From an uncultured Bacteroidales bacterium (lineage in GTDB: Bacteria > Bacteroidota > Bacteroidia > Bacteroidales > FEN-979): a DNA stretch of 64,000 nucleotides. A program made the position numbers and the translations under genes. This document shows, in pieces, positions 1-64,000 of the stretch (positions within the stretch are counted from its first letter, which is position 1; each line of letters starts with the position of its first letter). The DNA lies in assembly GCA_903926565.1 (NCBI GenBank), contig CAIYJU010000135.1, forward strand, positions 6,751 to 70,750. The letters are read 5' to 3'. The notes under the pieces are model-generated. The model was not told where the DNA came from and made no database searches. It saw only the letters and a list, made by a program, of their open reading frames with translations.

Positions 1-244
1 CGTCAGGGCGCTCTTTGTCAATGACCTTTTCAACAAATTCGGGAGTGACAGGAAGAAAATAGACTTTGTCGGCCAGTTCCTGAGAGGTTTGAATGGTTGC
101 AATATTCGGGTTGATGAGGATGGTGAAGATCCCTTCTTCTTTCAACGCCTTCAATGCCTGGGAGCCGGAATAGTCGAACTCACCGGCCTCGCCAATTTTC
201 AGGGCACCGGACCCCAGTACAAGTACCTTATTCACTTTTATCAT
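1..244 (-). CDS. carB: carbamoyl-phosphate synthase large subunit, N-terminal fragment running off the window edge
   Basis: Absent from the ORF track because it is edge-truncated. Hand translation of the minus strand from the ATG at 244 gives [65 protein letters not shown], a typical CarB N-terminus. It overlaps the carA stop by 17 nt. Confidence 0.85.
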
Positions 245-1325
245 CATCTGAAATTGCTGATTTGTACTCCCTGACCCTGGCTAAAAACTCATCGAACAGG
301 AACCGCGTATCGGTTGGCCCGCCGGAAGCTTCCGGGTGGAACTGGGTCGAAAAAAAGGGTTTTGTCTTATGACAGATCCCTTCGTTGGTGTGGTCGTTGA
401 GATTGGTAAAAAGCGGTTCCCATTCATCTCCGAGCGTGGCATCATCCACTGCAAACCCATGGTTCTGGGAGGTTATATAGGCACGGTTTGTACCCACTTT
501 TAAAACCGGCTGGTTGTATCCCCGGTGTCCGTATTTCAGTTTATAGGTTTTTGCGCCGCCCGCCAGTGACAGCAGCTGGTTTCCCAGGCAGATGCCAAAG
601 ATGGGCCGGTCCTGCTGAATGGCTTTTTCAAGATGCTTAATAGTGGCTGAACACATTTGCGGATCGCCGGGGCCATTGGAAATCACCAGTCCATCGTAGT
701 AATCTCCGGTAAAGTCATAATCCCACGGAACCCTGACCACGGTGGCACCAAGGTTGAGCAGGCAACGGATGATGTTGTTCTTCACCCCGCAATCAACCAG
801 CATAATCGTTGCATCCCCACCGGGATAGACCTGTTTTTCTCTGACACTTACGGATGCGACAAGGTTCACTTTATTGGGATCATAAAAATCAATCTCGCCT
901 TGGTCATTTTGCACCAGTTTCCCCAGCATGGTACCGCGTTCACGCAGTACTTTTGTCAGGGCCCGTGTATCGATGCCACAGATGCCGGGCACGTTGTGCT
1001 CTTTCAGCCAGTCTGAAAGGCTTTCCAGCGCATTCCAGTGACTGTATTCTGCTGAGTAACCGGCAACGACAAGCCCGGAAATATGCACTTTGTCGGATTC
1101 AAAATACTTTGAAAGCTGCTCTTTGATCATCCTGCCAGGAACACCATAATTTCCAATGAGGGGATAGGTTAAAACCAGGATCTGGCCTTTATATGAGGGG
1201 TCGGTGAGGCTTTCGGGGTAGCCGGTCATGGCCGTGTTGAAAACCACCTCTCCGGCTGCAGCCCCCTGCGCCCCGAAAGACCGGCCTGTAAAACAGGTTC
1301 CGTCATCTAAAATAAGCTGCGGCAT
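228..1325 (-). CDS. carA: carbamoyl-phosphate synthase small (glutamine amidotransferase) subunit
   Basis: 365 aa. CarA-type N-terminus (FTGRSFGA...[30 protein letters not shown]) and class-I GATase nucleophile motif [10 protein letters not shown]. Followed by carB. Confidence 0.95.
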
Positions 1326-1352
1326 GTTGCGGGATTAATTTTGTCTGGTCTG

Positions 1353-1360
1353 CAAAATTA
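1353..1360 (-). promoter_or_regulatory. candidate Bacteroidota -7 box (TAATTTTG) for carA
   Basis: The minus strand reads TAATTTTG (TAnnTTTG consensus) about 27 nt upstream of the carA ATG. No clear -33 TTTG at canonical spacing. Confidence 0.3.
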
Positions 1361-1400
1361 ATGCAAACTGAACAACGATGCCAGAATTTTAATCAACAGG

Positions 1401-1778
1401 TTACATCAGGTCACCCAGCGGACCCAGGTTGATGTTCAAATCCCGATCGGTGAGGTTAAAATGTTTTTTCAGCTCCTCCATCTTCATTTCCAGCTTCATC
1501 AGCGTTTCGCCAAGCCGTTCAATTTCCTCTTCCGATAACGAACCGCCGTCGACTCTTCGCATGGCCTGTTTTTCAACCAGTTTCCGGATAAGTTCGACAA
1601 GGGTAAGCACCAGTTTCGCCAGTCCGGAATCTGCATTTTCTGGCGTAAGCTTCAGTCTTGAATCTTCAGCTTTGGATGCCAGTTTACCGATCTCCTCTGA
1701 TATTCCATCGAACGACCCGGTGTTGAACAGTATTTTATTTTCACTCATGCAAGGACTATTGAATTTTGATTTCAACAA
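1401..1778 (-). CDS. gvpK: gas vesicle protein GvpK
   Basis: GLAKLVLTLVELIRKLVEKQAMRRVDGGSLSEEEIERLGETLMKLEMKMEELKKHF...LGPLGDLM is the GvpK signature. The true start is probably the internal Met at 1748 (MSENKIL), which removes the 23-nt overlap with the upstream gene. Confidence 0.9.
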   Translation of the reverse strand: MLKSKFNSPCMSENKILFNTGSFDGISEEIGKLASKAEDSRLKLTPENADSGLAKLVLTLVELIRKLVEKQAMRRVDGGSLSEEEIERLGETLMKLEMKMEELKKHFNLTDRDLNINLGPLGDLM

Positions 1779-2511
1779 AATTATAGGGGGGCCAGGGCCC
1801 GGTAAGGATAAAGTTTAATCCCTGATGTTTATTCTGCAAATCCTGAACGGAGCGGACCAACTGAATTTCAACATCTTTATCAAGTAAAAATACTGCATCG
1901 ATGATGTTCTTTGCAGAGGCCATTTTTTTAAATCTGCTTTCCGCGCATAACAGGGCAAGACTTACGGTGATCTCTGCAATGACTGTATCAGCGTAATCAA
2001 CAAGCAGCTCTTCAAGCCTGTGTTCTTTCAGCTTTTTATTGATATATTCCCGATACGCTGAAATTGTGATGCCCGGGTCAGCGGGCGGGCTGAGGACAGC
2101 CTCTGATTTCATCCGCAGTTCTGCCGCCAATTTTTCGGAATCACAGAATATTTTCAATCCGAATTCTTGTTTGTTTTCAACCCGGTCGAGGTTCTGAAGA
2201 AATTCATCCCGGTTACGGACAAGCATTTCCAAGATTGCACCGGATGATTCCAGGGTTGAACCAAATCGCATTGGAAGAACCGGATACCGCTGAAACAGCG
2301 CATCGATCACGCCGGCATACTCAATGGCCAGAGATTTGTCTGCAGTAAAATCACATCTTTCTATCTCGCCGGTTACGGCAGCAATTTCATCATGGAAAAC
2401 AGCAAACAAATCAGCACCTCCAAGGCCTTTCATCCCCGCCAGAAGTGAAGTTAGCCCGTCCTGATTGTGTTTGACAGATACAACGGCATATATCATCTTC
2501 TGCATTTCCAT
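1756..2511 (-). CDS. GvpF/GvpL family gas vesicle protein (paralog 5)
   Basis: 251 aa. The N-terminus (IYAVV...) and the C-terminal LTGPWPPYNFV motif are typical of GvpF/L. Confidence 0.85.
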   Translation of the reverse strand: MEMQKMIYAVVSVKHNQDGLTSLLAGMKGLGGADLFAVFHDEIAAVTGEIERCDFTADKSLAIEYAGVIDALFQRYPVLPMRFGSTLESSGAILEMLVRNRDEFLQNLDRVENKQEFGLKIFCDSEKLAAELRMKSEAVLSPPADPGITISAYREYINKKLKEHRLEELLVDYADTVIAEITVSLALLCAESRFKKMASAKNIIDAVFLLDKDVEIQLVRSVQDLQNKHQGLNFILTGPWPPYNFVEIKIQ

Positions 2512-2523
2512 GTTCAGGTTGAT

Positions 2524-2730
2524 TTATTTCTCCGTGATCATCTTGCCCGCCTTCAACTGTTCCATGGTCTCGACAGAACTCAGCATTAATTTTAAGCCGA
2601 GATAAACCAGGTCAACATCTGCAACCGAGATAACAATATCGCCCGTGAGGATGACACCTTTGTTAAGGACCCTGTCGAGCAATTCAAGGATGGTAATGTC
2701 CTTCGAACGGTCAATTACATTATCATACAT
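2524..2730 (-). CDS. small GvpA-family protein (GvpS/GvpM/GvpJ-like minor structural protein)
   Basis: 68 aa. ITILELLDRVLNKGVILTGDIVISVADVDLVYLGLKLMLSSVE matches the GvpA-fold core. The start shares 1 nt with the upstream stop (TAATG). Confidence 0.85.
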   Translation of the reverse strand: MYDNVIDRSKDITILELLDRVLNKGVILTGDIVISVADVDLVYLGLKLMLSSVETMEQLKAGKMITEK

Positions 2731-3524
2731 TACTGATTCTCTTTAATGGAGACAAAGCTGAATGGCGGCCACGGCCCGGTTCCTTCAAGTTCAAAACCGA
2801 TCCCGGCATACTTTTTCTGTAACCGGCCAAGGAGTGAAACAAATTCAATGGTTTTATCTTTAGGCAGAAGAAATGCGGCATTCAGGATCATCTTGTCATT
2901 TCTTCCCGAAAATTCTTTTGGAATAATATTAATCAGTTTGGCAGATGCGCTGAGTGCATTAAATTCATTGAAAAATTCCTGTCCGTAACTCTTGGATAAC
3001 CTGTCGATTTCAAGGTCAATCAAATCCGCTTTTTTCCTGGTTAACAGGAACGCCTTCCCCGGCGAGCTTGCCATAATCTGGTATTCGAGTTCGGCTGCTT
3101 CATGGCTCAAATTATCTATCTGTGCCTTCATGACATCCTGGTTACAGTAAAGTTTGACTGCCCATTCCTCCTTCCATTCAACAAGAAGGAGGTTTTGCAC
3201 AATTGCATTTGAGTATTCGCCCATGAATTTTTTCAGTGATTCTTCAGACCGATAGATTGTACCAAAATTGAAAGGAATGACGGTATGGTCCTCCATCAGC
3301 ATGCTGATAATCGTAACATGCGACCGAACATTCAAATCGAGCCAGGCAAGATCTGACAACTTTTTTTTCAGGTTTTCTTCCGAAAAGTCGCATTCCTGAA
3401 CATTTTTCACAACGGCGTAAAACCCTCCAGAACTTACAACCTGCAAACCTTCAAACTCCGGCCTTCCGCCAGGTTCTGACATACTTGCGGAAACGCAATA
3501 GGCATAAATCAATTCCCTGTTCAT
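2730..3524 (-). CDS. GvpF/GvpL family gas vesicle protein (paralog 4)
   Basis: 264 aa. LIYAYCV... N-terminus, MILNAAFLLPKDK motif, C-terminal GTGPWPPFSFV. Confidence 0.85.
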   Translation of the reverse strand: MNRELIYAYCVSASMSEPGGRPEFEGLQVVSSGGFYAVVKNVQECDFSEENLKKKLSDLAWLDLNVRSHVTIISMLMEDHTVIPFNFGTIYRSEESLKKFMGEYSNAIVQNLLLVEWKEEWAVKLYCNQDVMKAQIDNLSHEAAELEYQIMASSPGKAFLLTRKKADLIDLEIDRLSKSYGQEFFNEFNALSASAKLINIIPKEFSGRNDKMILNAAFLLPKDKTIEFVSLLGRLQKKYAGIGFELEGTGPWPPFSFVSIKENQ

Positions 3525-3577
3525 TACATTGGTAAAATTAGCCCCGTTACAACAACATTTCCTGTAATTAAATGCGT

Positions 3578-3850
3578 CTATTGAGAAACGCTGTCCATCC
3601 CTTCAAAGGAATTGAGTCTTTCGAAGGCGGTTATTTCCAGTTTATCATCCATCTTCACCAAATAAAAAAGCCTTACCTGTTTCGGCGGGAGGTTCATTGA
3701 TTTCAGGAAGGAATCATCCTCATAAACCTCGGCGATGGAATTCCAGTTCTCCTGAACCTTCTCAATTTTAATAACCGTAACGTCGTAACAGTTAATATTC
3801 TCTTTCAGGAAATTAACCACTGTTTTTTTCACATCGATAATATTGCTCAT
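3578..3850 (-). CDS. GvpO-like small protein
   Basis: 90 aa. The segment VTVIKIEKVQENWNSIAEVYED...LFYLVKMDDKLEITAFERL has the same layout I recall for haloarchaeal GvpO (..EGWRTVVEVVER...YEITLD..G.VTGYE..). Called from similarity by eye only. Confidence 0.5.
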   Translation of the reverse strand: MSNIIDVKKTVVNFLKENINCYDVTVIKIEKVQENWNSIAEVYEDDSFLKSMNLPPKQVRLFYLVKMDDKLEITAFERLNSFEGMDSVSQ

Positions 3851-3918
3851 TGTCTCCTCCAGTTATTTTATGTTTTCATAGTCACAGGGATGGTTTGCGG
3901 GTCTGAATGTATCCGGTG

Positions 3919-4155
3919 CTATCTGTTTTGTTTATCGGCTCTGATCCTTTCAAGTAATTTCAACAACTCGTCTTCTCTTTCGTCGTATTCCTCTTCGTTA
4001 ATTTCATCCATTTCAAATTTCAGCTGCAGGGCCATCAGCCTCTCCTTGATGGCTCCTTCATCCGACATTTCCCTGTCGATCACTTCATTTATTTTCTTCC
4101 CGATAAAAATAACTCCTTTTAACGGAGCCAACAGGATGTCGTCAATTAAAAACAT
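3919..4155 (-). CDS. gvpG: gas vesicle protein GvpG
   Basis: 78 aa. MFLIDDILLAPLKGVIFIGKKINEVIDRE...EINEEEYDEREDELLKLLE is the GvpG pattern. 1-nt gap to the upstream gene. Confidence 0.8.
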   Translation of the reverse strand: MFLIDDILLAPLKGVIFIGKKINEVIDREMSDEGAIKERLMALQLKFEMDEINEEEYDEREDELLKLLERIRADKQNR

Positions 4156-4156
4156 G

Positions 4157-4939
4157 TTAAACTCCTTTAGTCTGGATTACAAGGTTGACAAAATTATAGG
4201 GAGGCAGCGTTCCGACGTATTTGAACGTCATCAATTTCCCGTATTTTTCGTCGAGGTCGGTCACGGCCTTGTCGAAGTCCGGCTCCACCGTGTTTTTTAT
4301 GAGAAATGCCGCGTTAAGTATCATCATTTCGCCATAATTGTCGTTGATTTTCTGGTCGTCTGAAAGCGGAGTAAGAACATCCATGATCATGTTTTTGTAA
4401 TTTCCCGTCTCCTTCTTCAGCGCTTCGGCAACCATTTCGCCAATTTTCATGCGCTGATAATGTGTTTTATCGACGGGCAGGTTGATCAGTTTTCCGCGCA
4501 ATGTTTTTATTTCATCATATTTTTCAATGATACTTTCGTACAACGGGGCTTCATGTGCAAGTACCTTCAGGCCCAGTTCCTTCTTCCCATCCATTTTAAG
4601 AAGAAGGTCGTCAAATTTTTTATATTCCTTTGCCAGGATGTTCAGAAGGCCTGAATCATCGTCATATTCGGAAATGGTTGAAAACCGCACCGGGAGCACG
4701 GTGAATTGCTTCATCACCTCCTCCAGCACCTTTTCATGCGTTGTCATGTTAACCCTCCTGGCTTCATATTGTATGACCGGCGAATTACTTACAACAGCAG
4801 TGACATCCTTGTAATTGATGCCATACACCCGGTCGGAGCGGACACCAATTCCGATGGGTCCGAATTCGATCGGGCCGGAATGCCTGATAATCCCGTAAAT
4901 GTACTTTCCTTCCTTTGGTATTCCAGCTGCTTCGCTCAT
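4157..4939 (-). CDS. GvpF/GvpL family gas vesicle protein (paralog 3)
   Basis: 260 aa. KYIYGII... N-terminus, MILNAAFLIKN motif, C-terminal GTLPPYNFVNL. Confidence 0.85.
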   Translation of the reverse strand: MSEAAGIPKEGKYIYGIIRHSGPIEFGPIGIGVRSDRVYGINYKDVTAVVSNSPVIQYEARRVNMTTHEKVLEEVMKQFTVLPVRFSTISEYDDDSGLLNILAKEYKKFDDLLLKMDGKKELGLKVLAHEAPLYESIIEKYDEIKTLRGKLINLPVDKTHYQRMKIGEMVAEALKKETGNYKNMIMDVLTPLSDDQKINDNYGEMMILNAAFLIKNTVEPDFDKAVTDLDEKYGKLMTFKYVGTLPPYNFVNLVIQTKGV

Positions 4940-4961
4940 ATAATGATTCGATTTATATTAG

Positions 4962-5735
4962 TTACAATTCCCATTTTTCAGGAAATATTTTAAGGTCAAT
5001 AAAATTAAAGATCGGCAGGGGTGCGGTATAAACAAAGTCGCTCCGATCCTGGTAAGTCGCGCCAATACCGGCCATGATGTTGTCAAATTCGATCTCCCTG
5101 CCGCTGTTGACCAGGAAGGCAGTATTCATGAACACCGCATCGCTGCTTGTTTTATTGTGCTTATATTCGAACACCGACCGGCGAAATGCATCAATAATGT
5201 TGTCGGACTCCTCCGCTTTCTTTTCAAGCAGAAGGCGTTCGACCATATGACCCGCTTCGTCTATCTTCATGTTCCTCTCCTTTGAGTCGCCCAGTACTTC
5301 AATTTCAGCCCTGAGCTTTTGAAGTTCAACGTGTTGCCGGTCGATTTCCTGGTAGATGACACCCATGTTTTTCCAGGTTCCCCGCACATTCAGTTCCACC
5401 TTGTTTTCGAATTGCTTCAGCAGTTCCATAAACTCACTGTACCTGCGGTTCAGGAGATTCCTGATCTCATCCGGGGTTGCTGCGATGGTGCCGAACCTGA
5501 TGGGCAGGATGCTTCTGAATTCCTTCATCACCTCTTCTATCACTTTCTGGTGGGCCAGCATGTTTTCGGGGTTGACGACAAACCGACTTAGCGGATGATC
5601 ACTCACCACCATGCACAAGCCTTCGAACCCGATGGTTGAGACAAGGTCTGCACGTCCGCCCACGCCTATCGGCCCCAGGTTGATGTCATAATCTGATGCA
5701 ATGATGCAATAAATGTATTTTCCGTCGCGCTGCAT
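4962..5735 (-). CDS. GvpF/GvpL family gas vesicle protein (paralog 2)
   Basis: 257 aa. KYIYCIIAS...GPIGVGGR...VSDHP, MNTAFLVNS motif, C-terminal PLPIFNFIDL. Confidence 0.85.
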   Translation of the reverse strand: MQRDGKYIYCIIASDYDINLGPIGVGGRADLVSTIGFEGLCMVVSDHPLSRFVVNPENMLAHQKVIEEVMKEFRSILPIRFGTIAATPDEIRNLLNRRYSEFMELLKQFENKVELNVRGTWKNMGVIYQEIDRQHVELQKLRAEIEVLGDSKERNMKIDEAGHMVERLLLEKKAEESDNIIDAFRRSVFEYKHNKTSSDAVFMNTAFLVNSGREIEFDNIMAGIGATYQDRSDFVYTAPLPIFNFIDLKIFPEKWEL

Positions 5736-5736
5736 A

Positions 5737-6777
5737 TTAATCCTTTATTTTAACCAAAATCAAATTCCCGGCAACATCTTCCTTCGCCAGGGATATTACT
5801 TCATCTTTAACCGACTGTCTGACTGAAGCAGCATAGTCAAGCAGGGAGTGGTAGGCCTCAAGGATGATGTTGAAATTCTCAGTATCACTGCTGTCGTGAT
5901 TGTTGTCGGGATGAAATTGCTTTGCTTTTTCCAGGTAGGCCCTTTTTATCTCCTGCTCGGATATTTTCTCCCTGACACCCAGCGCTTTCCGTGCCTGATC
6001 TACCTTGTCGGCATTCAACGCAACAACCTCCAGCGTGAAAAAACTGTAACAGGGCAACGGGCCTATCAGTTTAAAATTCAGGACCCCCTGGTATTTTTCG
6101 TCAAGCATGTCAATTGCATGCTCAAACTTTTCCCTTTTATTCCTGTTTATTAAAAATGCAGAATTTAAGATCATCTCGTCATTCATCACTTCATGCATTT
6201 TGATATCGAGGCCGTAAGGGGATAATACATCCAGCACCTTCAGCTCAACATCCTTATTTTCGGTATCCAACCTCTCTTTTATCAGCATACCTACTTTTAC
6301 CTGATCAACTTTTGTCAGGGCATGATTGTTTTGCAAGAGTTCGACTTTCAGCGCATTGATTTCGGGATGGGTGGAAATATCCTGAAGCAGCCCGGGAAAA
6401 TCACCCCATGTTACAACCAGGTCTATTTCAGTCAGGTACTCAATCTTCTTCAGGGCATCTATGATCAGATCATGACCACAGGTAAGAATTTTGAGCACCT
6501 CATCCGTTGAAGTTACGATGGTGCCAAGCCTCATTGGGAGGATCATGGTGAATCCCTTCCGCTGGAGTTCTTCGATGGTTTCCTGGTGATGGACCAGCAA
6601 ATAAGCCAGGGATTCCCTGTCTGAAAAATTGACTTCGGAGCTGTCTCTTTCTGAAACAATGGCCGAAATATTTTGAAACGTAACCGCATAAACTCCCGAA
6701 TTTTCAAGAGTTTGAAATTGGGTTGTACCATAAAAATTGGGCACAATCCCATAGATGTATAATCCTTTTGCTGTCAT
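5737..6777 (-). CDS. GvpF/GvpL family protein fused to a C-terminal DnaJ-type J-domain
   Basis: 346 aa. Residues 1-250 are GvpF/L-like (LYIYGIV..., MILNSAFLINRNK, GPLPCYSFFTL). Residues about 258-320 read ARKALGVREKISEQEIKRAYLEKAKQFHPDNNHD..ENFNIILEAYHSLLD, a J-domain. The HPD tripeptide is at nt 5913-5905, verified on the DNA. Confidence 0.8.
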   Translation of the reverse strand: MTAKGLYIYGIVPNFYGTTQFQTLENSGVYAVTFQNISAIVSERDSSEVNFSDRESLAYLLVHHQETIEELQRKGFTMILPMRLGTIVTSTDEVLKILTCGHDLIIDALKKIEYLTEIDLVVTWGDFPGLLQDISTHPEINALKVELLQNNHALTKVDQVKVGMLIKERLDTENKDVELKVLDVLSPYGLDIKMHEVMNDEMILNSAFLINRNKREKFEHAIDMLDEKYQGVLNFKLIGPLPCYSFFTLEVVALNADKVDQARKALGVREKISEQEIKRAYLEKAKQFHPDNNHDSSDTENFNIILEAYHSLLDYAASVRQSVKDEVISLAKEDVAGNLILVKIKD

Positions 6778-6839
6778 ATCAGTTGGTTGGTTGAATAAAC
6801 CCTCCGGGTATTAAAAACCCGGAAGGTTTCGGGTTCCGC

Positions 6840-8999
6840 TTACTTCTTCGTTATGTTTTGCTTCAATACCAGTTGTATTGCTTCTTCAAAATGTGTTTCC
6901 AAAATTGATATTTCACCAGAATTCACCTTGCCATTGTCCCTGTTTTTTTCAATCAGTTCCCGGATGGCAAGCATTGCAGCTTTGCGGCATACAAATTCGA
7001 TATCCGACCCCGTCATGGTATCGGTTTTAAGAGCGAGCTTCGCGATGTTTACTTTTTTCCCAAGGGGTTTGTTCCTTGTATGTATATGGAATATCTGCTC
7101 CCTGGTTTTCACATCCGGCAATGGCAATTCGAAGATCAGGTCGAACCGGCCGCTTCTGAGCAGGGCGGGATCTATCAAATCGATCCTGTTGGTTGCTGCG
7201 AGTACAATAACGCCTTTCAAATCCTCAATCCCATCCATTTCTGTAAGAAACTGCCCGATAACTCTTTCAATTACGCCGGAACCTGAGCCATCGTTGCTGC
7301 GCCTGGGTGTCAGACTGTCAATTTCGTCGAGGAAGAGGATGCATGGAGATGCCTGCTTTGCCATCCTGAAGAGTTCGCGTACCCCTTTTTCCGATTCACC
7401 GATATAACGGCTCAGGATCTGGGGCCCTTTTACTGAAATGAAATTCACGCCGCTTTCGCTTGCCAGCGCTTTGGCCAGGTATGTTTTGCCGGTTCCCGGT
7501 TTCCCGTGAAGGATAATTCCCTTGGGGGGCCGTGTATCAGCTTTCTTAAACAGTTCAGCATACTGGAGCGGCCATTCCACTGTCTCTTTCAGTGCCTCCT
7601 TTATTTCGTCAAGGCCGCCAACATCTTCCCATTTCACATCAGGCACCTCTACGAAAACCTCCCTGATTGCCGAAGGTTCCACCTCTTTCATGGCATCCGT
7701 AAAGTTGTCCATGGTCACTTCCAGCGCCATCAATATTTCGTATGGAATTTCGGCCATCGCAAAATCGATTTGCGGCAATATTTTCCGCAGGGCGGTCATG
7801 GCGGCTTCCCGGGCCAGCGCTTCAAGATCGGCACCCACAAATCCGTGGGTGATTTCGGCCAGTTTTTCCATATCCACATCCATCGACAGCGGAATCCCCC
7901 GGGTGTGGATGAGGAGAATTTCCAGCCTTCCCTTTTTGTCGGGGATGGAGATTGAAATTTCACGGTCAAACCTTCCGGGTCTTCTCAGTGCGGGATCAAT
8001 GGAATTAGGGATGTTGGTCGCGCCGATCACGATGACCTTCCCTCTCGATTCAAGGCCATCCATCAATGACAACAGTTGGGCGACAACACGTTTTTCAACC
8101 TGTTTTTCTCCCCCCATCTCCTCCCTTTTGGGGGCAATGGCATCAATTTCATCGATAAAGATAATGGAAGGCGCATGGGCCTGGGCCTCCTCAAAAAGTT
8201 TACGGATCCGGCCTTCGCTCTCCCCGTAAAATTTACCCATGATCTCCGGGCCGGAGATGTTGATAAAATAGGCATCTGTTTCCTGTGCAACCGCCCTGAC
8301 AATGAGTGTTTTTCCGGTTCCCGGAGGCCCGTAGAGGAATACCCCCTTGGGTGGCTGGATCCCCAGCCGGTCAAATATTTCCGGATACTTGAGGGGAAGT
8401 TCAATCATCTCCCTGATACGCTGAACCTGGTTGCCAAGTCCGCCGATATCCTCGTAAGAGACCTTGCTCCGGTGCTCTCCGTCCTGCTTTGCCAGTTCAA
8501 GCTGAAAAATGGTATTCGGGTGGATCAGCACGATCCCCTCCGGGTTGACACCGGTAACCGTATAATTCACTGAGCGTGAGCCGAATAAATTCGCCCTCAC
8601 TTTATCGCCTTTTATCACAGGCAGCCCACTGAACAAAGAACCGATATATTTTGAGTCATCAGCCTTGAACAAAGAGCCTGATTTAGTGTCTGGCTTTAAC
8701 TTTATTTTTATCGCCTGGCGGAAGGTTGCTTTTTCAACAGTCACTTTCTCATCGATCCCTGCCTGGGCATTTTCCCTGGTAATCCCGTCAATTTGAATGA
8801 GGCGCTTGTCCCTGTCTTCCGGATAACAAGGCATGATTTTTACCGGTGTTGCACGCTTGCCTTCAATCACAACAAGGTCGCCACTTTCCAGGTCAAGCAA
8901 TTTCATGTCTTTCGGGTCGATCCTTGCGATGGCCCTTCCAACGTCCTTTACCAGGGCTTCCTTTACACGGAGGATTATGTCGCTTTTTGTTTTAGTCAT
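6840..8999 (-). CDS. Cdc48/VCP/VAT-like AAA+ ATPase (Cdc48-N domain plus two AAA+ modules)
   Basis: 719 aa. Cdc48-type N-domain ([40 protein letters not shown]...). Two Walker A motifs ([18 protein letters not shown]) and two Walker B motifs ([20 protein letters not shown]). Confidence 0.9.
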
Positions 9000-9008
9000 T
9001 GCTGAAAT

Positions 9009-9944
9009 TTATTCAAACAGGCACATTTTCAACTTATTCAGAGCATCCAGCCCTTTTATCTCTTCTGCGAACCTTTGCACTTCAACTTTGTTTAAATGAC
9101 GAAAGGTTTCGTTGATGCCGGTTAAATAAGGCAATTGGCTGGCTTTGCTCCGCCTGCAGAATCCGCATTCATCCGAAACCATCACATTGTTTACAATGAG
9201 CTGTCGTGCAACGATACCAGAACTGGCAAGAATCGACAGCAATCTTTCTGTTTCCCTCATTGCCATTGCTTCCGGAATGCAAACCGGGATAAATTCACAC
9301 CGGGTTGCATCGCGCAGGATGTTTTCAATCCTTTTGACAGTCCTTTTCAGGCTGAGTAAAAGCACATCCACGTCATCATGCTGGTAGGATCCTGAAAAAC
9401 TGGTGATCATGTACCGGTATTTCCACCTCATTCTTGCAGCCACCTTGATCCAGTCGTCCAATAACTTCGGAGAAGATATCAACCTTAAGGCATGCCCGGT
9501 GGGTGCAGTATCCACAACATATTTATCGTATTCCCCCTGTTCCATGAAATCGGTGATGGTTTTAAAACTCATCACCTCGTCGATGCCGGGAATCGACAGG
9601 GCAAGCATCTCTTCAATATCCTGGTTATCAAGATTTGTTGAAGTTTCGAGCAACTTTTTCAGTTCAGCCTGATGCGCACTGATAAATACTGAAAGCGCCT
9701 CGTCGGCAAATACTTCAATCGCAGAGAGGTTGGGGCTGCCATCTACTTTAACTACCTGGAATCCAATTTTCTGACCAAGGCAATCCGACACGGAATGCGC
9801 CGGATCAGTTGAGATAAGCAATGTTTTAAAATTTTCAGCCAGTGACATGGCTGTGGCAACGGCACAACTGGTTTTTCCAACACCGCCTTTTCCGCCAAAA
9901 ATGAGAAGTTTCAGGTCGCTGTTATCTAAGCCCTTCAGTCCCAT
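9009..9944 (-). CDS. ArsA/Get3(TRC40)-family P-loop ATPase
   Basis: 311 aa. Deviant Walker A GGKGGVGKTS, STDPAHSVSD, switch II DTAPTGHALRL, and a Get3-style CxxC (SDECGFCRR). 4-nt gap to hsp20 and 9-nt gap to the cdc48-like gene. Confidence 0.85.
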   Translation of the reverse strand: MGLKGLDNSDLKLLIFGGKGGVGKTSCAVATAMSLAENFKTLLISTDPAHSVSDCLGQKIGFQVVKVDGSPNLSAIEVFADEALSVFISAHQAELKKLLETSTNLDNQDIEEMLALSIPGIDEVMSFKTITDFMEQGEYDKYVVDTAPTGHALRLISSPKLLDDWIKVAARMRWKYRYMITSFSGSYQHDDVDVLLLSLKRTVKRIENILRDATRCEFIPVCIPEAMAMRETERLLSILASSGIVARQLIVNNVMVSDECGFCRRSKASQLPYLTGINETFRHLNKVEVQRFAEEIKGLDALNKLKMCLFE

Positions 9945-9948
9945 TGCG

Positions 9949-10467
9949 CTATTTTTTTATCCTGATCTCAAGGATGCCGTTTGTAAATTTATGCCTTAGA
10001 TTTTTCCTTTCGGCTTTTTCAGGAAGCAGCACTTCCTTGCGGTATGACCTGCTTTTGTTGACTGCTGAAATTTCAAGGATATCTTCTTTCAAATCAATAA
10101 CAATGTCATTTTCCTCGATTCCCGGCATTTCTGCAATAATCACAAGTTCATTCTTTTCATTAAAGATGTCGGTAATGGGTTCCCGTTCTTCATCCACTTT
10201 GGGTCCCTCGGGTGTTTTTTTGATATTGCCGAAAGTTTCTACTTTCGGGCTTCCGCCAACTGCCGTGTTTATTGTAAAGCCATAGACACCTTTCATTCCT
10301 TTTTTGATGTGGTCAAAATTGAGCTCCCCTTCCTTTTTAATGCCACCCTTTTCATCGAGTTTCCCTGCAAGGTCAACAAGTTTCTCAATACCTTTGAACA
10401 GATCACCAAGTCCGAAAAATCCGGTATCGGCTTCGTCCTTTTTTTTATTATTCTTATCGTTGTCCAT
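9949..10467 (-). CDS. Hsp20/alpha-crystallin family small heat-shock protein (GvpH-position protein)
   Basis: 172 aa. C-terminal alpha-crystallin domain ELVIIAEMPGIEENDIVIDLKEDILEISA...RKEVLLPEKAE...KFTNGILEIRIKK. Confidence 0.8.
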   Translation of the reverse strand: MDNDKNNKKKDEADTGFFGLGDLFKGIEKLVDLAGKLDEKGGIKKEGELNFDHIKKGMKGVYGFTINTAVGGSPKVETFGNIKKTPEGPKVDEEREPITDIFNEKNELVIIAEMPGIEENDIVIDLKEDILEISAVNKSRSYRKEVLLPEKAERKNLRHKFTNGILEIRIKK

Positions 10468-10529
10468 TGTGAATCATGTTAATACGGTTTATAGAAAAAC
10501 TATTCCAGCCTCCGCCTGAACGGGGGAAG

Positions 10530-10829
10530 TTACTCCGGCCTGTTCATCGCCTCCAGTTTCTCCAGACGCGACACCAGCTCTTCCTGGTGCTGCATCAGCT
10601 CCTTCTCCCTGGCTTTTGTTGAAAGGTACGTATCTTCCTGCCACCAGTTGATCCCCATCTCCATCGCCTTGTCGACCGAAGCGATCAGCAACCTGATTTT
10701 GATGGTCAGCAGATCAATATCCGCTATCTGAATTTTTATATCTCCTGCAATTACGATTCCCTTGTCGAGGACTCTTTCAAGAATATCGGCAAGACCTGTC
10801 GCCTGAATGGAGTGGGTAGGTTCTGACAT
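10530..10829 (-). CDS. gvpJ: gas vesicle protein GvpJ (GvpA family with C-terminal extension)
   Basis: 99 aa. LADILERVLDKGIVIAGDIKIQIADIDLLTIKIRLLIASVDKAMEMGINWW is the GvpJ-type core. Confidence 0.85.
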   Translation of the reverse strand: MSEPTHSIQATGLADILERVLDKGIVIAGDIKIQIADIDLLTIKIRLLIASVDKAMEMGINWWQEDTYLSTKAREKELMQHQEELVSRLEKLEAMNRPE

Positions 10830-10839
10830 TGCATTTTTT

Positions 10840-11154
10840 TTAATAATCTATTGACATGGTCTTCCATGCTTTCTCATCATCCTTCTTTGGTTTTTTACTC
10901 TTTTCTGCAGGTTTGACGGAATGCATGTCCCCGGCTTTTTCATCATAATAGGCCTGGATCTCTTTCAGCCTGTCCTGGATGATTTCAAGTCTCAGTAAGA
11001 TCCGGACCTCTTCACTTTTCAGCCGGGTTCTCTCCTTTTCGAACATGTACAATTTTATAAAATCCGAATCTTCCTTGTTTGGAATACCCGATTTAACGAC
11101 ATTCTGCATGCTCTTGATGCTCTGAAGTCCCTTTAGTGCAGTTGATATTGGCAT
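10840..11154 (-). CDS. small coiled-coil protein directly downstream of gvpN (possible GvpV-position analog), function unknown
   Basis: 104 aa. Heptad-like central segment (LYMFEKERTRLKSEEVRILLRLEIIQDRLKEIQ) and a Lys-rich tail. Tightly packed in the operon. No family recognised with confidence. Confidence 0.55.
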   Translation of the reverse strand: MPISTALKGLQSIKSMQNVVKSGIPNKEDSDFIKLYMFEKERTRLKSEEVRILLRLEIIQDRLKEIQAYYDEKAGDMHSVKPAEKSKKPKKDDEKAWKTMSIDY

Positions 11155-11182
11155 GACATTGATTTTTTAATGCGGATGGATG

Positions 11183-12118
11183 TTATTGCGCAATTTTTAA
11201 ACTGGTGTATTGTTCTATCAGTTCGTTCACGATGAATTTCACCTTTTCCTGGTTGGTTTTTGAGCCAATCCTGCTGGTTTCTGACGTAAGAATATCCTGG
11301 CAGATTTTCCGGAACATATCTTTTGATTTCGAGGGTGTTGTTTTCAGGGTTGCCAGTGTTTTGGCAATCATGATGGAACCGCGGATGGTCGGATCGAATT
11401 CCGTTTTCCCTGATTCACGCAAACCTCTCACAATTTTAACGATAATTTCGGTATCCTTTAACGACAATTGCGATTTGGCCCTGGTAATCTGCAATTCGGT
11501 TTCATAGTCGAAATGGTCCAGGTCCATGGTCACCATGCGGTCGCGCAGTGCATCCTGCGTGCGGTTAACACCGGCATACTCTTCAGGGTTTGACGTAAAG
11601 ATGGCACGGAATTCAGGGTGTACCTTCATATAGTAATCCTCCTCCTTTGCTGCCGATGTGCTTAACATCCGCTCCTGAAGAATCGGAAGCAGGATATTGT
11701 TGGCCTCAGGACGTGAACGCGTAAATTCATCGTAGATCAGGGTGAACCCGTTTTTCACTGCGATGGTTAAACGGTTGTTCACCCATTGCTTGGTCATGTC
11801 CTCTTCATACTTATGAACAGAATGGATGAATTTGTCGTCAAGCTTTTTATATTTATACCCCTGTTCACTTCCGATCAAATCGGAAGTTTTATACTCGGCA
11901 TCACCATGGATAATGACAACAGGCCGGCCGATTTTACTTGCCAGGTGCATGGCTACCGTCGTTTTCCCGGTACCTGAAGGCCCCCTGAAATGAACCGGGA
12001 ATCCAGCCTGGATATACGTAAGGCCGCGGCTGGTGATGTCCCTTATGTAATCCGTTTCTACAAAATTGGACATCGGCTTCAGTTCAAGCACGGTATTCAT
12101 CTCATTGTTGTTGCTCAT
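11183..12118 (-). CDS. gvpN: gas vesicle protein GvpN (MoxR/CbbQ-like AAA+ ATPase)
   Basis: 311 aa. FVETDYIRDITSRGLTYIQAGFPVHFRGPSGTGKTTVAMHLA... and Walker B LIYDEFTRS are typical GvpN features. Confidence 0.9.
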   Translation of the reverse strand: MSNNNEMNTVLELKPMSNFVETDYIRDITSRGLTYIQAGFPVHFRGPSGTGKTTVAMHLASKIGRPVVIIHGDAEYKTSDLIGSEQGYKYKKLDDKFIHSVHKYEEDMTKQWVNNRLTIAVKNGFTLIYDEFTRSRPEANNILLPILQERMLSTSAAKEEDYYMKVHPEFRAIFTSNPEEYAGVNRTQDALRDRMVTMDLDHFDYETELQITRAKSQLSLKDTEIIVKIVRGLRESGKTEFDPTIRGSIMIAKTLATLKTTPSKSKDMFRKICQDILTSETSRIGSKTNQEKVKFIVNELIEQYTSLKIAQ

Positions 12119-12163
12119 TGTTGGTATAGTTTGTGCAAATGTGCTGGTTAATTTTGATTTGTA

Positions 12164-12343
12164 TTAAAAAGGCAGGTTCGGCAGCTGCTTCAGCGTCTCC
12201 TCCCAGATGGTCCTGGCTTCCTCAATCTCCTTTGTTATCTCTTCCCTTGCTGTCAGGAACGCGATCTTCCTTTCCCTGAACCTTTCCAGTGCAGCCTGCC
12301 GTTTGATCATGCTGTTCCTGATACCCGCTCCGACGTTTTTCAT
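12164..12343 (-). CDS. unlisted 59-aa ORF between the zinc-finger gene and gvpN (hypothetical)
   Basis: Below the ORF-track length cutoff. Hand translation: MKNVGAGIRNSMIKRQAALERFRERKIAFLTAREEITKEIEEARTIWEETLKQLPNLPF, stop TAA at 12166-12164. Same strand as the operon, 15 nt after the upstream stop and 45 nt before the gvpN ATG. Confidence 0.35.
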   Translation of the reverse strand: MKNVGAGIRNSMIKRQAALERFRERKIAFLTAREEITKEIEEARTIWEETLKQLPNLPF

Positions 12344-12358
12344 TTTCAGATACCCTGA

Positions 12359-12673
12359 TCAGGCGCCAAACCCTTTGCCTTTGCATTGCGTGCACGGCAG
12401 GTTATCTCCTGATTTGCCAGTCCCTTTGCATTTCAGGCACACATTGCTGCCGGCAACGTGATTGCTCCCTTTTCCGCTACACACAATACACGGCACCCTT
12501 GCTCCCAGCGGGTTTTTACCGGACCCGGCACAAAAAACGCATTTCATCAAGGGTTTCTCAACATTCACACGTCCGAGGCCATTGCATGCCAGGCAATGTG
12601 AGATTGAGGAAAGCAGGTCAAAAGGATCCTTGCCTGTGCCGCTGCAAAACGGGCAATTAAAAACTTCTATCAT
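12359..12673 (-). CDS. stand-alone DnaJ-type cysteine-rich zinc-finger protein (six CxxCxGxG repeats)
   Basis: 104 aa containing CPFCSGTG, CLACNGLG, CVFCAGSG, CIVCSGKG, CLKCKGTG and CTQCKGKG. This is the CxxCxGxG repeat of the DnaJ central domain, with no J-domain or C-terminal domains. Confidence 0.8.
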   Translation of the reverse strand: MIEVFNCPFCSGTGKDPFDLLSSISHCLACNGLGRVNVEKPLMKCVFCAGSGKNPLGARVPCIVCSGKGSNHVAGSNVCLKCKGTGKSGDNLPCTQCKGKGFGA

Positions 12674-12713
12674 GGGGCAAAATCATTTGGAAAATGAATG
12701 ACGAAGAACCGGG

Positions 12714-13922
12714 TTATTTCAACGGGAAGTAAATGTTGTCAATTTTCTGCACTTTACCCTCGTCGAGCAAACCTTTGGCGGTAAAGCCAAGTTTCATGCG
12801 TGTTTCTCCCAGTGGTGCTTCCATCTCCGAGATCTTTACGCCCTTGGGATGTTTATTAATAAAATCCAGCACCTTATCTTCAAGTTTCAGGGGCTCTTCC
12901 TTAAATGTGGCAAATGCAAGAACTTCCTGGGCCGGAACGGCACTTACTGCCTCAGCCGGGGCTGCCTTTGCAGGGGCTGCAGGGGCCTCTTTTTTCGCCT
13001 CCTGTTTTTCAGCTTTCTTCGGTGCCTGTTTGGGTGCGGGAACAACGCCAGTTTTCCTGATATGGTCCATCGCACTTTTCATTTTATTCCATTCGGCCGA
13101 TGCCTCAACCCGGTTTTGCAGCAGATCATCCAGCATTGCACCGGTTGATTTCTGTACATCCCTGACCTCTTTCCGGATATCTTTAATAGAGACATGAATG
13201 CCTTTCATGATTGCATTAAAATCGCTGATCCGTTCGTTTTCGCCTTTGGCAAGATCTTTTCTCAGTTTCTGGGCCATTTTCTGGTTTTCCCTGCCGATTT
13301 CCGACAATCTTTTCTGGAACCCGGAAAGCAGGGTCCTCGTGTACTCAACCCTTTCTCCAAGGTTCTTGGCAAGTTCCGCTCTCAGTTCTGCCGACATGTC
13401 CTGATGTTCCTTTTCAAACCGGTCGAGCATATCATTCGTATTCAGGAAAATTGCCGAAACTTCATCATTGATACTTTTGATATCAGCATTGATGTTTGTC
13501 ATGAGGGCATCAAACTCCTTCATACGTGTTTTTTCATTTTGCGCCCGTCCGGCTCTTTCTTCAGCAAAGGACTTCCCAAGTTCCTCAGCCATCTGCGACC
13601 GCTCAACGGTAAATTCATTGATCATGTTAAACGTGGAAGTTTGAATCGCCACTACTTCCTTCTGGATGGAGGCAATTGTTCCATGGATTCCTGTCATTAA
13701 TCCCTTGAAGTTGCCCAGCCGTTCTTTCTCCCCGCGGGCGAGGCCTTTTCTTAATGCAGCAGCATTTGCATTTAAAGCGGCAGCCATCTCCTGGTGGTCC
13801 TTGCGGAAACCGTCAAGCGTTATCTGCACATCGTTAACAAGTTCTTCATTTTCCCTGATGCGCTGCCTGAATGATGCAAGCAACTCTTCTGTCAGGTTCT
13901 TCATGTCTGATGCTAGTCCCAT
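12714..13922 (-). CDS. repeat-containing coiled-coil protein with Pro/Ala/Lys linker and small C-terminal globular (winged-helix-like?) domain; candidate non-canonical GvpC analog
   Basis: 402 aa. Internal repeats are visible by eye: RKGLARGEKERLGNFKGLMTGIHGTIASIQKEVVAIQTST vs RKDLAKGENERISDFNAIMKGIHVSIKDIRKEVRDVQKST vs RAQNEKTRMKEFDALMTNINADIKSINDEVSAIFLNT. Also FRKDHQEMAAAL vs FEKEHQDMSAEL. These are followed by APKQAPKKAEKQEAKKEAPAAPAKAAPAEA and a roughly 60-aa tail. Confidence 0.75.
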   Translation of the reverse strand: MGLASDMKNLTEELLASFRQRIRENEELVNDVQITLDGFRKDHQEMAAALNANAAALRKGLARGEKERLGNFKGLMTGIHGTIASIQKEVVAIQTSTFNMINEFTVERSQMAEELGKSFAEERAGRAQNEKTRMKEFDALMTNINADIKSINDEVSAIFLNTNDMLDRFEKEHQDMSAELRAELAKNLGERVEYTRTLLSGFQKRLSEIGRENQKMAQKLRKDLAKGENERISDFNAIMKGIHVSIKDIRKEVRDVQKSTGAMLDDLLQNRVEASAEWNKMKSAMDHIRKTGVVPAPKQAPKKAEKQEAKKEAPAAPAKAAPAEAVSAVPAQEVLAFATFKEEPLKLEDKVLDFINKHPKGVKISEMEAPLGETRMKLGFTAKGLLDEGKVQKIDNIYFPLK

Positions 13923-13964
13923 GTTGTTATCTCCTATTTTAGAATTATTGATATGTTACCTGAA

Positions 13965-14621
13965 TTAATTGATCTCCTTGATAATTTGATTTTTTATGCT
14001 TTTTATATCTTTTACCTGGATCTGATCGCCTTTTTCGAGCAAACTTTCCAGGCACTCCATCATCCTGCCGTGCATGTTCTGAAAATCCATGAAGGTCTTC
14101 ATTACTGTTTCCTTCCTCATTTCCTGTACTTTAGAAACCTGGGAAAGTTGCTCCTTGATGATGTTGATTTTTTCGGTGGCATCCTGCGATGTAATGTCCC
14201 TGATGCCGAGCAGGCTTAATTTAAGCGACTGGGCAGTCTCTTTCTGGGATTCGATAAATGAGAGGAACAAAATTTCAGCGGCCCGTTCTTTTTCGTCGAG
14301 CGCGCAAAGAATGCCTGACATCATCGAATAATAATCCTTTTTACGGAGGGATCCGTTTTTTGCCATAATTTCACAAATTCTGAAATTCAGGACTTCCCGC
14401 TCCTTTTTCAGATCGTTGAGAGAATTATGCACGTTGTCGAACAGGCAGTGCGATGATTCTGTAATATTTTCAGATGACTGGAAAGCTGTTTGAATTTTTT
14501 GAATGCGGGTTTCGTAGGAGGTTATGATGTTGTCAAAAAAACCATCGATGTTTAATTCGGGCAGTGGATTCATTCTTGGTAGTTTATTTGCAGGTTTTCG
14601 GGAAAGATGACTTTTTGACAT
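13965..14621 (-). CDS. coiled-coil protein, distant paralog of the 402-aa repeat protein; function unknown
   Basis: 218 aa. Shares motifs with the neighbour: TSYETRIQK vs ASFRQRIRE, and MAKNGSLRKKDYYSMMSGI vs LAKGENERISDFNAIMKGI. It is the first gene after gvpA. The start may instead be the Met at codon 17. Confidence 0.7.
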   Translation of the reverse strand: MSKSHLSRKPANKLPRMNPLPELNIDGFFDNIITSYETRIQKIQTAFQSSENITESSHCLFDNVHNSLNDLKKEREVLNFRICEIMAKNGSLRKKDYYSMMSGILCALDEKERAAEILFLSFIESQKETAQSLKLSLLGIRDITSQDATEKINIIKEQLSQVSKVQEMRKETVMKTFMDFQNMHGRMMECLESLLEKGDQIQVKDIKSIKNQIIKEIN

Positions 14622-14764
14622 TCCCTCATGATAATTATCGGGCCGGGGGTTGGTGTGATCGGGATACTGCAGGCGTGGAAAAAAGAAATTCTTGGTAACT
14701 CATGCTTTCGTGAATAATCAGGGAAGGATGTTTTAGCAAGAATAGCTGTTAATCTGAATGCAAA

Positions 14765-14968
14765 TTAAGCTGCTTTTGCAGTTAATCCGATGGCTTCAGC
14801 ATACTTCAGGTATGTTTCAACAGAGGCAACAACGATTCTTGCTTCAATTGCAAGCAATTCGATACCTACCAAAGAAACTCTTACCCATGCATCAACTACA
14901 ACACCTTTGTCAAGGATACGGTCGATAACTTCAACGAGGCTTGATGATCCGATAGTCTTTTCTACCAT
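14765..14968 (-). CDS. gvpA: major gas vesicle structural protein GvpA
   Basis: 67 aa. [55 protein letters not shown] is near-canonical GvpA. An SD-like GGAG sits about 9 nt upstream of the ATG, which is unusual for this window. Confidence 0.97.
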
Positions 14969-15144
14969 TTTTTTAATCTCCTATATTAAATAAAAAAAAC
15001 CGTGCTTTACATGAGGGACGGTTTACCTCTTGTGCCATGAGTATATACAAAGGGTGAGCCGTAAAAGAGATAATAACCAGGAAAACCCGTTTAAATGAGT
15101 TAAGCCCCTGAAGATGAAAACAAAAAAAAGTGATTTATTTTTTC

Positions 15145-15173
15145 AGAAAAAAATTACCACACGGAATGCGTGG
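15145..15173 (-). terminator. candidate intrinsic terminator downstream of the response-regulator gene
   Basis: The minus strand reads CCACGC-ATTCC-GTGTGG (6-bp stem with one G-U) followed by TAATTTTTTTCT. It lies about 80 nt after the stop at 15255. Confidence 0.35.
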
Positions 15174-15254
15174 AAATATCAGAACAGCCGGCAATATAAT
15201 CACGTGCTGTACGCGTTATCGCGTGAAACAAACAGCCTGTTTCCCTGTATAAGG

Positions 15255-16646
15255 TTAATCTTCGCTTTTATTCCCCGGAATATTGTACTTTTTCATTTTC
15301 CGGCTCAGGGCATCGCGGTGTATTCCGAGGGCATCTGCTGCAGCCTGCTGGTTGAACTTGCAAGCCAGCAGCACCTTACGGATCATCTTTATCTCAATCG
15401 TTTTCAAATTTGCTGAATCTGCCTCAGGAACATGCAATTCCGGCTTCGGTCCGTTAAGCGGGAAATCACGGACTTCAAGCCTGTTGCCTTTGCACAGGAT
15501 GGCTGCTCTTTCGACCAGGTTTCTAAGTTCCCGCACATTTCCGGGAAAATCGTATTTCACGAGCACATCAACGGCCTCCTTCGAAACATGGAGGGCAGGT
15601 TTGCTGAATTTCGAGGCATACACTTCAATAAAATAGTTCAGGAGAGGCTTGATATCTTCTGGTCTCTCCCGTAATGCCGGGATGTGAATGTGCAGTGTAT
15701 TGAGCCGGTGGAGGAGGTCGAGCCGGAATTTCTTCTTTGCAACCCTCTTATTAATATCGTGATTGGTTGCTGAAATAATGCGGAAGTTGGTCCGGATCTG
15801 GGCAGTATCGCCAACACGGGTTATCACCTTCTCTTCAGAAGCGCGCAGGATCTTTGCCTGAAGGTTGAGTGGCATATCCGCAATTTCATCCAGGAAAAGT
15901 GTCCCCCCGTTGCATACTTCAAAAAAACCCATTTTATCGGAGACGGCACCGGTAAATGAGCCTTTCTTATGACCAAAAAATTCACTTTCAAGAAGTGTTT
16001 CGGTAATGGCGCTGCTGTTTACCGCACCAAAAATATGATCTTTCCTGTTACTCGAATAGTGTATGATCCTTGCTATGTTCTCCTTGCCAGTTCCACTCTC
16101 CCCGGTAATCAGCACATTGGCATCAGGGTAATTCGCTGCTGCAAGGGCACTTTCAAAAACCTCGAGGATCCGGGGACTGACACCAATAAACTGCCGGTCG
16201 ATTTTCTCTTCAAGGGACTTCGAGATCAATGAGTTCTTCTCCTCCATCTGCTTCAGCCGTCGCTGCATCTGAAGATATTTCTGCGTCCGTTCTATGGCAA
16301 TCTGTATGTCAAGAAACCTGAATGGTTTGCGCAGGTAATCGAATGCCCCGAGACGCATGGCCTTGATTACGGTATCCATGTCACCGTGTGCAGAGATGAC
16401 GATAACCTCCATGAAAGGATAGTCACTTTTTACCTCTTTCAGAATATCGAGTCCATTCACACCCGGCAGGCGCACATCGAGGATGAGCAGGTCAATTGCG
16501 TGGATACTCATGATTTTTTTTCCTTCTGCAGCCGTGTTGGCCTCATACGAATCAAATTCCGAATCGACGAAAAATCCGCTTAACTCTTCCGTAAATTGCT
16601 TTTCATCGTCGAGGATCAGGATCTTGATCTTATTTTTCGCTTCCAT
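15255..16646 (-). CDS. sigma54-dependent Fis-family response regulator (NtrC-type: REC + AAA+ + HTH)
   Basis: 463 aa. REC domain (ILILDDE...DLLILDVRLPG), sigma54-interaction core (GESGTGKENIARIIH, GSFTGA loop, FLDEIADM) and C-terminal HTH (QQAAADALGIHRDALSRKMKKY). Confidence 0.92.
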   Translation of the reverse strand: MEAKNKIKILILDDEKQFTEELSGFFVDSEFDSYEANTAAEGKKIMSIHAIDLLILDVRLPGVNGLDILKEVKSDYPFMEVIVISAHGDMDTVIKAMRLGAFDYLRKPFRFLDIQIAIERTQKYLQMQRRLKQMEEKNSLISKSLEEKIDRQFIGVSPRILEVFESALAAANYPDANVLITGESGTGKENIARIIHYSSNRKDHIFGAVNSSAITETLLESEFFGHKKGSFTGAVSDKMGFFEVCNGGTLFLDEIADMPLNLQAKILRASEEKVITRVGDTAQIRTNFRIISATNHDINKRVAKKKFRLDLLHRLNTLHIHIPALRERPEDIKPLLNYFIEVYASKFSKPALHVSKEAVDVLVKYDFPGNVRELRNLVERAAILCKGNRLEVRDFPLNGPKPELHVPEADSANLKTIEIKMIRKVLLACKFNQQAAADALGIHRDALSRKMKKYNIPGNKSED

Positions 16647-16654
16647 GATGCCAG

Positions 16655-19600
16655 TTACAAGTGACTTGTCAATAATATTTTAACAATTGTTCCATGCATT
16701 TTGTTACTCACAACCTCAATGGTTCCTCCCATTGATTTGATTATCTGATAACAGATCGACAGCCCGAGCCCGGTTCCCTTTCCTTCATCTTTGGTCGTAT
16801 AAAAAGGGAGCATGATGTTGCTTATGTCGTCGGTGCTGATACCAATGCCATTGTCGGCGACTTCAACGATCAGATATCCATTCTCACTGTACGACCTGAT
16901 GTCAACAATCAGTTCACGCGCAGTTCCTTCATGGCCTTTGATGTCGATCACTGCATCTTTGGCATTTACGAGGAGGTTAATCATTACCTGTTCAAATTTA
17001 TACGTATTGCCATGTATCTGAGGAAGGTCCCTGTCAAGCTGAAGGTCCAGTGATATTCCAAGATGCTTGAACTGTTCGGCAATCATTGAAACGGCATTTT
17101 CGATGCTTGAGTTAATGTCAAAGGCTGTCAATAAATAATCATCCTGCGTTCTCGAGAATGTCCTGACATGGTCAATGATGTTTCGTATCCTGGTAATATT
17201 GTCAAAAATCTTTTCTGATTTTTTTACCAGGAAGTCCTGATCCTCACTTCCGGTTTTCGCCTTCTCAAATAAAATTTTATCCATGACCATTGATATGATA
17301 TTCAATGGCTGGTTGATTTCATGGGCGATGCCGGCTGCCATTTCGCCCAGGTTGGCCATCCTGTCGGAATGCATCAGCTTGGTTTCCATTTTTTTACGCT
17401 GGGAAATATCGCGGATAATGATCATAAAGGATAGCGGAGTGCCATCCTGACTTTGTATCAGTGTGGTGCTTATTTCAGCCGGAAACAACGTGTTGTTCCT
17501 CTTTCTTATTTTGAGTTCAATATTTTGTGCGAGCCCTTCATTGATTGTCTTTTCATATAAATCCCGAAACACCCTTCTTTCTTCTGATGGAACAAATGAC
17601 AGGCAATTTTTCCCCACCAGGTCATTCCGGGTCATGGCCCCGAATATTTCCAGCCCGATTTCAGAGGCTTCGCTGATAATTCCCCGGAGGTCGATCAAAA
17701 GAATGCCATCCGGAGAAGCATTCAGCATTGTTCTGTATTTTTCGTCACTCACCTTCCTGGCCTGCTCTTCTCTCTGGAGATCGGTGATATCCAGTGAGAT
17801 TCCAAGCAAATATTCAGGCTCACCCTGATCATCGAACATCGGCATCTTCTGCGTGTGCAATATCCGCACTCCTTTGTGCCTTGTCTGAATAGGCTCCTGG
17901 GGGATATCGGTCAACCTCTTATTGCTGAGAGCCTCGCGGTCTTTTTCCACAAAACCTGCCGCAGTTTCCTTCGGAAGGAAATCAAAGTCACTTTTACCCA
18001 CAAGCTCTTCCTGGGTAAAACCCAGAAGTTCCTCTCCCGCACGGTTGATCCTTACGAAACGCAGATCCTTTGCGTCCTTGATGAAAATCATGTCAGGAAT
18101 ATTATCAATGACCGAATCGAGAAAGCCGTTCACCCTGCGTATCTCTACCTCTGCCTGCTTTCGCTCTGTAACGTCGTGGACAACGGTATACCGGTATTTT
18201 TTCTCCTGGATGTTTATAATTTCAGCAGAGAGCATTACATGTTTGACGTCACCGTTCTTTGCAACCAGGTTCGTTTCAATGTTCATTCCATGCCCTTTAT
18301 CGGCGATCGATTGCAACAATTGGTTTCGACTGTCAACAGTTAAAATGCCCAATTCAAGGGGGGTTTTCCCTATAACTTCTTCTTTGACGAACCCGAGAAG
18401 CCTGCTAAACGCTTCATTTACCTCTATATATTTGCCCGTGATATAATCGTCGAGTCCGCAGGCCGAGGGATTGAGATAAAACACTTTTGAGAATTTCTCC
18501 TCCGACAGCTTGATCTGTGTGATGTCCTTGCTGACACCATAAATTGCCGGTTTCCCATTCCAGTGCCCCTTTGAAATCCTTGTTTCAACTTCAATCCGGA
18601 ACCCCGATTTGGCCATGATCGGGACATTGCAGTAGTCAACTTCTCCACGAAGCATCCCGGCTATAATTTTGCCTGCCTCCTTACGGAGTTCGGGCGGATG
18701 AACCATCAGCACCGATTGTCCGGTCAGTTCTTCCGGAGAGTAGCCAAGTCTTTGTATGACGGTGTTGTTGCAGTGTATAATAGCACCCTGTCCGTCAAGA
18801 ACAAAAAGGAAATCATCGATCGCATTAAAAAAGGTTTCAAAATTGTGATGCATTTGTTGCAACAGGACTTCGGTTTGCTTGCGTCCGGTGATATCGATCA
18901 CATTCATCAGGCATTGATTGTCTTGTCCGACAGTAATGCCTTCAACGTGGACATATTTTGGCCGTTCGCCTCCTGCTTCAAGGATTAGTTCGCATACCTG
19001 TTTTGAATTACTCTTAAAAACGTTCCTGAAAAAGAGATTGAAGGCCGGGAGTGTATTTCCTGAGACAACCCGGTCGAAACGGGTGCCCAATAATTTGGAC
19101 CGGTCACTTGCAAGCATTCGTGTCCCGCTGTAATTGAGATCCTGGATCACTTTGCCCTTTGACAGCGTAAAATAGGCTGACGGAGCAAAATCGTAGAGTT
19201 CTGAATATTTCAGGGAGGTAGCTTCCACCCTGGAATTTGCCTCCAGGAGTTCATCATTCTGCAGTTCCAGTTCAACCTGGTGACTCCTTAAGTTTTCCTC
19301 CATCTCTTTGCGCCGCGTGATGTCAATGGTAAAGCAAAGAAAGAGGTTATCAGAAAGCCTGGTGGCTTCAAGCACCCACCAGCGCAGCTCGCCGCTTTTA
19401 CGCCTGACAAAGATATCCGCCTGTAATGAGCCGTTAGTGATAAGGCTGTTCAAATGAGCCAGCCAATTCAGTTGTGAACTTTCGGTAAGGATATCCGGGA
19501 CAGACAGGGTTAAGAGTTCTTCGGAGGAGTATCCGCTCATTGCACAGGCAGCAGGGTTCACTTCGATGTAATTTCCTTTTTCATCCAGGATAAAAACACC

Positions 19601-20059
19601 GTCAGGGGCATGATCAATATAGCGTTTGTATCTCTGTTTACTTTGCTCCAGCGAAGAACTCAGCGTATCAAATCCCCTCCTTTTCGAAGCCTCCCTGAGT
19701 TCCTTCTCTACAATTGTGATGAAACGGGACATCTTCCCCTTTACCAGGATATCATGCACACCGGCTTTGACTAACTCTACTGCTTTTTCCTCTCCGATCG
19801 TTCCTGAAATGACGATAAACGGGATGTCAATTCCATGTGCATAATAGATTTCGAGTGCAGACTGAACACTGAAACGGGGCATGGAATAATCAGACAGAAT
19901 AATGTCCCAGTTGCCCCGGTTTAGCGCGATGGTCATCTGCTCACCATTCTCAACCCGCTCATAATGTACGTTATAGCCAGATGTACGCAGAATCCTTATG
20001 TTCATCTCGGCATCTGCCTGGTTGTCTTCAATAACCAGCACATTGAGTTTTTTATCCAT
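16655..20059 (-). CDS. hybrid sensor histidine kinase: N-terminal REC, multiple PAS/PAC, HisKA, HATPase_c
   Basis: 1134 aa. REC domain (VLVIEDNQADAE...ILSDYSMP). Several PAS-like blocks, each ending in ..DIT.RK..E. H-box GIAHEINQPLN and ATP-binding region GTGLGLSICYQII. 8-nt gap to the response-regulator gene. Confidence 0.9.
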   Translation of the reverse strand: MDKKLNVLVIEDNQADAEMNIRILRTSGYNVHYERVENGEQMTIALNRGNWDIILSDYSMPRFSVQSALEIYYAHGIDIPFIVISGTIGEEKAVELVKAGVHDILVKGKMSRFITIVEKELREASKRRGFDTLSSSLEQSKQRYKRYIDHAPDGVFILDEKGNYIEVNPAACAMSGYSSEELLTLSVPDILTESSQLNWLAHLNSLITNGSLQADIFVRRKSGELRWWVLEATRLSDNLFLCFTIDITRRKEMEENLRSHQVELELQNDELLEANSRVEATSLKYSELYDFAPSAYFTLSKGKVIQDLNYSGTRMLASDRSKLLGTRFDRVVSGNTLPAFNLFFRNVFKSNSKQVCELILEAGGERPKYVHVEGITVGQDNQCLMNVIDITGRKQTEVLLQQMHHNFETFFNAIDDFLFVLDGQGAIIHCNNTVIQRLGYSPEELTGQSVLMVHPPELRKEAGKIIAGMLRGEVDYCNVPIMAKSGFRIEVETRISKGHWNGKPAIYGVSKDITQIKLSEEKFSKVFYLNPSACGLDDYITGKYIEVNEAFSRLLGFVKEEVIGKTPLELGILTVDSRNQLLQSIADKGHGMNIETNLVAKNGDVKHVMLSAEIINIQEKKYRYTVVHDVTERKQAEVEIRRVNGFLDSVIDNIPDMIFIKDAKDLRFVRINRAGEELLGFTQEELVGKSDFDFLPKETAAGFVEKDREALSNKRLTDIPQEPIQTRHKGVRILHTQKMPMFDDQGEPEYLLGISLDITDLQREEQARKVSDEKYRTMLNASPDGILLIDLRGIISEASEIGLEIFGAMTRNDLVGKNCLSFVPSEERRVFRDLYEKTINEGLAQNIELKIRKRNNTLFPAEISTTLIQSQDGTPLSFMIIIRDISQRKKMETKLMHSDRMANLGEMAAGIAHEINQPLNIISMVMDKILFEKAKTGSEDQDFLVKKSEKIFDNITRIRNIIDHVRTFSRTQDDYLLTAFDINSSIENAVSMIAEQFKHLGISLDLQLDRDLPQIHGNTYKFEQVMINLLVNAKDAVIDIKGHEGTARELIVDIRSYSENGYLIVEVADNGIGISTDDISNIMLPFYTTKDEGKGTGLGLSICYQIIKSMGGTIEVVSNKMHGTIVKILLTSHL

Positions 20060-20129
20060 TGTATTACCTATAATACAGAATGATCATTTTTCCCGCCAGG
20101 CAAACTCCCTTTTGGCTGTCTATTTGCAA

Positions 20130-20137
20130 CAAAGGTA
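20130..20137 (-). promoter_or_regulatory. candidate -7 box (TACCTTTG) for the kinase/regulator operon
   Basis: The minus strand reads TACCTTTG (TAnnTTTG) about 70 nt upstream of the kinase ATG at 20059. Confidence 0.25.
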
Positions 20138-20209
20138 TTTCTTTACGGGGATTGAAGGGTTAAAATTCAGAAAAACTTCAAGTGGCTTCCTGGAAATCAA
20201 TGCTGCAGG

Positions 20210-23200
20210 CTATCTATCCTGTAACTCCATGAGCAGGAACTTAGTCTCGTAAGGTTTGAAAGCCAGCCAACAGGTGTGGAACATTAACCCGGCATCTGAG
20301 TTCCGGTCCCAGATTTTCAGGATCGGCTCTTCCAGCACATTGACCTCGGTTGCTGACCTGGCATGAACAGCAGATGCAAGCGTGGTGGAAGAGAGCCGCA
20401 TATCTTCGATCGGAATTGAATCATACTTGCCGGTAGTTTCACGAAGTTGAAATATGACCCCTTTCCCATTTGCCGACGGGCGGGCTGAAATAAGAGCAAG
20501 GTTATTCAACGTACTGGAAAAGAACGACCTGGGAATAAGTGCCGAATCAGACCCTGCCGAAGCAGGAAAAACCCTGGGCAGAAAAGGGATCCGGTTTTCC
20601 ATCCCGAACCTTGTGGCGAGGGTGTTTGAAGGATTGGCCCCCGATGTAACCTGGTAACTCCATTTCAGCTCGCCCTCCTGGCTGGCCAGGAAATTGGTTG
20701 TCCAGTAATTATTTAACACCCATGAAAAAATTTGTCCTGACGCGGGGTAGCTCATCCCCCCCTCCCTTCTTGGGGAGGGGCCGGGGGTGGGGTCATGAAA
20801 TCCTGGAAAGGGGCCGGGGGTGGGGTCTGGTAACCCGGGGGTGGGATTATTCCCCCTGAAAAACTTCCCCAGATTAATATCGCCCAGCTGCACCAGTGGG
20901 ATCTCCGGTGAAACAAAAACAACCTGCCCGCTGTCACTCCGAAGGGAGACAAAATTCTGAATGCCGGTCCAGTCGCTTGCCGACCCTTCGAGTTGTTCTT
21001 TCCCCGGAACCATGGTGCCTCCGGCTACTTCGGCAACATGATGACTTTTTTCCAGCTTAAATGGAAATGCAACGTAAACACCTTCAGGGTCTGTGACGGC
21101 AAGTTTCTTCATAGAGTAGCACAATTCGACCTTCTTTTCAAGATTGTACAGCCTGATTTCGCATCGGATCCCTGACGGATCTGCACACCCTTCCATTTGT
21201 CCTGACAGGATGATGCTCTGCCAGACCGGCCCCGGATGGATCGCACCCACCTTCAGATTGCTCCAGGTCTTTCGCGTAAACTCGTCAAGCTTATGTTGTT
21301 CCAGCTGGCCGCGGTTTTTTCCGAGGCGTTCATAAATAAATTCCCCGAGGGAGTATTTCGCGGAATTATCGATGATTTCCATCTTCCATTCCTTGTCATA
21401 AAACCCGGTAATTTTACTTGTCACCGGATCAAATGTTAACCGGTAATACTCATTTTCAAGGGTTCCACTGAAGGGTTTTTCCGCCAGGGGTTCCCTTGTT
21501 TCCCAGTCAACAGCGATCCTGTATACGGCATAACCCAGGGGTGGAATATCCTTCACATCGAGCATCCACCAGGTCCCCTCCTCACGGGTCGATACCTGCT
21601 GAAGCGCCATCACCTGGCTGCCTGCATCAAGGATCCTGAATTCTTTGTCCTTTGGCAGCAACTGGTGGTCTATATAAACCATCACCCCGCCGGAACGTCT
21701 CCAGTTCAGGGTATTGAAAACCGCGATGGTCGGATAACCCGAACGCGGAATGTATGGCTGCACCTGTCCCATCACATCTTCGCGCAGTATGTGGTTTTTC
21801 TTTACGGCACTCCAAACATAAGATTCCTTTTCACCCAGTTGCACCACGCTGTTTTCACAAAGCGGATCGGTGATACTCTCTGCCGCTCCGAAAGTATGTT
21901 CGTCATAAAATGCAATATCATCCGTGATCTGCTTCCGGAGTTCAACCAGGTGATTGTTCTGAGGCACTCCCATCATGGCGCTGACCGACATAAGTCCTTC
22001 GTTCGCAATGTAACCGGCGTGGGCTGAACGGGCATAAGCAGTCTGGATGGCAGCAGATCCGAAGCCATCCATCCACCAGTCGGGCCAGGCGCCGCGAATT
22101 ACGGGTAACTCACCGGCATGGTTCACCTTCATATAATCCATGAATTCAGAAATGGTGGCAAGCCGGAGTTTCGGCCACACATATTCCCTGTTCCACTGCT
22201 CCACCAGGGAACAGGCTGTGGTGGAAGGTGGTGAATTATCGGTAAGGTACCCGCTGAATTGTATCGCGTAATGATCGTAAGCATAACCTTTTAACGTTAT
22301 GTCCTGCAAATGCTGAAACAATCCTTTGCTGAAGGTTTCCGGGCTGCCAAGAATCCCGAGGCTGTTGGCCCACATGTAATGTTCGGGACGGTTAACGAGG
22401 ATCCGGTTTCCGGATGGCGATTCCCACCAAAAGGTGGTTGGCTTATCAAATGGTTTGTCTGCCCTGTGTGTATTTTGGGCCATATTCAGAAATTCGACCC
22501 CTGCACCGGAAAGGTAGTCAGTCAAACACCAGGGCACTCCGTTGATGTCGCTCTGCATGGCGGCCCTCACGGTAAATCCCTTATCACGCATCTCCTTTAT
22601 TGGCTGAAGTGTCGCAGCGATCATGGTTTCATCGGCAAGATCGGAGGAGTTCAGGAACAAACCGGTCAGTTCGACACGTCCCTCCTTTACCCTGCGTTTC
22701 AGGCGTTCAACCTGTAATCCCGGCCTTGTCAGAAGATACTCCCTTACCGCCCAGGATGTTTCACATGTCCAGCGAAACCTGGCATCATCCGGAAGAGAAT
22801 CAGTCTGATCGCAGAAATCGAGGGCATAATCAATGTATCTCAGGTGGTCGGGCAGAATCTCCGTTTGCGGGCGGGTGTACCCGATGTCGGTGTGGGTGTG
22901 CTGAACGAGGTAAATGGTGAATTGCCGGACAGGTGTGATGGTGAAGTTCCGGGTGAATGACGCTTCTCCGTTCAATTCAACGACTGCCGTATGTTCGCCC
23001 GCAGGAGTGGTTTCAGGAAGGAGGACTTTCACCTCGTTGAAGCCGGTTTCAAGGTTCAACTTAACTTTCGGGCCACCAGCGATATCAAGTGTGCCTGATA
23101 CAGGTTCTCCCAGATGAACAAACTGAAAAAGCACCGGGATCATATTCCCTTCGGGGTGCCGGACAAGGGCAGGCACCTGCTTTATCATAAGTTTTTCCTC

Positions 23201-23749
23201 CACTCCTGCTTCAAAGGTCATATACCATGATCTGCTTTCTTTCGACTCTCCTACGATGCGGATCTGTTGCGGCTTTCCCTTTTCGGTATAGGATGCAGGC
23301 AGGGTGAGTATGGCATATCCCATCAGATCACCATATTTATCAAGCATGGTGGTTTTAAAGAGCAGGGATGAACCACTGACGCCATCCACCACCCAGGTTT
23401 TCATCTCTGAGGTGAGTGGATTTGAAAAACCGAGCAGGTATTTTCCATTCACATATAACTTAAATTTGTGACTGTCGGTATTTGCATCAATGCCAAACAA
23501 CCAGATCAGCTTCACCTGATGCCCGGTATAACCTGCAGGGATCGTTTCACTCTGCCATTCAATATATTGTACCGAGTCGATGGAACGCAGCAGGAGTGAT
23601 GAAGTGACATCCGGCTGGGGGGAATGATATTGGAAACCACCGCCTTTTACAGATTTTGCATATCCCTTGAAGTACCCGTTCCATGTAACCTTTTGCGCCA
23701 TCATCAACATCGGGATTAACATGGCAAGGGTAACAACAAACTTTCGCAT
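20210..23749 (-). CDS. glycoside hydrolase family 38-like (alpha-mannosidase-type) secreted protein
   Basis: 1179 aa. Signal peptide (MRKFVVTLAMLIPMLMMAQ) and a GH38-type metal-site region (IYLVQHTHTDIGYTRPQTE). Carries an unusual Pro/Gly insert near the C-terminus (see repeats). Confidence 0.78.
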   Translation of the reverse strand: MRKFVVTLAMLIPMLMMAQKVTWNGYFKGYAKSVKGGGFQYHSPQPDVTSSLLLRSIDSVQYIEWQSETIPAGYTGHQVKLIWLFGIDANTDSHKFKLYVNGKYLLGFSNPLTSEMKTWVVDGVSGSSLLFKTTMLDKYGDLMGYAILTLPASYTEKGKPQQIRIVGESKESRSWYMTFEAGVEEKLMIKQVPALVRHPEGNMIPVLFQFVHLGEPVSGTLDIAGGPKVKLNLETGFNEVKVLLPETTPAGEHTAVVELNGEASFTRNFTITPVRQFTIYLVQHTHTDIGYTRPQTEILPDHLRYIDYALDFCDQTDSLPDDARFRWTCETSWAVREYLLTRPGLQVERLKRRVKEGRVELTGLFLNSSDLADETMIAATLQPIKEMRDKGFTVRAAMQSDINGVPWCLTDYLSGAGVEFLNMAQNTHRADKPFDKPTTFWWESPSGNRILVNRPEHYMWANSLGILGSPETFSKGLFQHLQDITLKGYAYDHYAIQFSGYLTDNSPPSTTACSLVEQWNREYVWPKLRLATISEFMDYMKVNHAGELPVIRGAWPDWWMDGFGSAAIQTAYARSAHAGYIANEGLMSVSAMMGVPQNNHLVELRKQITDDIAFYDEHTFGAAESITDPLCENSVVQLGEKESYVWSAVKKNHILREDVMGQVQPYIPRSGYPTIAVFNTLNWRRSGGVMVYIDHQLLPKDKEFRILDAGSQVMALQQVSTREEGTWWMLDVKDIPPLGYAVYRIAVDWETREPLAEKPFSGTLENEYYRLTFDPVTSKITGFYDKEWKMEIIDNSAKYSLGEFIYERLGKNRGQLEQHKLDEFTRKTWSNLKVGAIHPGPVWQSIILSGQMEGCADPSGIRCEIRLYNLEKKVELCYSMKKLAVTDPEGVYVAFPFKLEKSHHVAEVAGGTMVPGKEQLEGSASDWTGIQNFVSLRSDSGQVVFVSPEIPLVQLGDINLGKFFRGNNPTPGLPDPTPGPFPGFHDPTPGPSPRREGGMSYPASGQIFSWVLNNYWTTNFLASQEGELKWSYQVTSGANPSNTLATRFGMENRIPFLPRVFPASAGSDSALIPRSFFSSTLNNLALISARPSANGKGVIFQLRETTGKYDSIPIEDMRLSSTTLASAVHARSATEVNVLEEPILKIWDRNSDAGLMFHTCWLAFKPYETKFLLMELQDR
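20756..20846. repeat. GC-rich palindrome plus 18-nt direct repeat lying in frame inside the GH38 gene
   Basis: An 8-bp stem, cccctccc (20759-20766) / gggagggg (20773-20780). The 18-mer ggggccgggggtggggtc occurs identically at 20777-20794 and 20810-20827, with a partial third copy at 20833-20846. It encodes NPTPGLPDPTPGPFPGFHDPTPGPSPRREGG. Confidence 0.85.
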
Positions 23750-23800
23750 CGGAAATTCTATTTATGGGTAAAATCGTCTGAAATGGCCTGCAATTGATTT

Positions 23801-25984
23801 TTAGTAAAACAACCACTCTGCGGGCAGCCTCTGTTTCGGCTTTGTCTGACTCATCACTGAAACCTCCAGCGTGTCGCTTCCTGTCCTTTCAAAAAAGGCG
23901 ACCCTGATTTTGTGAAATCCTTTGGCCAGGGCAATGCTGCCAGACTTTTCGGTCAGTCCGTGAAGCCCGTCGTTATTCACAACCAGCTGGTCATCAATCC
24001 ACAAACAACTGCCATCGTCAGAACTGGTGAAGAATATATATACATCCGATTCGGGCACCTGCACATATCCGTCATAAACAAAACTGAAAAGATCATCCTG
24101 GTTGCGCGGGGTAAACACGAAACCGGGTGTGATCCCTTCTTTCACAGGTTTCATTGTGGTGAAATCGGGGAGGCTGTCCCAGGCACCTTCGAAATAGCGG
24201 TAGCGCAATCCGACCCTGACGGGGTCTCCCACCCTGACGGGGTCTCCCACCCTGACGGGGTCCTCAACCCTGACGGGGTGGGGTGCCCTGGGAGCAACTT
24301 TCCTAAACTCTTTTCTCACCGTACCACTCACAGGTTTTCCGTCCCTGAAACACCGGGCGCTGACCAGGGTTGTCTCCTTAACCGTGAACGGGCGCATGTA
24401 CAACGGAGAAGTCGAAGAAGGATCTTTTGTTCCAATGCTATACCGGATTTGAACATTGTCCCGATTGCTCACCAGGCTGACACTCAGAGAGTCAACAAAA
24501 GTGTCGAACACTGTTTGAAATCCAGGTGGATCGGTCAGATCGGGCTTGCCCTGAATGTACAATGCGATCACACTGTTAATGGTGTCGGGGGCTCTCTCTG
24601 GCAATGAGATCACCAGCGCATCATTTTGACGTTTGATCCGAAGGGGGGTCTTTGCGGGATCGGCAAGCAAATATGCTTTCTCCGCAGTATTCAGAACTCC
24701 GGACAGTTCAAGCTGACCATCGGAAGGCCAGTCGAAGACATGTAGATAGAGGATGGCCCCGGTTGCAGTCAGTTTCTGAGTGCATCTCCCCCATTTCAAC
24801 TGGCTGAAGGGGCTCGCCTGGGTTCCATAAACCGATTCGCCGTTCGATGCCATCCATTTACCGATTGCTGCAAGCCGATCCCTGCTTTCCTGCGGAAACA
24901 ACCCCTCTGACGTTGGCCCGACATTAAGCAGGTAATTCCCACCTTTCGAGGCAATATCGGCAAGCATCAGGATGATCTCTTTCGTCGATTTGAAATTTTT
25001 ATCGGCCTTGTTGTATCCCCAATGGTCGTTCATGGTCATGCAGGTTTCCCAATAAACCCCGGGCAATCCGGTGGCAGGGATCTGTTGCTCAGGGGTTCCG
25101 AAATCACCTCCAAAAGCACCCGCTTTGGTAAGTCCCTCCATGTCGAGGCGGCCGGCCCCGACACGGTTATTTACCAGGATACCGGGCTGCAGACTTTTAA
25201 CATATTGATAAATTTCTTTGCCATGTTTCTCATTCCAGGTACTCTCCCACTCCCCGTCAAACCACAAAACGCCGATCTCGCCATAATTTGTCAGCAACTC
25301 TTTCAACTGAGCCTTCATATATGACACATAACGATCAAAATCAGCGCCATCTGACGACCTGGTTTTTTCCCATGGACGGCGTGGCAGGTAATCGGGATGA
25401 TGCCAGTCCATGATGGAATAATAGAAACAGAATTTCAATCCGTATTTTTCACAGGCAGCAGTAAGCTCCCGCATCGGATCGCGTTTGAACGGGGTGCTCA
25501 TGATGTTGAATTCCGATTGCTTCGTATCAAACAGGCAAAACCCGTCATGGTGTTTCGAAGTAATAACAATATATTTCATCCCTGCATCCCTGGCCATTCT
25601 CACCCAGGCATCGGCATCAAACTGAACAGGGTTAAACCTGGGGCGAAACTGATCATATACTTCCAGCGGGATCTCTGCCGACGTCCTGATCCACTCCCCG
25701 TATTCCGTTTTACCATTCCATTCCCCTGCAGGGACTGAATACAACCCCCAATGGATGAACATCCCGAAGCGGGCATCGCTCCACCAGGCCATCTGCGCGG
25801 CGGGATCAGGTTTCCCGGTTGCAGGATCCGGCATTGCCGTGGAAGATTGAGACTCCGAACCGCGTGGCGATAAAAACGGCAGACTGGCAGAGGCATTCGG
25901 GAGGCTCACGCCTGATTGAGCCATGGCATTGTCAAACCCGGAGATAAACAGGATAAGACTAAAAATCAGTAACCGGTGTATCAT
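23801..25984 (-). CDS. GH29 alpha-L-fucosidase with C-terminal PA14/GLEYA-like domain
   Basis: 727 aa. Signal peptide, GH29 motif WWSDARFGMFIHWGLYSVPAGEW, and a C-terminal GLRYRYFEGAWDSLPDF...SSDDGSCLWIDDQLVVNNDG PA14-type domain. Confidence 0.88.
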   Translation of the reverse strand: MIHRLLIFSLILFISGFDNAMAQSGVSLPNASASLPFLSPRGSESQSSTAMPDPATGKPDPAAQMAWWSDARFGMFIHWGLYSVPAGEWNGKTEYGEWIRTSAEIPLEVYDQFRPRFNPVQFDADAWVRMARDAGMKYIVITSKHHDGFCLFDTKQSEFNIMSTPFKRDPMRELTAACEKYGLKFCFYYSIMDWHHPDYLPRRPWEKTRSSDGADFDRYVSYMKAQLKELLTNYGEIGVLWFDGEWESTWNEKHGKEIYQYVKSLQPGILVNNRVGAGRLDMEGLTKAGAFGGDFGTPEQQIPATGLPGVYWETCMTMNDHWGYNKADKNFKSTKEIILMLADIASKGGNYLLNVGPTSEGLFPQESRDRLAAIGKWMASNGESVYGTQASPFSQLKWGRCTQKLTATGAILYLHVFDWPSDGQLELSGVLNTAEKAYLLADPAKTPLRIKRQNDALVISLPERAPDTINSVIALYIQGKPDLTDPPGFQTVFDTFVDSLSVSLVSNRDNVQIRYSIGTKDPSSTSPLYMRPFTVKETTLVSARCFRDGKPVSGTVRKEFRKVAPRAPHPVRVEDPVRVGDPVRVGDPVRVGLRYRYFEGAWDSLPDFTTMKPVKEGITPGFVFTPRNQDDLFSFVYDGYVQVPESDVYIFFTSSDDGSCLWIDDQLVVNNDGLHGLTEKSGSIALAKGFHKIRVAFFERTGSDTLEVSVMSQTKPKQRLPAEWLFY
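24213..24284. repeat. 18-bp in-frame tandem repeat x4 inside the GH29 gene
   Basis: accctgacggggtctccc occurs twice exactly, then two diverged copies. It encodes (H/D)PVRV(E/G) x4 in the linker between the catalytic region and the PA14-like domain. Confidence 0.9.
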
Positions 25985-25995
25985 AGTTTATTTGT

Positions 25996-27879
25996 TTATC
26001 TTGACAAGGTAAATGTTCCGGATTCCCGGTATGTCTCCCCCGGGGACTGCCAGGTTTCAAAGAAGGCATCAAATGTATAAACATCAGGTTCGGCTTTTCC
26101 TCCTTTCACATACCCATCCCAACCAATGCTGATGTCGTTCGACTCAAATATCATGGCTCCCCAGCGATTATAAATCTGAAGCTTGTATCTGGTTATCTCC
26201 TTTCCCACCGGTTTGTAAAAATCATTCAGCCCGTCACCGTTCGGGGTGAAGGCATTTGGAAACCAAATCAGCAACGGACACTCTTTAAACTGAAGCGTTG
26301 TTTTGACAACACTGTCGCACCCATTTGCACTTTGAAGTGTATCATGATAGATCCCGCCGGTATTTTGCAGGGCATGCTGAACATAATATGTCTGCCCCTG
26401 GCAGATGGTGGTATCGACCGCAGCCTCCGAATTTTCTTTCAAAGTAACCTGAATTGTGTCAGAAGATTCGCACGATGATGAATTGACTGCCTGAACCCAA
26501 TAAATGCCTGAGGTATCTGCAGTGATGGTTCTCGTGGTTGCCCCTGTTGACCACAAATACCGGCTTGCATTTGTGCCTGCATCCAGGAGGGTGTTTTGTC
26601 CCCGGCACACGATACGGTCGGGACCCAGTGAAACAGCCGGTTGCGGGATAACCACAATTTTTTTGCACGCCGAGCTGATACCGGCAGCGCCACCGTCAAC
26701 AGTGAGTAATACATTGTAATTACCCGCATCGTTATAGGTGAATGGCGGAGGAATAATGCCGGTGGCAAAAGGAGGAACAGCCGCCATGCATGTTGGAAGG
26801 AACATCCGGATGATGGAAGAACTTCCGAAGTTGGCGATAAATGCGTAAAGTACATCATTCTGCCGCACGAATTCAGTTATTCCGAATGGTTTGTTCAATA
26901 TCCCGCCGTTATTGATGCGATACCCGGTTACATTGCCTCCGAGACCTTTACTGAAAACAAGGTGGATGATGCAATCGTTCGAGGTATTGACCATGTTTGT
27001 CACAAATCCGCTCACTCCTCCGCAGTCGTTTGTCAGGGAGATTCCGGAATTCTGGGTCAACCCGGTTATGCCGGGGAGGCTCATTGCGGGCGGAGCCGGA
27101 TTAAGCAGGGAGGAGCCATAAACAATCCGGGTTAAGCTGCTGCTTGTCGCGTTGCACACGAAAGCATACCATATGTTTTTTTCCAGGGCAAGAACGAGGT
27201 TTACGGGGCCGGAGAGTTGTCCGATGTTTCCCATGTCAAAACTCAAAGGGGTGTTGTTAAGATTTGTCCCGAATTCCAGGCGGAAAATCCTGTCGCCCGA
27301 CACATCAAGTAAAAATCCAACCCAATCAGTGTTTTGCTTTTCTATTGCCAACCCGGAACCCATCGACACTTTTCCCAGGTTAATCACCTGCGAGGTCGGA
27401 GAATTTGCCAGTGACGAACCAAAAACCAGTTTGATCAGGTTCGGGCCACTTGCAATAAACCCATACCAGATCCCATTGTCGTTTTTTACCTGGATGCCCC
27501 GCATCAACCCTGGCGGAACTGCAAAACTTCCCAGGTCGGTGGTTGATATCGGAAATTGCGCCAGGGACGGCCCGAAAAAACACTTTACAATTCTATTGTT
27601 TCCCGTACTTGTGATGAAGGTATAATAATCCTGTCCCTCCTTGGCCATGGTGATGTAGCTCGGACCATTCAGCTTCTGGCCAGGGTTGCCTATATTTGAT
27701 CCGTCAGGTTCGGAAGAAGCATTGCCACTGCAGAAACTCCAGTTGTAGGAGATGGCGGAGGGTGGCTGAACATTTGTGATATTCACCGGTGCTCCTGCAC
27801 AAACTGTATCAGGCATTGTGAACGCCGCATTCTGGGCCGTACAAAAGGCGGAAGCAGCAAAAAACAATAAAAAAAACAT
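25996..27879 (-). CDS. T9SS type-B (gliding-motility-associated) C-terminal-domain secreted protein
   Basis: C-terminus FPNAFTPNGDGLNDFYKPVGKEITRYKLQIYNRWGAMIFES...GWDG is the type-B sorting domain. I place the start at the Met at 27879 (MFFLLFFAASAFCTAQN signal peptide). The ORF-track extension to 27987 is Cys-rich read-through of a repeat element. Confidence 0.8.
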   Translation of the reverse strand: MFFLLFFAASAFCTAQNAAFTMPDTVCAGAPVNITNVQPPSAISYNWSFCSGNASSEPDGSNIGNPGQKLNGPSYITMAKEGQDYYTFITSTGNNRIVKCFFGPSLAQFPISTTDLGSFAVPPGLMRGIQVKNDNGIWYGFIASGPNLIKLVFGSSLANSPTSQVINLGKVSMGSGLAIEKQNTDWVGFLLDVSGDRIFRLEFGTNLNNTPLSFDMGNIGQLSGPVNLVLALEKNIWYAFVCNATSSSLTRIVYGSSLLNPAPPAMSLPGITGLTQNSGISLTNDCGGVSGFVTNMVNTSNDCIIHLVFSKGLGGNVTGYRINNGGILNKPFGITEFVRQNDVLYAFIANFGSSSIIRMFLPTCMAAVPPFATGIIPPPFTYNDAGNYNVLLTVDGGAAGISSACKKIVVIPQPAVSLGPDRIVCRGQNTLLDAGTNASRYLWSTGATTRTITADTSGIYWVQAVNSSSCESSDTIQVTLKENSEAAVDTTICQGQTYYVQHALQNTGGIYHDTLQSANGCDSVVKTTLQFKECPLLIWFPNAFTPNGDGLNDFYKPVGKEITRYKLQIYNRWGAMIFESNDISIGWDGYVKGGKAEPDVYTFDAFFETWQSPGETYRESGTFTLSR

Positions 27880-27945
27880 CCTCCGTATTAAATTATTACA
27901 CGAAGTACCACAGAGACAACACGAAGAGACACGAAGAAAAAAATT
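27875..27945. repeat. degenerate copy of the CACRGAG decamer/palindrome REP-like element
   Basis: cctccgtattaaattattacacgaagtaccacagagacaacacgaagagacacgaag resembles the loop plus right arm of the elements at 54556, 62469 and 62948. Confidence 0.4.
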
Positions 27946-27983
27946 ACAAAACATATCTTGAATGATCATCAGGCAGCAATTAC

Positions 27984-29162
27984 TCACCGTACAAGTGTTA
28001 TTGTGCCTTTGTTGCTGGTTCTCGTTTTTTTATTATCCTCATAGAAAATCACCCACAAATAATTACCCTCAGGGCAATAGTCGCCTTTCATCGTACCATC
28101 CCAGCCTTCCAGGATGTCTTTGGAACTGAAAACCACCTGTCCCCAACGATTGAATATCTGCATGTTGAACTGCGTGATGTTCTCCTGTGGCAACCCAAGG
28201 ATGCGAAAGTAATCATTCAATCCGTCCCCGTTGGGCGTGAACGCGTTGGGAATATATGGCGATACATAAACGGTAACTTCATCCGTGAACTCCTCACCGC
28301 TGCACAGGGTACAAAGCACACGGTAGGTTGTTGTGACAGAGGGAGCAACCACCAGGGTCTGCTCTTCTGACAATAAATCCGAACCGATATACCAATGATA
28401 CGATATTTTATCCCCGGGAGTTATCGGTTCCATATGATACGGAATTTCCGTTATACTGTAAGTATCTGAGGATGTTGGCACATATCGCCAGCCCTCCTTG
28501 CTGACGCTGAAAGAGGTTGAATTCCTGTTTTTATTGGGGAGGGTATCACAACGGAATCCGTTTTCATTCTGGATTCCCATGGTGCATTTGTTATCCCAGT
28601 TCACACAAACCGGCTTATTGAATATGTGTGTTTCAATGGTGTCCCCCTCAATCAATACGATCTGAAAAGAGACAGACAGGTCGGTGCATCCAAACATGGG
28701 GCACTGGCACCACATGACGACAAGTTTTCGGTTCGGGGCCTTTCCGACTGTCTGAAAAAAGATGTACGGACTTCCGGCTGCGATCGGATTATAGTCTTCC
28801 ATCGCCCCAAGAATGCAATTTTTCGGACTGGCATCATTTGAGCTTGGCAGGCGGATGTTGCGCATCGACCCCCAGTTGAGGTTATGGGTAAAACTGATCC
28901 ATCCATTGTCGCCAATCGAGAATGTGGTATACTTTTTTCCATAGAAGGTAAAGGAGAACCCGATATCATAAGGCCCTTCAACATGGTTGTCGTAGGTTGT
29001 CAACCCAATCGCCAGTGTTCCGAATTTAGCCGTCAGGTTTACGGGGACCCCCGGGTTGATGGTATCGTCTTTGCCCGCTGAAACCTGACCAAACGATTTC
29101 CCTGCAAATAAAAGGAAGAAAAAAACCATTATTACAAGGGAGAAATTCATGGAATATGCCAA
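27984..29162 (-). CDS. T9SS type-B C-terminal-domain secreted protein
   Basis: 392 aa. Signal peptide, and C-terminus IPNAFTPNGDGLNDYFRILGLPQENITQFNMQIFNRWGQVVFSSKDILEGWDG. Confidence 0.85.
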   Translation of the reverse strand: MAYSMNFSLVIMVFFFLLFAGKSFGQVSAGKDDTINPGVPVNLTAKFGTLAIGLTTYDNHVEGPYDIGFSFTFYGKKYTTFSIGDNGWISFTHNLNWGSMRNIRLPSSNDASPKNCILGAMEDYNPIAAGSPYIFFQTVGKAPNRKLVVMWCQCPMFGCTDLSVSFQIVLIEGDTIETHIFNKPVCVNWDNKCTMGIQNENGFRCDTLPNKNRNSTSFSVSKEGWRYVPTSSDTYSITEIPYHMEPITPGDKISYHWYIGSDLLSEEQTLVVAPSVTTTYRVLCTLCSGEEFTDEVTVYVSPYIPNAFTPNGDGLNDYFRILGLPQENITQFNMQIFNRWGQVVFSSKDILEGWDGTMKGDYCPEGNYLWVIFYEDNKKTRTSNKGTITLVR

Positions 29163-29172
29163 TTAGAACCGT

Positions 29173-29215
29173 GATTTTGCATTTTGCTTTCTGCAATTTG
29201 CATTTTGCATTTTAC
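29173..29215. repeat. heptamer-periodic TTTGCAT-like repeat tract
   Basis: gattttgcattttgctttctgcaatttgcattttgcatttta lies in the divergent intergenic region between the T9SS gene and glyA. Confidence 0.6.
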
Positions 29216-29261
29216 TTATGCCTTTTCCAAGCAAATATCAAGATTTTATCTGAAATAATTT

Positions 29262-29269
29262 TACTTTTG
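29262..29269 (+). promoter_or_regulatory. candidate -7 box (TACTTTTG) for glyA
   Basis: TAnnTTTG match 61 nt upstream of the glyA ATG. Confidence 0.3.
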
Positions 29270-29329
29270 TTGTTCCGTAAGACCTTCATCAAAATTAACG
29301 ATATTTAATCTCCAAAATTTTAACTTGTT

Positions 29330-30610
29330 ATGAAAAAAGATAGTGCGATTTTCAAGGTCATTAAGGATGAATTGCATCGGCAAACCAGCGGACTGGAGCT
29401 GATCGCTTCTGAAAATTTTGTCAGCGACCAGGTATTGAAAGCCATGGGTTCCTGTCTGACAAACAAATATGCCGAAGGATATCCCGGAAAACGATATTAC
29501 GGCGGCTGCCAGAATGTTGATATTTCTGAGCAAATCGCAATTGACCGCGCCAAAGAATTATTCAATGCCGCATGGGCCAATGTACAGCCCCACTCCGGTG
29601 CCCAGGCCAACATGGCCGTTCTGATGACCTGCCTGAAACCTGGCGACACTTTCATGGGACTTGATCTTTCACATGGCGGCCACCTTTCACACGGCTCACC
29701 GGTGAACTCTTCAGGAATCCTCTACAAGGCAGTATCTTACGAAGTGGAGCAGGAAACCGGGATGATCGATTATGACAAGATGGAGGCAAAAGCACTTGCA
29801 CTGAAGCCAAAACTGATCATTGCCGGAGCCTCGGCATACTCCCGTGACTGGGACTATAAACGGATGCGGAGCATTGCTGATAAAATCGGCGCTTTACTCC
29901 TGGCCGACATCGCCCATCCTGCAGGTCTTATTGCCCGCGGCCTCCTCAACGACCCGATGCCCCATTGCCACTTTGTGACCACCACCACCCATAAAACCCT
30001 GCGCGGCCCCCGCGGCGGGATGATCCTGATGGGTTCGGACTTTGAAAACCCCTGGAAGCTTACCACCCCGAAAGGTGAGATTAAGATGATGTCACAGCTG
30101 CTGGATTCGGCAGTCTTCCCGGGAATCCAGGGCGGCCCACTCGAACATGTGATCGCTGCAAAGGCCGTATCTTTTTATGAGGCGCTTTCAGATGAATACA
30201 TGGACTACATCCTCCAGGTGAAGAAAAATGCCACTGCCATGGCCAAGGCATTCACCGACAAAGGGTACCATGTAATTTCAGGCGGCACCGACAACCACCT
30301 GATGCTCATCGATCTGCGGACCAAATTCCCGAACATCACAGGGAAGCAGGTGGAAAACACATTGGTAAGAGCCGACATCACCGTGAATAAAAACATGGTG
30401 CCGTTCGACAGCCGTTCTCCGTTCACAACCTCCGGATTGCGTGTGGGAACGCCTGCCATAACCACCCGCGGATTGAAAGAAAAACACATGGCGAAGATCG
30501 TAACCCTGATTGACGAGGTGATCAGCGACATCGAAAATGAAGCAAAAATCCTGAAAGTGGGCAAAAAAGTCAATGAAATGATGGCTGAATTCCCACTGTT
30601 TGCCTACTAA
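29330..30610 (+). CDS. glyA: serine hydroxymethyltransferase
   Basis: 426 aa. ELIASENF, and [14 protein letters not shown] (PLP-lysine motif). Confidence 0.97.
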
Positions 30611-30618
30611 CCCACCAA

Positions 30619-30638
30619 CCCTGGTCTTCAGACCAGGG
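30619..30638 (+). terminator. perfect 8-bp-stem hairpin after glyA (terminator-like, no U-tract)
   Basis: ccctggtc-ttca-gaccaggg begins 9 nt after the glyA stop. Member of the TGAA/TTCA-loop hairpin family (see findings). Confidence 0.4.
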
Positions 30639-30662
30639 ACCTGGAAGAGCTTATAAAAGCCT

Positions 30663-31157
30663 ATGAAGACCTTATATCTGATGCGCCACGCTAAATCCTC
30701 CTGGGAAGAACCCGGTGTGTCGGATTTCGACCGGCCCCTGGTTCCCAGGGGCGGTAAAAAAACCCAGCTGATGGTGGATTTCCTGTTAAAGCGAAACACC
30801 ACCATTGACCTGATGGTTTCAAGCCCTGCTCTCCGCGCCTTTGAAACGGCAAAACTCATGGCCGCCGGGCTCAATTACCCGGTGAACAAGATAAAGACAG
30901 ACCGGAAGATCTATGATGGTTATTACGACCGTATTCTCGACATCATTTACGGTACACCGAACGATGTCAGCTCCCTGATGTTGTTCGGGCACAACCCGAC
31001 CATCACCAACCTGGCGAACCTGTTTCTTCATCCCGGGATCGATGAGATGACGACATCATGCATCGTATGCCTATCCTTCAACACGGATAAATGGGAAGAG
31101 ATTCCTTCCCAGGAAGCCATCCAGGAGTTTGTTGTATTTCCGAAAATGCTGAAGTAA
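30663..31157 (+). CDS. histidine phosphatase family protein (SixA-like)
   Basis: 164 aa. LYLMRHAKS...DFDRPL..RG and a later GHNP motif. Confidence 0.8.
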   Translation: MKTLYLMRHAKSSWEEPGVSDFDRPLVPRGGKKTQLMVDFLLKRNTTIDLMVSSPALRAFETAKLMAAGLNYPVNKIKTDRKIYDGYYDRILDIIYGTPNDVSSLMLFGHNPTITNLANLFLHPGIDEMTTSCIVCLSFNTDKWEEIPSQEAIQEFVVFPKMLK

Positions 31158-31158
31158 G

Positions 31159-33216
31159 ATGGCTCCCAGGCAGAAAGTTCCGATCTTAAACCGCGACCTT
31201 AACTGGCTCTACTTCAACGGGCGGGTATTGCAGGAAGCGGCCGATACGCGCAATCCTTTGCTTGAGCGCCTGAAGTTCCTCGGAATTTTCTCCAACAACA
31301 GGGATGAATTTTTCAGGGTACGGGTGGCCACCCTGAACCGGATGACGAAAGTTGACCATTTTCATTATGACACCCCTGTCAATCCCAGGAAGGCCCTGAA
31401 AGAGATCGGAGCACTGGTTCAGTTGCAGGAACGGGAATTTATGCTGATCTACGAAAAGATCCTTGAAGAGCTTAAGCCGCATAACATATTTATCATCAAC
31501 GAAACACAGCTTTCAGAATCCCAGGGGGATTTTGTGCGTAAATATTTCAGGGAGCAGGTTCGAGGAGGGCTATTCCCCATCATGGTCAGCAGCTTACAGG
31601 ATATCTCCTCCCTGCGCGACAAGTCGATCTACCTGGCTGTGGTTGTCGGACGGCATGACAAGGCGCTCAAAGACGATTATGCACTGATTGAATTGCCCAC
31701 GAAATCAATTTCCCGGTTTTTAATCCTTCCCACCGAAGGGGAAAAACGGTACATCATCCTGCTCGACGACATTGTCAGGTATTGCCTTTCTGAGATATTT
31801 TCAATTTTCGGTTACGACACTTTTTCCGCCTTTACGGTTAAAATCACCCGCGATGCGGAGATTGACATTGATACGGATGTCTCTAAAAGCTTTGTGGAGG
31901 TGATGACAGAAAGCCTGAAACAACGGAAACGCGGCATCCCGGTAAGGTTCGTTTATGACAAGTCGATCCCCTCCGATCTCCTGAAAATCATCACCAAACG
32001 ACTGGAAATCACCAAAGAAGATCCCATCAGGGGAGGCGGCAGGTATCATAACTTCAAAGATTTCATGGCCTTTCCCAACCTCGGGCATCGCGAACTGGAA
32101 TATGAACCCCTGGTTCCCCTGATGCACAAAGACCTTCCCCTGAGCAGAAGCATTCTTTCCTCAATCAGGGAGAAAGATATCATGCTCCATTATCCTTACC
32201 AGTCATTTCAGTATATCATCGACCTCCTGCGCGAAGCATCTATTGATCCGAAAGTACGGTCTGTTAAAATGACCATCTACCGGGCGGCAAAAAATTCCAA
32301 TGTCATCAATGCCCTGATCAACGCCGCAAGAAACGGCAAATATGTTACCGTGTTTATGGAACTCCAGGCCAGGTTTGATGAGGAGGCCAATATTTTCTGG
32401 ACGGAACGGTTACGCGAAGAGGGCGTCAAAGTCATCCACAGCATCCCGGGATTTAAAGTGCACAGCAAACTGATCCTGATCCGCCGGAAGGAAAACACAA
32501 GCAATTTCTTTTTCGCCTTTATCGGTACGGGGAATTTCAATGAAGTGACTGCAAAAGTCTATTCCGATGTAAGCCTTCTCACTGCCGATCAGACTATTTG
32601 CAACGATGTTGTAAATGCGTTTCACCTCATCGAAGAGAGCTACCGGCCATACAAGTTTAAAGCGCTGGTAGTAGCACCCTTGAATATGAGGAAGTTCTAC
32701 ACAAAGATGCTGCAGAATGAGATGTACCATGCAGCCGAGGGGCGAGAGGCCTGGGTCATCATCAAACTGAACAGCCTTGTGGATGGGGCCATGGTGAAAA
32801 AGTTGTATAAAGCAAGCCAGGCAGGGGTAAAGATCAAACTCATCATCCGGGGAGTGTGTACCCTTGTTCCGGGAATACCGGGATTAAGTGACAACATCGA
32901 AGCCATCAGCATCGTCGACCGCTTTCTGGAACATGCCCGCATCATCGTTTTCTGCAACGGGGGCGACAACCAGTACTACATCACTTCGGCAGACTGGATG
33001 GTACGGAATTTCGACAACCGCATTGAAGTGGCAACACCGATTTACGACCCCGGCATCCGGGAACAACTTCGCAAAATGCTTGACCTGCAGCTTGCAGATA
33101 ATGTAAAAGCACGGGTGATCGGGCCGCAGGAGCAAAACAAGTATAAAAAAACCAGAGGGGCCGCCATCCGGTCGCAGGTGGAGATATACAACTATTTAAA
33201 AGAGATGACGTTGTAG
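31159..33216 (+). CDS. ppk1: polyphosphate kinase 1
   Basis: 685 aa. NRDLNWLYFNGRVLQEA N-terminus, and two HKD-like segments (KVHSKLILI, RFLEHARIIVF). Confidence 0.95.
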   Translation: MAPRQKVPILNRDLNWLYFNGRVLQEAADTRNPLLERLKFLGIFSNNRDEFFRVRVATLNRMTKVDHFHYDTPVNPRKALKEIGALVQLQEREFMLIYEKILEELKPHNIFIINETQLSESQGDFVRKYFREQVRGGLFPIMVSSLQDISSLRDKSIYLAVVVGRHDKALKDDYALIELPTKSISRFLILPTEGEKRYIILLDDIVRYCLSEIFSIFGYDTFSAFTVKITRDAEIDIDTDVSKSFVEVMTESLKQRKRGIPVRFVYDKSIPSDLLKIITKRLEITKEDPIRGGGRYHNFKDFMAFPNLGHRELEYEPLVPLMHKDLPLSRSILSSIREKDIMLHYPYQSFQYIIDLLREASIDPKVRSVKMTIYRAAKNSNVINALINAARNGKYVTVFMELQARFDEEANIFWTERLREEGVKVIHSIPGFKVHSKLILIRRKENTSNFFFAFIGTGNFNEVTAKVYSDVSLLTADQTICNDVVNAFHLIEESYRPYKFKALVVAPLNMRKFYTKMLQNEMYHAAEGREAWVIIKLNSLVDGAMVKKLYKASQAGVKIKLIIRGVCTLVPGIPGLSDNIEAISIVDRFLEHARIIVFCNGGDNQYYITSADWMVRNFDNRIEVATPIYDPGIREQLRKMLDLQLADNVKARVIGPQEQNKYKKTRGAAIRSQVEIYNYLKEMTL

Positions 33217-33264
33217 AATATGGATATTCGTCAATCGCATATTCGTCAATTATAAATCAAAATC
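33217..33264. repeat. two ATTCGTCAAT boxes 15 bp apart immediately upstream of the ftsB-like start
   Basis: attcgtcaat occurs at 33226-33235 and 33241-33250. Related to the TCGTAAAT boxes in the cox intergenic regions. Confidence 0.7.
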
Positions 33265-33579
33265 ATGGCTGTCTTAAGATTTATTTTCCGGATCCTGATC
33301 AACAAATTCTTCCTCACGACAGTGGCGTTTATTGTGTGGATGATTTTTTTCGACAGCAACAACCTTTTACGGCGCAACCAGGTACAGGAAAAGCTTGACG
33401 GCTTGAACCTTGAAAAGCAGTTCTACCTCCAGGAGATCAGGAAAGACTCCATTCTGACCAACCAGATCATGACCGACAGCACGCAGTTAGAGAAATTCGC
33501 CCGGGAGCGCTACCTGATGAAAAAGGAGAACGAAGACCTTTTCCTGGTCATTGACACTACTGCGGATCGACATCCATGA
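33265..33579 (+). CDS. septum formation initiator (FtsB/DivIC-like) family protein
   Basis: 104 aa. N-terminal TM segment then a coiled coil, ending FARERYLMKKENEDLFLV. Confidence 0.7.
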   Translation: MAVLRFIFRILINKFFLTTVAFIVWMIFFDSNNLLRRNQVQEKLDGLNLEKQFYLQEIRKDSILTNQIMTDSTQLEKFARERYLMKKENEDLFLVIDTTADRHP

Positions 33580-36061
33580 CGACTCTCACCGGCCTGAAGG
33601 CCGGTGCTGAATGAAACTCTGTAATTACTACCACCATCTTTGCCTTCATGGCCGAAGAAGAGACCTCCCGTTCCATCTTGAACATGATGTGCTTGATGAA
33701 ATAGTTCATAATCCTGGAGACCATGGGGAATTCGGGCCCGAGGATTCGCTTTCCAAAGTTCTTTCGCAGCAATTTCGCCAGTTCATCCGCTGCCTTGTTC
33801 AGCAATTCCGGATCTTTGTGTTTCAGCTTAAGCAGTACCAGGCGCGTGTATGGCGGATACTTGAATTTCTGCCGCTCCACGAGCTGTTTTTTATACATTG
33901 CCAGAAAATCATTGTTTACAACATCCCTGATCACCGGGTGGCTGGCATTGTAGGTTTGAATGATCACCCTGCCCTGCTTGTATTTGCGACCCGAACGTCC
34001 GCTCACCTGTGCCATCATCTGGTAACTTCGTTCTGCTGCCCTGAAATCCGGATAACTGAGCATGTTGTCGGCATTCAGGATGCATACGAGGCTTACATTG
34101 TCAAAATCGAGACCCTTGGTGACCATTTGGGTACCCACAAGAACATCAATTTTCCGGGCTTCAAAATCGGCAATGATCTGTTGCAGTGAATGTTTGCTGC
34201 GGGTAGTGTCGAGATCCATCCGCGCAATGCGGGCCTTTGGAAAGATCAACCCCAGTTCTTCCTCCACTTTTTCGGTACCAAATCCCTTCATTTTAACATG
34301 AACGCCATGGCATTCAGGACATTTATCAGGTATTCCCGCAACATACCCGCAATAATGGCAGCGGAGCTGGTTGTTTTTTTTATGATAGACGAGGGTAACA
34401 TCACAGTTTTTACAGGAGGGCATCCAGTGGCAAAGATCACATTCAAGGCGAAGTGAAAACCCACGCCGGTTCTGAAACAGGATGGCCTGTTCGCCATTTT
34501 CAAGCGCTTTTTCCAGTTGACCGAGCAACGAAGAAGAAAAATGACTTTTCATCAATCCCCGTCGCAACGCCTCCTTTATATCCACGATCTGGATTTGGGG
34601 CATCTCCATCTTTCCATAGCGCTCAAACAGTTCAACGAGTCCATACTTGCCTTGTGTTGTTGCATTAAAATAACTCTCCACGGAGGGTGTGGCAGAGCCG
34701 AGCAGGGTTTTTGCCCCATGCAGGTGCGCCAGGTAGATGGCCGCATCACGGCCATTATAGCGCGGAGCCGGATCCATCTGCTTGAAAGAGGGGTCGTGCT
34801 CCTCATCAACCACCACCAGTCCCAGGTTTGAAAAGGGTAAAAAAAGAGATGAGCGTGCACCAAGGATGATATCATACTTTCTCACGGTCGCATCGCCGGT
34901 GGGGTCGTACCCAAGTACGGCCCGCCAGGTTTCAACCCGTTCATGCAGGTTAAACCGTGAATGATAAACTCCGACCCGATCGCCAAAATATTTACGCAAC
35001 CTGCTGATTATTTGCGTTGTAAGGGCAATTTCAGGTAACATGAACAAAACCTGCTTACCCTCGTCAATCGTCTCACGGATCAGTTTGATATATAGCTCAG
35101 TCTTGCCGCTCGATGTAACCCCGTGCAGTAATACGACATCTTTCGTTTCAAACGATTTTCTGATCGAAGCCAGTGCATCCTGCTGACCACTGGTAAGCTC
35201 AATCAGTTCGGAATCAGACTCCTGTCCCTCGGCATCAAATCTGCTAACGGTTTTCTGGTATGATTCGAATACCCCCTTTCCAATGAGGATATCAAGCTGG
35301 GCAGCAGTTCCCTTTGCCTGTTTAAGGAGATCCTGCCGTTTCACCTCAATTATCTTTCCAAATCCAAAGCCTGATATCCTGAAAAATGCCATGACCATCT
35401 CAAGCTGTTTCTTCGCTCTTTTTTCAAGCTGGTCGAACAGCGTCTTCACTGCCTCCTCATCTTCCAGGTATTCCGGAGCCAGCCTTATAAACACTTCCCG
35501 CTTTGGTTTGTACGGGTCAGTAAGTTCCTCCTCAGGAACAATAAACCCTTTTTCGATCAGGGTCTTGATAACCGGAATGGTCTTCTGCAGGTCAAGGATT
35601 TTTGAAACCTCAGATATGGCAAGGCTTTTGCGATGATGCAGCGCTTCAACGAGAAGCAGCTCCTTTTCATTCAGGGATGAAAAATCATCGGGAAGCACGG
35701 GGTTTAATGCGATTTTAGATTCGCTGGCAAGTTTTAAAGCCGACGGCATCGCCGCATTCATCACCTCACCGGGAAAGCAGAGGTAATACCCGGCAAGCCA
35801 ATCCCAGAAACTTCGCTGAACAGGGGTAACAATCGGGTTTTCATCAAGGATCGAGAGAATATATTTCGGAACATGGGTTTGAGGGGGATGCTCATGAACC
35901 AGGATGACCATGGCCGTATAAATTTTACGGGCTCCGAATTGCACTACCACGCGCACCCCTTCCTTCACCTGCTCATTCAGGTCGAAAGGTACGCGGTAGG
36001 TGAAAGTTCCACCTACCGGCAGCGGCAATGAAACGTCGGCAAACAGGGTGATCCGTTCCAA
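33557..36061 (-). CDS. priA: primosomal protein N' (replication restart helicase PriA)
   Basis: 834 aa. Walker A GVTSSGKT, DEEHD box, and Cys-rich zinc region CDLCHW..CKNCD...CHYCG...CPEC. Converges on and overlaps the ftsB-like gene by 23 nt. Confidence 0.93.
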   Translation of the reverse strand: MERITLFADVSLPLPVGGTFTYRVPFDLNEQVKEGVRVVVQFGARKIYTAMVILVHEHPPQTHVPKYILSILDENPIVTPVQRSFWDWLAGYYLCFPGEVMNAAMPSALKLASESKIALNPVLPDDFSSLNEKELLLVEALHHRKSLAISEVSKILDLQKTIPVIKTLIEKGFIVPEEELTDPYKPKREVFIRLAPEYLEDEEAVKTLFDQLEKRAKKQLEMVMAFFRISGFGFGKIIEVKRQDLLKQAKGTAAQLDILIGKGVFESYQKTVSRFDAEGQESDSELIELTSGQQDALASIRKSFETKDVVLLHGVTSSGKTELYIKLIRETIDEGKQVLFMLPEIALTTQIISRLRKYFGDRVGVYHSRFNLHERVETWRAVLGYDPTGDATVRKYDIILGARSSLFLPFSNLGLVVVDEEHDPSFKQMDPAPRYNGRDAAIYLAHLHGAKTLLGSATPSVESYFNATTQGKYGLVELFERYGKMEMPQIQIVDIKEALRRGLMKSHFSSSLLGQLEKALENGEQAILFQNRRGFSLRLECDLCHWMPSCKNCDVTLVYHKKNNQLRCHYCGYVAGIPDKCPECHGVHVKMKGFGTEKVEEELGLIFPKARIARMDLDTTRSKHSLQQIIADFEARKIDVLVGTQMVTKGLDFDNVSLVCILNADNMLSYPDFRAAERSYQMMAQVSGRSGRKYKQGRVIIQTYNASHPVIRDVVNNDFLAMYKKQLVERQKFKYPPYTRLVLLKLKHKDPELLNKAADELAKLLRKNFGKRILGPEFPMVSRIMNYFIKHIMFKMEREVSSSAMKAKMVVVITEFHSAPAFRPVRVVMDVDPQ

Positions 36062-36080
36062 TTAAAGAAGAGTTAAAGCT

Positions 36081-37061
36081 TTACAGGGCAAGGATGCGCG
36101 ACATCTCGAGCATCTCTTTATTGATATCTTTATGGTGTTTTATTGCCTTCTCAAACGGTGTAAATACAACCTCTTTATTGACAATTCCGGCCATCTCGCC
36201 GCGATGCCCTCCCAGCAACCCTTTCACGGCAATATATCCAAGCGTGCTGGCAAGTACCCGGTCGAACCCGCTGGGAGAACCTCCACGCTGAATATGCCCC
36301 AGTATGGTTACCCTTGCATCCATTTCAGGAAGCCTCTCTTTGACCTGCTTAGCTATTTCATAAGCACCGCCGCTGTCGTCCCCTTCTGCAACAATGACAA
36401 TGCCCGATGTTTTGCTTTTCCGCCAGTCATGCTTCAGCAATCGCGTAAAATTGTCGATATAGGTCGTGGTTTCCGGCACCAGGATGAATTCAGCACCGCA
36501 GGCAATGCCACTTCGCAGTGCGATGAAACCGGCATCGCGCCCCATCACCTCGATAAAAAAGAGCCTTTCGTGGGAATTCGCTGTATCCCTGATTTTATCG
36601 GCTGCCTCAACAACCGTATTCACGGCTGTATCGTAACCAATCGTGGCATCTGTTCCATAAAGGTCATTGTCGATGGTACCCGGCAATCCAATGATGGGAA
36701 AATCAAACTCCCTGTCAAAAATGGAGGCGCCGGTGAAGGTGCCGTTGCCACCAATCGCCACCAGTGCATCGATGTTGTGTTCACGGAGGTTGTTGTATGC
36801 CTGCAGTCTGCCGTTGTACTCCATGAAGCGCTTGCTGCGTGCGGTTTTCAGAACGGTCCCTCCGCGCTGGACGATGTTCGACACCGAGCTGCTGTACAGC
36901 TGCTCGATCTGGTTGTCGATCATACCTTCATACCCGCGGTAGATTCCAAAAACATCGAGCCCGCTGAAAATTGCTGTACGTACCACCGCCCTGATGGCGG
37001 CATTCATCCCTGGGGAGTCGCCTCCGGAGGTCATGATTCCGATTCTGGTTATTTGAGACAT
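36081..37061 (-). CDS. pfkA: ATP-dependent 6-phosphofructokinase
   Basis: 326 aa. IGIMTSGGDSPGMNAAIRAVV, GLPGTIDNDL, and LGHIQRGG. Confidence 0.95.
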   Translation of the reverse strand: MSQITRIGIMTSGGDSPGMNAAIRAVVRTAIFSGLDVFGIYRGYEGMIDNQIEQLYSSSVSNIVQRGGTVLKTARSKRFMEYNGRLQAYNNLREHNIDALVAIGGNGTFTGASIFDREFDFPIIGLPGTIDNDLYGTDATIGYDTAVNTVVEAADKIRDTANSHERLFFIEVMGRDAGFIALRSGIACGAEFILVPETTTYIDNFTRLLKHDWRKSKTSGIVIVAEGDDSGGAYEIAKQVKERLPEMDARVTILGHIQRGGSPSGFDRVLASTLGYIAVKGLLGGHRGEMAGIVNKEVVFTPFEKAIKHHKDINKEMLEMSRILAL

Positions 37062-37087
37062 GTTGGTTGAGTTTTGTTTTGATTCTC

Positions 37088-37399
37088 CTATTCCGAAATG
37101 GTCAAATTTATCTGTTTGCCAAATCCAATTTCGACAAGCCGATAAAGGGTTGAAAGTTGAATGTCGCTATGTCCATTTTCTATCCGTGAAATGAAACTTT
37201 TTCGTGTTCCAGTCTTAACAGCAAGTTCTTCCTGAGTCATTTTTGCTTGTTTTCTGCCATCTCTAATGATTTCTCCAATAGCAAACGCTTTTGCTTTAAT
37301 TTCAAACTCAGTCCGTTTTAAACTGCCTACCGGACCATACCGCTTTTCCAGGTGTTCATCGAATGATGTCAATTCCATCTTAATATTTGTCACTTTCAT
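37088..37399 (-). CDS. XRE-family helix-turn-helix protein (HigA-antitoxin-like)
   Basis: 103 aa. MTQEELAVKTGTRKSFISRIENG is a Cro/C1-type HTH. No partner toxin ORF is visible upstream. Confidence 0.78.
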   Translation of the reverse strand: MKVTNIKMELTSFDEHLEKRYGPVGSLKRTEFEIKAKAFAIGEIIRDGRKQAKMTQEELAVKTGTRKSFISRIENGHSDIQLSTLYRLVEIGFGKQINLTISE

Positions 37400-37509
37400 T
37401 TAAAAAGAGAATGTTACGCTTTCGATCCTTCCGACAAAGTTAACGAATAATGTAACAAGATGGAAACTTACAACATTAATTTCCAGATCCTGCTATTACC
37501 AAATTAGTG

Positions 37510-38172
37510 TCAAGGTGTACCGAACATAAAGCCAAATAACAGAACAGTCGAATTGGTTTTCAGCTCTTTATATTTTGAATACAAGGGCAGCAGGCTAAGG
37601 TTGTTTCTTGCTTCAAATGTCAGCGTGAAACTTTGTTTTATTTCAACAGCAAGCCCCAATCCGAAAGATATCCCCATATCAAACTTATTGGTGTTGGGGG
37701 TGAAGGTATAGGTTGAATTGTCGGGTGTTTCAACAATCCCTTTTCCATGAACCATTACGCCAAAGTAAGGGCCAAGATTTGCGAAGAAGTTCACAGGATG
37801 GCCGGCATCAAACTGAATCAGCAGCGGCAGGGTTAAATAATCAAAATTTGAATGCCCCCGTCCTGAAACAGTTGCCTGCATGGTCTCGTCACTGTAATTC
37901 ACATCTTCCTGGATTTTCTCAACTTTTCGTTCAAATGATAAACCTGTTTTAAATGAGAGGTGTTTTATCAGTGCAGCCTGGAAGTTAAAACCGCAAGAGA
38001 ATGCAACTGCGGGTACGGTATGAAGAGGCCGGTATCTATCGCCGTATATTTCCGTGAGATTCGGGCCTGCTTCGATGCCGAATCTGAATTTCTTTATGGC
38101 CGCATCCTGTGCTCTTAATCCGATTGACAGCGTAACGGAGACGAGGATCGATAGAAAATATTTCAGCATCAT
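37510..38172 (-). CDS. outer-membrane beta-barrel (porin-family/OMP_b-brl_2-like) protein
   Basis: 220 aa. Signal peptide, alternating-hydrophobicity strands, and a C-terminal ...LLFGFMFGTP aromatic-rich end. Confidence 0.65.
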   Translation of the reverse strand: MMLKYFLSILVSVTLSIGLRAQDAAIKKFRFGIEAGPNLTEIYGDRYRPLHTVPAVAFSCGFNFQAALIKHLSFKTGLSFERKVEKIQEDVNYSDETMQATVSGRGHSNFDYLTLPLLIQFDAGHPVNFFANLGPYFGVMVHGKGIVETPDNSTYTFTPNTNKFDMGISFGLGLAVEIKQSFTLTFEARNNLSLLPLYSKYKELKTNSTVLLFGFMFGTP

Positions 38173-38283
38173 TGTTTAAGAATATTGGGACGCTTCGTTG
38201 CCAGCATGCTTAAATATTTCAAAATTTCACACACTGGTTTGATGGCGGTCGCCCGGCCCTTCAAGTTTTTGGATTCTGTTTTT

Positions 38284-38439
38284 CTACCTTATTATTGTAA
38301 AAAACATGGCTATAGATAATCCTGTCAAGAAATTCCTTGCAATAAAATCATCAAAAAACTGAAATTTAAAATATGCTGCGATCGTCGGAAACGCTATCGC
38401 GAGTGCAGTTACGATGTAACTTATTTGAAACTTCTTCAT
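38284..38439 (-). CDS. unlisted 51-aa putative membrane peptide (hypothetical)
   Basis: Hand translation: MKKFQISYIVTALAIAFPTIAAYFKFQFFDDFIARNFLTGLSIAMFFTIIR, stop TAG at 38286-38284. Two hydrophobic segments. Lies in the AT-rich islet. Confidence 0.25.
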   Translation of the reverse strand: MKKFQISYIVTALAIAFPTIAAYFKFQFFDDFIARNFLTGLSIAMFFTIIR

Positions 38440-38556
38440 TTTTGAAAATTTTTATTTATAAAAGAAGCAGTGTTATCAGTTAAAAATAAGCAAAGAGCAA
38501 AAAATTACACGAATCATATAATCTATGTTTGTATTATCCAAGCCATAACTCGCTTG

Positions 38557-39276
38557 CTATTTTGCATTTTCTTTTTGAATTATATTTTCTAAACCGAAAA
38601 GTTCAGCAACCAATTTATGAACCATTGTGCAAGGATTTTGAGTGGAATATTTGTATTGTCCGGCATATATTTTTTCAAGGTTTGTTGCATTCCTTATTGC
38701 ATTCTCACGGCTTCCGTGAGTTTCAACCAATGAAAACATTTCTGTACTGTTCTTTTTGTATTCGTAGTTTTTCAGCCCTTTCTTTTTAAAATTCCCTTCA
38801 ATTAAATCTTGATATTTTTTCCTGTTAATACCTGTATTGTAATAATGAAAGTGAAGAAGATACCAAAGTTCAAACGCTTCATTAGTCCATGCTGCTTCTA
38901 CCTTTGGGTTCTTGTTTAAACAAGTTTTTATAGCATTATTAAACGCCTTAGGTGTAAAACTATCCCGATCAAAAACAACCCAAAGTTTATCTATTTTTCT
39001 ATTTATTTCCTTTTCCCATTTTGATTTAAATTTTAAAGATCTTTTTACAAGAGATTCAGTATTGTATCCTTCTCCTTCAATTGAAAATTCACAAACATCT
39101 AAAACTCCTTTTGGCAGAGAGTCTCTTAATGATTTAAAATAATTGGGCTCCGTTTTTTTTCCTTCACAAACGATTAAAAAGAACCTTCGCTTAGATTTTG
39201 TTTCCTCTAAACGCTTTAGGTCTACTCGATTATGCACCTTTTTTATATGATTGGGAACTTTTATTTTTCTTGCCAT
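38557..39276 (-). CDS. RloB-like (Toprim-like) protein, partner of the upstream AAA ATPase
   Basis: 239 aa. RRFFLIVCEGKKTEPNYF is the RloB-family signature as I recall it. A later WVVFDRD gives an E...DxD Toprim-like pattern. The start overlaps the ATPase gene by 16 nt. Confidence 0.75.
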   Translation of the reverse strand: MARKIKVPNHIKKVHNRVDLKRLEETKSKRRFFLIVCEGKKTEPNYFKSLRDSLPKGVLDVCEFSIEGEGYNTESLVKRSLKFKSKWEKEINRKIDKLWVVFDRDSFTPKAFNNAIKTCLNKNPKVEAAWTNEAFELWYLLHFHYYNTGINRKKYQDLIEGNFKKKGLKNYEYKKNSTEMFSLVETHGSRENAIRNATNLEKIYAGQYKYSTQNPCTMVHKLVAELFGLENIIQKENAK

Positions 39277-40553
39277 TCCTTTATGATTTTTGAGATATCT
39301 CCGATATAAGGAATAGCACCATATCTTCCTTGAATGTAATCACTTTCAAAAGAACGGTCTTTACGAACCTTACTACCACCTTCTTCACGATATTCAACTA
39401 AAGAATACAGGTCCGACACTCCGTATTTATCCTTTTCAATTAGGTAGATCTGGTCTCTCCTATATTTGCCATATGAAAACAAGTTGGTATCGTGCGTAGT
39501 GAAAATTAGTTGCGCATTTTTTGCATTCTCTTTTACAGAATTGAATAATCGGGTTATGGCTAAGGTCATTAAAGGATGCAAACTTGAATCAAGTTCATCA
39601 ATCACTAAAACTCCTCCGTCTTGTAAAACATCAAATATAGGTCCAGAGATGTTAAATACTTTGTTTGTTCCCGCAGATTCCTGACTTCTCATATCAAATT
39701 CAACTTCTCCAATTTCTTTGTTTTTTTTGTCAAATTTTTTGTGACGCGTTTTAATTTTAAAACGGTAAGCACCTTCTAAATCCTTAATCAAAAGCCTAAC
39801 TATATTTTCAGGGGTGTCTTCAGGTATGCTTTTCGTGTTAAATTTTTCCTTATTGATTGATAAGCCATCAAAACCAAGATCTAAGTTGTCATAAAAATCT
39901 CCTAGTGATTTTGCCGTATTCTTGTTATCCAACATTTTAAAAGTGACCATTTCATAATTTTCATGTGTTAACCCTGAAATAGCAATGAAATTGCTAAACC
40001 ATTTCATTATTCTTTTGGCAATGAAACCATTAAATTGGTCAACAACCGATAGAAACAGCGCATTGTTTCTTGTTTTGTCCTCTAAATTTTGTCCCTCCTT
40101 ATATGATGGCGTAACTTCAATTCCATCACCTTGCCTAATGTAAAGAAGTTTTTCAGCGTTTTTTTTAGATTCATAAAGCCATTCACCAACAACTTCCTGG
40201 TCAGTTACTTCAAACCCATACCGATAACGAATACCAAGTATCTCAAATAATATTTCAAAGTATGAAGGACTTTTTTCCGTTTCAGAATTCAACAAAAAAG
40301 GAGTCACATCTAAAGATTTAGTGGATGATTGACTGAATGAAAACATTACAATCCGTTTCATTGTGCTCATTGCACGAATGAAGTTTGATTTCCCACTTGC
40401 ATTTGCACCATAGATAACTGCACCTTTAAGCAAAGTGTGTCTTTCAGAGATTACGATATTTTCTTTGTAGTCGCTTATACTTGAAGCTACTAAACTCAAA
40501 GTTTTCTTCTCCCGGAAAGAAAGGTAATTGCCGACACTAAATTCAAGTAGCAT
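39261..40553 (-). CDS. AAA_15/AAA_21-type (SMC/ABC-like) ATPase of abortive-infection type
   Basis: 430 aa. MLLEFSVGNYLSFREKKTL...GANASGKSNFIRAM (Walker A) and VLVIDELDSSLHP (Walker B plus D-loop). Confidence 0.85.
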   Translation of the reverse strand: MLLEFSVGNYLSFREKKTLSLVASSISDYKENIVISERHTLLKGAVIYGANASGKSNFIRAMSTMKRIVMFSFSQSSTKSLDVTPFLLNSETEKSPSYFEILFEILGIRYRYGFEVTDQEVVGEWLYESKKNAEKLLYIRQGDGIEVTPSYKEGQNLEDKTRNNALFLSVVDQFNGFIAKRIMKWFSNFIAISGLTHENYEMVTFKMLDNKNTAKSLGDFYDNLDLGFDGLSINKEKFNTKSIPEDTPENIVRLLIKDLEGAYRFKIKTRHKKFDKKNKEIGEVEFDMRSQESAGTNKVFNISGPIFDVLQDGGVLVIDELDSSLHPLMTLAITRLFNSVKENAKNAQLIFTTHDTNLFSYGKYRRDQIYLIEKDKYGVSDLYSLVEYREEGGSKVRKDRSFESDYIQGRYGAIPYIGDISKIIKEWQEK

Positions 40554-40800
40554 AATTGTTAATTATTTGAGATTATTTCGCAAATATAAATGAATTAATA
40601 AAACAACTGCCACATAATGAGATATATTCTCAAAATATAATCATTTTCACAGGTGGTATTATAAGCTATGAACTGAAAAGGTATGATCTCAAAGAAATTT
40701 ATTTCGATAATCAAACGGGTGCTTTGCACACCCTATCATAAATGAGCAACATAAGATGATTCCTATGGCAGAAATAAATCTTATAACACAAACTTCTGTT

Positions 40801-41304
40801 TTATTTCTCAATTAATTCGAGATTGTCAATCCATGCACCTCTTGTGGTTCCTACTAAAAATTTGATTTTCACCGCTGCCGAAGAAGCAGCTTCAAATGAA
40901 TAGGATTTCTGTGTCCATGAACCGTATTGCCCAAAACTTTCAGAAATTAAATTTGTGCTGCCCTGAACAACATAGATCAGGAAATCCCCTGCGCATAATC
41001 CGGGATCTCCGGAAGTGGAAGAATTAACTTTCCCGGTTAACTTCAACTCATAAACTTTCCCCTTTTGAACCGGAATCAGGTTTAAAGTCTCGAAATGGTA
41101 GCATTCTGTGATGCTGTCAAATTTTACCGAATTTACATCGATAACCGCTTTTCCTCCAACAGATTGGGTCCATGCATTCAGATCGGTCTGGCTTTCGAAC
41201 TTTGTACTGAAAATCGTTGTCGGAGCATCAGTTGAATCCTTTTTACAGGCATATAAAACGGTAATGATGCCAAATACCAGCAATAATAAATGTTTGTTTT
41301 TCAT
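40801..41304 (-). CDS. lipoprotein with jelly-roll/CBM-like domain (hypothetical)
   Basis: 167 aa. Lipobox LLVFGIITVLYAC. The C-terminal ...GAWIDNLELIE is reminiscent of CBM4/9-type folds. Confidence 0.6.
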   Translation of the reverse strand: MKNKHLLLLVFGIITVLYACKKDSTDAPTTIFSTKFESQTDLNAWTQSVGGKAVIDVNSVKFDSITECYHFETLNLIPVQKGKVYELKLTGKVNSSTSGDPGLCAGDFLIYVVQGSTNLISESFGQYGSWTQKSYSFEAASSAAVKIKFLVGTTRGAWIDNLELIEK

Positions 41305-41375
41305 GGGAGAGATGTTCGTTTAAAAAGTCTATAACTTATCGTCAGGTAATCTCTATACCTTTCATCCTTATAAAT

Positions 41376-42542
41376 TTAATCAATTACATCCTGATACCCT
41401 TTCCTCCCTGCAAACAGGTCAAACTTCAAAAACCGGCACTCCAGCGGGCCGTTGAACACCGGGATCCTGCGCGACGGGCGAAGGCCGATAAATTTGACTG
41501 ACTCCAGGTCGGAGGAGATCATCCAGGCGGTGTAGCCGGCAAATTTCCGCTTCATGGTGTCGCCGATCATCTTGTAAAACGCCAGTGAATCTTCAATTTC
41601 AAGCCGTTCATCATACGGGGGATTTGAAATGATGAATCCTTTTTCAAAGGGAGGCTGGCTGTCTTCGAATGATTTTACTTCGAGGGTGATATCCTCGTAG
41701 AGATTGGTAAACCTCAGGTTTTCACGTGCAGATTCTATGGCCCGTTCTGCCCTGTCGGAACCATGGATTTTCACTTTCAACGCAGTCGTGAGGGCATTGG
41801 CATCTGCCCTTACCTTCTCCCATAAGTCTGCGTCAAAATCACGCCATTTCATAAAACCCCACTCTTCACGGAAATAACCTGCCGGCATATTTTTCGCCAG
41901 CATGGCGGCCTCTATCAGCAGGGTTCCCGAGCCGCACATCGGGTCGAACAACGGGGTGTTGGCATCCCATCCTGAAAGTTTGATCAGCCCGGCCGCCAGG
42001 ACTTCATTGATCGGCGCCGGACCGGTGCTCTTACGATAGCCGCGACGGTGAAGCGACTGACCGGATGAATCAAGCGCCACCGTGCAGGCATCCTTAAAAA
42101 GATGAACATTGACCTTCAGATCAGGATGTTCAAGGTCAACCGATGGCCGGGTGCCCAGTTTGTCGCGCAACCTGTCAACAATGGCATCCTTCGACTTCTG
42201 TGCAACAAATTGCGAGTTGGTGAACACCGTATAGGAGATCACGGCATCGATGGCCAGGGAGTGTTCCGCATCGAGGTAGTCCTCCCAGGGGAACTCATAA
42301 ATTTTTTCATACAGGTCCTTTTGTTCAAGTATCTCAAAATGGAACAACGGTTTCAGTATCCGCAGGGCGGTACGGCAGGCATAATTGGCCTTGTACATCA
42401 TCTCCGTGTCGCCTGTAAAGGAGACTGCGCGGTTCAGCTTCATAGCGCCGGTTGCACCCAGGGCTTCGAGTTCAAGCACCAGCGCATCTTCCAGTCCTGA
42501 AATCGTCTTGGCTATTAATGGGAAGGTTGATTCTTTTTTCAC
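41376..42542 (-). CDS. THUMP-domain class I SAM-dependent RNA methyltransferase (RlmL/UPF0020-like)
   Basis: 388 aa. DPMCGSGTLLIEAA (motif I) and ISNPPYDERL (NPPY motif IV). Confidence 0.88.
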   Translation of the reverse strand: MKKESTFPLIAKTISGLEDALVLELEALGATGAMKLNRAVSFTGDTEMMYKANYACRTALRILKPLFHFEILEQKDLYEKIYEFPWEDYLDAEHSLAIDAVISYTVFTNSQFVAQKSKDAIVDRLRDKLGTRPSVDLEHPDLKVNVHLFKDACTVALDSSGQSLHRRGYRKSTGPAPINEVLAAGLIKLSGWDANTPLFDPMCGSGTLLIEAAMLAKNMPAGYFREEWGFMKWRDFDADLWEKVRADANALTTALKVKIHGSDRAERAIESARENLRFTNLYEDITLEVKSFEDSQPPFEKGFIISNPPYDERLEIEDSLAFYKMIGDTMKRKFAGYTAWMISSDLESVKFIGLRPSRRIPVFNGPLECRFLKFDLFAGRKGYQDVID

Positions 42543-42644
42543 AAGATTCGTTTTATCAGTAATTCTCTTTCATCGCGAAGGCATCCATGCCCCCACCGGG
42601 AGAAGTTGCATTTTTTTGGTGAATTTACGATTATTTTAAATTCT

Positions 42645-42652
42645 TACCTTTG
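42645..42652 (+). promoter_or_regulatory. candidate -7 box (TACCTTTG)
   Basis: TAnnTTTG match 17 nt before the ATG at 42669. A TTTG at 42615-42618 is a possible -33, but the spacing is long. Confidence 0.3.
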
Positions 42653-42668
42653 AAAAAAATCATTTTCC

Positions 42669-45188
42669 ATGGTTAACCAACGACTGCTACTCCTGCTCCT
42701 TGCCCTTATCACTTCTATCAACTGCCATTCCCAGGACACCTATCTCGTCAGCGGAAGGGTCATTGATTCCAGAACGAAGGAATCGCTTGCCTTCGTCAAC
42801 ATCGTGATCAACAACAGCAACAGCAAAGGTGGCACCACCGACATCGACGGAAAATTCAACCTCCGGTCGCAACAGCCCATTCAAACCCTGAGGCTGAGTT
42901 ATGTGGGATATGAACCGATGACAGTTAACCCCGGCAACCGCACCAAAGACTTCATCATCCAAATGACACAAAAGGAGATCGACCTGAAGGAGGTTGAGAT
43001 CCTACCCGGCATCAACCCGGCGCATCGAATCATTCGTAATGTGCTGGACAACCGCGACATCAATGATCCTGAAAAAGTCAGCACCTTCTCATATACAGCG
43101 TATGATAAAACGGTTTTCACAGCGAACAATGACACCACCCTCAAAGGCGATTTTGCGGCACTTGTTGACACCTCCGTCATGCAGGGAAGCCAGGGCGTTG
43201 GAATTGGATTTTCCATAGAGGCCGACTCTGTTAAAATGGACACAACCCGGAAGGATTCTACAGACAAATTCGTCGAAAAGCTGATCAACAGCCAATATCT
43301 CTTCCTGATGGAAAATGTGACCAAACGGAAATTCATGGCGCCCGACAAGAACTACAACAAAGTGATGGCCACCAAGATGTCTGGATTTAAAGACCCGATC
43401 CTGGTATTCCTGTCCACGCAGATCCAGAGTTTTTCGTTCTACAAACCCATCATCTCCATCATGATGAAAGATTATGTAAATCCAATCGGGAGCGGGAGTT
43501 TCAGTAAATATTTCTTTAAAATCGAAGATACCACTTATGTTGGAAAGGATACCGTTTTCATTTTGTCGTTCCGACCCAGAAAAGGCACCAATTTCGACGG
43601 TATGAAAGGCGTCATTTCGATCAGCAGCCACAACTGGGGAATTCAGAATGTGACCGCCGAACCTTATCCTAATACGGGAGGATTTATGATCAGGATTCAC
43701 CAGTTGTATGAACTGATCGACGGAAAACAGTGGTTTCCCGTGCAACTCAACACTGATGTGGCATTTAACAACCTGCAAATCGGGAAATACAAGGCAGTCG
43801 GGAGCGGCCGAAGTTACATCCGCGACATTGTACTCAACCCGGAGCTTGTGCGTCGTGAATTCAGCCACCTGGATGTAGAGGTTGACAAAGACGCAACATC
43901 GAGAAGCGAATCATTCTGGAACCAGTACCGCATTGACACGCTCAGCAAAAAAGACCGCCAGACCTATAAAGTACTCGACAGCATTGGCAAGGCAGAGAAT
44001 TTCGACAAGATGGCCAAAGGACTTCAGACCCTGCTCACCGGCCGGATTCCCTGGGGGCCGATCGACATTGACATCAACCGGTTTATCAACTACAACACTT
44101 ATGAAGGATTGGTACTCGGAGCTGGCATTCACACAAACGACCGTCTGTCAGAATGGTTTAAAATAGGCGGCTTTTACCAGTATGCTTTTGGCGCCTCCAC
44201 CTCTAAATATGGCGGGGATGTGAGTTTCCTGGTTAGCCGGCGGCAGGACATAACCATCAATGCATCTGGCTTTTATGACCTGACCGAGTCGGGAGGTGTT
44301 AACTTTCCTGGCGACTATGAATCGATCCTTTCCGGCAACTTCAGACAACTCCTGCTCAAAAAACTCGACCGGACACGCAGCTACAACTTATCCATGGGAT
44401 TCAGGGCTTTTAAATATGTATTGTTCAATGTCGGAATCTCCAACAACTTCAAAAAAACATCAACTAATGACCTTACAACCATTGAAGGAAGTGACACGCT
44501 GATTCAGTCACAGTTCAATTTTACCACCATAACGGCAGGGTTCAAATGGGCCTATGGTGAGAAGTTCATTAAAACCATCAACAACAAGATCTCCCTGGGC
44601 ACAAAATATCCGGTTGTATGGGTTGAATATACACGGGGTATCAAGGATTTCCTCGGAGGCGAATATGACTATGACCGGTTCGACCTGAAGATACGCAAAA
44701 CATTCAATATAAAATACTTAGGGAAGCTGACCGTTCAACTTAATGGAGGTTATGTTGACCAGCCGATTCCGGTCTGCAATCTATATTATGCACCAGCCAG
44801 TTACCGCCAGTTCACACTCTATGCACCAAACAGCTTCGGCACCATGCGTATGAACGAATTTCTTTCGAATAAATATGCATCCCTTTATCTTTACCATGAT
44901 TTCGGGTACCTCCTTTTCAAGGGAAAGAAGTGGTTCCATCCCGAGTTCGCCCTGTCGCAGAACCTCGGCTTCGGCTGGCTCGATCATCCCGAACAATACA
45001 TCAATAACAACCTGAATCCGAAGGTGATGAACCTTGGATACTACGAGTCGGGTTTGCTGGTAAACAACCTGATCAACCTCAAGATTTACACCATCGGCAT
45101 TGGCGCTTTTTACCGCTGGGGACCTTACTCATTTGATAATGTCGGGGATAATTTCGCGTATAAGGTGTCGATGATCTTCCCGTTTTAA
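42669..45188 (+). CDS. carboxypeptidase-regulatory-like domain protein with large beta-rich C-terminal region (DUF5686-like)
   Basis: 839 aa. Signal peptide, then VSGRVIDSRTKESLAFVNIVINNS...TTDIDGKFNL (CarboxypepD_reg-like). The C-terminus ends in an aromatic residue, as in OM proteins. Confidence 0.72.
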   Translation: MVNQRLLLLLLALITSINCHSQDTYLVSGRVIDSRTKESLAFVNIVINNSNSKGGTTDIDGKFNLRSQQPIQTLRLSYVGYEPMTVNPGNRTKDFIIQMTQKEIDLKEVEILPGINPAHRIIRNVLDNRDINDPEKVSTFSYTAYDKTVFTANNDTTLKGDFAALVDTSVMQGSQGVGIGFSIEADSVKMDTTRKDSTDKFVEKLINSQYLFLMENVTKRKFMAPDKNYNKVMATKMSGFKDPILVFLSTQIQSFSFYKPIISIMMKDYVNPIGSGSFSKYFFKIEDTTYVGKDTVFILSFRPRKGTNFDGMKGVISISSHNWGIQNVTAEPYPNTGGFMIRIHQLYELIDGKQWFPVQLNTDVAFNNLQIGKYKAVGSGRSYIRDIVLNPELVRREFSHLDVEVDKDATSRSESFWNQYRIDTLSKKDRQTYKVLDSIGKAENFDKMAKGLQTLLTGRIPWGPIDIDINRFINYNTYEGLVLGAGIHTNDRLSEWFKIGGFYQYAFGASTSKYGGDVSFLVSRRQDITINASGFYDLTESGGVNFPGDYESILSGNFRQLLLKKLDRTRSYNLSMGFRAFKYVLFNVGISNNFKKTSTNDLTTIEGSDTLIQSQFNFTTITAGFKWAYGEKFIKTINNKISLGTKYPVVWVEYTRGIKDFLGGEYDYDRFDLKIRKTFNIKYLGKLTVQLNGGYVDQPIPVCNLYYAPASYRQFTLYAPNSFGTMRMNEFLSNKYASLYLYHDFGYLLFKGKKWFHPEFALSQNLGFGWLDHPEQYINNNLNPKVMNLGYYESGLLVNNLINLKIYTIGIGAFYRWGPYSFDNVGDNFAYKVSMIFPF

Positions 45189-45258
45189 TCCCATTTCCCT
45201 CACCTATTTAGACTGCCTCAAAATTACATTTCGGTATTAGAAGGTTTGATTATTTTTT

Positions 45259-45266
45259 TACATTTG
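45259..45266 (+). promoter_or_regulatory. candidate -7 box (TACATTTG) for the respiratory operon
   Basis: TAnnTTTG match 30 nt upstream of the ATG at 45296. Confidence 0.3.
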
Positions 45267-45295
45267 TGCTTATAAATTCCGACAAGTAAGTAAAT

Positions 45296-46267
45296 ATGGA
45301 AGACAGCAATACTCCTCATTCTCCTCATGATTCGGAGGATCAAAAAAACTCTACCCGAAGAAATTTTCTGAAGAATATCGGATTGGCCGGAGTTGGTGTG
45401 GCCACCGGTGCTGCGGCACTTTATTCGGGCCATATCTTTGAAGCAAAGAAAGAGGTTTCCGGAGACCAGAAGGTTCTGCTCACGCAGGACGGGAAACTGG
45501 TCCAGGTTGACTCGCTTGAGATCAAGGCGATGGAAAAAACAGGAACCTCGCTTCATGAGGTCGAGGGCCGCGAAGGAATTCCCGGTCGCCGCTTTGTGAT
45601 GGTAACGGATCTTTCGAAATGCCGTAATGCCCGCAAATGCATCAATTCCTGCCAGGATGCTCACCAGCTCCGCCCCGAACAGTATCACATGAATACCCTG
45701 CAGATGCAGGATACGCCGAATACTGCGCCCTACCACATGCCAAAAAACTGTCAGCATTGCGACAATCCGCCCTGCGTTTCGGTTTGCCCGGTTGATGCAA
45801 CATACAAACGACCCGATGGCATCGTTCTGATTGACAACGAACGTTGTATCGGTTGCCGCTTCTGCATGGCTGCCTGCCCCTATTCTGCGCGTATCTTCAA
45901 CTGGATTGAACCCAAAGATGCGGCCACTCATGAGGGTCAGAACTACAATGTAGAGCTGAATGTTCCGCAAAGAACGGGAACCATCTCCAAATGCCTCTTC
46001 AGCGCCGATCGTTTGCGCGAAGGCAAACTTCCCTATTGCGTGGAAGCCTGCCCGAACGGGGTCTATTATTTCGGAGATGAAAACGAAGATGCCGTAACCA
46101 ACGGCACCACCAAAGAGACAGTCAGGCTGAGCAAGCTTCTCCGCGACAATGGCGGATACCAGCTGATGCCTGAACTTGGCACCAAGCCAAGGGTTTATTA
46201 CCTTCCTCCGAAGAACCGGCTCTTTCCGTTTGAAGAAGCCACCGATGCAACACCCGAAAAAGTATGA
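45296..46267 (+). CDS. Tat-exported 4Fe-4S cluster protein (NrfC/DmsB/PsrB family)
   Basis: 323 aa. Twin-arginine leader TRRNFLKNIGLAGVGVA, and ferredoxin motifs CQHCDNPPCVSVCP, CIGCRFCMAACP and ...CVEACP. Confidence 0.88.
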   Translation: MEDSNTPHSPHDSEDQKNSTRRNFLKNIGLAGVGVATGAAALYSGHIFEAKKEVSGDQKVLLTQDGKLVQVDSLEIKAMEKTGTSLHEVEGREGIPGRRFVMVTDLSKCRNARKCINSCQDAHQLRPEQYHMNTLQMQDTPNTAPYHMPKNCQHCDNPPCVSVCPVDATYKRPDGIVLIDNERCIGCRFCMAACPYSARIFNWIEPKDAATHEGQNYNVELNVPQRTGTISKCLFSADRLREGKLPYCVEACPNGVYYFGDENEDAVTNGTTKETVRLSKLLRDNGGYQLMPELGTKPRVYYLPPKNRLFPFEEATDATPEKV

Positions 46268-47595
46268 TGACCATGGATGAAAACAAACTGACTTTCGACA
46301 AAATCACCGCCGATCTCACACACCATATCCGGATCAACAAAGGGTTCCTTCTCTGGATGGGTTTTCTCACAGTATCGCTGCTGGTATGCCTTTACGCCTA
46401 TTCATTGCAGCTCCGCAACGGACTGGGCGTGGCCGGCATCCGCGACTATGTTACCTGGGGCATGTACCTCGCAAACTTTGTCTTCTTTGTGGCAGCCAGC
46501 CTCATCGGGATGCTCATCAGCGCCGTGCTTGGACTGATCGGCATGAAATGGCTTACCCCGATCACCAGGATCGCAGAGACCATCGCCGTGGCTTTTGCAG
46601 CGGTTGCAGGACTGGTCATCGTTTCCGATATGGGACGCCCTGAAAGGCTCGCTTATGTATTTCTTTACGGCAGGCCGCAGTCACCCATTCTCTGGGATGT
46701 AACGGTAATTACGACTTATTTTGTCCTGAGCCTGTTGCTACTTTTCCTTCCATTGATCGCCGACATGGCCATCATTCACCGGAAAGTACCTACCCTGCCA
46801 TCCTGGCTAAAACCAGTTTACAAATTTTTGTCGCTTAACTTTACCAATCACCCTGAACAAAACAAGATCATCAACCGCTCCATCCGTATCCTGCTCATCC
46901 TCCTCATCCCGGCGGCATTGTCGATCCACACGGTCACCTCCTGGCTGTTTGCCGTCACTTCAAGGGCAGGCTGGGACAGTACTGTTTTCGGCCCCTATTT
47001 CGTTTCAGGCGCCTTTGTTGCCGGTTCAGCAGCCGTGATCATTGCCATGTTCTTCTTCCGTAAAAATTACAAACTGGAGAATTACCTTACAGACATGCAT
47101 TTCAACAACATGGGAAAGGTGCTGGCAACTGTTTCACTGGTCTATCTCTATTTTAACATCAATGAATTCCTTGTTCCAGGCTACAAATTGAAACATGCCG
47201 ATGCCATTCACCTGCAGGAGCTGTTTGCCGGAAAAGACGCAATACTCTTTTGGATCGTGCAACTCGGCGGATTGATCATCCCCATTCTTTTCTTACTGTT
47301 CCGGCGTTTCAGAAATCCCATGCCACTCATGCTGATCTCGGCTGCCGTGATGATTGCAGCATGGTTCAAACGATACCTCATCGTTGTTCCCACACAGGAA
47401 CATCCGTTTCTGCCAATCCAGCATGTGCCGCAAAACTTTGTGCATTACACACCCACACTGATTGAGACCCTCATTACCATTGCCCCATTCATCCTGGTAC
47501 TCATCATCATCACGCTGATCTCCAAGTTTTTCCCGGTTATCCCGCTGCATGAAACTGCGGTGGAAAAAGGAGTGGACCATGTCAAATTTGATTAA
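46264..47595 (+). CDS. NrfD/PsrC-family polytopic quinol-interacting membrane subunit
   Basis: 443 aa with many TM helices. 4-nt overlap with the FeS gene. This is the typical NrfC-NrfD gene order. Confidence 0.82.
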   Translation: MMTMDENKLTFDKITADLTHHIRINKGFLLWMGFLTVSLLVCLYAYSLQLRNGLGVAGIRDYVTWGMYLANFVFFVAASLIGMLISAVLGLIGMKWLTPITRIAETIAVAFAAVAGLVIVSDMGRPERLAYVFLYGRPQSPILWDVTVITTYFVLSLLLLFLPLIADMAIIHRKVPTLPSWLKPVYKFLSLNFTNHPEQNKIINRSIRILLILLIPAALSIHTVTSWLFAVTSRAGWDSTVFGPYFVSGAFVAGSAAVIIAMFFFRKNYKLENYLTDMHFNNMGKVLATVSLVYLYFNINEFLVPGYKLKHADAIHLQELFAGKDAILFWIVQLGGLIIPILFLLFRRFRNPMPLMLISAAVMIAAWFKRYLIVVPTQEHPFLPIQHVPQNFVHYTPTLIETLITIAPFILVLIIITLISKFFPVIPLHETAVEKGVDHVKFD

Positions 47596-47616
47596 TCAAG
47601 AAATAATCAGGATACT

Positions 47617-48516
47617 ATGCGCTTCAATAAACTACTTTTAATCTTCTTCATTTTCTCAGTCGGAACAAGGGTTTCAGCTCAAACCTGGGTTGTTCCCGAC
47701 GACCAAAAAGGGGTGGTGGCATCTTTTAAATTCACACCCGACATGCAGAAGCAGGGAGAACAGATCTATGTGAAAAACTGCCAGTCGTGCCATGGTCAGA
47801 TGGGAAAAGACAATTGGGCAAAACTCACACCCCCACCGGGCGATTTGTCGAAGGAGAAAGCCCAGGTTCAAACAGATGGCGAACTCTTTTACCGCATCAC
47901 CGCGGGAAAGGTGCCTATGCCGGAATTCCGCAACATACTGGCGGAAGATGACCGCTGGTGGGTGATTGCATACATCCGCTCCTTCAACCCGAAATATGTT
48001 CAGCCAAATCCGGTTGCCAAAGCTGCGTTTACCGGCAGGATTGTCACCCTCGCCATGCAATACAGCGACCCGATGAAAAAGATCGTCGTTTCGGCAACCG
48101 AACAATTGAAAGAAGGGCAAACCGGTCCTGCTGCCGGTGTTGAGGTCATGCTGTACGTGAAACGCTATTTTGGCAGCATGCAGGTCGGAGATATCAAAAC
48201 GACCAATGCCAAAGGAGAGGTGATGTTCGAATTTCCTGCCGACCTGCCCGGGAATAAAGATGGATTTGTAGAGGTTACGGCAAGGGTCAACGACCCGAAA
48301 AGTGTCATGAAAACCACGCCGGCAAATGCTGCACTGGCGATTGGCGCAAAAACCGATAAACCCAGTCTTACCGACACCCGGGCATGGTGGTCGGTGCGTT
48401 CGCAGGCGCCAATCTGGATTCTGCTAACCTATACCTTATCTGTGATCATTGTGTGGGGATTCATTCTCTATATCGTTTATTCGATTATGAAGATCAGGAA
48501 GCTGAGCAAAGGGTAG
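47617..48516 (+). CDS. membrane-anchored monohaem cytochrome c
   Basis: 299 aa. Signal peptide, a single CQSCH haem-binding motif with a downstream Met (VPMPEF), and a C-terminal TM helix. Confidence 0.8.
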   Translation: MRFNKLLLIFFIFSVGTRVSAQTWVVPDDQKGVVASFKFTPDMQKQGEQIYVKNCQSCHGQMGKDNWAKLTPPPGDLSKEKAQVQTDGELFYRITAGKVPMPEFRNILAEDDRWWVIAYIRSFNPKYVQPNPVAKAAFTGRIVTLAMQYSDPMKKIVVSATEQLKEGQTGPAAGVEVMLYVKRYFGSMQVGDIKTTNAKGEVMFEFPADLPGNKDGFVEVTARVNDPKSVMKTTPANAALAIGAKTDKPSLTDTRAWWSVRSQAPIWILLTYTLSVIIVWGFILYIVYSIMKIRKLSKG

Positions 48517-48565
48517 ATTGAATTGACGATTATAGGATTGACGATTGAGGGATTTTAAATAATGG
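48517..48565. repeat. two ATTGACGATT boxes 15 bp apart (reverse orientation of the AATCGTCAAT box)
   Basis: attgacgatt occurs at 48522-48531 and 48537-48546, between the cytochrome c stop and the doxX start. Confidence 0.7.
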
Positions 48566-48585
48566 TTGGGTTTTAATAAAGTCGA

Positions 48586-48957
48586 ATGAAACAATTATCA
48601 ACTATCGGAAGGATACTTTTTGCACTGCCTTTTGGCATCATGGGGCTGAACCATTTCTTCATGTACAATTACTACGTCGGGATGGTCAGCTCGTTTATTC
48701 CGGGTGGCGGATTCACCGTGATCATCACCGGGCTTGCGCTGGTGGCAGCATGCATCGCCATCATTTCGAAAAAACTCATTCAGATTGCATGTCTACTGCT
48801 TGCCCTGCTCCTGCTGATTTTCATTTGTACCATTCACATTCCCGGACTGTTTGAACCGGCCACTGCAAACATGGCCCTGATCGAATTGCTGAAAGATACT
48901 GCATTGTTGGGCGGGTCGCTGATGATAGCTGGGATATATAAGGAGGAAACTATTTAA
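48586..48957 (+). CDS. DoxX-family membrane protein
   Basis: 123 aa with four hydrophobic helices. GRILFALPFGIMGLNHF is a DoxX-like N-terminus. Confidence 0.65.
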   Translation: MKQLSTIGRILFALPFGIMGLNHFFMYNYYVGMVSSFIPGGGFTVIITGLALVAACIAIISKKLIQIACLLLALLLLIFICTIHIPGLFEPATANMALIELLKDTALLGGSLMIAGIYKEETI

Positions 48958-49033
48958 TTGAATAACTATAAATGGAAAGTGCAAACAAGATAAATTTGGA
49001 CTAAAGTCCTGCAAGCGGGTTGCCATTAGTTAA

Positions 49034-49053
49034 CCACGGCCTGAAGGCCGTGG
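49034..49053. repeat. perfect 8-bp-stem TGAA-loop hairpin
   Basis: ccacggcc-tgaa-ggccgtgg. Its right arm runs into the first unit of the 15-bp tandem array. Confidence 0.85.
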
Positions 49054-49139
49054 CAATTCAAAGCGTGGCAATTCAAAGCGTGGCAATTCAAAGCGGGGCA
49101 ATTCAAAGCGTGGCAATTCAAAGCGGGGCAATTCAAAAC
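49050..49139. repeat. 15-bp tandem repeat x6 (gtggcaattcaaagc)
   Basis: Six head-to-tail units: four are gtggcaattcaaagc, one is ggggcaattcaaagc and the last is ggggcaattcaaaac. Intergenic, between doxX and the SCO1 gene. Confidence 0.95.
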
Positions 49140-49145
49140 GATCAA

Positions 49146-49170
49146 TTGGCTTTAGCCAAATTTTTTATTA
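49146..49170 (+). terminator. weak terminator-like hairpin plus T-tract
   Basis: ttggc-ttta-gccaa followed by attttttatt. The stem is short (5 bp). Confidence 0.25.
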
Positions 49171-49225
49171 AGAAATTCATTTTTAACCATGAAGCAACAA
49201 ATACACTAAATCCAAACCAACAATC

Positions 49226-50014
49226 ATGAAAAATCGATTTTTCGGTTTCAGTATTTTCTTTTTCTTTTGTTTGGGATTTGGCTCATTGCAGGCAATTTCC
49301 CAGGTAGAGGGACTTGCAGAAGAGGTTGGTATCGTTGAACATCTCGACACAATTATTCCTGCAAACCTGACCTTTAACAATGAGCAGGGTCAGCCTGTTC
49401 AGTTGAAATCGCTCATTACAAGGCCCACCATCCTTTCGCTGGTTTACTATGATTGCCCGGGAATATGCCCGCAATTACTGTCCGGAATTTCTGATGTCAT
49501 TGAAAAATCAGGACTGGAGCTGGGCAAGGATTACCAGGTAATCACCGTAAGCTTCAATTATGATGATACACCTGAAGCTTCTGTTGAAAAAAAGAAGAAC
49601 TTTTTACGTGCGCACAGCAAGCCACGGGCCGACCATTGGACCTATCTTACAGGCGACAGCGCCAACATCTATGCGTTAACCCATACGGTTGGCTATAATT
49701 TCACACGCGCCGGCAATGATTTCATGCATCCCTCCTGCATCATGGTCCTCAGCCCGGAAGGCAAGGTTACACGTTATCTGTATGGAACATCCTACCTCCC
49801 TTTTGACGTAAAAATGGCGCTTGTCGAAGCTCAGAAAGGACAGTCGAGGCCTACCATCAACCGCGTACTTGAATATTGCTTTACGTATGACCCTGAAGGC
49901 AGAAAATACACGTTGCAGGTGACGAAAATCGCCGCCACCATCATCATTTTCTTTGCGATTGCTTTATTTATCACATTACTTGTCCGATCATCCCGAAAAA
50001 AATCGAAAACATAA
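49226..50014 (+). CDS. SCO1/SenC-family copper chaperone
   Basis: 262 aa. Thioredoxin-fold CxxxC (YYDCPGICPQL), a conserved His further on, and a C-terminal TM segment. Confidence 0.85.
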   Translation: MKNRFFGFSIFFFFCLGFGSLQAISQVEGLAEEVGIVEHLDTIIPANLTFNNEQGQPVQLKSLITRPTILSLVYYDCPGICPQLLSGISDVIEKSGLELGKDYQVITVSFNYDDTPEASVEKKKNFLRAHSKPRADHWTYLTGDSANIYALTHTVGYNFTRAGNDFMHPSCIMVLSPEGKVTRYLYGTSYLPFDVKMALVEAQKGQSRPTINRVLEYCFTYDPEGRKYTLQVTKIAATIIIFFAIALFITLLVRSSRKKSKT

Positions 50015-50023
50015 ATTCATAAT

Positions 50024-51634
50024 ATGACTGAACAAACGACTCATCACCCTGAGCCAAGTTACCTGGTTGATACCGGCAAATACAAAGGCCTGATGGCCTG
50101 GCTCACATCAACCGACCACAAGCGGATCGGCTTGATGTATATGTATGCCATGATGGTCTTTTTCGCCGTAGGGGTGCTCCTTGGTGTAGTGATGCGCATG
50201 GAACTGTTCTGGCCGGGACAGCAATTTTACGGACCACAGATGTACAACGGGATATTCACCATTCATGGCATCATCATGATCTTTACAGTGGTGATTCCCG
50301 GGCTGGCCGCGGTATTTGGCAACTTCTCAATGCCCATCATGATTGGCGCCAAGGATGTCGCATTTCCAAGGTTAAACCTGTTCTCCTTTTATCTTTATGT
50401 GCTGGGTGCTGCCATTGCACTTTCTTCACAGTTTATGGGGAATGGCCCTCCTGATACAGGATGGACGTTTTATGCACCTTACAGCATTCAAACCCATACC
50501 AATGTGGTGGCAGCAGTCTTTGGTGCGTTTGTGCTGGGATTTTCGTCCATCCTCACCGGATTGAACTTCATCGTGACCATGCATCGCATGCGTGCACCCG
50601 GCATGACATTTTTCAAGATGCCACTCTTTCCATGGTCGCTTTATGCAACTGCATGGATACAGGTTCTTGCCACACCGATCGTTGGAATTACGCTGCTGAT
50701 GATCATCGCAGAGCGTTGGCTGCGCATCGGCTTCTTCGATCCATCCCTGGGAGGCGACCCCGTACTCTACCAGCACCTTTTCTGGATCTATTCCCACCCG
50801 GCCGTTTATATCATGATCCTGCCGGCCATGGGCGTGATCACTGAAATCATTCCTACCTTCGCGCAAAAGAAGGTTTTCGGATACAAGGCCATCGCCATAT
50901 CCAGTCTGGCCATCGCGCTGGTCGGATATTTCGTGTGGGCCCATCACATGTACACCTCCGGTATGAGTACTACGGCCCGGTGGGTCTTCTCCCTGCTAAC
51001 CTTCCTGGTTGCCGTTCCAAGCGCCATCAAGGTGTTTAACTGGGTTACCACCATGTATAAAGGCTCCATCTCCATGAAACCGCCGATGCTGTTCGCCATC
51101 GGGTTCATCTTCCTGTTCATGATTGGCGGGATGACCGGACTCTCATTGGGTGCACTCGCCACCAATGTGCATGTGCATGACACTGCATATGTTGTTGCCC
51201 ATTTCCACTACATTGTTTTCGGCGGTGTGGGTTTTGCGTTCTTTGCTGCGATATATTACTGGTATCCAAAGATGTATGGGCGTATGTATAACTTTAAAAT
51301 GGCCAACTGGTCATTCGTCTTTCTTTTCAGTGGATTCAACCTGCTCTACTTCCCTCAATTTATCATCGGAATGATGGGCATGCCCCGCAGATATTTTGAT
51401 TACCTGCCACAGTTTACCTTTGGGCATCAGCTCTCCTTCTTCGGAGGGATCCTGCTGGTTATTGGCTTCATCATCATGCTGATCACCCTGTTCAGTAAAA
51501 AAGGCGCAAAAGCTCCCGATAATCCCTGGGGCGGAAGAACATTTGAGTGGCGGATAGCCTCCCCTCCTACCCTGGAGAATTTTGAGGTGATGCCCGAGAT
51601 GGGACCAGATGAGCAGCCTTATGATTACAAATAG
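50024..51634 (+). CDS. ctaD: cytochrome c oxidase subunit I (haem-copper oxidase)
   Basis: 536 aa. GIFTIHGIIMIF, WAHHMYTSGM, HDTAYVVAHFHYIVFGG. Confidence 0.97.
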   Translation: MTEQTTHHPEPSYLVDTGKYKGLMAWLTSTDHKRIGLMYMYAMMVFFAVGVLLGVVMRMELFWPGQQFYGPQMYNGIFTIHGIIMIFTVVIPGLAAVFGNFSMPIMIGAKDVAFPRLNLFSFYLYVLGAAIALSSQFMGNGPPDTGWTFYAPYSIQTHTNVVAAVFGAFVLGFSSILTGLNFIVTMHRMRAPGMTFFKMPLFPWSLYATAWIQVLATPIVGITLLMIIAERWLRIGFFDPSLGGDPVLYQHLFWIYSHPAVYIMILPAMGVITEIIPTFAQKKVFGYKAIAISSLAIALVGYFVWAHHMYTSGMSTTARWVFSLLTFLVAVPSAIKVFNWVTTMYKGSISMKPPMLFAIGFIFLFMIGGMTGLSLGALATNVHVHDTAYVVAHFHYIVFGGVGFAFFAAIYYWYPKMYGRMYNFKMANWSFVFLFSGFNLLYFPQFIIGMMGMPRRYFDYLPQFTFGHQLSFFGGILLVIGFIIMLITLFSKKGAKAPDNPWGGRTFEWRIASPPTLENFEVMPEMGPDEQPYDYK

Positions 51635-51670
51635 TCAGACAGGCTGACATGCAGGAGGATGAATAACAAG

Positions 51671-51705
51671 AAATCGTAAATCGTAAATCGTTTAATCGTA
51701 AATTG
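51671..51705. repeat. TCGTAAAT box cluster upstream of the oxidase subunit III start
   Basis: TCGTAAAT at 51674, 51681 and 51696, plus a degenerate copy at 51688. The cluster ends 7 nt before the ATG. Confidence 0.8.
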
Positions 51706-51709
51706 AAAC

Positions 51710-52303
51710 ATGGAACATCGCGACGACATTGGTGCAAAATTGGGTATGTGGATCTTTATTTTCACGGAGATCCTGCTTTTTGGCGGGTTATTTCTGGTAT
51801 ATGCCATCATGCGCAGCAACTATTCCACGGAATTCCACCAGGCAGCACACCACCTCAATGCATTCATCGGTACCATCAACACAATTGTTTTGCTGGCAAG
51901 TAGTGCAACAGTGGCAATGTCGATTACTGCCGTGCAAAAAGGAAACAACAAACTGGCAGTGATCCTGTTGTTCTTCACCCTGCTTTGTGCCGCGGCATTC
52001 ATGGTTAACAAGTATTTTGAGTGGGGGCACAAGATCCACATCGGCCTTTACCCCGGTTCCGACCTGATGGTTTCACTGAGCCACGGCCAGGTGATGTTTT
52101 TCAGCCTCTATTATTTCATGACAGGGTTGCACATGTTCCACCTTGTTGTTGGCGGGATCATTTTAACAATCGTAATGATCAAAGTGCAGAAAGGCACGAT
52201 TAATGCCGGCCGGTTTGTCCTGCTCGAAAATGGCGGTCTCTACTGGCATCTGGTCGATTTGATCTGGATATTTTTGTTCCCGTTGCTGTACCTTATAACT
52301 TAA
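51710..52303 (+). CDS. ctaE: cytochrome c oxidase subunit III
   Basis: 197 aa. GMWIFIFTEILLFGGLF and YWHLVDLIWIFLFPLLY motifs. Confidence 0.9.
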   Translation: MEHRDDIGAKLGMWIFIFTEILLFGGLFLVYAIMRSNYSTEFHQAAHHLNAFIGTINTIVLLASSATVAMSITAVQKGNNKLAVILLFFTLLCAAAFMVNKYFEWGHKIHIGLYPGSDLMVSLSHGQVMFFSLYYFMTGLHMFHLVVGGIILTIVMIKVQKGTINAGRFVLLENGGLYWHLVDLIWIFLFPLLYLIT

Positions 52304-52304
52304 A

Positions 52305-52380
52305 CTGGTGAACAGGTAAACAGGTGAACAGGTTAGCAGAGCCTGAAATCGTAAATCGTAAATCAATAAATCGTAAATTA
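52305..52380. repeat. composite intergenic element: 8-bp tandem (gtRaacRg x3-4) + gttagcagagcc + TCGTAAAT boxes
   Basis: gtgaacag gtaaacag gtgaacag gttagcag agcc tgaaa, then TCGTAAAT at 52349, 52356 and 52371. Confidence 0.85.
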
Positions 52381-52386
52381 TAAAAT

Positions 52387-52671
52387 ATGCACAACGAAAC
52401 TGCTCATATAACCCCTTACCGGGCCCATGCATGGGTGCTGATCACCCTGCTGACACTGACATTTGTTACCATTACCGTGACCTGGGTCGATTTATCGGCA
52501 CTAACGGTGCTTGTGGCCATGCTGATCGCTTCGGTCAAAGCATACATCGTGCTCACCTATTTTATGCATTTAAAATTCGAATCGTCATTGTTTCGGGTAT
52601 TCGTTGTCATGGTGCTGGCTATCTATGTGCTGGTTATTTTGTTTACGTTATCGGATTATTTGTTTCGGTAA
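52387..52671 (+). CDS. cytochrome c oxidase subunit IV (prokaryotic COX4 family)
   Basis: 94 aa with three TM segments. KAYIVLTYFMHLKFE is the family motif. Confidence 0.78.
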   Translation: MHNETAHITPYRAHAWVLITLLTLTFVTITVTWVDLSALTVLVAMLIASVKAYIVLTYFMHLKFESSLFRVFVVMVLAIYVLVILFTLSDYLFR

Positions 52672-52741
52672 ACGGGTAAGCGGGTAAACAGGTTAGCGGA
52701 GCCAACAATCGTAAATCGTAAATCATACAATCGTAAATCAA
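52668..52741. repeat. second copy of the composite intergenic element
   Basis: gtaaacgg gtaagcgg gtaaacag gttagcgg agcc aaca, then TCGTAAAT at 52709, 52716 and 52731. This is the same architecture and box spacing (7 and 15 bp) as at 52305-52380. Confidence 0.85.
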
Positions 52742-52745
52742 AAAT

Positions 52746-53651
52746 ATGGGTGCTTCAAATTTTGTTGAAGGTGTAGATCTGGCCTTTAAAGTCATTTTCG
52801 GGATCAGTCTGTTTTTCCTTGTCGGGATAACTTCGGTCATGCTCTTTTTCGTATTCAGGTACAGCAAAAAGAGACATCCTGTGGCAGTGCAGATCAAAGA
52901 TAACAACATCCTTGAATTCACCTGGATCACCATCCCGCTGATCCTGGTACTGCTGATGTTCTATTATGGATATATCGCCTTCAGCCCGCAACGGATTGTC
53001 CCCAAGGATGCCATTCCCATCACGGTTATCGGGAAAATGTGGGTCTGGACTTTTGAATACGAGGGAGGAAAGCAATCACCGGTACTGGTAGTTCCACTTA
53101 ACAAGGCCGTTAAACTGAACCTCCACTCCGAAGATGTCATCCACAGCCTCTACATCCCCGCATTCCGCATCAAGGAAGATGTGGTGCCCGGAAAAGAAAA
53201 TTACATGTGGTTCATTGCCCAGCAACCGGGCGAATATGATGTGTTGTGTACCGTATATTGCGGACTTCGCCACTCTTACATGGAAACCAAAACGAAGGTC
53301 GTTTCGGAAGCCGAATATGCCGCCTGGCTGAAAGCGTTGCCCGAAAAATCGACAGAGCCTGAAGGACTTGTCATCCTGAAGAAAAATGCCTGCACCGGCT
53401 GTCATTCAATTGACGGGACCAAGATCGTAAGCGCATCATTTAAAGGCCTTTATGGCAAGTCAGAAAAAGTCATGACCAATGGGGCTGAACGAACGATCAC
53501 TGTTGATGACGAATATCTCAAATCTTCTGTTTACACCCCCGACAAAGATATCGTGGTTGGTTACCAGAAAGGGATCATGAAGACATACCAGGGCATTGTC
53601 AAAGACGATGAGATGACAAAGATCATCGACTATTTAAAAAGCATCAAGTAA
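52746..53651 (+). CDS. ctaC: cytochrome c oxidase subunit II with fused C-terminal cytochrome c domain (caa3-type)
   Basis: 301 aa with two N-terminal TM helices. CuA site DVIHS...CTVYCGLRHSYM, and a C-terminal CTGCH haem c motif. Confidence 0.92.
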   Translation: MGASNFVEGVDLAFKVIFGISLFFLVGITSVMLFFVFRYSKKRHPVAVQIKDNNILEFTWITIPLILVLLMFYYGYIAFSPQRIVPKDAIPITVIGKMWVWTFEYEGGKQSPVLVVPLNKAVKLNLHSEDVIHSLYIPAFRIKEDVVPGKENYMWFIAQQPGEYDVLCTVYCGLRHSYMETKTKVVSEAEYAAWLKALPEKSTEPEGLVILKKNACTGCHSIDGTKIVSASFKGLYGKSEKVMTNGAERTITVDDEYLKSSVYTPDKDIVVGYQKGIMKTYQGIVKDDEMTKIIDYLKSIK

Positions 53652-53665
53652 ACTCCTTACAATCT

Positions 53666-54532
53666 TTGCAGACCTCCGGCTTCCGAGTAATCCTTACTTT
53701 AACAAGATTCCCTGTTTCACTGGCAGTGACCTTTACGGCTTTTACCGCCCTGTTGCTGAGCCCGGTTGACCTCACTCCGGCCTCCCTGATTCCGGTGGCC
53801 GGCATTTTCCTGCTCGCTTCCGGTGCTTCTGCCTTCAACCAATACCAGGAGTGGCCTTACGACGAAAAGATGGAGCGCACACGGAGACGGCCGCTGCCAT
53901 CGCGCCGGATCACCACTGCAGAGGCACTCAGGTATTCAACAATGTTCATCATCGGGGGAATGCTGCTGCTGCTCTATTATGCCCCGCCTGTTTGTTTTCT
54001 CCTGGGGCTGGGAAATCTTGTCTGGTACAACGGCGTTTACACCTATCTGAAGCGAAAAACCGCATTTGCAGTCGTTCCGGGAGCACTTACAGGGGCCATC
54101 CCCATCTTCATGGGCTGGACAGCCGGGGGCGGCTCGCTGCTTGCACCTGAAGTTCTGTTCCTGGCATTTTTCCTTTTTCTCTGGCAGATGCCCCATTTCT
54201 GGCTGCTTACTCTTAAATACGGGCATGAATATCGCAATGCCGGCTTCCCGGTGCTGAACGACCTGTTCTCCGAATTCCAGATCAGGAGCGTTGTGATGGG
54301 GTGGATGATCGCCTCGTCGGGAGCTTCCATCATGCTGGTGCTGTTTAAAATACTGGCACATCCTGTGCTTGGTTATGCAATTATCGGGTTGAACATGTCA
54401 TTGCTGATCGTGATGTTCTGGCAGCTGTTCATGGCATCTTCTCTTCGTTACCGGCTGATTTTCATTGCCGCCAACCTGTTCATGCTGATCGTGATGCTGT
54501 CGCTGATTGCCGACAGGTTTGTGAGTGGCTGA
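53666..54532 (+). CDS. ctaB: protohaem IX farnesyltransferase (haem O synthase)
   Basis: 288 aa polytopic UbiA-family protein (NQYQEWPYDEKMERTRRRPLP). Position next to the oxidase genes supports the call. Confidence 0.88.
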   Translation: MQTSGFRVILTLTRFPVSLAVTFTAFTALLLSPVDLTPASLIPVAGIFLLASGASAFNQYQEWPYDEKMERTRRRPLPSRRITTAEALRYSTMFIIGGMLLLLYYAPPVCFLLGLGNLVWYNGVYTYLKRKTAFAVVPGALTGAIPIFMGWTAGGGSLLAPEVLFLAFFLFLWQMPHFWLLTLKYGHEYRNAGFPVLNDLFSEFQIRSVVMGWMIASSGASIMLVLFKILAHPVLGYAIIGLNMSLLIVMFWQLFMASSLRYRLIFIAANLFMLIVMLSLIADRFVSG

Positions 54533-54555
54533 AAAGTAGTTTTCCAGGATTTTTT

Positions 54556-54650
54556 TCTCTGTGTTTCTCCGTGTCTCCTCAGTGGTTCTCCGTGTAATTT
54601 TTTTTATTACACAGAGTTAAAGGGAGAAGGCACGTAGAAACACAGAGAGG
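54556..54650. repeat. REP-like palindromic element built from CTCYGTG decamers (copy 1)
   Basis: tctctgtgtttctccgtgtctcctcagtggttctccgtgtaattttttttattacacagagttaaagggagaaggcacgtagaaacacagagagg. The left arm is a decamer array, the centre is an AT loop, and the right arm is the reverse complement. Confidence 0.85.
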
Positions 54651-54745
54651 TTGGGCAATATTTTAGCCGAATACCTGACCAACAGGCTCTCTTCTCATTC
54701 TGCAGAATTATCCATTAATATTAGATTTTTCCGGAATTTACGTTG

Positions 54746-54753
54746 TATCTTTG
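54746..54753 (+). promoter_or_regulatory. candidate -7 box (TATCTTTG)
   Basis: TAnnTTTG match 34 nt upstream of the ATG at 54787. A T-rich tract lies about 20 nt further upstream. Confidence 0.3.
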
Positions 54754-54786
54754 CATTTATTAAGTCTAATTTAACATAATCATCCT

Positions 54787-56178
54787 ATGAATAATAACAT
54801 TTACAGGATTCCTTTCATTATACTGACCGCCATGGTCATCTGTACTATAAATGTGTATGCTGTCAAACGCGTTGTGTCTGTCGGAAATTTCTTTTTCAAC
54901 CCGGCAAGCATCAGCGCGAATGTTGGCGATACGATGCGCTGGGTTTGGGTTGCCGGTTTTCATACAACAACCTCATTGACCGTGCCCCCTGGTGCAGCAA
55001 TTTGGGATGCACCAATCACCAGTTCAAGCCAGACCTATGAATATAAAATAACGGTAGCCGGCAGCTACACGTATGATTGCAAAATTCACGGTCTCGGGAT
55101 GTCTGGTTCGTTTACCGCTGCAAATGTTACACCGACACTTGCCGTCGCACCATCAAATCAGAATGTAAGCGCCGCCTCGGGGAGTACTTCATTCGGCGTT
55201 ATTTCCAATTCCACATGGACGACCAGCAGCAATGCCGTTTGGTGCTCGGTAACAAGCGGCGGAACTGGAAATGGAACCATTACGGCGAATTATTTATCAA
55301 ATCCCGATGTAAGCCAACGGGTTGCATCAATTGTAGTTACAGTACCAGCCATTCCATCGCAAACAGTCACCGTTACACAGGCAGGATCGCCGCAATTACA
55401 GGCATCTGCCACCGCAACCCCTGCATCAATTATTGCCGGTCAATCTTCACAACTGGATATATCTCCAACCGGAGGCACCGGAACTTATTCCTATTCATGG
55501 ACCTCTGTTCCTGCCGGATTCACCTCAACATTGAAAAATCCCATTGTAACCCCAGCCATCACAACCGTTTACTCATGCATGGTAATGAGTGGAGCCCAAA
55601 TGGTAAACCCGACCACTTCTGTCACTGTTAATCCGGCGCCGCCGGCAACATTAATCCTCCAGAATAACACGATAATTAACGGACAATCATTTTGTTATAA
55701 TGCCAGCCAGACCATCACAGTGGGTGGCGATGGAAATTTATTTGACATTGAGAACGGGGGAATTGCGACAATGATTGCCGGACAAAATATCCTTTTTCTT
55801 CCCGGTACACTTGTTAATTCAGGTGGTAATTTGAATGCCTACATCACAGTAAATGGCCCCTACTGCACACCTGCAGCGGCACCTGCTATTTTAAGCCATG
55901 TTAAACAAGGTGAGATTCAGGGGCAAGCGACAACAACAATTTTCAGGGTTTTTCCAAACCCAACGTCAGGAGATTTTATGATTGAACAAAACGGCTCGCT
56001 TTCAGGTTCCCCAATCGCAGTTGATGTCATTGGAACTCTCGGAGAAACAGCGATATCTGAAAGACTCTCAGGAGAGTTCAGCCACAGGTTTTCTCTGGCC
56101 GGCAAACCTGCAGGAATTTATTACATCCGGTTAATTTTTGACGGCAGCACAGATGTTCTGAAACTTGTCAAACAGTAG
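54787..56178 (+). CDS. secreted cupredoxin (type-1 copper) - BACON-like - T9SS type-A CTD protein
   Basis: 463 aa. Plastocyanin-like ligand pattern (GFHTTT ... YDCKIHGLGM), a BACON-like segment (VAPSNQNVSAASGSTSFGVISNSTWTTSSNAVWCSV), and C-terminus FRVFPNPTSGDFMI...GIYYIRL. Confidence 0.8.
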   Translation: MNNNIYRIPFIILTAMVICTINVYAVKRVVSVGNFFFNPASISANVGDTMRWVWVAGFHTTTSLTVPPGAAIWDAPITSSSQTYEYKITVAGSYTYDCKIHGLGMSGSFTAANVTPTLAVAPSNQNVSAASGSTSFGVISNSTWTTSSNAVWCSVTSGGTGNGTITANYLSNPDVSQRVASIVVTVPAIPSQTVTVTQAGSPQLQASATATPASIIAGQSSQLDISPTGGTGTYSYSWTSVPAGFTSTLKNPIVTPAITTVYSCMVMSGAQMVNPTTSVTVNPAPPATLILQNNTIINGQSFCYNASQTITVGGDGNLFDIENGGIATMIAGQNILFLPGTLVNSGGNLNAYITVNGPYCTPAAAPAILSHVKQGEIQGQATTTIFRVFPNPTSGDFMIEQNGSLSGSPIAVDVIGTLGETAISERLSGEFSHRFSLAGKPAGIYYIRLIFDGSTDVLKLVKQ

Positions 56179-56240
56179 TTTAAGAAAAACATTACAGCAA
56201 CAAAACAATTAATAATAAATCATTCAACTTAATATTAAAA

Positions 56241-59200
56241 ATGAAAAACTATATTTCTTTAACAATTATCACGATTTTCCTGGTTTTCTTTTCCATAACA
56301 AACGCTTCTGCATTAACGAAAGTGATCACCCAGTCGGGAAACTGGAGTGCTCCCAGTACCTGGGGGGGCACCTCCCCTCCCATAAGCACCGATGACGTTA
56401 TCATCAATGGTGGATTCACGGTGACCATAGATGTGTCAAATGCCGCATGCCAAAGCCTGCAGCTTGGCGGATCCGTCCTGAATACGGGAACAGGAACCCT
56501 TGCCTTTACTGCTCTTTCGCAGTTAACTGTCTCCGGCATTGTAAACATCGGTCCTGTAAACAACAATGGTACAGCGGGAAGCCTAACCATGACCGCCGGG
56601 GGCACCCTTGTTTGTGACGGGATTATACTCGGAAGGCTCGGCACCTGGACTCCGGGGACTGGCACCATCGCTTTTACCGGGACCAATTCAATCCCCAACA
56701 ATACAAATATCAGTTTCAACAATTTGTCGATCAACAGCGGCACTACAACGCTAACAAGAAATTTAACGGTAACCGGTAACATCTTGGTTTTATCAGGAGG
56801 CACACTTGACGGAGGGGCCAATATTCTTAGCCTGGAGGGTAACTGGACAAACAACGGAACATTCACCGGAAGCACCTCAACTGTTACTTTTATCAGGAAT
56901 GGCAACCAGACGATAACCGGAACAGGGTTGAACAACTTCAACCTCATCAGGCTGAACATGGGAACAAGCATCAATAACACGCTCGAAGTTCTTGCTTCAA
57001 ATTTCAGCGCCCCCGACCCTTTCCTCACAATTGTCAATGGGACATTCAAGATTTCCGGGACATTCACCTTCACCAACACGTTTTTCACCGGCCCGGCTTA
57101 CACCATAGATCCTACTGCCGGATTTTGGCTGAATAATCCAAATGTGACAGTGAATGCCCAGGCAGGAGGAATTTCCAACAAGGGCCTGTTAAGACTTTCG
57201 ACGGGAACATATAATATTGGAACCGGGGTTGACAACTCGTTCGCCTACTACACAGGTTCTTCGATCATCATCGACGGGGGTATCCTCAACATTGCAGGAC
57301 AGCTGACACGCAACAACTCAACACAAACAACCTCCTATACCCAGAGCGGAGGCATTGTTACGGTAGTCGGACAAGGCTCAACAGATCCGACATTTGCGGG
57401 TTTTGACCTTGGTGCTGTTGGTTCAACCTTTACCATGTCGGGTGGAACCATCGTGATCAGAAATGCAACCAGTGCACCTTCAGATTTTTTGAATGCATCG
57501 TCGGTTGCCAACGTCACCGGAGGAGTTCTCCAGATCGGAGATGCGAACACCTTAAATGCACAGGTGATCCGGATTCAAAGCCTCCGGCCAATTGGTAATC
57601 TTTTTATTTCAAATACAACTTCGCAAGCCACAAAGCCAACAGCCCAATTGGTTACTTCAGGTTTAAATGTCGTCGGGAATGTCACAATCCAGTCGGGAAC
57701 TACTTTTAATGGCAACGGGCTAAATCTTTCCCTGGGCGGAGATTGGTCCAACAACGGGACATTTGTTCCAGGAGGCAACACCATTACCTTCAATGGTTCA
57801 GGTTCCCAGGCACTTACTACGCCGGGAGGAGAAACGCTCAACAATCTCACAATTAACAAAGTCAGCAGCACACTTACGCTGAATAATTCCCTGACAGTGA
57901 ATAATACGTTCAGCCTGGCACTGGGAACGATTTCGATCGGCAACAACACTTTAACTCTGAATGGAATTGTGACAGGCGCAGGCACCCTGACAAGTGGAGG
58001 CAGCGGCACAGTCAGCTACAACCAGGGAAGTGCCGGGCAAAATATCCTGGCATCAGGTTATGGAAATCTGATTTTCAGCAACTTCAGCAAGACACTTGCC
58101 GCATCAGGCATCATTGGCATAATGGGAACCTTCACCCCCGGAACTGCATCCGGACATACGCTAACCGGCAGTACCATTGACTTCAACGGAGGGTCTCAAC
58201 CCGTTCCTGCATTCGCCTTCAACAATTTAACGTTGAGCGGCAGTGGCATAAAATCGGGTTCAGGAACCGTTACAGTAGCAGGAACCCTGACAAACAACGT
58301 GGGTATTGACTTCTCCGGTGTGTCCATACTGAACCTGAACGGGGCAGTAAATTCGAACAATGGTACGATCAGTGCCGCCACCCTTAATGTCGGTACCGGA
58401 GCTGTACTTACGAACAACGGGACAATCACCAGCTCACTTGATTTAAACGGGCCAGGTACCCTGGTGCAGGGTGTGACCGGCAGCCTGAACATCGGCGGAG
58501 TTGCCGGCATTACAGGTCTCAACGCCACCGCGGCAGGCAATACGGTCAATTACACAGGCACTTCGCAAACACTCGTACCAGCGATCTACCACCATCTTTC
58601 ACTTTCAGGATCGGGGATACCGATCCTCGCCGGGGTGAATACCATCAATGGGAACTTCTCCTTCACAGGGAGTGTTGCGCCATCAGCTTCGGGCGACCTG
58701 GCGATTGGCGGGAACTTTACGATCGGATCCGGGACCTCATTCGACGCCGGTTCGTTCTCACATACATTAAAAGGAAACTGGGTAAACAACGGGACCTTCA
58801 TTGAAGGAATAAGTACTTTCACGCTGAACGGCAGCAGCCTGCAAACCATGAACGGTTCATCGTTTTTCAACCTTTCAGTTGCCAATGCTGCCGGAGTCAC
58901 AATACTTGCAGATGAGACTGTAAACGGGACACTCACGCTTTCAGGCGGAGTGTTTTCCCTGGGACCCCATACACTCTTCATGAATGGGGCACTTGCAACT
59001 GGAAGTGGCTCTTTGCTGGGCGGTTCATCCTCAACCATCCTGATCGGAGGATCAGGCGCAACTACAACACTGCCGAACATCACCCTGAATGCACTCACAC
59101 TGAACCGTGCAAGCGGAATTTCCCTGTCGGGAGATGTTTCAATCAGCAGCGCACTGACGATATTAAACGGCACGCTGGTTACCGGCACCAACTCAATCCT

Positions 59201-62200
59201 GCTCGGGCCAGCCGGAACCATTTCAGAACCGGCAGGGCAGCCGGTTGTAGGAAACATGACCACGACCCGTACCATCAATGCCACAACCGGGACGGTTACA
59301 TTCGGGAATATTGGCGCAGATATCTTATTAAACGGTGTGGCACCAGGCAGCACAACCGTGTTGCGTAAAACAGGAGTTGCATCATTGGGCGGCGGCCACA
59401 GTTCCATCAATCGCTATTATGAGATCACTCCTGCCACAAACACGGGATTGAATGCAGGGTTCGTATTTCATTACGACGTATCTGAAGTAAATGGTCAAAA
59501 TCCGGATATATTTGAACTTTACAGGTCAAACGACAATGGCCTGACCTGGAACAATATCGGGGGCATCGTAAACCCGGCGTTGCTGACGGTAAGCGTTGCA
59601 GGTGTCAATGATTTTTCGAGGTGGACCGCATCAGACACAAACAATCGCATCGGTAATACAATTTCGCCCTCAACTTCGAATATCAGCCCCGCAGCTGTCA
59701 CAGTAGGTAATCCGGCATTTACCCTTATTGTCAACGGTACCAATTTCATCAATGGGAAATCAACAGTACGTTTAAACGGCTTAAACAGAACAACCACTTT
59801 TGTCAGTTCAACCCAGTTAACTGCATTAATTCCCACAGGGGATTTGCTTGTTTCAGGCGCATTTCCTGTCACCGTATTCAGCTCTGGTGGTGGTGGAGAG
59901 TCTAATGCACAGACCCTGGCAGTGAATCCTGCACAGCCGGTAAAGGTAAATGTGGAGACTGCAGCCAACGGAACAGGGAGTATCGTTGCATCACAATCAC
60001 TGGTTTCCGGGTCATCAATCACGGTTTACGCGGTAGCAAGGGATGCCTCAGATAACTTTGTTGCGAACATTTCTGCCACTGCCTGGACACTGGAAAACAT
60101 ATCCGGGGGAGTTGTTGGAGGGGATCTGGTACCAGCCGTTGATGGTAAGAGTGCTGTGTTTACAGGTCATATTGTGGGTAGTACAAAAATAGCTGCAACA
60201 TCAGGAATTCTGGTGGCGACACCATCCGGGGCTATTACTGTCACACCAGGCATCTCGGCAAAGATCAGTGCAGAGACACTGGCGAATGGCACCGGGGTCG
60301 TTGTTCCCTCGCAAACCCTGGCTTCAGGGTCTTCCATGATAGTATATGCCATAACCAGGGATGCTTCAAACAATTTTATTGCTAATGTATCACCAGCCAC
60401 ATGGATTCTGGAGAACCTTTCCGGCGGAGTAGTGCAGGGGGACATGGTGATCGCACCCGATGGGAAAAGCGCTGCATTTACAGCGCATTTAGTTGGTTCA
60501 GCTGATATCAGGGTAACTTCCGGAGTATTGGCACAAACAGCGACCGGGATCATTACCGTCACCCCGGGCACCCCGGTAAAAATAAGGGTAGAAACAGCTG
60601 CGAATGGCTCAGGAACAGTTGTTCCGGCACAAATACTGGTGTCAGGATCATCGATCACTATCTATGCTATAACCAGGGATGCTTTAAACAATTTCGTGGC
60701 AAATATATCACCAACCTCCTGGATATTGGAGAACATTTCGGGCGGAGTTGTTGCAGGGGACCTGGTGGTTGCACCTGGCGGAAAAAGTGCAGTTTTCACT
60801 GGTCATGCAATCGGAACAGTGGATATCAAATCAACTTTCGGAGCGCTTGTACCAACGGCGACAGGTATCTTAACGATCACGGCGGGCTCTGCAACAAAAG
60901 TGAGGGCAGAAACGGCTGCAAACGGGTCGGGAACAGTTGTTCCGGCACAATCAGTGGCCTCAGGTTCTTCGATTAGCATATTTGCCATCACAAGGGATGC
61001 GTCAAACAATTTCGTGGCCAATATATCACCGACCTCGTGGATACTTGAGAACATTTCAGGTGGTATTGTGGCAGGTGATGTGGTAGTTGCTCCTGGCGGG
61101 AAAAGTGCAACTTTTACAGGTCATGTTACCGGGGCACTGGATATCAAGGTAACTTCCGGGGCACTGGTTCCAACTGCGACAGGAATCATTACCGTCACAC
61201 CGGGCGCGGCAGCAAAAGTGAGGGCAGAAACGGCTGCAAACGGTTCGGGAACTGTCGTTCCTGCACAATCTCTGGCCTCAGGGTCGTCGATCAGCATATT
61301 TGCCATCACCAGAGATGCTTCAAACAATTTCGTAGCCAATATATCACCAGCCTCCTGGATACTGGAAAACATTTCAGGCGGTGTTGTGGCGGGTGATCTT
61401 GTTGCGGCAGTTAACAATAAGAGTGCGATTTTCACAGGCCATCTGACTGGTATTGCTGACATTAAAGCCACCTTCGGAGTATTGCCTGCATTCCCATCAG
61501 GTTTTATCACCGTAACACCCGGAGCAGCAGCCACAATTGCCGTTGAAACTTCGGCAAACGGAACCGGGACTGTGGTTCAGGCACAGTTGCTCTCATCGGG
61601 TAATACATTGTCGGCATATGCGATTACCAGGGATGCTTCGGGCAACTACACCGCAAATATAGCACCAACCAGCTGGATTCTTGAAAACATCACCGGCAAT
61701 ATACAGGCAGGTGACCTTGTCTCCGCTCCCGATGGGAAGAGTGCAATATTCTCGGCTCATGCCAGTGGTTCAGCTGATATCAGAGCAACGCTGGGAGTAT
61801 TGGCAACAACACCATCAGGAACAATCACAGTAGGGATTCCGGCCATCCAGGTTACTCAAAATGAGTTCATCGGAACCGGACAATCAAGTTGTTACAACGC
61901 AACCCAGACAATTAATGTTGCAGGTGGAGGAACGACCTTTGTTGTCGATAACGGAGGCAGCGTTACCATGATCGCCGGTCAGAACATCATTTATCTGCCG
62001 GGAACAACAGTTAATGCCGGAGGATATATGCATGGTTATATTACTCCCAACAACCAGTTTTGTTATCCTGCACCAATTCCTGCCATTCCTGTGCTAACAG
62101 GAGAAGCGGAAACACAGCTTAACTCAGCCCAATCCCTCTTCACGACTTATCCGAATCCAACCTCCGGAGAATTCTCTCTCGAAATAAAAGGTGAAATTGA

Positions 62201-62375
62201 AAATACCCCGATAAAGGTGCAGATATATGGGATGCATGGAGAGAACATTTTAAATACTGAATTACCAGGAACGGGAAAATATTCGCTTTCCCTGGCAGAA
62301 CAACCTGCAGGAATCTATATTATCAGGGTAAGCGCCGGAGGTAAAACTGAAATGGCGAAAATTATCCGGTTGTAA
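56241..62375 (+). CDS. giant T9SS type-A CTD surface protein (beta-helix-like Thr/Gly/Asn-rich repeats plus six Ig-like tandem domains)
   Basis: 2044 aa. Signal peptide, recurring L.L.G.W.NNGTF motifs, six 106-aa repeats, and C-terminus LFTTYPNPTSGEFSLEI...GIYIIRV. Confidence 0.88.
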   Translation: MKNYISLTIITIFLVFFSITNASALTKVITQSGNWSAPSTWGGTSPPISTDDVIINGGFTVTIDVSNAACQSLQLGGSVLNTGTGTLAFTALSQLTVSGIVNIGPVNNNGTAGSLTMTAGGTLVCDGIILGRLGTWTPGTGTIAFTGTNSIPNNTNISFNNLSINSGTTTLTRNLTVTGNILVLSGGTLDGGANILSLEGNWTNNGTFTGSTSTVTFIRNGNQTITGTGLNNFNLIRLNMGTSINNTLEVLASNFSAPDPFLTIVNGTFKISGTFTFTNTFFTGPAYTIDPTAGFWLNNPNVTVNAQAGGISNKGLLRLSTGTYNIGTGVDNSFAYYTGSSIIIDGGILNIAGQLTRNNSTQTTSYTQSGGIVTVVGQGSTDPTFAGFDLGAVGSTFTMSGGTIVIRNATSAPSDFLNASSVANVTGGVLQIGDANTLNAQVIRIQSLRPIGNLFISNTTSQATKPTAQLVTSGLNVVGNVTIQSGTTFNGNGLNLSLGGDWSNNGTFVPGGNTITFNGSGSQALTTPGGETLNNLTINKVSSTLTLNNSLTVNNTFSLALGTISIGNNTLTLNGIVTGAGTLTSGGSGTVSYNQGSAGQNILASGYGNLIFSNFSKTLAASGIIGIMGTFTPGTASGHTLTGSTIDFNGGSQPVPAFAFNNLTLSGSGIKSGSGTVTVAGTLTNNVGIDFSGVSILNLNGAVNSNNGTISAATLNVGTGAVLTNNGTITSSLDLNGPGTLVQGVTGSLNIGGVAGITGLNATAAGNTVNYTGTSQTLVPAIYHHLSLSGSGIPILAGVNTINGNFSFTGSVAPSASGDLAIGGNFTIGSGTSFDAGSFSHTLKGNWVNNGTFIEGISTFTLNGSSLQTMNGSSFFNLSVANAAGVTILADETVNGTLTLSGGVFSLGPHTLFMNGALATGSGSLLGGSSSTILIGGSGATTTLPNITLNALTLNRASGISLSGDVSISSALTILNGTLVTGTNSILLGPAGTISEPAGQPVVGNMTTTRTINATTGTVTFGNIGADILLNGVAPGSTTVLRKTGVASLGGGHSSINRYYEITPATNTGLNAGFVFHYDVSEVNGQNPDIFELYRSNDNGLTWNNIGGIVNPALLTVSVAGVNDFSRWTASDTNNRIGNTISPSTSNISPAAVTVGNPAFTLIVNGTNFINGKSTVRLNGLNRTTTFVSSTQLTALIPTGDLLVSGAFPVTVFSSGGGGESNAQTLAVNPAQPVKVNVETAANGTGSIVASQSLVSGSSITVYAVARDASDNFVANISATAWTLENISGGVVGGDLVPAVDGKSAVFTGHIVGSTKIAATSGILVATPSGAITVTPGISAKISAETLANGTGVVVPSQTLASGSSMIVYAITRDASNNFIANVSPATWILENLSGGVVQGDMVIAPDGKSAAFTAHLVGSADIRVTSGVLAQTATGIITVTPGTPVKIRVETAANGSGTVVPAQILVSGSSITIYAITRDALNNFVANISPTSWILENISGGVVAGDLVVAPGGKSAVFTGHAIGTVDIKSTFGALVPTATGILTITAGSATKVRAETAANGSGTVVPAQSVASGSSISIFAITRDASNNFVANISPTSWILENISGGIVAGDVVVAPGGKSATFTGHVTGALDIKVTSGALVPTATGIITVTPGAAAKVRAETAANGSGTVVPAQSLASGSSISIFAITRDASNNFVANISPASWILENISGGVVAGDLVAAVNNKSAIFTGHLTGIADIKATFGVLPAFPSGFITVTPGAAATIAVETSANGTGTVVQAQLLSSGNTLSAYAITRDASGNYTANIAPTSWILENITGNIQAGDLVSAPDGKSAIFSAHASGSADIRATLGVLATTPSGTITVGIPAIQVTQNEFIGTGQSSCYNATQTINVAGGGTTFVVDNGGSVTMIAGQNIIYLPGTTVNAGGYMHGYITPNNQFCYPAPIPAIPVLTGEAETQLNSAQSLFTTYPNPTSGEFSLEIKGEIENTPIKVQIYGMHGENILNTELPGTGKYSLSLAEQPAGIYIIRVSAGGKTEMAKIIRL
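59931..61838 (+). repeat. six in-frame 318-bp tandem repeats (106-aa Ig-like modules)
   Basis: Repeat boundaries at 59931, 60249, 60567, 60885, 61203 and 61521, exactly 318 nt apart. Consensus K.R.ETAANGSGTVVPAQ..ASGSSI.I.AITRDASNNFVANISP.SWILENISGGVVAGDLV.APGGKSA.FTGH..G..DIK.T.G.L....TG.ITVTPG. Confidence 0.95.
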
Positions 62376-62468
62376 TTCCTGGCTTTCAAAGGTGTATCTC
62401 AATCATGCCTCTGACCGGCTGATTGGTGATCAGTTTATCAATGGATAAACATTAGTTTAGGGTTATTT

Positions 62469-62561
62469 TTCTCTGTGGTCCTCCGTGTCTCCTCCGTGGT
62501 TCTCCGTGTAATTCTTTTTATTACACAGAGTTAAAAGGAGGTGAAAAGGAGAACCACAGAG
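62469..62561. repeat. REP-like palindromic element (copy 2), abutting the 3' end of the GxxExxY gene
   Basis: tctctgtggtcctccgtgtctcctccgtggttctccgtgtaattctttttattacacagagttaaaaggaggtgaaaaggagaaccacagag. Confidence 0.85.
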
Positions 62562-62563
62562 CT

Positions 62564-62935
62564 TTACATTCGGTACCTTTTTAATCCATTTTTGAGCAAG
62601 GCTACATTAAAGTTTATTAACAGACCAATGCTTTTATGTGCAAATTTCATGTAGGTAAGTATTTGGGCTTCATGAACGGGAGAGATGAGTTCCACCGCTT
62701 TAAGTTCAATAATTACGGTATTTTCAACAAGGAGATCGATCCGGTAACCATAATCCAGATGAATATCCTTATAAATGACTGGTACAGGTCGCTGCCTGAC
62801 TACGTTTAGCCCGGTGTTTTGTAATTCATAAACCAGGCACTCTTCATAAGCCGATTCCAGCAAACCCGGTCCCAAATGCTTGTGCACTTCAATTGCGCAG
62901 CCGATAATTCTTTCTGTAATCCGATTAGTTTCCAT
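62564..62935 (-). CDS. GxxExxY family protein (PD-(D/E)xK-like small protein)
   Basis: 123 aa. IIGCAIEVHKHLGPGLLESAYEECL contains the GxxExxY signature. This is followed by RIDLLVENTVIIELKA. Confidence 0.85.
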   Translation of the reverse strand: METNRITERIIGCAIEVHKHLGPGLLESAYEECLVYELQNTGLNVVRQRPVPVIYKDIHLDYGYRIDLLVENTVIIELKAVELISPVHEAQILTYMKFAHKSIGLLINFNVALLKNGLKRYRM

Positions 62936-62947
62936 AACAATTAATTT

Positions 62948-63042
62948 TTCTCTGTGGTTCTCTGTGACTTCTCTGTGGTTCTCCGTGTAATTCTTTTTAT
63001 TACACAGAGGTAAAAGGAGAAGACACGGAGAACCACAGAGAG
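62948..63042. repeat. REP-like palindromic element (copy 3), abutting the 5' end of the GxxExxY gene
   Basis: ttctctgtggttctctgtgacttctctgtggttctccgtgtaattctttttattacacagaggtaaaaggagaagacacggagaaccacagagagg. Same orientation as copies 1 and 2. Confidence 0.85.
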
Positions 63043-63235
63043 GTTAGACGATATTTTGGCCGGATACAAAGCAAAATTGCTTAACCCTGCGAATTACTGC
63101 TTAATCAGAAAAAGAAGAAAAGGTGATCAGTTTACAGGAATATTATTCGAATATTTTTACCGGAAATCAGTAAATTTGTCAAAACCTCCTGTAAAGAGAA
63201 GATAAACCTTGCTCATAAGGAATTATGTACCTGGC

Positions 63236-64000
63236 ATGTTGAAACTAGAATCGTTCCTCGAAAGCTGGAACATCACAGCTCACACCAATCCAACTGACCC
63301 GCATATTGCATTTAAGATTGTTCAGGAATCCTCCAGGGTTTTTGATGAACAAGAGGCCGGTTTATACCCACGCGGATTCTGGTTTAACTTCCTGAACATC
63401 ACCAAAAAACCGGCATTCCTCCAGGCGCTGGAATCCGATGAGAACCGGCGGAGATGGACTGAAGTTGTCTTCCGTGTCATTCAGCACGCAAACTACGGCC
63501 TCCTCGAGATGATGGAGCAGCGCGTTGCCGAACATCCAAACCAGGTATTGTTTAAAGATATGACCACGGCCAATGCCGTTGACTGGAGTTATGAGCAGAT
63601 CTACCGGCACCTCCGTGAGATAGCAAGTCTTTTCTATAAAACCGCGGAAGCGGCACCCAGGGTCGCATTTTACACTGAGAACAGCCTTGAAGGCGCATGC
63701 ACCGACCTGGCCTGCCTGATGTTCAACATCTATGACACGCCACTGAGCCCTCATTTCCGGATCGATGTGCTGCTTCCCATTTTTGAGGAGCTGAAGATCA
63801 ACATTGCCCTTGCTGATACAGAGGAGCGGCTTCAGACGCTTCAGAAAATCCGTGAAAAAACGGAGATCAGATTCACGATATTTTCATTGCTGCCGGCGAC
63901 CCCTAAAACCCGTAACATCCCTTTCCTCGTTGAGGAGTGTAAAAAAATCTCCCGCTGGGATATGGATGCAATCCTTGGCAAATTGCCGATGATTCCGAAC
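63236..64000 (+). CDS. AMP-dependent synthetase/ligase-like protein, N-terminal part (runs off window)
   Basis: Not in the ORF track. The frame is open from the ATG at 63236 to the window end (255 codons): MLKLESFLES...VLFKDMTTANAVDWSYEQIYRHLREIASLF...PRVAFYTENSLEGACTDLACLMFNIYDTPLSP. This resembles the N-terminal region of long-chain acyl-CoA ligases. The AMP-binding signature itself would lie beyond the window. Confidence 0.5.
   Translation, partial: MLKLESFLESWNITAHTNPTDPHIAFKIVQESSRVFDEQEAGLYPRGFWFNFLNITKKPAFLQALESDENRRRWTEVVFRVIQHANYGLLEMMEQRVAEHPNQVLFKDMTTANAVDWSYEQIYRHLREIASLFYKTAEAAPRVAFYTENSLEGACTDLACLMFNIYDTPLSPHFRIDVLLPIFEELKINIALADTEERLQTLQKIREKTEIRFTIFSLLPATPKTRNIPFLVEECKKISRWDMDAILGKLPMIPN

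What the first reader, a model, noticed from the sequence alone, without database searches (positions are those of the whole stretch)
1401..14968. Twenty-gene single-strand gas-vesicle operon, about a third of it non-canonical
There are twenty consecutive minus-strand ORFs from gvpA (14968) to gvpK (1401). Gaps are mostly under 70 nt (largest 143 nt) and several starts overlap the preceding stop, which suggests one transcription unit. The recognisable core is GvpA, GvpJ, a third GvpA-family protein, GvpN, GvpG, GvpK, a GvpO-like protein and five GvpF/L paralogs. I see no 33-residue-repeat GvpC. Seven or eight genes fall outside the canonical haloarchaeal, cyanobacterial, Bacillus or Serratia gvp sets as I know them: Hsp20, a Get3/ArsA-like ATPase, a Cdc48-like ATPase, a zinc-finger protein, two repeat proteins and two small ORFs. 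One of the five GvpF/L paralogs also carries a J-domain fusion. The cluster sits between housekeeping carA and a sigma54 two-component pair.
Basis: partly seen in the sequence, partly recalled or inferred. Interest (0 to 1): 0.75.

Follow-up and report, generated by a model that had tools for sequence, protein, structure and literature searches.

The report
Gas-vesicle gene cluster with built-in chaperones
This is an intact 20-gene gas-vesicle (buoyancy organelle) cluster of the type shared by Bacteroidota and green sulfur bacteria; it is ordinary for its lineage, but it carries an unstudied set of chaperone and unfoldase genes (Hsp20, Get3, Cdc48, J-domain, zinc finger) that recurs in gas-vesicle clusters of many phyla.

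Summary

(1) The cluster is not unusual. All 20 genes occur in the same order in about 60 Bacteroidales genomes, in cultured gas-vacuolate Polaribacter filamentus and, minus two genes, in Chlorobiaceae.

(2) Several "non-canonical" genes belong to named Gvp families. Hsp20 is GvpH-like. The 104-aa ORF after gvpN is GvpV-like. The 402-aa repeat protein is a distant GvpC-like protein, modelled as one 288-residue helix plus a winged-helix domain. The GvpO-like call is supported. ArsA plus Hsp20 in such clusters was published in 2010.

(3) The locus is larger than reported. A hybrid kinase and a sigma54 activator are conserved directly upstream. gvpA has a sigma54-type promoter, a conserved pseudoknot-like 5' leader and a hairpin with a U-run after it. 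"One operon" is therefore doubtful.

(4) What remains unstudied is the proteostasis set: Hsp20, Get3, Cdc48, a J-domain on one GvpF/L, and a six-motif DnaJ-type zinc finger. Hsp20–Cdc48 pairs sit in gvp clusters of at least six other phyla, and I found no paper describing this.

Verdict: a new member of a known kind, of moderate interest.

The parts
16655..20059 (-). Hybrid histidine kinase (receiver, several PAS domains, HisKA, HATPase), 1134 aa. Probable sensor for gas-vesicle expression.
   Evidence: Pfam. Conserved directly upstream of the regulator and gvpA, on the same strand, in about 35 loci (41-70% identity). Nothing further upstream is conserved.
15255..16646 (-). NtrC-type sigma54 enhancer-binding response regulator (receiver, Sigma54_activat, HTH_8), 463 aa.
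   Evidence: Pfam. 72-80% identical and adjacent to gvpA in about 35 Bacteroidales loci. Analogous regulators lie next to gvp genes in Methylosinus and other Alphaproteobacteria.
15157..15173 (-). Terminator-like hairpin plus T-run after the regulator gene.
   Evidence: Pattern scan, (CCACGCATTCCGTGTGG then TAATTTTTTT). Suggests that gvpA has its own promoter.
15047..15061 (-). Sigma54-type -24/-12 promoter-like element CGGCTCACCCTTTGT (GG at -24; TTGT instead of TTGC at -12).
   Evidence: A YGG..-N5-TTGY match ends 12-15 nt upstream of the conserved leader in 30 of 42 loci, against 0.3% of shuffled windows. Matches are canonical in many relatives, e.g. TGGCACTCCCTTTGC (L007) and Polaribacter TGGCATTGTATTTGC.
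15000..15031 (-). Conserved 5' leader element of gvpA, AAGAGGTAAACCGTCCCTCATGTAAAGCACGG. Candidate H-type pseudoknot with S1 15029-15026/15016-13 and S2 15021-18/15003-00.
   Evidence: It occurs once in the window, before every gvpA copy in 63 loci, and in Chlorobiaceae and Polaribacter. All 256 pair cells are paired, with compensatory changes at two pairs and a two-sided U-A insertion (CCUGU/ACAGG). No Rfam family matches.
14765..14968 (-). gvpA, the major shell protein, 67 aa.
   Evidence: NF006874 131.7 bits (cut-off 100) and PF00741. 86% identical to Nostoc GvpA.
14679..14743 (-). Long imperfect hairpin followed by TTCTTTTTT just after gvpA. Candidate leaky terminator or 3' stabiliser.
   Evidence: Fold. 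A strict pattern is found in 17 of 79 loci, and similar hairpins occur in L002, L006, L027 and Polaribacter.
13965..14573 (-). g02, a 202-aa all-helical protein of unknown function (the ORF extends to 14621). Specific to gvp clusters.
   Evidence: 608 homologues, all unnamed and without Pfam domains. Syntenic in all loci. The model is a 5-helix bundle with pTM 0.59. No significant PDB match.
12714..13922 (-). g03, a GvpC-like rod protein. It has three ~78-aa repeats, a Pro/Ala/Lys linker and a C-terminal winged-helix domain.
   Evidence: Repeats at z 12-20. The profile hits Nostoc GvpC at 29 bits against a shuffle maximum of 8.6; hhalign P 1.8e-4. The model has a helix over residues 4-291 and a winged helix over 347-400, with rmsd 1.1-1.6 A to Zalpha, IclR and MarR winged helices. 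No PF01304 hit.
12359..12673 (-). g04, a free-standing DnaJ-type zinc-finger protein with six CXXCXGXG motifs, 104 aa.
   Evidence: PF00684 39.2 bits (cut-off 32.7). Six motifs here; five or six in 84 orthologues. Absent from Chlorobiaceae loci. A 39% match occurs in an Isosphaeraceae gvp cluster.
12164..12343 (-). g05, a 59-aa conserved small protein of unknown function.
   Evidence: Syntenic in most Bacteroidales loci and in Polaribacter (37-69% identity). No family match.
11183..12118 (-). gvpN, AAA+ ATPase.
   Evidence: TIGR02640 346 bits (cut-off 266.8). Walker A GPSGTGKT and Walker B LIYDE.
10840..11154 (-). g07, a GvpV-like coiled-coil protein, 104 aa.
   Evidence: The profile hits the ORF after gvpN in Spartinivicinus (25 bits), the Nostoc protein at the GvpV position (21.5) and an Octadecabacter ORF (13.6). 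The shuffle maximum is 8.7. hhalign P 1.4e-4.
10530..10829 (-). GvpJ-like GvpA-family protein, 99 aa.
   Evidence: PF00741 62 bits; best NCBIfam hit is halo_gas_GvpJ.
9949..10467 (-). Hsp20 / GvpH-like small heat-shock protein, 172 aa.
   Evidence: PF00011 32 bits (cut-off 20.8). Archaeal Hsp20 NF041800 133.9 bits (cut-off 140). The profile hits Methylosinus GvpH at 6e-20 and Halobacterium GvpH at 5e-6.
9009..9944 (-). Single-domain Get3/TRC40-like ATPase, 311 aa.
   Evidence: TIGR00345 248.5 bits (cut-off 135). ArsA equivalog 111 against 650, so not met. Best PDB matches are Chlamydomonas ARSA1 and archaeal or fungal Get3. CGFC aligns with the Get3 CXXC.
6840..8999 (-). Cdc48/VAT-type double-ring AAA+ ATPase with an N domain, 719 aa.
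   Evidence: TIGR01243 907 bits (cut-off 803), with CDC48_N and CDC48_2. Best PDB match is Thermoplasma VAT at 754 bits. Two Walker A/B pairs. 50% identical to Cdc48 genes inside gvp clusters of other phyla.
5737..6777 (-). GvpF/L paralogue with a C-terminal J domain, 346 aa.
   Evidence: PF06386 159.6 bits plus PF00226 48.3 bits. HPD is present in 88 of 88 orthologues, and the same fusion occurs in Octadecabacter.
4962..5735 (-). GvpF/L paralogue, 257 aa.
   Evidence: PF06386 175.8 bits.
4157..4939 (-). GvpF/L paralogue, the most GvpF-like, 260 aa.
   Evidence: PF06386 202.3 bits. Best match to Nostoc and Halobacterium GvpF.
3919..4155 (-). gvpG, 78 aa.
   Evidence: PF05120 70.6 bits.
3578..3850 (-). 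GvpO-like protein, 90 aa.
   Evidence: PF05800 17.1 bits, below the cut-off of 25. However, 15 of 15 orthologues hit GvpO, best 8.5e-8. The profile hits Halobacterium GvpO at E 0.0056.
2730..3524 (-). GvpF/L paralogue (GvpL-like), 264 aa.
   Evidence: PF06386 156.4 bits. NCBIfam GvpL 61.7 bits.
2524..2730 (-). GvpM/S-like GvpA-family protein, 68 aa.
   Evidence: PF00741 57.8 bits; best NCBIfam hit is halo_gas_GvpM.
1756..2511 (-). GvpF/L paralogue (GvpL/W-like), 251 aa.
   Evidence: PF06386 156.3 bits.
1401..1778 (-). gvpK. The probable true start is the ATG at 1748.
   Evidence: PF05121 118.1 bits. The ORF list gives a TTG start at 1778.

Best explanation
The region is an intact gas-vesicle (gvp) locus of the Bacteroidota/Chlorobiota type, in a freshwater Prolixibacteraceae-like bacterium. 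It spans 22 genes (window 1401-20059).

Proposed working, with my estimate for each step:

1. Regulation (inferred, ~0.7). A PAS-rich hybrid kinase and an NtrC-type activator switch on a sigma54-type promoter in front of gvpA.

2. Transcript structure (inferred, ~0.5). The gvpA transcript starts with a conserved small pseudoknot-like leader and ends at a hairpin plus U-run. This would keep gvpA mRNA far more abundant than read-through into the 19 downstream genes.

3. Shell and core machinery (by homology to studied systems, ~0.9). GvpA builds the shell. GvpJ- and GvpM/S-like proteins, five GvpF/L paralogues, GvpG, GvpK and GvpO form the nucleation and assembly machinery. GvpN powers growth.

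4. Outer reinforcement (inferred, ~0.55). The 402-aa protein lies along the outer surface like GvpC, as one ~43-nm amphipathic helix made of three 78-aa repeats.

5. Dedicated proteostasis module (inferred from domains and cross-phylum gene linkage, ~0.5 overall; the individual roles are guesses). This module handles the very hydrophobic, aggregation-prone GvpA-family subunits:
- the Hsp20/GvpH-like holdase keeps them soluble;
- the Get3-like ATPase shields their hydrophobic faces;
- the J domain on one GvpF/L recruits the cell's Hsp70 to the assembly complex;
- the six-motif DnaJ-type zinc-finger protein binds unfolded clients;
- the Cdc48/VAT-type unfoldase extracts or unfolds mis-assembled or collapsed shell protein.
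For: Family assignments above curated cut-offs.

All 20 genes occur in the same order in about 60 Bacteroidales loci, in Polaribacter filamentus ATCC 700397 and, minus g04 and g05, in Chlorobiaceae.

The kinase and regulator are conserved next to gvpA. A sigma54-type motif sits at a fixed distance from the leader in 30 of 42 loci. The leader is found only before gvpA copies, with compensatory changes. A hairpin plus U-run follows gvpA.

For g03: repeats, a GvpC profile hit, a long-helix model, and the gvpC position between gvpA and gvpN.

Get3 CXXC is conserved. Cdc48 is full length with an N domain. HPD is present in 88 of 88 orthologues.

Hsp20 lies directly before Cdc48 inside gvp clusters of Alphaproteobacteria, Planctomycetota, Myxococcota, Firmicutes, Chloroheliaceae and Melainabacteria, in about 34 loci. 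Archaeal Cdc48 loci have no gvp genes.

ArsA plus an AAA ATPase 49% identical to g11 sit next to Nostoc gvp genes.

GvpH prevents GvpM aggregation in Haloferax (PMC6107691). Heterologous gas-vesicle expression causes proteotoxic stress (PMC12848028 abstract).
Against: There are no expression or phenotype data for this organism.

The window's -12 element reads TTGT, not TTGC. Twelve of 42 loci lack the simple sigma54 match.

Leader covariation is thin: three compensatory cells plus one paired insertion. The region is almost invariant, so a protein-binding DNA or RNA site is not excluded.

g03 fails Pfam GvpC, and hhalign probability is only ~49%.

Prolixibacteraceae JC049 keeps the cluster but lacks Hsp20 and Cdc48. 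Model systems (Halobacterium, Bacillus, Serratia) need no Cdc48 or Get3. The module is therefore dispensable or auxiliary.

Four deltaproteobacterial Cdc48 loci show no gvp genes within 10 kb.
Confidence: 0.75

Rival explanations
1. The chaperone and ATPase genes (Hsp20, Get3, Cdc48, zinc finger) are general stress genes that merely sit inside the cluster and have no gas-vesicle-specific role.
For: They belong to broad housekeeping families. JC049 lacks Hsp20 and Cdc48 yet keeps the rest of the cluster. The studied model clusters lack them (review PMC9501494).
Against: Their position is fixed across more than 100 genomes. The Hsp20-Cdc48 pair recurs inside gvp clusters of at least six other phyla, while archaeal homologues are not gvp-linked. 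The J domain is fused to a GvpF/L protein itself, with HPD in 88 of 88 orthologues.
Confidence: 0.1
2. The 20 genes are not one operon. gvpA is essentially monocistronic (own sigma54 promoter, terminator after it), and the downstream genes are transcribed by read-through and/or internal promoters in two or more units.
For: There is a 191-nt gap with a hairpin plus U-run after gvpA. [quoted passage not shown] Gaps of 53-68 nt precede g09, g12, g16 and g17.
Against: No convincing conserved terminator was found further inside. The strong hairpin after Cdc48 is present only in close relatives, and many loci have gaps of 2-10 nt there. The sigma70-type scan gave no more sites than shuffles (21 against 21), though Bacteroidota promoters are not covered by it.
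Confidence: 0.5
3. The Cdc48/Get3/Hsp20 module serves disassembly, not assembly. It would clear and recycle the insoluble GvpA sheets left when vesicles collapse under turgor or hydrostatic pressure.
For: Cdc48/VAT enzymes are unfoldases and segregases (established knowledge). Collapse leaves large protein sheets, per the abstract of bioRxiv 10.64898/2026.05.31.729101. The hosts are stratified-lake and sea-ice organisms that regulate depth (record titles).
Against: There is no direct evidence. No protease partner gene is seen in the cluster.
Confidence: 0.25
4. The cluster is a silent relic in this organism, as reported for Anabaena PCC 7120.
For: The genome is known only from metagenomes, so no vesicles have been observed. 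PMC7204071 shows that intact-looking clusters can be non-productive.
Against: All 22 reading frames are intact and match orthologue lengths. The promoter and leader are conserved. The same cluster is present in gas-vacuolate Polaribacter filamentus.
Confidence: 0.08

Closest known systems
gvp clusters of Polaribacter (P. irgensii 23-P, P. filamentus) and Pelodictyon/Chlorobium, as described by Castillo & Saier 2010 (PMC2963123)
   Same: The gene families match: gvpN, several gvpL/F, G, J, K, M, plus hsp20 and an arsA homologue. In P. filamentus all 20 genes plus the kinase and regulator are in the same order.
   Different: The 2010 paper did not list the Cdc48 ATPase, the J-domain fusion, the zinc-finger protein, g02, g03, g05 or g07. 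It also described gvp-linked ArsA homologues as two-domain, ~600-aa proteins, whereas this one has a single domain of 311 aa.
Serratia sp. ATCC 39006 gvp locus (gvpA1-gvpC-gvpN-gvpV..., with GvrA/B/C regulators)
   Same: The order gvpA, surface protein, gvpN, gvpV-like; multiple gvpA-family and gvpF/L genes; an NtrC-type regulator with a kinase. The Serratia organisation is taken from my own knowledge and from PMC9501494.
   Different: Serratia has no Hsp20, Get3, Cdc48, J-domain or zinc-finger genes. Here the regulators lie upstream of gvpA.
Alphaproteobacterial gvp clusters (Methylosinus sp. C49 plasmid pMSC49b, Methylocapsa polymorpha RX1 and others)
   Same: A sigma54 regulator plus PAS kinase, a sigma54-type promoter before gvpA, gvpN, F/L, G, J and K, then GvpH/Hsp20 and a CDC48-family ATPase 50% identical to g11.
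   Different: Fewer GvpF/L paralogues. No Get3, no zinc finger, no g02 or g03 homologues detectable, and a different leader sequence.
Cyanobacterial gvp cluster (Nostoc/Anabaena: gvpA-A-C-N-J-K-F-G-V-W, followed by arsA and an AAA ATPase)
   Same: GvpA is 86% identical. GvpV-like and GvpC-like relatives are detectable. An ArsA-family ATPase and a Cdc48-D1D2-like AAA ATPase (49% identity) lie adjacent.
   Different: The cyanobacterial GvpC has 33-residue repeats and matches Pfam PF01304. Its ArsA has two domains, its AAA ATPase lacks the Cdc48 N domain, and there is no Hsp20.
Haloarchaeal p-vac/c-vac region (gvpACNO / gvpDEFGHIJKLM)
   Same: GvpA, C-like, N, O, F, G, H-like, J, K, L and M equivalents are all present.
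   Different: No GvpD, E or I. Regulation is by a sigma54 two-component pair instead of GvpD/E. Extra Get3, Cdc48, J-domain and zinc-finger genes are present, all on a single strand.
Dedicated assembly chaperones with DnaJ-type zinc fingers (plant BSD2 for Rubisco) and the Get3/TRC40 pathway
   Same: Domain types: CXXCXGXG repeats, and a Get3 fold with CXXC. The idea is the same: a client-specific holdase for a hydrophobic or aggregation-prone subunit (my own knowledge).
   Different: There is no sequence-level orthology and no membrane receptor genes (Get1/2) are visible. The client here would be a soluble-to-shell protein, not a tail-anchored membrane protein.

Membership tests
Gas-vesicle (gvp) gene cluster | GvpA major shell protein | tested here: met
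   NF006874 131.7 bits against cut-off 100; PF00741.
Gas-vesicle (gvp) gene cluster | Conserved accessory set GvpF/L, GvpG, GvpK, GvpN and GvpJ/M-type proteins | tested here: met
   All are above Pfam or NCBIfam cut-offs.
Gas-vesicle (gvp) gene cluster | Formation of gas-filled vesicles | not testable with these tools
   Indirect only: the same 20-gene order occurs in Polaribacter filamentus ATCC 700397, which I know as a gas-vacuolate species from its published description.
GvpC (outer-surface reinforcing protein) | Match to the GvpC repeat model (Pfam PF01304, 33-residue repeats) | tested here: not met
   No hit for g03 or for 18 orthologues at E<=0.1.
GvpC (outer-surface reinforcing protein) | Repeat-built elongated amphipathic helix encoded between gvpA and gvpN, with sequence relation to a known GvpC | tested here: inconclusive
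   Three 78-aa repeats. A 288-residue helix in the model. Profile against Nostoc GvpC 29 bits with a shuffle maximum of 8.6, but hhalign probability only 49%.
GvpV | Homology to the small protein encoded after gvpN (Serratia type) or at the gvpV position (cyanobacteria) | tested here: inconclusive
   No library model exists. The g07 profile gives 25.2, 21.5 and 13.6 bits to such ORFs in three gvp clusters, with a shuffle maximum of 8.7. hhalign probability 52%.
GvpO | Pfam PF05800 above the gathering score | tested here: inconclusive
   The window protein scores 17.1 bits against 25. All 15 of 15 orthologues hit the family, best E 8.5e-8.
GvpH / Hsp20 | Alpha-crystallin domain and homology to proteins named GvpH | tested here: met
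   PF00011 32 bits against 20.8. The profile hits Methylosinus GvpH at 6e-20 and Halobacterium GvpH at 5e-6. The archaeal Hsp20 equivalog is just missed, 133.9 against 140.
Get3/TRC40 | TIGR00345 above cut-off, deviant Walker A, and the CXXC zinc motif at the dimer interface | tested here: met
   248.5 bits against 135. GKGGVGKT and DTAPTGH present. CGFC aligns with CDFC, CEFC and CEQC of solved Get3 structures.
Get3/TRC40 | Binds and targets tail-anchored or hydrophobic clients | not testable with these tools
ArsA arsenical pump ATPase | Two-domain protein reaching the ArsA equivalog score | tested here: not met
   Single domain of 311 aa. TIGR04291 111 bits against 650.
CDC48/VAT/p97 AAA+ ATPase | N domain (double-psi barrel plus beta-clam) and two AAA modules, above the TIGR01243 cut-off | tested here: met
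   907 bits against 803. CDC48_N 89.7 and CDC48_2 38.7 bits. Two Walker A/B pairs. VAT 754 bits over the full length.
J-domain co-chaperone | J domain with the HPD motif | tested here: met
   PF00226 48.3 bits against 27.8. HPD in 88 of 88 orthologues.
DnaJ-type zinc-finger protein | CXXCXGXG repeats matching PF00684 | tested here: met
   39.2 bits against 32.7. Six motifs.
Sigma54-dependent regulon (GvrA-like control) | Adjacent enhancer-binding protein and a -24/-12 promoter before the target gene | tested here: inconclusive
   The enhancer-binding-protein domains are met. The motif is present in 30 of 42 loci at a fixed position, but the window's -12 element is TTGT. No transcript data.
Any described RNA family (Rfam 15) for the gvpA leader | Match at the gathering score | tested here: not met
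   None found in the window region or in 7 loci. The best match is freshwater-2 at 17.4 bits against 49.9, E 4.7, taken as chance.

The most novel reading that the evidence does not exclude
Bacterial Cdc48/VAT-type unfoldases are, in large part, gas-vesicle proteins. An Hsp20(GvpH-like)-Cdc48 pair forms a dedicated, cross-phylum proteostasis pathway that delivers, quality-controls or recycles the amyloid-like shell protein GvpA. In this cluster the pair is extended by a Get3-like ATPase, a J domain fused to GvpF/L and a DnaJ-type zinc-finger protein. A second unexcluded element is a new small pseudoknot RNA at the 5' end of sigma54-driven gvpA mRNAs.
Probability: 0.4. Interest if true: 0.65.

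Novelty: new member of a known kind. Interest (0 to 1): 0.42.

Why it matters
How cells keep the extremely hydrophobic GvpA soluble, feed it into a growing shell and dispose of collapsed shells is an open question. Poor folding and proteotoxic stress also limit the use of gas vesicles as acoustic reporter genes in foreign hosts (PMC12848028).

Clusters like this one bring their own holdase, targeting-type ATPase, Hsp70 recruiter and unfoldase. They are therefore natural test beds for these questions and possible sources of helper genes.

The cross-phylum Hsp20-Cdc48 linkage also offers a functional context for the rare bacterial Cdc48 homologues. For this particular window, however, the cluster is simply the standard one of its lineage.

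Tried and rejected
- Rfam search of the gvpA upstream region and of seven loci gave nothing at gathering score. The weak freshwater-2 hit (E 4.7) was dismissed.
- Pfam GvpC (PF01304) gave no hit on g03 or its orthologues. The hits found were only sub-threshold amphipathic-helix families: DUF948, apolipoprotein and phasin.
- g02 and g03 were tested as paralogues. Smith-Waterman z scores were 0.4-2.0, so this was rejected.
- Foldseek of the g02 model gave no match at E<=0.001. The BAR/Pil1-like hits have TM 0.35-0.41 and are not trusted.
- Profiles of g02, g04 and g05 found nothing in five distant gvp clusters.
- The strong hairpin after the Cdc48 gene was considered as an operon boundary. It was rejected because it is present only in close relatives.
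- The sigma70-type promoter scan was uninformative, with 21 sites against 21 expected.
- The apparent TGGCAC just upstream of the leader in the window has no -12 partner. The real sigma54-type motif is 15 nt further upstream.
- An ATG-TAA mini-ORF inside the leader is not conserved.
- Conservation of carA or of genes upstream of the kinase was tested and not found.
- Ten full-text searches found no paper on Cdc48, the J-domain fusion or the zinc finger in gvp clusters. Subscription literature could not be searched.

Full report
**Observation.** The ORF list and my translation show exactly twenty consecutive minus-strand ORFs from 14968 to 1401. Gaps are 143, 42, 40, 15, 45, 28, 10, 62, 4, 9, 62, 1, 22, 1, 68, 53, -1, 12 and -23 nt.

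Two starts are probably shorter than the maximal ORF. Public gene calls start the second gene at Met17 (202 aa), which makes the gap after gvpA 191 nt. gvpK has an ATG at 1748 that removes the 23-nt overlap.

Pfam and NCBIfam give the following:
- GvpA (NF006874, 131.7 bits against 100) and GvpN (TIGR02640, 346 against 267).
- A GvpJ-like and a GvpM/S-like GvpA-family protein.
- Five GvpL/GvpF proteins (156-202 bits), plus GvpG and GvpK.
- A weak GvpO hit (17.1 bits against 25).
- Hsp20.
- A TRC40/GET3/ArsA-family ATPase (248.5 against 135).
- A CDC48-family ATPase (907 against 803, with both N-domain halves).
- A DnaJ-type CXXCXGXG zinc finger.
- A J domain on the first GvpF/L.

Four ORFs (g02, g03, g05, g07) have no family above threshold. 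carA lies downstream, and a sigma54 response regulator and a PAS-rich hybrid kinase lie upstream.

**Who has it.** A scan of one genome per species with GvpN found a 100% match in an uncultured Draconibacterium (Prolixibacteraceae) MAG. It also found 79 further loci, mostly Bacteroidales MAGs from stratified lakes, plus Chlorobiaceae at 84-85% GvpN identity.

tblastn of all 20 proteins against these loci shows the same 20 genes in the same order wherever the contig is long enough. The Chlorobiaceae loci lack only g04 and g05. A few loci carry two gvpA copies or an insertion of extra gvpF/L-, J- and K-like genes after g07.

A second scan seeded from a Chlorobiaceae GvpN added three cultured strains:
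- Polaribacter filamentus ATCC 700397 has kinase, regulator and all 20 genes in order.
- Chlorobium phaeovibrioides BrKhr17 shows the same order on a contig that ends early.
- Prolixibacteraceae strain JC049 has the same cluster without Hsp20, Cdc48, g04 and g05.

The architecture is therefore the standard gvp locus of Bacteroidota and Chlorobiota, not a peculiarity of this window.

**True limits and regulation.** The regulator (72-80% identity) and the kinase are adjacent to gvpA on the same strand in about 35 loci. carA and the genes beyond the kinase are not conserved. A terminator-like hairpin follows the regulator gene.

Aligning the 320 nt upstream of gvpA from 42 loci shows two conserved blocks.

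The first block is a sigma54-type -24/-12 element. It reads CGGCTCACCCTTTGT in the window (15061-15047), TGGCACTCCCTTTGC in L007, TGGCACACTATATGC in Chlorobiaceae and TGGCATTGTATTTGC in Polaribacter. A loose pattern is met in 30 of 42 loci, ending 12-15 nt before the second block, against 0.3% of shuffled windows.

The second block is a nearly invariant 32-nt element, AAGAGGTAAACCGTCCCTCATGTAAAGCACGG (15031-15000). It would sit at the very 5' end of the transcript. It can form two interleaved 4-bp helices, GAGG/CCUC and CCGU/ACGG. On 32 distinct sequences all 256 cells pair, two pairs show double changes, and no shifted register comes close.

More distant loci add AAGG/CCUU and a two-sided insertion, CCUGU/ACAGG. 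The element occurs only before gvpA, and before each copy where there are two. It matches no Rfam family.

Downstream of gvpA a long imperfect hairpin is followed by TTCTTTTTT. [quoted passage not shown] A single 13.6-kb operon is therefore not established. A highly expressed gvpA with partial read-through is at least as likely.

**The "non-canonical" genes.** I compared profiles built from 66-100 orthologues with all ORFs of five annotated plasmid-borne gvp clusters: Octadecabacter, Spartinivicinus, Nostoc, Methylosinus and Halobacterium.

- *Hsp20 (g09).* It hits the Methylosinus protein named GvpH (6e-20), the Octadecabacter Hsp20 in the same position (8e-28) and Halobacterium GvpH (5e-6). 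It is a GvpH-type protein. GvpH is reported to prevent GvpM aggregation (PMC6107691).
- *g16.* All 15 of 15 orthologues hit Pfam GvpO.
- *g07.* It lies directly after gvpN. It hits the ORF after gvpN in Spartinivicinus (25 bits), an unannotated ORF after gvpN in Octadecabacter (13.6 bits), and the Nostoc "gas vesicle protein" at the gvpV position (21.5 bits). One thousand shuffles never exceed 8.7 bits, and hhalign gives P 1.4e-4. I read it as GvpV-like.
- *g03.* It lies between gvpA and gvpN, where gvpC lies elsewhere. It contains three ~78-residue repeats (z 12-20). Its profile scores 29 bits on Nostoc GvpC (shuffle maximum 8.6, reversed 0), with hhalign P 1.8e-4. AlphaFold models residues 4-291 as one continuous helix, followed by a disordered Pro/Ala/Lys linker and a confident winged-helix domain. 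That domain superposes on Zalpha, IclR and MarR winged helices at 1.1-1.6 A. It fails Pfam GvpC. I call it GvpC-like in working, with membership unproven.
- *g02.* It is a 5-helix bundle (pTM 0.59) with no significant structural or sequence relative and no repeats.
- *g04.* It has six CXXCXGXG motifs.
- *g05.* It remains a conserved 59-aa unknown.

**The ATPases and the J domain.** g10 is Get3-like, not ArsA. It is single-domain. Its best solved relatives are Chlamydomonas ARSA1 and archaeal and fungal Get3. Its CGFC aligns with the Get3 CXXC zinc motif, and the ArsA equivalog score is far from met.

g11 is a complete Cdc48/VAT enzyme.

The J domain of g12 keeps HPD in 88 of 88 orthologues. 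The same GvpF/L-J fusion exists in Octadecabacter.

The Methylosinus plasmid cluster ends with GvpH and a CDC48-family ATPase 50% identical to g11. In Nostoc, a two-domain ArsA and an AAA ATPase (49% identical to g11's D1-D2) follow gvpW.

A scan seeded with the Methylosinus Cdc48 returned 80 loci:
- About 34 bacterial loci carry gvp genes, nearly always with Hsp20 directly before Cdc48. They come from Alphaproteobacteria (including cultured Methylocapsa polymorpha), Isosphaeraceae, Myxococcota, Firmicutes, Chloroheliaceae, Melainabacteria and a second Prolixibacteraceae type.
- The roughly 35 archaeal loci carry none.
- Four deltaproteobacterial loci carry none.

Several of these clusters also show sigma54-type promoters before gvpA.

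**Literature.** ArsA homologues and hsp20 in gvp clusters of Polaribacter irgensii, Pelodictyon luteolum, Geobacter and cyanobacteria were reported in 2010 (PMC2963123). A Prosthecochloris paper mentions "apolipoprotein" and "myocilin-like" genes in its gvp cluster (PMC10158934). I infer, without testing it, that these correspond to g03 and g02.

A 2022 review of Gvp proteins mentions none of Hsp20, Cdc48, Get3, J-domain or zinc-finger genes. Full-text searches for gas vesicle together with Cdc48 returned only unrelated haloarchaeal papers. I could not search subscription journals.

**Mechanism.** What rests on homology to studied systems is this: GvpA forms the shell; GvpJ/M-type, GvpF/L, G, K and O proteins nucleate and organise assembly; GvpN supports growth.

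What is inferred here:
- sigma54 and two-component control of gvpA;
- a structured leader and a leaky terminator that set the gvpA-to-accessory ratio;
- g03 as the outer reinforcing rod;
- a dedicated proteostasis module for the hydrophobic GvpA-family subunits, made of an Hsp20 holdase, a Get3-like shield, Hsp70 recruitment through the GvpF/L J domain, a zinc-finger client binder and a Cdc48 unfoldase for mis-assembled or collapsed shell.

The gene linkage across phyla is strong evidence that the module is gas-vesicle related. The individual roles are guesses. Its absence from strain JC049 and from the model systems shows that it is auxiliary.

**Verdict.** It is a new member of a known and widespread cluster type. 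About half of the supposed outsiders fall into named Gvp families or were already reported.

The parts worth following up are general rather than specific to this window: the Hsp20-Cdc48(-Get3) module, the GvpF/L-J fusion, the zinc-finger protein, the GvpC-like rod with a winged-helix end, and the gvpA leader RNA.

Noticed in passing
window 15000-15031 (-); also L112 about 7050-7090, L071 and L088 upstream of gvpA: A nearly invariant 32-nt element sits at the predicted 5' end of gvpA mRNA. It can fold as a small H-type pseudoknot, is found only before gvpA copies in Bacteroidales, Polaribacter and Chlorobiaceae, and is not in Rfam. Its function is unknown (mRNA stability, translation control or ligand sensing).
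   Followed up: partly
window 15047-15061 (-): A sigma54-type -24/-12 promoter lies at a fixed distance from the leader. The same promoter type precedes gvpA in Alphaproteobacteria and Myxococcota clusters (L126, L130, L144, L148).
   Followed up: partly
L125-L204: Most bacterial relatives of this Cdc48 lie inside gvp clusters directly after an Hsp20 gene, across at least six phyla. Archaeal relatives are not gvp-linked. The Hsp20, Get3 and Cdc48 genes all score best against archaeal or eukaryotic-type models, which hints at an archaeal origin of the module.
   Followed up: partly
L071-L080, L081-L094 versus the window: GvpN (84-85%), Cdc48 (~79%) and GvpA (98%) are very similar between Bacteroidales and Chlorobiaceae MAGs from the same kinds of lakes, while other genes of the cluster are only 27-45% identical. 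This could reflect uneven constraint or partial horizontal exchange between phyla.
   Followed up: no
L036, L038, L049, L061, L063, L065, L105, L107, L108: A variant of the cluster carries an insertion of extra gvpF/L-, gvpA/J- and gvpK-like genes between g07 and g08.
   Followed up: no
window 6778-6839 (-): A strong 13-bp hairpin (-24 kcal/mol) lies between the Cdc48 gene and the GvpF/L-J gene. It is shared only with close relatives (L001, L002, L008) and absent from most loci.
   Followed up: partly
window 12714-12880 (-), C-terminal ~55 aa of g03: The GvpC-like rod ends in a highly conserved winged-helix domain, a fold usually used for nucleic-acid or protein docking. Its partner is unknown. 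Haloarchaeal GvpC also ends in a globular (zinc-finger) domain.
   Followed up: partly
L112 12234-13153: In Polaribacter filamentus the Get3-like gene gives two tblastn pieces and a shortened ORF (231 aa). This may be a frameshift or an assembly error.
   Followed up: no
L146 (Isosphaeraceae MAG): A 39% match to the zinc-finger protein g04 lies inside a planctomycete gvp cluster, so this gene is not confined to Bacteroidota.
   Followed up: no

Follow-up and report, generated by a model that had tools for sequence, protein, structure and literature searches.

To our knowledge, the model gas vesicle (gvp) clusters of Halobacterium, Anabaena flos-aquae, B. megaterium and Serratia form vesicles without genes for Cdc48, Get3 or J-domain proteins, so that a module of the kind described here is not universally required. 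Homologues of arsA together with hsp20 were described in gvp clusters by Castillo and Saier in 2010, namely, in Polaribacter irgensii, Pelodictyon luteolum, Geobacter uraniireducens, Anabaena/Nostoc and an acidobacterium, with the proposal that the ATPase energises a step of biogenesis and that Hsp20 is a chaperone (PMC2963123). Haloarchaeal GvpH is an accessory, non-essential protein that keeps GvpM from aggregating and "might act as chaperone" (PMC6107691; PMC9501494). In split-GFP assays, GvpF was the sole Gvp protein that interacted with GvpA (PMC9501494).

Here, we analyze a gvp cluster within a window of 64,000 nucleotides from a Prolixibacteraceae/Draconibacterium-like member of Bacteroidota. 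Like the clusters of Castillo and Saier, it combines gvpN, L/F, G, J, K and M with an arsA homologue and hsp20. The gvp-linked ArsA of that study (PMC2963123) is a two-domain protein of ~600 aa, a form that we found in cyanobacterial loci, whereas the ArsA of the window and of most loci of its type is a single-domain protein of ~311 aa with a Get3-like CxxC. The same study mentions neither a Cdc48-type ATPase nor a GvpF/L::J fusion, a zinc-finger protein or a DnaK paralog, and a literature search for the Cdc48, J-fusion and zinc-finger parts of gvp clusters returned no publication. The earlier note on this DNA, made from the sequence alone, knew of no described gvp system of this composition; this stands for these latter parts but not for the pairing of arsA and hsp20. 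In our assessment, the window probably contains the core of accessory genes of an "extended" type of gvp cluster that is widespread and carries its own proteostasis module, a line that would hold, extract and deliver aggregation-prone subunits of the GvpA family.

The cluster consists of 20 genes on the minus strand (1401-14968), from gvpA, which encodes the major shell protein (14765..14968; 67 aa, identified from its translation), to gvpK (1401..1778; PF05121, 118.1 bits), and extends beyond the segment 5737-12673 that contains the five chaperone-type genes. All five of these genes were confirmed, with domain scores above the curated cut-offs, and so was their interleaving with gvp genes: according to the ORF table, the genes are spaced by 1-62 nt on a single strand, and no terminator-like sites were found between genes within 5737-12673. 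Interspersed among the chaperone genes are orf59 (12164..12343), gvpN, encoding an AAA_5-type ATPase (11183..12118; TIGR02640, 346 bits, cut-off 267), orf104 (10840..11154) and the gene for a 99-aa GvpJ-like protein of the GvpA family (10530..10829; PF00741, 62.2 bits; top NCBIfam match halo_gas_GvpJ). Neither orf59, which is syntenic in survey loci L001-L026 and largely restricted to Bacteroidota clusters, nor orf104, syntenic in many loci, matched any family. After gvpA in this cluster type comes orf218 (13965..14621), a conserved gene with homologues in 29 of the 43 informative loci of the survey discussed below and with no Pfam or NCBIfam match. It is followed by orf402 (12714..13922), which encodes a helical repeat protein with homologues in 24 of these 43 loci and only sub-threshold matches, to DUF948 and apolipoprotein; this is a possible GvpC-like outer-shell protein, and comparison with haloarchaeal GvpC by hhalign gave no match.

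The remainder of the cluster, also on the minus strand, includes GvpF/L paralogs at 4962..5735, 4157..4939, 2730..3524 and 1756..2511 (PF06386; 175.8, 202.3, 156.4 and 156.3 bits, respectively) and a small GvpS/M-like protein of the GvpA family (2524..2730; 68 aa; PF00741, 57.8 bits). The gvpG gene (3919..4155; 78 aa), with an N-terminal helix that is hydrophobic by hydropathy analysis, matched NF045779 with 35.6 bits (E 8e-9), under the 85-bit cut-off, and the syntenic gene of relatives matches PF05120. A GvpO-like ORF of 90 aa (3578..3850) showed a weak match to PF05800 and an hhalign probability of 80% against Halobacterium GvpO.

The Hsp20-fold protein (9949..10467, minus strand; 172 aa) matches PF00011 (32 bits, cut-off 20.8) and NF041800 (134 bits). 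It comprises a conserved N-terminal region of ~95 aa and an alpha-crystallin domain with which the protein ends, so that there is no C-terminal extension. Across the entire protein, it shares 29% identity (E 4e-20) with the product of a Methylosinus gene annotated gvpH, which itself passes the Pfam GvpH model (PF05455), and its family profile aligns with Halobacterium GvpH in hhalign with 96.6% probability (E 6.7e-10). Judged by sequence comparison, the window protein is a homologue of GvpH, with the homology to H. salinarum GvpH (p-vac gvpFGHIJKLM) spanning the whole length. Unlike haloarchaeal GvpH, it gave no match to Pfam GvpH at E<=0.01, its matches being to PF00011 and to NF041800, a model of archaeal Hsp20. 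A comparison of the conserved unknown ORFs of the cluster with GvpI, the protein with which GvpH forms a heterodimer, revealed no homologue. The protein previously designated an "alpha-crystallin holdase" thus belongs to an already known accessory family. In the proposed line, this GvpH-type small heat-shock-fold protein would hold the aggregation-prone GvpA-family subunits.

The next gene in the direction of transcription encodes a single-domain ATPase of the Get3/ArsA family (9009..9944, minus strand; 311 aa; TIGR00345, 248 bits, cut-off 135) with a deviant Walker A P-loop, the switch II motif DTAPTGH and a CxxC motif. Among its homologues, the P-loop is conserved in 32/32 and the CxxC in 27-32/32. 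Its PDB matches include Chlamydomonas ARSA1 (224 bits) and Methanocaldococcus jannaschii Get3 (163 bits), whereas E. coli ArsA aligned with the N-terminal part only (114 bits). The alignment with Get3 of the GET/TRC40 system (archaeal 3ug6/3zq6; chloroplast ARSA1 5zme) covers the full length (E 1e-46), and the CxxC coincides with the motif that binds Zn in M. jannaschii Get3, the window protein being somewhat shorter (311 aa versus 324-354 aa in archaeal and fungal Get3). Unlike in GET/TRC40, there is no Get1/2-type receptor or pre-targeting factor near the window gene. Furthermore, hydropathy and topology analysis revealed no tail-anchor-like C-terminal hydrophobic helix in any protein of the cluster, so that Get3-style targeting has no obvious client, and the earlier suggestion of a targeting factor, if taken literally, is not supported. 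A Get3-like dimeric ATPase could, nevertheless, cover a hydrophobic segment and release it in an ATP-dependent manner, in which case the candidate clients would be GvpA/J/S or the N-terminal helix of GvpG rather than a classical tail anchor. The AlphaFold model of this protein was poor.

The stand-alone DnaJ-type zinc-finger protein (12359..12673, minus strand; 104 aa; PF00684, 39.2 bits, cut-off 32.7) contains six CxxCxGxG motifs that start at residues 7, 27, 45, 62, 79 and 94; six motifs are present in 34 of 48 homologues as well. A comparison with PDB sequences gave no match at E<=0.1. Plant BSD2, which functions in Rubisco assembly, and anti-TRAP are likewise small proteins that consist of CxxCxGxG repeats only, BSD2 being an assembly chaperone for one oligomeric client. 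The window protein, which passes PF00684, differs from this type in that its six motifs would yield three predicted zinc centres rather than two, and its relation to BSD2 is one of analogy only. It might serve as an additional DnaJ-type holdase.

The GvpF/L::J fusion (5737..6777, minus strand) combines a GvpF/L paralog (PF06386, 159.6 bits) with a C-terminal J-domain (~5836-5985; PF00226, 48.3 bits, cut-off 27.8). The window protein has the HPD motif, which is kept in 140/141 sequences; a search with the fusion returned at least 455 protein clusters at E<=1e-10, and both domains were present in all of the top 120. The window contains no Hsp70 gene. In two relatives, Flavobacterium sp. LS1P28 and one Bacteroidales MAG, gvpK is immediately followed by a DnaK paralog, identified as a bona fide DnaK (TIGR02350, 923 bits); this supports the previously suggested recruitment of Hsp70 through the J-domain. 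The J-domain of this one GvpF/L paralog might bring DnaK to GvpF-bound GvpA.

The module also includes a Cdc48/VAT-type double-ring AAA+ ATPase (6840..8999, minus strand; 719 aa; TIGR01243, 907 bits, cut-off 803), composed of CDC48_N, CDC48_2 and two AAA domains. Its closest PDB relative is Thermoplasma acidophilum VAT, an archaeal unfoldase (754 bits), with which it shares the N domain, D1, D2 and aromatic residues in both pore loops. All of the 45 homologues compared retain the Walker A Lys, the Walker B Asp-Glu, the arginine fingers and the Tyr of the D1 pore loop, and both rings of the window protein appear catalytically intact. Unlike archaeal VAT, the window protein is bacterial, lacks the C-terminal HbYX motif in its sequence, has no proteasome context and is encoded within an organelle-biogenesis operon. 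Enzymes of the Cdc48/VAT group act as segregases and unfoldases, removing subunits from stable assemblies. It is therefore conceivable, albeit unlikely, that the Cdc48-type ATPase, together with the GvpH homologue and the Get3-like ATPase, functions in turnover rather than assembly, pulling GvpA out of misassembled ribs or of vesicles that are collapsed, damaged or present in excess. Subunits would then be recycled or buoyancy lowered, although active dismantling is not known for gas vesicles. The similarity to VAT and the conserved aromatic pore loops are compatible with such a role, and so is the fact that the model clusters assemble vesicles without a Cdc48-type enzyme, which places it outside the minimal assembly set. 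However, the genes are located mid-operon, between gvpN/gvpJ and gvpF/L with gaps of 1-62 nt, so that co-production with assembly factors is expected; the cluster encodes no protease partner for an ATPase that itself has no HbYX tail; and the J-domain is fused to GvpF/L, a GvpA-binding assembly factor. Under the assembly reading that we prefer, the VAT-like hexamer would thread and extract subunits that are bound in holdase complexes or trapped in amyloid-like assemblies off the pathway.

Taken as an assembly line, the module would resemble the triad of small heat shock protein, Hsp70/J-protein and AAA+ disaggregase, dedicated to one client family. The analysis establishes the identities of the genes, the intactness of the catalytic motifs, the conserved synteny and the joint inheritance with gvp genes, and we infer which clients the module has, in what order its steps proceed and whether it is needed for assembly. 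Each component class of the sHsp-Hsp70/J-Hsp100 (ClpB/Hsp104) system has a counterpart here: the alpha-crystallin protein would be the holdase, the J-domain would recruit Hsp70, and the double-ring AAA+ hexamer, with its aromatic pore loops, would be the threading motor; in some relatives, the cluster encodes DnaK as well. The differences are that the motor belongs to the Cdc48/VAT family and not to that of ClpB, that GvpF/L, a client-specific adaptor, takes the place of a generic DnaJ as the carrier of the J-domain, and that the system is encoded inside the operon of a single client family.

Upstream of gvpA lie genes for an NtrC-type sigma-54-dependent response regulator (15255..16646, minus strand; Response_reg, Sigma54_activat, HTH_8) and, paired with it, a multi-PAS hybrid histidine kinase (16655..20059, minus strand; Response_reg, several PAS, HisKA, HATPase_c). 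The regulator is syntenic in survey loci L001, L003, L085, L089 and L090 and on a Methylosinus plasmid, and the kinase is syntenic in relatives; the gvp cluster is likely to be controlled by this regulator. In haloarchaea, the P-loop protein GvpD lowers the levels of the activator GvpE. The bacterial clusters of the window type have no GvpD/GvpE but contain extra NTPases, the ArsA-like proteins and GvpD are both P-loop NTPases, and the cluster adjoins the genes for the sigma-54 regulator and its PAS kinase, all of which would fit a regulatory role of the ATPases, in which they control the amount or activity of a Gvp protein or a regulator, for example, through sequestration or unfolding, in a GvpD-like manner, instead of chaperoning structural subunits. 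We regard this as improbable: there is no sequence kinship to GvpD and no PF07088/GvpD match in Pfam or NCBIfam, the partners (alpha-crystallin fold, J-domain and DnaJ-type zinc finger, joined in some relatives by DnaK) all belong to classical protein-folding classes, and anti-aggregation activity has been reported for GvpH (PMC6107691).

That the five genes belong to the gvp cluster and are inherited with it is apparent from comparative genomics. Recurrence beside gvp genes in related genomes, without which the earlier note would have been refuted, was observed. A GvpA query retrieved 501 relatives in genome contigs, many of them 83-100% identical; the survey covers the best 80 of these 501, chosen for the similarity of their GvpA to that of the window, and is biased accordingly. 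Counts refer to 43 informative gvpA-anchored loci with ~15 phylum-level labels, many of which come from the titles of MAG records and could be affected by mis-binning. The chaperone families recur in these loci: Cdc48 in 36, GvpH-like Hsp20 in 31, ArsA in 29, the J-domain in 20 and the zinc finger likewise in 20, with the complete set in 11. Among the clusters with Hsp20 and Cdc48, some lack ArsA, some the J-domain and some the zinc finger, so that the five do not form an obligatory set. The gene order is fixed: ArsA is directly followed by Cdc48 in 35/35 loci with both, Hsp20 by ArsA in 32 loci, and Cdc48 by the J-type GvpF paralog in 30. The shared order, A-o218-o402-(ZnF)-(o59)-N-(o104)-(J)-Hsp20-ArsA-Cdc48-F::J-F-F-G, was seen in Bacteroidota MAGs, in the isolates Flavobacterium sp. 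LS1P28 and Chlorobium phaeovibrioides, and in MAGs of Ignavibacteriota, Planctomycetota, Spirochaetota, Nitrospinota, Elusimicrobiota and NC10. Because the same genes adjoin gvpA in the same order in many lineages, chance does not explain the association of the five genes with gvp. The notion that these are general stress or housekeeping chaperones, located in the gvp region by position only, draws on the generic proteostasis families to which all five belong and on a report in which hsp20 beside gvp genes was read as heat-shock control (PMC7325909), but is highly improbable given the order and adjacency conserved over these labels, the fusion of the J-domain to a Gvp protein, the homology of the Hsp20 to GvpH, and the finding that a gvp cluster surrounds every Cdc48, F::J and ArsA orthologue whose context was inspected. 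Finally, the pairwise distances of Cdc48, Hsp20 and ArsA follow those of GvpN with r = 0.93-0.97, a correlation to which shared genome history alone would contribute in part.

All genes from 228 to 20059 in the ORF table lie on the minus strand, and those at 1401-14968 include a gas-vesicle (gvp) cluster, which we defined by the presence, in one orientation, of genes for GvpA, one or more other GvpA-family proteins (J/M/S), GvpN, GvpF/L, GvpG and GvpK; the model matches are three to PF00741 and five to PF06386, besides those to TIGR02640, a GvpG model and PF05121. Behind gvpA (14968-14765; 67 aa) come two ORFs that lack a family assignment, orf218 (14621-13965) and orf402 (13922-12714), followed by the gene for a 104-aa zinc-finger protein (12673-12359), orf59 (12343-12164), gvpN (12118-11183; TIGR02640), orf104 (11154-10840) and the gene for a GvpJ-like protein (10829-10530; PF00741). 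Next are the genes for an Hsp20-fold protein (10467-9949; PF00011), an ATPase of the ArsA/Get3 family (9944-9009; TIGR00345), a Cdc48-family ATPase (8999-6840; TIGR01243) and a GvpF/L protein fused to a J-domain (6777-5737; PF06386 and PF00226). The remainder consists of two GvpF/L paralogs (5735-4962 and 4939-4157; PF06386), gvpG (4155-3919; GvpG model match), the GvpO-like orf90 (3850-3578), a further GvpF/L paralog (3524-2730; PF06386), the 68-aa GvpA-family protein GvpS68 (2730-2524; PF00741), another GvpF/L paralog (2511-1756; PF06386) and gvpK (1778-1401; PF05121), with carA as the next gene. The earlier note had described five chaperone-type genes interleaved with gvp genes at 5737-12673, separated by gaps of 1-62 nt; because each of the five proteins scores above the curated threshold of one or more family models and the same gaps are reproduced, this observation is confirmed as written.

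The broader occurrence of these genes was examined in a gvpA-anchored scan in which each GTDB species was represented by a single genome. The best 80 of 501 loci by GvpA similarity were taken and their six-frame ORFs searched with the window proteins; 43 of these loci, which extend 9.5 kb or more beyond gvpA on its downstream side, were considered informative. In this survey, which the earlier note had proposed, the genes do recur beside gvp genes: the Cdc48-type ATPase in 36/43 loci, the GvpH-like protein (the Hsp20-fold protein of the window) in 31/43, the ArsA-family ATPase in 29/43, the J-domain and the zinc-finger protein in 20/43 each, and all five components in 11/43, frequencies that are not population estimates because the sample was ranked by similarity to the window GvpA. 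The J-domain counts are underestimates, given that the loci stop 10 kb from gvpA. Among the loci scanned, the best-matching one belongs to a Draconibacterium sp. MAG (GvpA 100% identical; Cdc48 1560 bits), and the full or nearly full gene order was found in Bacteroidota, Chlorobium phaeovibrioides, Ignavibacteriota, Planctomycetota, Spirochaetota, Nitrospinota, Elusimicrobiota and NC10, several of these phylum labels being drawn from MAG titles, with possible binning errors. The contig of the C. phaeovibrioides isolate stops within the gene after Cdc48. Context look-ups around Cdc48 and fusion-protein orthologues in other assemblies, namely Bacteroidales MAGs, a MAG with a protein labelled Marinimicrobia by NCBI, and the isolate Flavobacterium sp. 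LS1P28, returned the same architecture every time.

Gene order within the module is strongly conserved. ArsA directly precedes Cdc48 in 35/35 loci that contain both, ArsA comes after Hsp20 in 32 loci, and the J-type GvpF paralog comes after Cdc48 in 30; the constant pairing of the Get3-like protein with Cdc48 suggests that the two share one client. The pairwise distances among Cdc48, GvpH-like and ArsA proteins track the GvpN distances (r = 0.93-0.97), which fits inheritance as one unit, with shared genome history alone yielding part of the signal.

Several variants of the arrangement were encountered. Desulfobacterota, Alphaproteobacteria and Actinomycetota have a form with GvpH and Cdc48 and no ArsA. 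In heterocystous cyanobacteria (Nostoc, Tolypothrix, Calothrix and Aliinostoc), a two-domain ArsA of ~640 aa directly follows the gvp genes and is itself followed by a double-ring AAA ATPase of ~620 aa that lacks the N domain, a pair located at ~16.3-20.2 kb in each of five loci (L063, L068, L070, L073 and L080); the pair is absent from the Anabaena flos-aquae set that serves for acoustic reporter genes. Two Actinomycetota MAGs carry two Cdc48-type ATPases per gvp locus (L048 and L054), one upstream and one downstream of gvpA, and the GvpF/L protein of L054 has a weak J-domain match of 27.2 bits, just below the 27.8 cut-off. On the Methylosinus plasmid pMSC49b (locus L086), the ArsA slot between gvpH and Cdc48 is occupied by a 193-aa hypothetical protein (9522-10103 of that locus), for which a weak HD-domain match was the only one obtained.

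The Cdc48-type protein consists of an N domain (PF02359 and PF02933) followed by two PF00004 domains, and scores 907 bits against a cut-off of 802.65 for TIGR01243. Its closest solved relative is Thermoplasma VAT (754 bits), with p97 and Cdc48 at ~633 bits. D1 and D2 each have an intact Walker A and Walker B motif and are predicted to form competent rings, and the pore loops of both are aromatic (KFYG in D1, RYIG in D2), a feature in common with the archaeal unfoldase VAT. The Walker A lysine, the Walker B Asp-Glu, the arginine fingers and the D1 pore-loop tyrosine are kept in 45/45 homologues. The C-terminus (...QNITKK) lacks the HbYX motif for docking to the 20S proteasome.

At 311 aa, the ArsA-like protein comprises one domain; it scores 248 bits against TIGR00345 (cut-off 135) and contains a deviant Walker A motif (GKGGVGKT), switch II (DTAPTGH) and a CxxC motif; its homologues keep the P-loop (32/32), switch II (29-32/32) and CxxC (27-32/32). 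The CxxC of Get3 binds zinc at the dimer interface. Because the window protein aligns end to end with Methanocaldococcus jannaschii Get3 (E 1e-46), its CxxC opposite the CDFC of Get3, and the alignment with E. coli ArsA is limited to residues 13-161 (~150 residues), we regard it as Get3-like rather than as an arsenite-pump subunit. Against the latter assignment also stand the absence from the protein of the two homologous halves that are the hallmark of arsenite-pump ArsA and the lack of ars genes (arsB, acr3 or arsR linkage) in the gvp cluster. The stretch corresponding to the helical subdomain, which in Get3 forms a hydrophobic client groove, can be aligned with its archaeal Get3 counterpart and hardly varies from one orthologue to the next (W165-Y187). 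An AlphaFold2 model computed from a 35-sequence alignment of close orthologues only (74-83% identical) was too poor for a fold search (mean pLDDT 50.2, pTM 0.44).

The Hsp20-fold protein contains an alpha-crystallin domain (PF00011, 32 bits against a cut-off of 20.8), and its best PDB match is the alpha-crystallin domain of an archaeal small heat-shock protein (4rzk, E 3e-13). Large oligomers of small heat-shock proteins are driven by a C-terminal extension bearing an IxI/V motif; this extension is absent here, the chain stopping at ...GILEIRIKK, the last strand of the domain. PF05455, the Pfam model of GvpH, is not matched by the window protein at E<=0.01; a homologous Methylosinus protein passes it (28.9 bits, cut-off 22). 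Full-length homologues were detected by tblastn of plasmids in the gvp clusters of Octadecabacter arcticus and Methylosinus sp. C49. The Methylosinus homologue, which PGAP annotates as gvpH, with a 'CDC48 family AAA ATPase' one gene further on, shares 29% full-length identity with the window protein (BLASTP, E 4e-20). A profile of 43 gvp-linked homologues aligned with Halobacterium GvpH over residues 15-178 of 182 (hhalign, 96.6% probability, E 6.7e-10), and pairwise BLASTP of the window protein gave E 2e-6 over the N-terminal 130 residues. By these profile and pairwise comparisons, the 'Hsp20' of the window is a GvpH homologue in the wider sense, lying inside a gvp cluster. GvpH is a non-essential accessory protein without which vesicles are weaker (PMC9501494; PMC6107691), and it keeps GvpM, a member of the GvpA family, from aggregating (PMC6107691; PMC9501494). 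The domain and this behaviour agree with the alpha-crystallin holdase that the earlier note had proposed, but the homology makes one of its five 'new' functions that of an already known Gvp.

The J-domain of the GvpF/L fusion occupies residues 265-314 (PF00226, 48.3 bits against 27.8) and carries an HPD motif (FHPD) that is kept in 140/141 sequences. The fusion family numbers 455 protein clusters or more at E<=1e-10, and a Pirellulales MAG likewise encodes the fusion; both domains are present in each of the best 120, and our homologue searches were in general confined to the best 120 matches listed, all close orthologues. The zinc-finger protein (PF00684, 39.2 bits against 32.7) consists of six evenly spaced CxxCxGxG motifs, a number shared by 34/48 homologues, and has no match among PDB sequences at E<=0.1. 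The J-domain had been expected to recruit Hsp70. No Hsp70 gene is present in the window, so housekeeping DnaK would have to serve in this organism. In 2/8 full-length contexts inspected, a DnaK paralog lies after the last gvp genes, behind gvpK. These contexts belong to Flavobacterium sp. LS1P28 and the Bacteroidales MAG GCA_001768515.1 (loci L085 and L001/L002), and the cluster-linked DnaK, at 599-601 aa, scores 923 bits against TIGR02350 (cut-off 823). As a sequence-level observation, it lends independent support to a role of Hsp70 with the J-domain fusion. The gvp clusters concerned end in this short DnaK and a 229-230-aa ORF of no known family (L085:15318-17828 and L001:16435-18948), which might be a co-chaperone; the window has neither gene, and a similar ORF of 227 aa follows gvpK without DnaK in another relative (L090).

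What these components do together can be considered in the light of work on other gvp systems. In split-GFP assays, GvpF was the one accessory protein that bound GvpA, and in the absence of chaperones GvpA-family proteins go into inclusion bodies (PMC9501494). The component classes of the module match those of the triad of small heat-shock protein, Hsp70 with J-protein, and AAA+ disaggregase, with the differences that the motor is VAT-like, unlike the ClpB of the triad, and that the J-protein is client-specific. From GvpF-GvpA binding, the anti-aggregation activity of GvpH, the inclusion bodies and these matching classes, we consider it fairly probable that the module is a dedicated line that holds, extracts and delivers GvpA-family subunits. 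The alternatives to such an assembly line are a role in vesicle turnover or dismantling, a regulatory role, and mere hitch-hiking of the genes with the gvp cluster. The holdase, targeting factor and unfoldase line of the earlier note is supported in part, by the genes and their co-inheritance with gvp, but literal Get3-style targeting finds neither a client nor a receptor in the cluster: hydropathy analysis revealed no cluster protein with a C-terminal hydrophobic helix of the tail-anchored type, the most hydrophobic segments being the GvpA core, GvpS68 and the N-terminal helix of GvpG, and no gene for a Get1/2- or WRB/CAML-like receptor was found there.

It is considerably more doubtful that the parts form a complete, client-dedicated, ATP-driven relay that is integral to gas-vesicle biogenesis across many phyla and required in its hosts. 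Such a relay would comprise the GvpH-type small heat-shock protein, the Get3-like ATPase, the VAT-like Cdc48 unfoldase, the GvpF::J fusion with DnaK, and the DnaJ-type finger with three zinc centres. If real, it would define a cellular task for the Cdc48 and Get3 homologues of bacteria for the first time, the handling of an amyloid-like shell protein, and might account for the many gvp clusters that make no vesicles in E. coli, where only 5/15 native clusters yielded them (PMC10344784). A cluster of the Desulfobacterium vacuolatum type does form vesicles in that host (PMC10344784).

Parts of the module have been noticed before. Homologues of arsA, together with hsp20, were found in the gvp clusters of five lineages, and energising and chaperone roles were proposed (Castillo and Saier 2010, PMC2963123); hsp20 beside gvp genes was also noted in a 2020 single-cell genomics paper (PMC7325909). 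Current gas-vesicle reviews make no mention of Hsp20, ArsA, Cdc48 or DnaJ, and the literature searched, which covered few subscription journals, holds nothing on Cdc48/VAT, the GvpF/L::J fusion, Get3, the DnaJ-type zinc finger or the DnaK paralog in gvp clusters. Public annotations name the genes singly, for example as 'CDC48 family AAA ATPase' or 'GvpL/GvpF/DnaJ domain'. The suggestion that this composition was undescribed accordingly holds, within the literature searched, for Cdc48, the fusion and the zinc finger but not for arsA and hsp20, two of the five parts, one of which (GvpH) is partly characterised. The module is a real and widespread extension of the gvp system, known from its genes alone; its novelty lies in reading the parts together and in the evidence that they are co-inherited, and extends neither to a protein family nor to a kind of system.

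To our knowledge, bacterial Cdc48/VAT and Get3 homologues have few assigned functions, and the module would give them a physiological role. It bears on the means by which a protein as hydrophobic as GvpA stays in solution and reaches the gas-filled shell as this grows, a matter that also limits what gas vesicles can do in acoustic reporter genes. Holdase, J-domain/Hsp70, AAA+ unfoldase and Get3-like protein, as a conserved set encoded in the cluster, would translate into concrete, testable steps of assembly or quality control, and its parts are possible additions to engineered gvp clusters. The complete module and its breadth should be of note to specialists in gas vesicles or chaperones and are directly testable.

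Directly upstream of gvpA (14969-20059) lie genes for an NtrC-type sigma-54 activator (16646-15255) and a multi-PAS hybrid histidine kinase (20059-16655), syntenic in relatives and on the Methylosinus plasmid, an arrangement reminiscent of Serratia GvrA. A sigma-54 activator was called upstream in every context look-up except that of L091. In the window, TGGCAC is found 69 nt upstream of gvpA with a non-canonical -12 element (TGGCACAAGAGGTAAA); several relatives have the canonical TGGCAC-N5-TTGC. Scans for sigma-70 promoters and intrinsic terminators, with models ill-suited to Bacteroidota, returned counts equal to the shuffled expectation and no intergenic terminator-like site inside the module.

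The remaining ORFs of the cluster were compared by hhalign with all 14 Halobacterium Gvp proteins. The sole match was that of orf90 to GvpO (80% probability); orf104, orf59, orf218 and orf402 showed no relationship (probabilities <2%), and orf104 was dropped as a counterpart of GvpI on this ground. Nearly all clusters of this type have orf218 and orf402 behind gvpA (29/43 and 24/43 informative loci, respectively). The helical orf402 product has three internal repeats of the type '...KGIH.SI.DI.KEV..VQ.ST..M...' and an Ala/Pro/Lys-rich linker and is a candidate for the GvpC-like outer-shell protein in clusters of this kind; hhalign detected no similarity to haloarchaeal GvpC. The window cluster has five GvpF/L paralogs (1756-6777), one of them with the J-domain, and relatives show an equal number, far above the one or two of model gvp clusters. 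Elsewhere in the window, T9SS sorting domains are present, a mark of Bacteroidota genomes, and a low-GC stretch (38557-40553; 34% vs ~47%) encodes an RloB-like protein and an AAA_21 (AbiEii/OLD-like) ATPase, a pair typical of small anti-phage or toxin-antitoxin-like islands.

Follow-up and report, generated by a model that had tools for sequence, protein, structure and literature searches.

A GvpF/L-J-domain fusion found across gas-vesicle gene clusters is a probable Hsp70 co-chaperone of vesicle assembly

How the very hydrophobic, amyloid-like GvpA stays soluble and enters the growing gas vesicle is an open question. Mechanistic work on gas vesicles has, to our knowledge, dealt with four or five model clusters, none of which has the protein described here, and we know of no J-domain Gvp protein in the systems that build the vesicles of Halobacterium, Anabaena, Priestia megaterium and Serratia. 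The 64-kb stretch of DNA that we analyzed (the window) gives the question a specific form, because one of the five GvpF/L paralogs in its gas-vesicle (gvp) cluster ends in what an earlier note on this DNA had read as a J-domain. What would a J-domain do there? We propose that this GvpF/L-J-domain fusion, FLJ, is probably a class C (type III) J-domain co-chaperone that uses its GvpF/L fold as the client-binding module and would recruit Hsp70 to gas-vesicle assembly.

FLJ is a 346-aa protein ending in ...NLILVKIKD and encoded by the minus-strand ORF at 5737..6777, as read from the ORF list, the sequence and the two-domain Pfam architecture. The gene belongs to a gas-vesicle cluster (1401-14968) with same-strand GvpA, GvpJ-like, GvpN, GvpG and GvpK genes and four further GvpF/L genes. 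Its TAA stop codon (5739-5737) is followed one base later by the start of the next GvpF/L gene, at 5735; the two genes appear to be translationally coupled.

The GvpF/L domain (aa 5-247; 6037..6765, minus strand) matches the Pfam family GvpL_GvpF (PF06386) over profile positions 1-244 of 245, with 159.6 bits (E 1.8e-46, cutoff 23.6). A phmmer search against the PDB gives E 1e-16, and in Foldseek FLJ matches the GvpF structures 6l5d (Anabaena) and 4qsg (Microcystis) with E 4e-15 to 8e-14 and TM scores of 0.74-0.77, normalized to the target. The N-terminal 250 residues of FLJ thus have the profile and fold of GvpF/GvpL, and the gene, like those of GvpF/GvpL, sits beside GvpG, GvpK, GvpN and GvpA-type genes. 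However, no studied member of that family has a C-terminal J-domain followed by a tail. Against the cyanobacterial GvpF equivalog NF052351 (NCBIfam), FLJ scores only 75 bits, below the cutoff of 350, which marks it as a member of the GvpF/L superfamily and not as an orthologue of cyanobacterial GvpF.

The J-domain occupies aa 258-320 (5818..6006, minus strand). When the whole of FLJ is searched, the Pfam DnaJ profile PF00226 gives an envelope at aa 265-314 (nt 5836-5985) with 48.3 bits and E 1.1e-12, which is 20 bits over the threshold of 27.8; the C-terminal 97 aa alone give 51.0 bits. The two Pfam scans that the earlier note had proposed therefore both pass. DnaJ models of NCBIfam match the same stretch. 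In Foldseek, FLJ matches the J-domains 2och, 4j7z, 9dyv and 1hdj at probability 1.0, with an rmsd of 1.9-2.3 Å over 48-53 residues for 4j7z and 43-45% identity to 2och/4j7z, and its identity to the E. coli DnaJ J-domain is 42%.

J-domains trigger the Hsp70 ATPase through an HPD motif. In FLJ this is H289-P290-D291 (5905..5913), and re-reading the minus-strand DNA returned the codons given for it previously, CAT (5913-5911), CCC (5910-5908) and GAC (5907-5905). In the alignment to E. coli DnaJ the tripeptide falls on H33-P34-D35, and in the model it sits in the loop that joins helices 274-286 and 299-322. FLJ also keeps the equivalents of DnaJ Y25 and F47; its helix II has the basic residues K278, R279, K284 and K286, and the equivalents of DnaJ K26/R27 are L282/E283. 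With an E-value of 1e-12, 42-45% identity to J-domain structures and an HPD kept in 118 of 120 close homologs, the J-domain match is far beyond chance.

FLJ is not a full-length DnaJ. Full-length DnaJ equivalogs of NCBIfam match it only at profile positions ~5-60, with 24-39 bits against cutoffs of 338-619, and searches of the chain with Pfam and NCBIfam found no G/F region, zinc finger or DnaJ C-terminal domain. The cluster does contain a second DnaJ module, but as a separate gene for a standalone DnaJ-type zinc-finger protein with six CxxCxGxG motifs (12359..12673, minus strand; PF00684 39.2 bits, cutoff 32.7). Without the modules of class A and B proteins, FLJ is assigned to class C.

The AlphaFold (AF2) model of FLJ (pLDDT 89.9, pTM 0.81) places helix I of the J-domain at 256-266, helix II at 274-286 and a long helix III at 299-322. 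It has no separate helix IV, and PF00226 aligns only as far as position 55 of its 63. Both points, like the Leu and Glu at the K26/R27 positions, weigh against FLJ as an Hsp70 co-chaperone. Conservation and the model together delimit a C-terminal tail of 26 aa (aa 321-346, ...SLAKEDVAGNLILVKIKD; 5740..5817, minus strand), which is modeled as a short helix (332-336) and a β-strand (340-345) at pLDDT 85-86; distant family members show equivalent hydrophobic-basic terminal strands. The J-domain had been described as a tethered module, and this part of the earlier description does not agree with the model. The connection between GvpF/L and J-domain is 2-3 residues long, which together with the conserved tail strand and the pTM suggests that the J-domain is docked, not free.

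A compact, possibly docked domain with a family-specific tail would also be compatible with a C-terminal module that is only J-like, does not activate Hsp70 and has a structural or regulatory role; it might stabilize the GvpF/L fold, or bind other members of the Gvp complex or the Cdc48-type ATPase encoded next door. That the K26/R27 equivalents are not basic fits such a module as well. We consider it quite improbable, and the evidence that weighs on it comes from the conservation of the HPD and from the Hsp70 genes of related clusters.

By homology, the fusion is not peculiar to this genome but represents a deep family. The 120 best homologs, drawn from NCBI, JGI, ENA and Logan assemblies, all have both domains in the same architecture and at the same length (344-350 aa). 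Three scans confirmed the fusion in 146, 460 and 255 genome stretches, isolate genomes among them, and the search of other genomes that had been called for thus located it in gvp clusters from over 15 phyla. Cultured carriers are Flavobacterium sp. GSP27 and LS1P28 and Oscillochloris sp. ZM17-4. The earlier note had also raised the doubt that a sequencing or assembly frameshift had joined a GvpF/L gene to a small J-protein gene. We found nothing in favor of such an artefact, which would have to recur in all 120 best homologs, in all three scans and in isolate genomes, and which fits poorly with a 2-3 residue junction inside a high-confidence single-chain model. Conservation across hundreds of independent assemblies rules it out for practical purposes.

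Mean column conservation within the family is 0.754 for the J-domain, 0.758 for the tail and 0.774 for the GvpF/L body. After trimming of the J-domain, the GvpF/L domain from the window was compared with 17 fused proteins taken from other loci and phyla, and every one of them scored 112 bits or more, whereas J-less paralogs reach 83 bits at best. This difference argues that the fused GvpF/L proteins are one old orthologous group, separate from the J-less copies of the same cluster. The four J-less paralogs in the window (4962-5735, 4157-4939, 2730-3524 and 1756-2511, all minus strand; 251-264 aa; PF06386 156-202 bits) gave no DnaJ match in Pfam, in line with the earlier claim that they lack the extension, and are interleaved with GvpG, GvpO-like and GvpA-like genes (1756..5735). 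FLJ is the only J-protein in the gvp clusters that carry it, with one exception in 160 loci, on the opposite strand. Full-text literature, in which few subscription-journal papers were covered, yielded no description of a GvpF/L-J-domain fusion, and the family, old and widespread as it is, appears to be undescribed so far.

For counts across clusters we used three sets of loci, one from Bacteroidota (46 large loci), one rich in Chloroflexota (40 large) and a third (36 large), 122 large loci in total. The HPD is kept in ~130 of 150 family representatives and in 63 of 79 Chloroflexota-rich-set loci; in the third set, 78 of the 79 loci have a J-domain and 76 of them retain the motif. We put HPD retention at about 90% of a fused family that spans more than 15 phyla. 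We know of no role for the HPD besides Hsp70 activation, and its retention argues against a merely structural domain. One high-GC Chloroflexota clade has lost the HPD and kept both the domain and an operon Hsp70, which implies that the domain has some role independent of canonical ATPase triggering and favors a structural module. However, the Hsp70 of this clade shows matching changes at a J-binding residue, R167 of DnaK: the equivalent residue of the cluster Hsp70 is replaced in four of nine HPD-less cases versus 0 of 18 others (Fisher p 0.007, phylogeny ignored).

Which Hsp70 might FLJ recruit? The 64-kb window contains no gene for Hsp70, GrpE or full DnaJ, so this FLJ would have to work with the housekeeping DnaK or with a paralog not linked to the cluster. 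Independent support for Hsp70 recruitment comes from fusion-bearing relatives that have an Hsp70 gene in the gvp operon. A same-strand DnaK-type Hsp70 gene lies within 8 kb in 31 of 80 loci of the Chloroflexota-rich set, and in 22 of the 40 that are at least 14 kb long, where a rough hand estimate of the chance expectation is ~1% per locus. Such genes are also found in some Bacteroidota and Desulfobacteraceae loci. Overall, a linked Hsp70 occurs in only 25 of 122 large loci, and in 0 of 36 in the third set; that most clusters are without one is a further point for a structural module. The cluster Hsp70s score 758-950 bits against PRK00290 (cutoff 648).

The arrangement of these genes differs between lineages. 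In Anaerolineales the order is Hsp20-Hsp70-FLJ, with the Hsp70 gene directly upstream of FLJ at a gap of ~20 nt, in the slot held elsewhere by a Cdc48-type gene. Dehalococcoidia have an Hsp70 gene that overlaps the gvp gene before it. In Bacteroidota operons that share the gene order of the window, the last gene codes for a distinct DnaK paralog without the C-terminal tail, ~600 aa long and, in the isolate Flavobacterium sp. GSP27, 601 aa. This paralog is ~75% identical to Bacteroidota housekeeping DnaK. We considered whether it was imported with the cluster from other phyla and rejected this, as it is no closer than housekeeping DnaK to the Chloroflexota cluster Hsp70s; the lack of a specific relationship indicates independent recruitment. 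By this comparison, Hsp70 genes have joined the gvp operon at least twice, which argues against a module that does not engage Hsp70. A scan with a Desulfobacteraceae member returned only three close loci, none from Desulfobacterium vacuolatum, whose gvp cluster works in E. coli.

A working mechanism for FLJ as an Hsp70 co-chaperone can be built on what is known of its J-less relatives. GvpF/L proteins are the hubs of the gas-vesicle assembly complex: in Halobacterium, the shell protein GvpA is a partner of GvpF, and the other accessory proteins all bind to GvpL (PMC7688916, PMC6107691). The GvpF/L body of FLJ would likewise hold a hydrophobic GvpA-family protein or an accessory complex, while its HPD loop binds DnaK in the ATP state and sets off hydrolysis. 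Hsp70 would then clamp the client at the assembly complex, keeping aggregation-prone shell subunits soluble until they are passed to the growing vesicle or to the neighboring Cdc48-type AAA+ ATPase. The Hsp20-like protein, the DnaJ-type zinc-finger protein and the Get3-like ATPase of the cluster may serve as holdases or targeting factors. Points against this mechanism are the vesicles that the studied systems form with no known J-domain Gvp protein, and the docked placement that the model suggests for the J-domain. We infer the physical contact between J-domain and Hsp70, the client and the step served, which could be assembly, quality control or recycling.

The last point matters because of the genes around FLJ. 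Its immediate upstream neighbor encodes a Cdc48-type double AAA+ ATPase (6840..8999, minus strand; CDC48_N, CDC48_2 and two AAA domains). Counting only loci in which the fusion gene lies away from the contig edges, a Cdc48-type gene is directly upstream of FLJ in 70 of 76 in the Bacteroidota set, 64 of 71 in the third set and 21 of 71 in the Chloroflexota-rich set. Beyond it on the minus strand lie genes for an ArsA/Get3-like ATPase (9009-9944; PF02374 251.6 bits) and an Hsp20-like protein (9949-10467; PF00011 32 bits), each present in 44 of 46 large Bacteroidota loci. Homologs of the zinc-finger protein occur in 36 of 46, 23 of 40 and 21 of 36 large loci of the Bacteroidota, Chloroflexota-rich and third sets.

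Hsp70 could therefore be the partner of FLJ in the opposite job, in which FLJ, the Cdc48-type unfoldase and Hsp20 strip the accessory scaffold off nascent vesicles or recover GvpA for reuse from vesicles that have collapsed or assembled wrongly. Such disassembly has parallels in the uncoating of clathrin by auxilin and Hsc70 and in disaggregation by small Hsps, DnaK and ClpB. The near-invariant adjacency of FLJ to the Cdc48-type gene, the co-occurrence of Hsp20 and the Anaerolineales Hsp70 gene in the Cdc48-type slot are what it would predict. However, the FLJ gene lies within a biogenesis operon, among GvpF/L, GvpG, GvpK and GvpN genes and in apparent translational coupling with one of them. 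Disassembly is compatible with our main explanation, and sequence holds nothing that separates the two jobs; we regard it as the less probable one, at perhaps one chance in several.

FLJ as a co-chaperone of assembly also has precedents. Class C J-proteins bring Hsp70 to one client or site, as do HscB with IscU and HscA, auxilin with clathrin, DjlA at the membrane and TopJ of the Mycoplasma terminal organelle. Like these proteins, FLJ joins an HPD-containing J-domain to a specialized binding module, and in some FLJ lineages a dedicated Hsp70 is encoded in the same operon, as in the HscB-HscA pair. It differs from them in that the targeting module is a GvpF/L fold, the J-domain is C-terminal and, in the model, helix IV appears to be replaced by the long helix III and the family-specific tail.

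The cluster as a whole can be compared with the bacterial disaggregation triad of DnaK-DnaJ-GrpE, small Hsps and ClpB. The window has an Hsp20, a J-domain, a DnaJ-type zinc finger and a double-ring AAA+ protein, and relatives add a DnaK-type Hsp70. In contrast to the triad, two proteins share the DnaJ modules between them, a Cdc48-type AAA+ protein takes the place of ClpB, no GrpE was identified in the cluster and the parts are dedicated to an organelle, not to general stress. An association of gvp clusters with ArsA and Hsp20 was described by Castillo and Saier (2010) for Polaribacter irgensii, Pelodictyon luteolum and Geobacter uraniireducens (PMC2963123). Their clusters share with ours several L/F paralogs (five in Polaribacter), an arsA homologue and hsp20, whereas DnaJ and DnaK each occur 0 times in the text (PMC2963123).

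A broader hypothesis, which we hold tentatively and at somewhat less than even odds, is that gas-vesicle biogenesis in most non-model phyla depends on Hsp70 through a proteostasis machine built into the organelle cluster. In such a machine, FLJ would load GvpA-type clients onto DnaK, either the housekeeping protein or the dedicated tail-less operon paralog, and would act with the Cdc48-type unfoldase, the small Hsp, the zinc-finger holdase and the Get3-like ATPase. If this is true, the HPD-less Chloroflexota clade and its divergent Hsp70 would be a case of a rewired J-Hsp70 interface, and host chaperone compatibility would be a main cause of most gvp clusters failing to assemble in E. coli. 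Gas vesicles have found use as acoustic reporter genes, and for the expression of their clusters in this host, the match of chaperones suggests itself as something to vary. In one E. coli screen, 10 of 15 clusters gave no detectable vesicles (PMC10344784). A J-domain hard-wired into an assembly hub, together with operon Hsp70 genes recruited at least twice, points to a concrete and testable partner, DnaK. As hundreds of uncultured bacteria of water and sediment, from more than 15 phyla, carry the fused family, FLJ-type machinery may be commoner in nature than the form that has been studied.

Two further features of these clusters were looked at. An ORF of 227-230 aa beside the Bacteroidota Hsp70 gene was considered as a cofactor and rejected, since many gvp clusters contain it whether or not they have an Hsp70 gene; it is missing from the window. 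A generic promoter and terminator scan of the cluster gave matches at chance level only, and the sigma-54 consensus had five one-mismatch matches in the window versus 4.95 expected, none of them in the cluster. A sigma-54 activator gene adjoins the gvp cluster.

The fusion gene is an open reading frame at 5737-6777 on the minus strand that encodes 346 residues, and Pfam recognizes two domains in its product. GvpL_GvpF matches residues 5-247 with 159.6 bits (cutoff 23.6), and the DnaJ domain (PF00226) matches residues 265-314 with 48.3 bits (cutoff 27.8, E 1.1e-12); the last 97 residues alone score 51.0 bits to PF00226. An earlier note had read a J-domain at the C terminus of this GvpF/L paralog by eye, and the Pfam scan bears this out, as do the codons CAT CCC GAC of its HPD motif, which we find at 5913-5905 on the minus strand. 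The four other GvpF/L paralogs of the cluster (4962-5735, 4157-4939, 2730-3524 and 1756-2511, minus strand, 251-264 aa) were said to lack the extension, and in a Pfam scan of each, none matches DnaJ. NCBIfam DnaJ models match only the J-domain stretch, with scores far under their full-length cutoffs, so the protein has a J-domain yet is not a full DnaJ.

Our AlphaFold2 model of the fusion protein, made from 45 family members, has a mean pLDDT of 89.9 and a pTM of 0.81. In Foldseek searches, its N-terminal part matches the GvpF crystal structures 6l5d and 4qsg (E 4e-15 to 8e-14, TM 0.74-0.77 on the target), and its C-terminal part matches the solved J-domains 2och and Thermus thermophilus DnaJ 4j7z with probability 1.0, the latter at an rmsd of about 2 Å over about 50 residues and 43-45% identity. 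A PDB sequence search is consistent with these matches. The J-domain, which is 42% identical to that of E. coli DnaJ over 50 residues, retains the equivalents of Y25, H33, P34, D35 and F47, and has Leu and Glu at the positions of K26 and R27. Its helix-II pattern, AYLEKAKQFHPD, may resemble that of functional polyomavirus T-antigen J-domains. In the model, only two residues separate the last GvpF/L strand (248-253) from helix I (256-266), and the long helix III (299-322) is followed by a conserved tail consisting of a short helix and a terminal strand (340-345); distant family members show equivalent hydrophobic-basic terminal strands. Because of the two-residue junction, the conserved tail with its strand and the high pTM, the model suggests that the J-domain is docked rather than free-swinging. 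Of the "tethered" J-domain described earlier, the attachment to the GvpF/L body stands, but it is probably not a flexible tether.

Both Pfam domains are present in all 120 of the best database homologs (58-94% identity, 344-360 aa), and 118 have HPD, the two exceptions being QPD and HTD. Across these homologs, the J-domain and the 26-residue tail are conserved as much as the GvpF/L body (mean column conservation 0.754, 0.758 and 0.774, respectively). The earlier note had proposed looking for the fusion in other genomes, and three scans found it. The first, with one genome per species, gave 146 confirmed loci; of the 80 that we fetched, nearly all carry a Bacteroidota label (among them Prolixibacteraceae, Draconibacterium, Mariniphaga, Tangfeifania and Algoriphagus), and the closest is from an uncultured Draconibacterium MAG (95% identity). 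When representatives clustered at 50% identity were searched exhaustively, 203 scored E <= 1e-30; the best 150 are 27-57% identical, almost all 330-370 aa and aligned through the J-domain, and about 130 of them have an intact HPD. Two more genome scans with distant subfamilies gave 460 and 255 confirmed stretches, from Chloroflexota (Dehalococcoidia, Anaerolineae and the isolate Oscillochloris sp. ZM17-4), Desulfobacteraceae, Nitrospirota, Nitrospinota, Actinomycetota, Bacillota, Lentisphaerota, Omnitrophota, Planctomycetota, Elusimicrobiota, Ignavibacteriota, Latescibacterota, Atribacterota and others. In the third of our fetched locus sets, which includes Lentisphaerota, Omnitrophota and Planctomycetota, the J-domain is present in 78 of 79 loci and HPD in 76.

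This distribution bears on whether the fusion is an assembly or frameshift artefact joining two genes, which is ruled out by the same two-domain architecture in 120/120 best homologs and in hundreds of genome stretches. It also bears on the age of the fusion. With its J-domain removed, the GvpF/L domain of the window's fusion protein reaches 112 bits or more (median 134) against 17 of 17 sampled fused proteins from other loci and phyla, versus no more than 83 bits against any J-less paralog. The fusion is therefore ancient, and the fused paralogs make up a single old orthologous group. Their family is large and appears undescribed, and the window's gene is an ordinary representative of it. Pfam and JGI pipelines already record the architecture (one JGI protein name reads "GvpL/GvpF/DnaJ domain"), and NCBI names the fused proteins simply GvpL/GvpF family.

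In the window, the fusion gene sits within a single-strand gvp cluster whose whole gene set is kept in related Bacteroidota loci. From gvpA (14765-14968, minus strand, as are all genes of the cluster), the most upstream, the cluster includes a 104-aa zinc-finger protein of the DnaJ type, made of six CxxCxGxG motifs (12359-12673; PF00684, 39.2 bits, cutoff 32.7), GvpN (11183-12118), a GvpJ-like protein, an Hsp20-like protein (9949-10467) back to back with an ArsA/Get3-like ATPase (9009-9944), and a Cdc48-type double AAA+ ATPase (6840-8999; CDC48_N, CDC48_2 and two AAA domains). One base separates the fusion gene's stop from the next GvpF/L start, and the genes from 5735 to 1401 encode, in order, GvpF/L, GvpF/L, GvpG, a weak GvpO-like protein, GvpF/L, a GvpA-like protein, GvpF/L and GvpK (1401-1778), after which comes carA. 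Two DnaJ modules, J-domain and zinc finger, are thus divided between two cluster genes. Homologs of the zinc-finger protein occur in 36/46 large loci of the Bacteroidota set, 23/40 of the Chloroflexota-rich set and 21/36 of the third set, with up to five copies in Anaerolineales. Among loci with the fusion gene away from a contig edge, the Cdc48-type gene lies directly upstream of it in 70 of 76 Bacteroidota, 64 of 71 third-set and 21 of 71 Chloroflexota-rich loci. The model gas-vesicle systems are not known to have a Cdc48-type protein. The genes directly upstream of gvpA (15255-20059, minus strand) encode a multi-PAS histidine kinase and a response regulator that is sigma-54-dependent, a pair resembling Serratia GvrA and GvrB; in the cluster, matches to the sigma-54 promoter consensus did not exceed chance.

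The earlier note proposed that the J-domain would recruit and activate DnaK/Hsp70 where gas vesicles are assembled. The 64-kb window has no Hsp70, recognisable GrpE or full DnaJ gene. We scanned all fetched loci for Hsp70 signatures and mapped their ORFs. In the Chloroflexota-rich set, a DnaK-type Hsp70 gene lies on the fusion gene's strand in 31 of 80 loci, including 22 of the 40 large ones (at least 14 kb). By our estimate, chance would place an Hsp70 gene within 8 kb in about 1% of loci, given one to three per few-Mb genome. The Anaerolineales order is GvpA-GvpA-x-GvpN-Hsp20-Hsp70-fusion-GvpF/L-zinc fingers, with about 20 nt from the Hsp70 stop to the fusion start; in eight loci of this set, Hsp70 occupies the Cdc48-type slot. 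In Dehalococcoidia, a GvpJ- or GvpS-like gene precedes the Hsp70 gene and overlaps it at its end, and Hsp20 and the Cdc48-type gene come next. One Desulfobacteraceae locus also has a linked Hsp70, and all linked Hsp70s are DnaK-type (PRK00290, 758-950 bits, cutoff 648). The window represents the commoner state: linkage is seen in just 3 of the 80 Bacteroidota loci nearest to it, one of the 79 third-set loci and 25 of 122 large loci overall. Apart from the fusion protein, the first 160 loci encode just one J-protein, a canonical DnaJ on the opposite strand of one locus.

A short DnaK paralog of about 600 aa closes the gvp operon in some Bacteroidota (L061 14764-16578, L161 10001-11806, L162 10001-11788). 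In the isolate Flavobacterium sp. GSP27 (L161), an operon in the window's gene order is followed, five bases past GvpK, by a 601-aa Hsp70, and a 2.27-Mb metagenomic contig is arranged in the same way. A search from one of these proteins returned a separate group of 595-615 aa (79-100% identity), as against housekeeping DnaKs of 637-645 aa at 79% identity or less. The short paralog, about 75% identical to housekeeping DnaK with 11 fixed differences, is without the latter's disordered C-terminal tail and terminal DEVTDVDFEEVKDK motif. Housekeeping Bacteroidota DnaK is just as close to the Hsp70s of the Chloroflexota clusters as the short paralog is or closer, and Hsp70 was therefore recruited to gvp operons at least twice. 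A separate family of 227-230-aa ORFs (L061 14057-14740, L161 11819-12511, L148 9020-9685), missing from the window, recurs in gvp clusters whether or not they contain Hsp70, with members in Bacteroidota, Nitrospirota, Desulfobacteraceae and others.

In a high-GC Chloroflexota clade (L086, L087, L094, L097, L099, L100, L105, L108 and L128), the J-like domain is retained and HPD has become QQR, EQR, VQR or similar. All seven large loci of this clade have an operon Hsp70. The Hsp70s of the clade diverge furthest, sharing 43-48% identity with housekeeping DnaK compared to 49-60% for other operon Hsp70s. The equivalent of E. coli DnaK R167, which is known from the DnaK-DnaJ literature to contact D35 of the HPD motif, is replaced (Gly, Gly, Lys, Lys) in four of nine Hsp70s of the clade and in none of 18 paired with an intact HPD (Fisher p 0.007, which overstates independence because the sequences are related). 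Loss of HPD together with replacement of R167 fits a co-evolving J-Hsp70 pair. The clade also shows that a J-like domain can persist without canonical ATPase triggering.

Taken together, the independent genomic evidence supports the Hsp70-recruitment reading, and we consider it probable that the J-domain works through Hsp70 in gas-vesicle biogenesis or maintenance. The architecture is that of a class-C J-protein, in which a specialised binding module offers one client or site to Hsp70; here the module is the GvpF/L fold, and two known kinds of protein, GvpF/L assembly factors and class-C J-proteins, are joined in one chain. Work on Halobacterium has shown that GvpL binds every accessory protein and that, among these, GvpF alone binds GvpA (PMC7688916; PMC6107691). 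The domains, their conservation and their gene neighbourhoods are observed; the J-domain/Hsp70 interaction and its client are inferred. We propose that the GvpF/L body would grip a GvpA-family protein or the accessory complex, HPD would set off ATP hydrolysis in DnaK, and Hsp70 would seize the hydrophobic client where assembly takes place. This client would be held, unfolded or delivered by the products of the neighbouring genes (the Cdc48-type and Get3-like ATPases, Hsp20 and the zinc-finger protein). The direction could also be reversed, and a fusion protein that serves scaffold removal or recycling is a live alternative to one that serves assembly.

The association of arsA and hsp20 with gvp clusters has been known since 2010, including in Polaribacter irgensii with five L/F paralogs, in a report that does not mention DnaJ or DnaK (Castillo and Saier, 2010; PMC2963123). 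Full-text literature searches, which covered few subscription-journal papers, gave no description of a J-domain Gvp protein or of an Hsp70 gene in a gvp operon. The fusion can be set beside an E. coli screen in which 10 of 15 gvp clusters gave no detectable vesicles and the authors suspected a need for genes outside the annotated operons (PMC10344784), and beside later work in which failed expression was linked to the proteotoxic stress that the shell protein causes (PMC12848028).

Two further features of the cluster were observed. Between gvpA and gvpN, a 218-aa protein (13965-14621) has no Pfam match, and a 402-aa protein (12714-13922) contains a segment rich in Ala, Pro and Lys and has only sub-threshold matches, among them helical-repeat families (apolipoprotein, DUF948). 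Related loci keep both proteins, which might be GvpC-like proteins of the outer surface. The spacer between the Cdc48-type and fusion genes (6790-6829, minus strand) contains a 13-bp hairpin (minimum free energy -25 kcal/mol for an 81-nt stretch, z-score -3.5 versus shuffles). By eye, it also permits a shorter hairpin that overlaps the first and runs into a stretch of U, and this could serve as an intra-operon terminator or attenuator.
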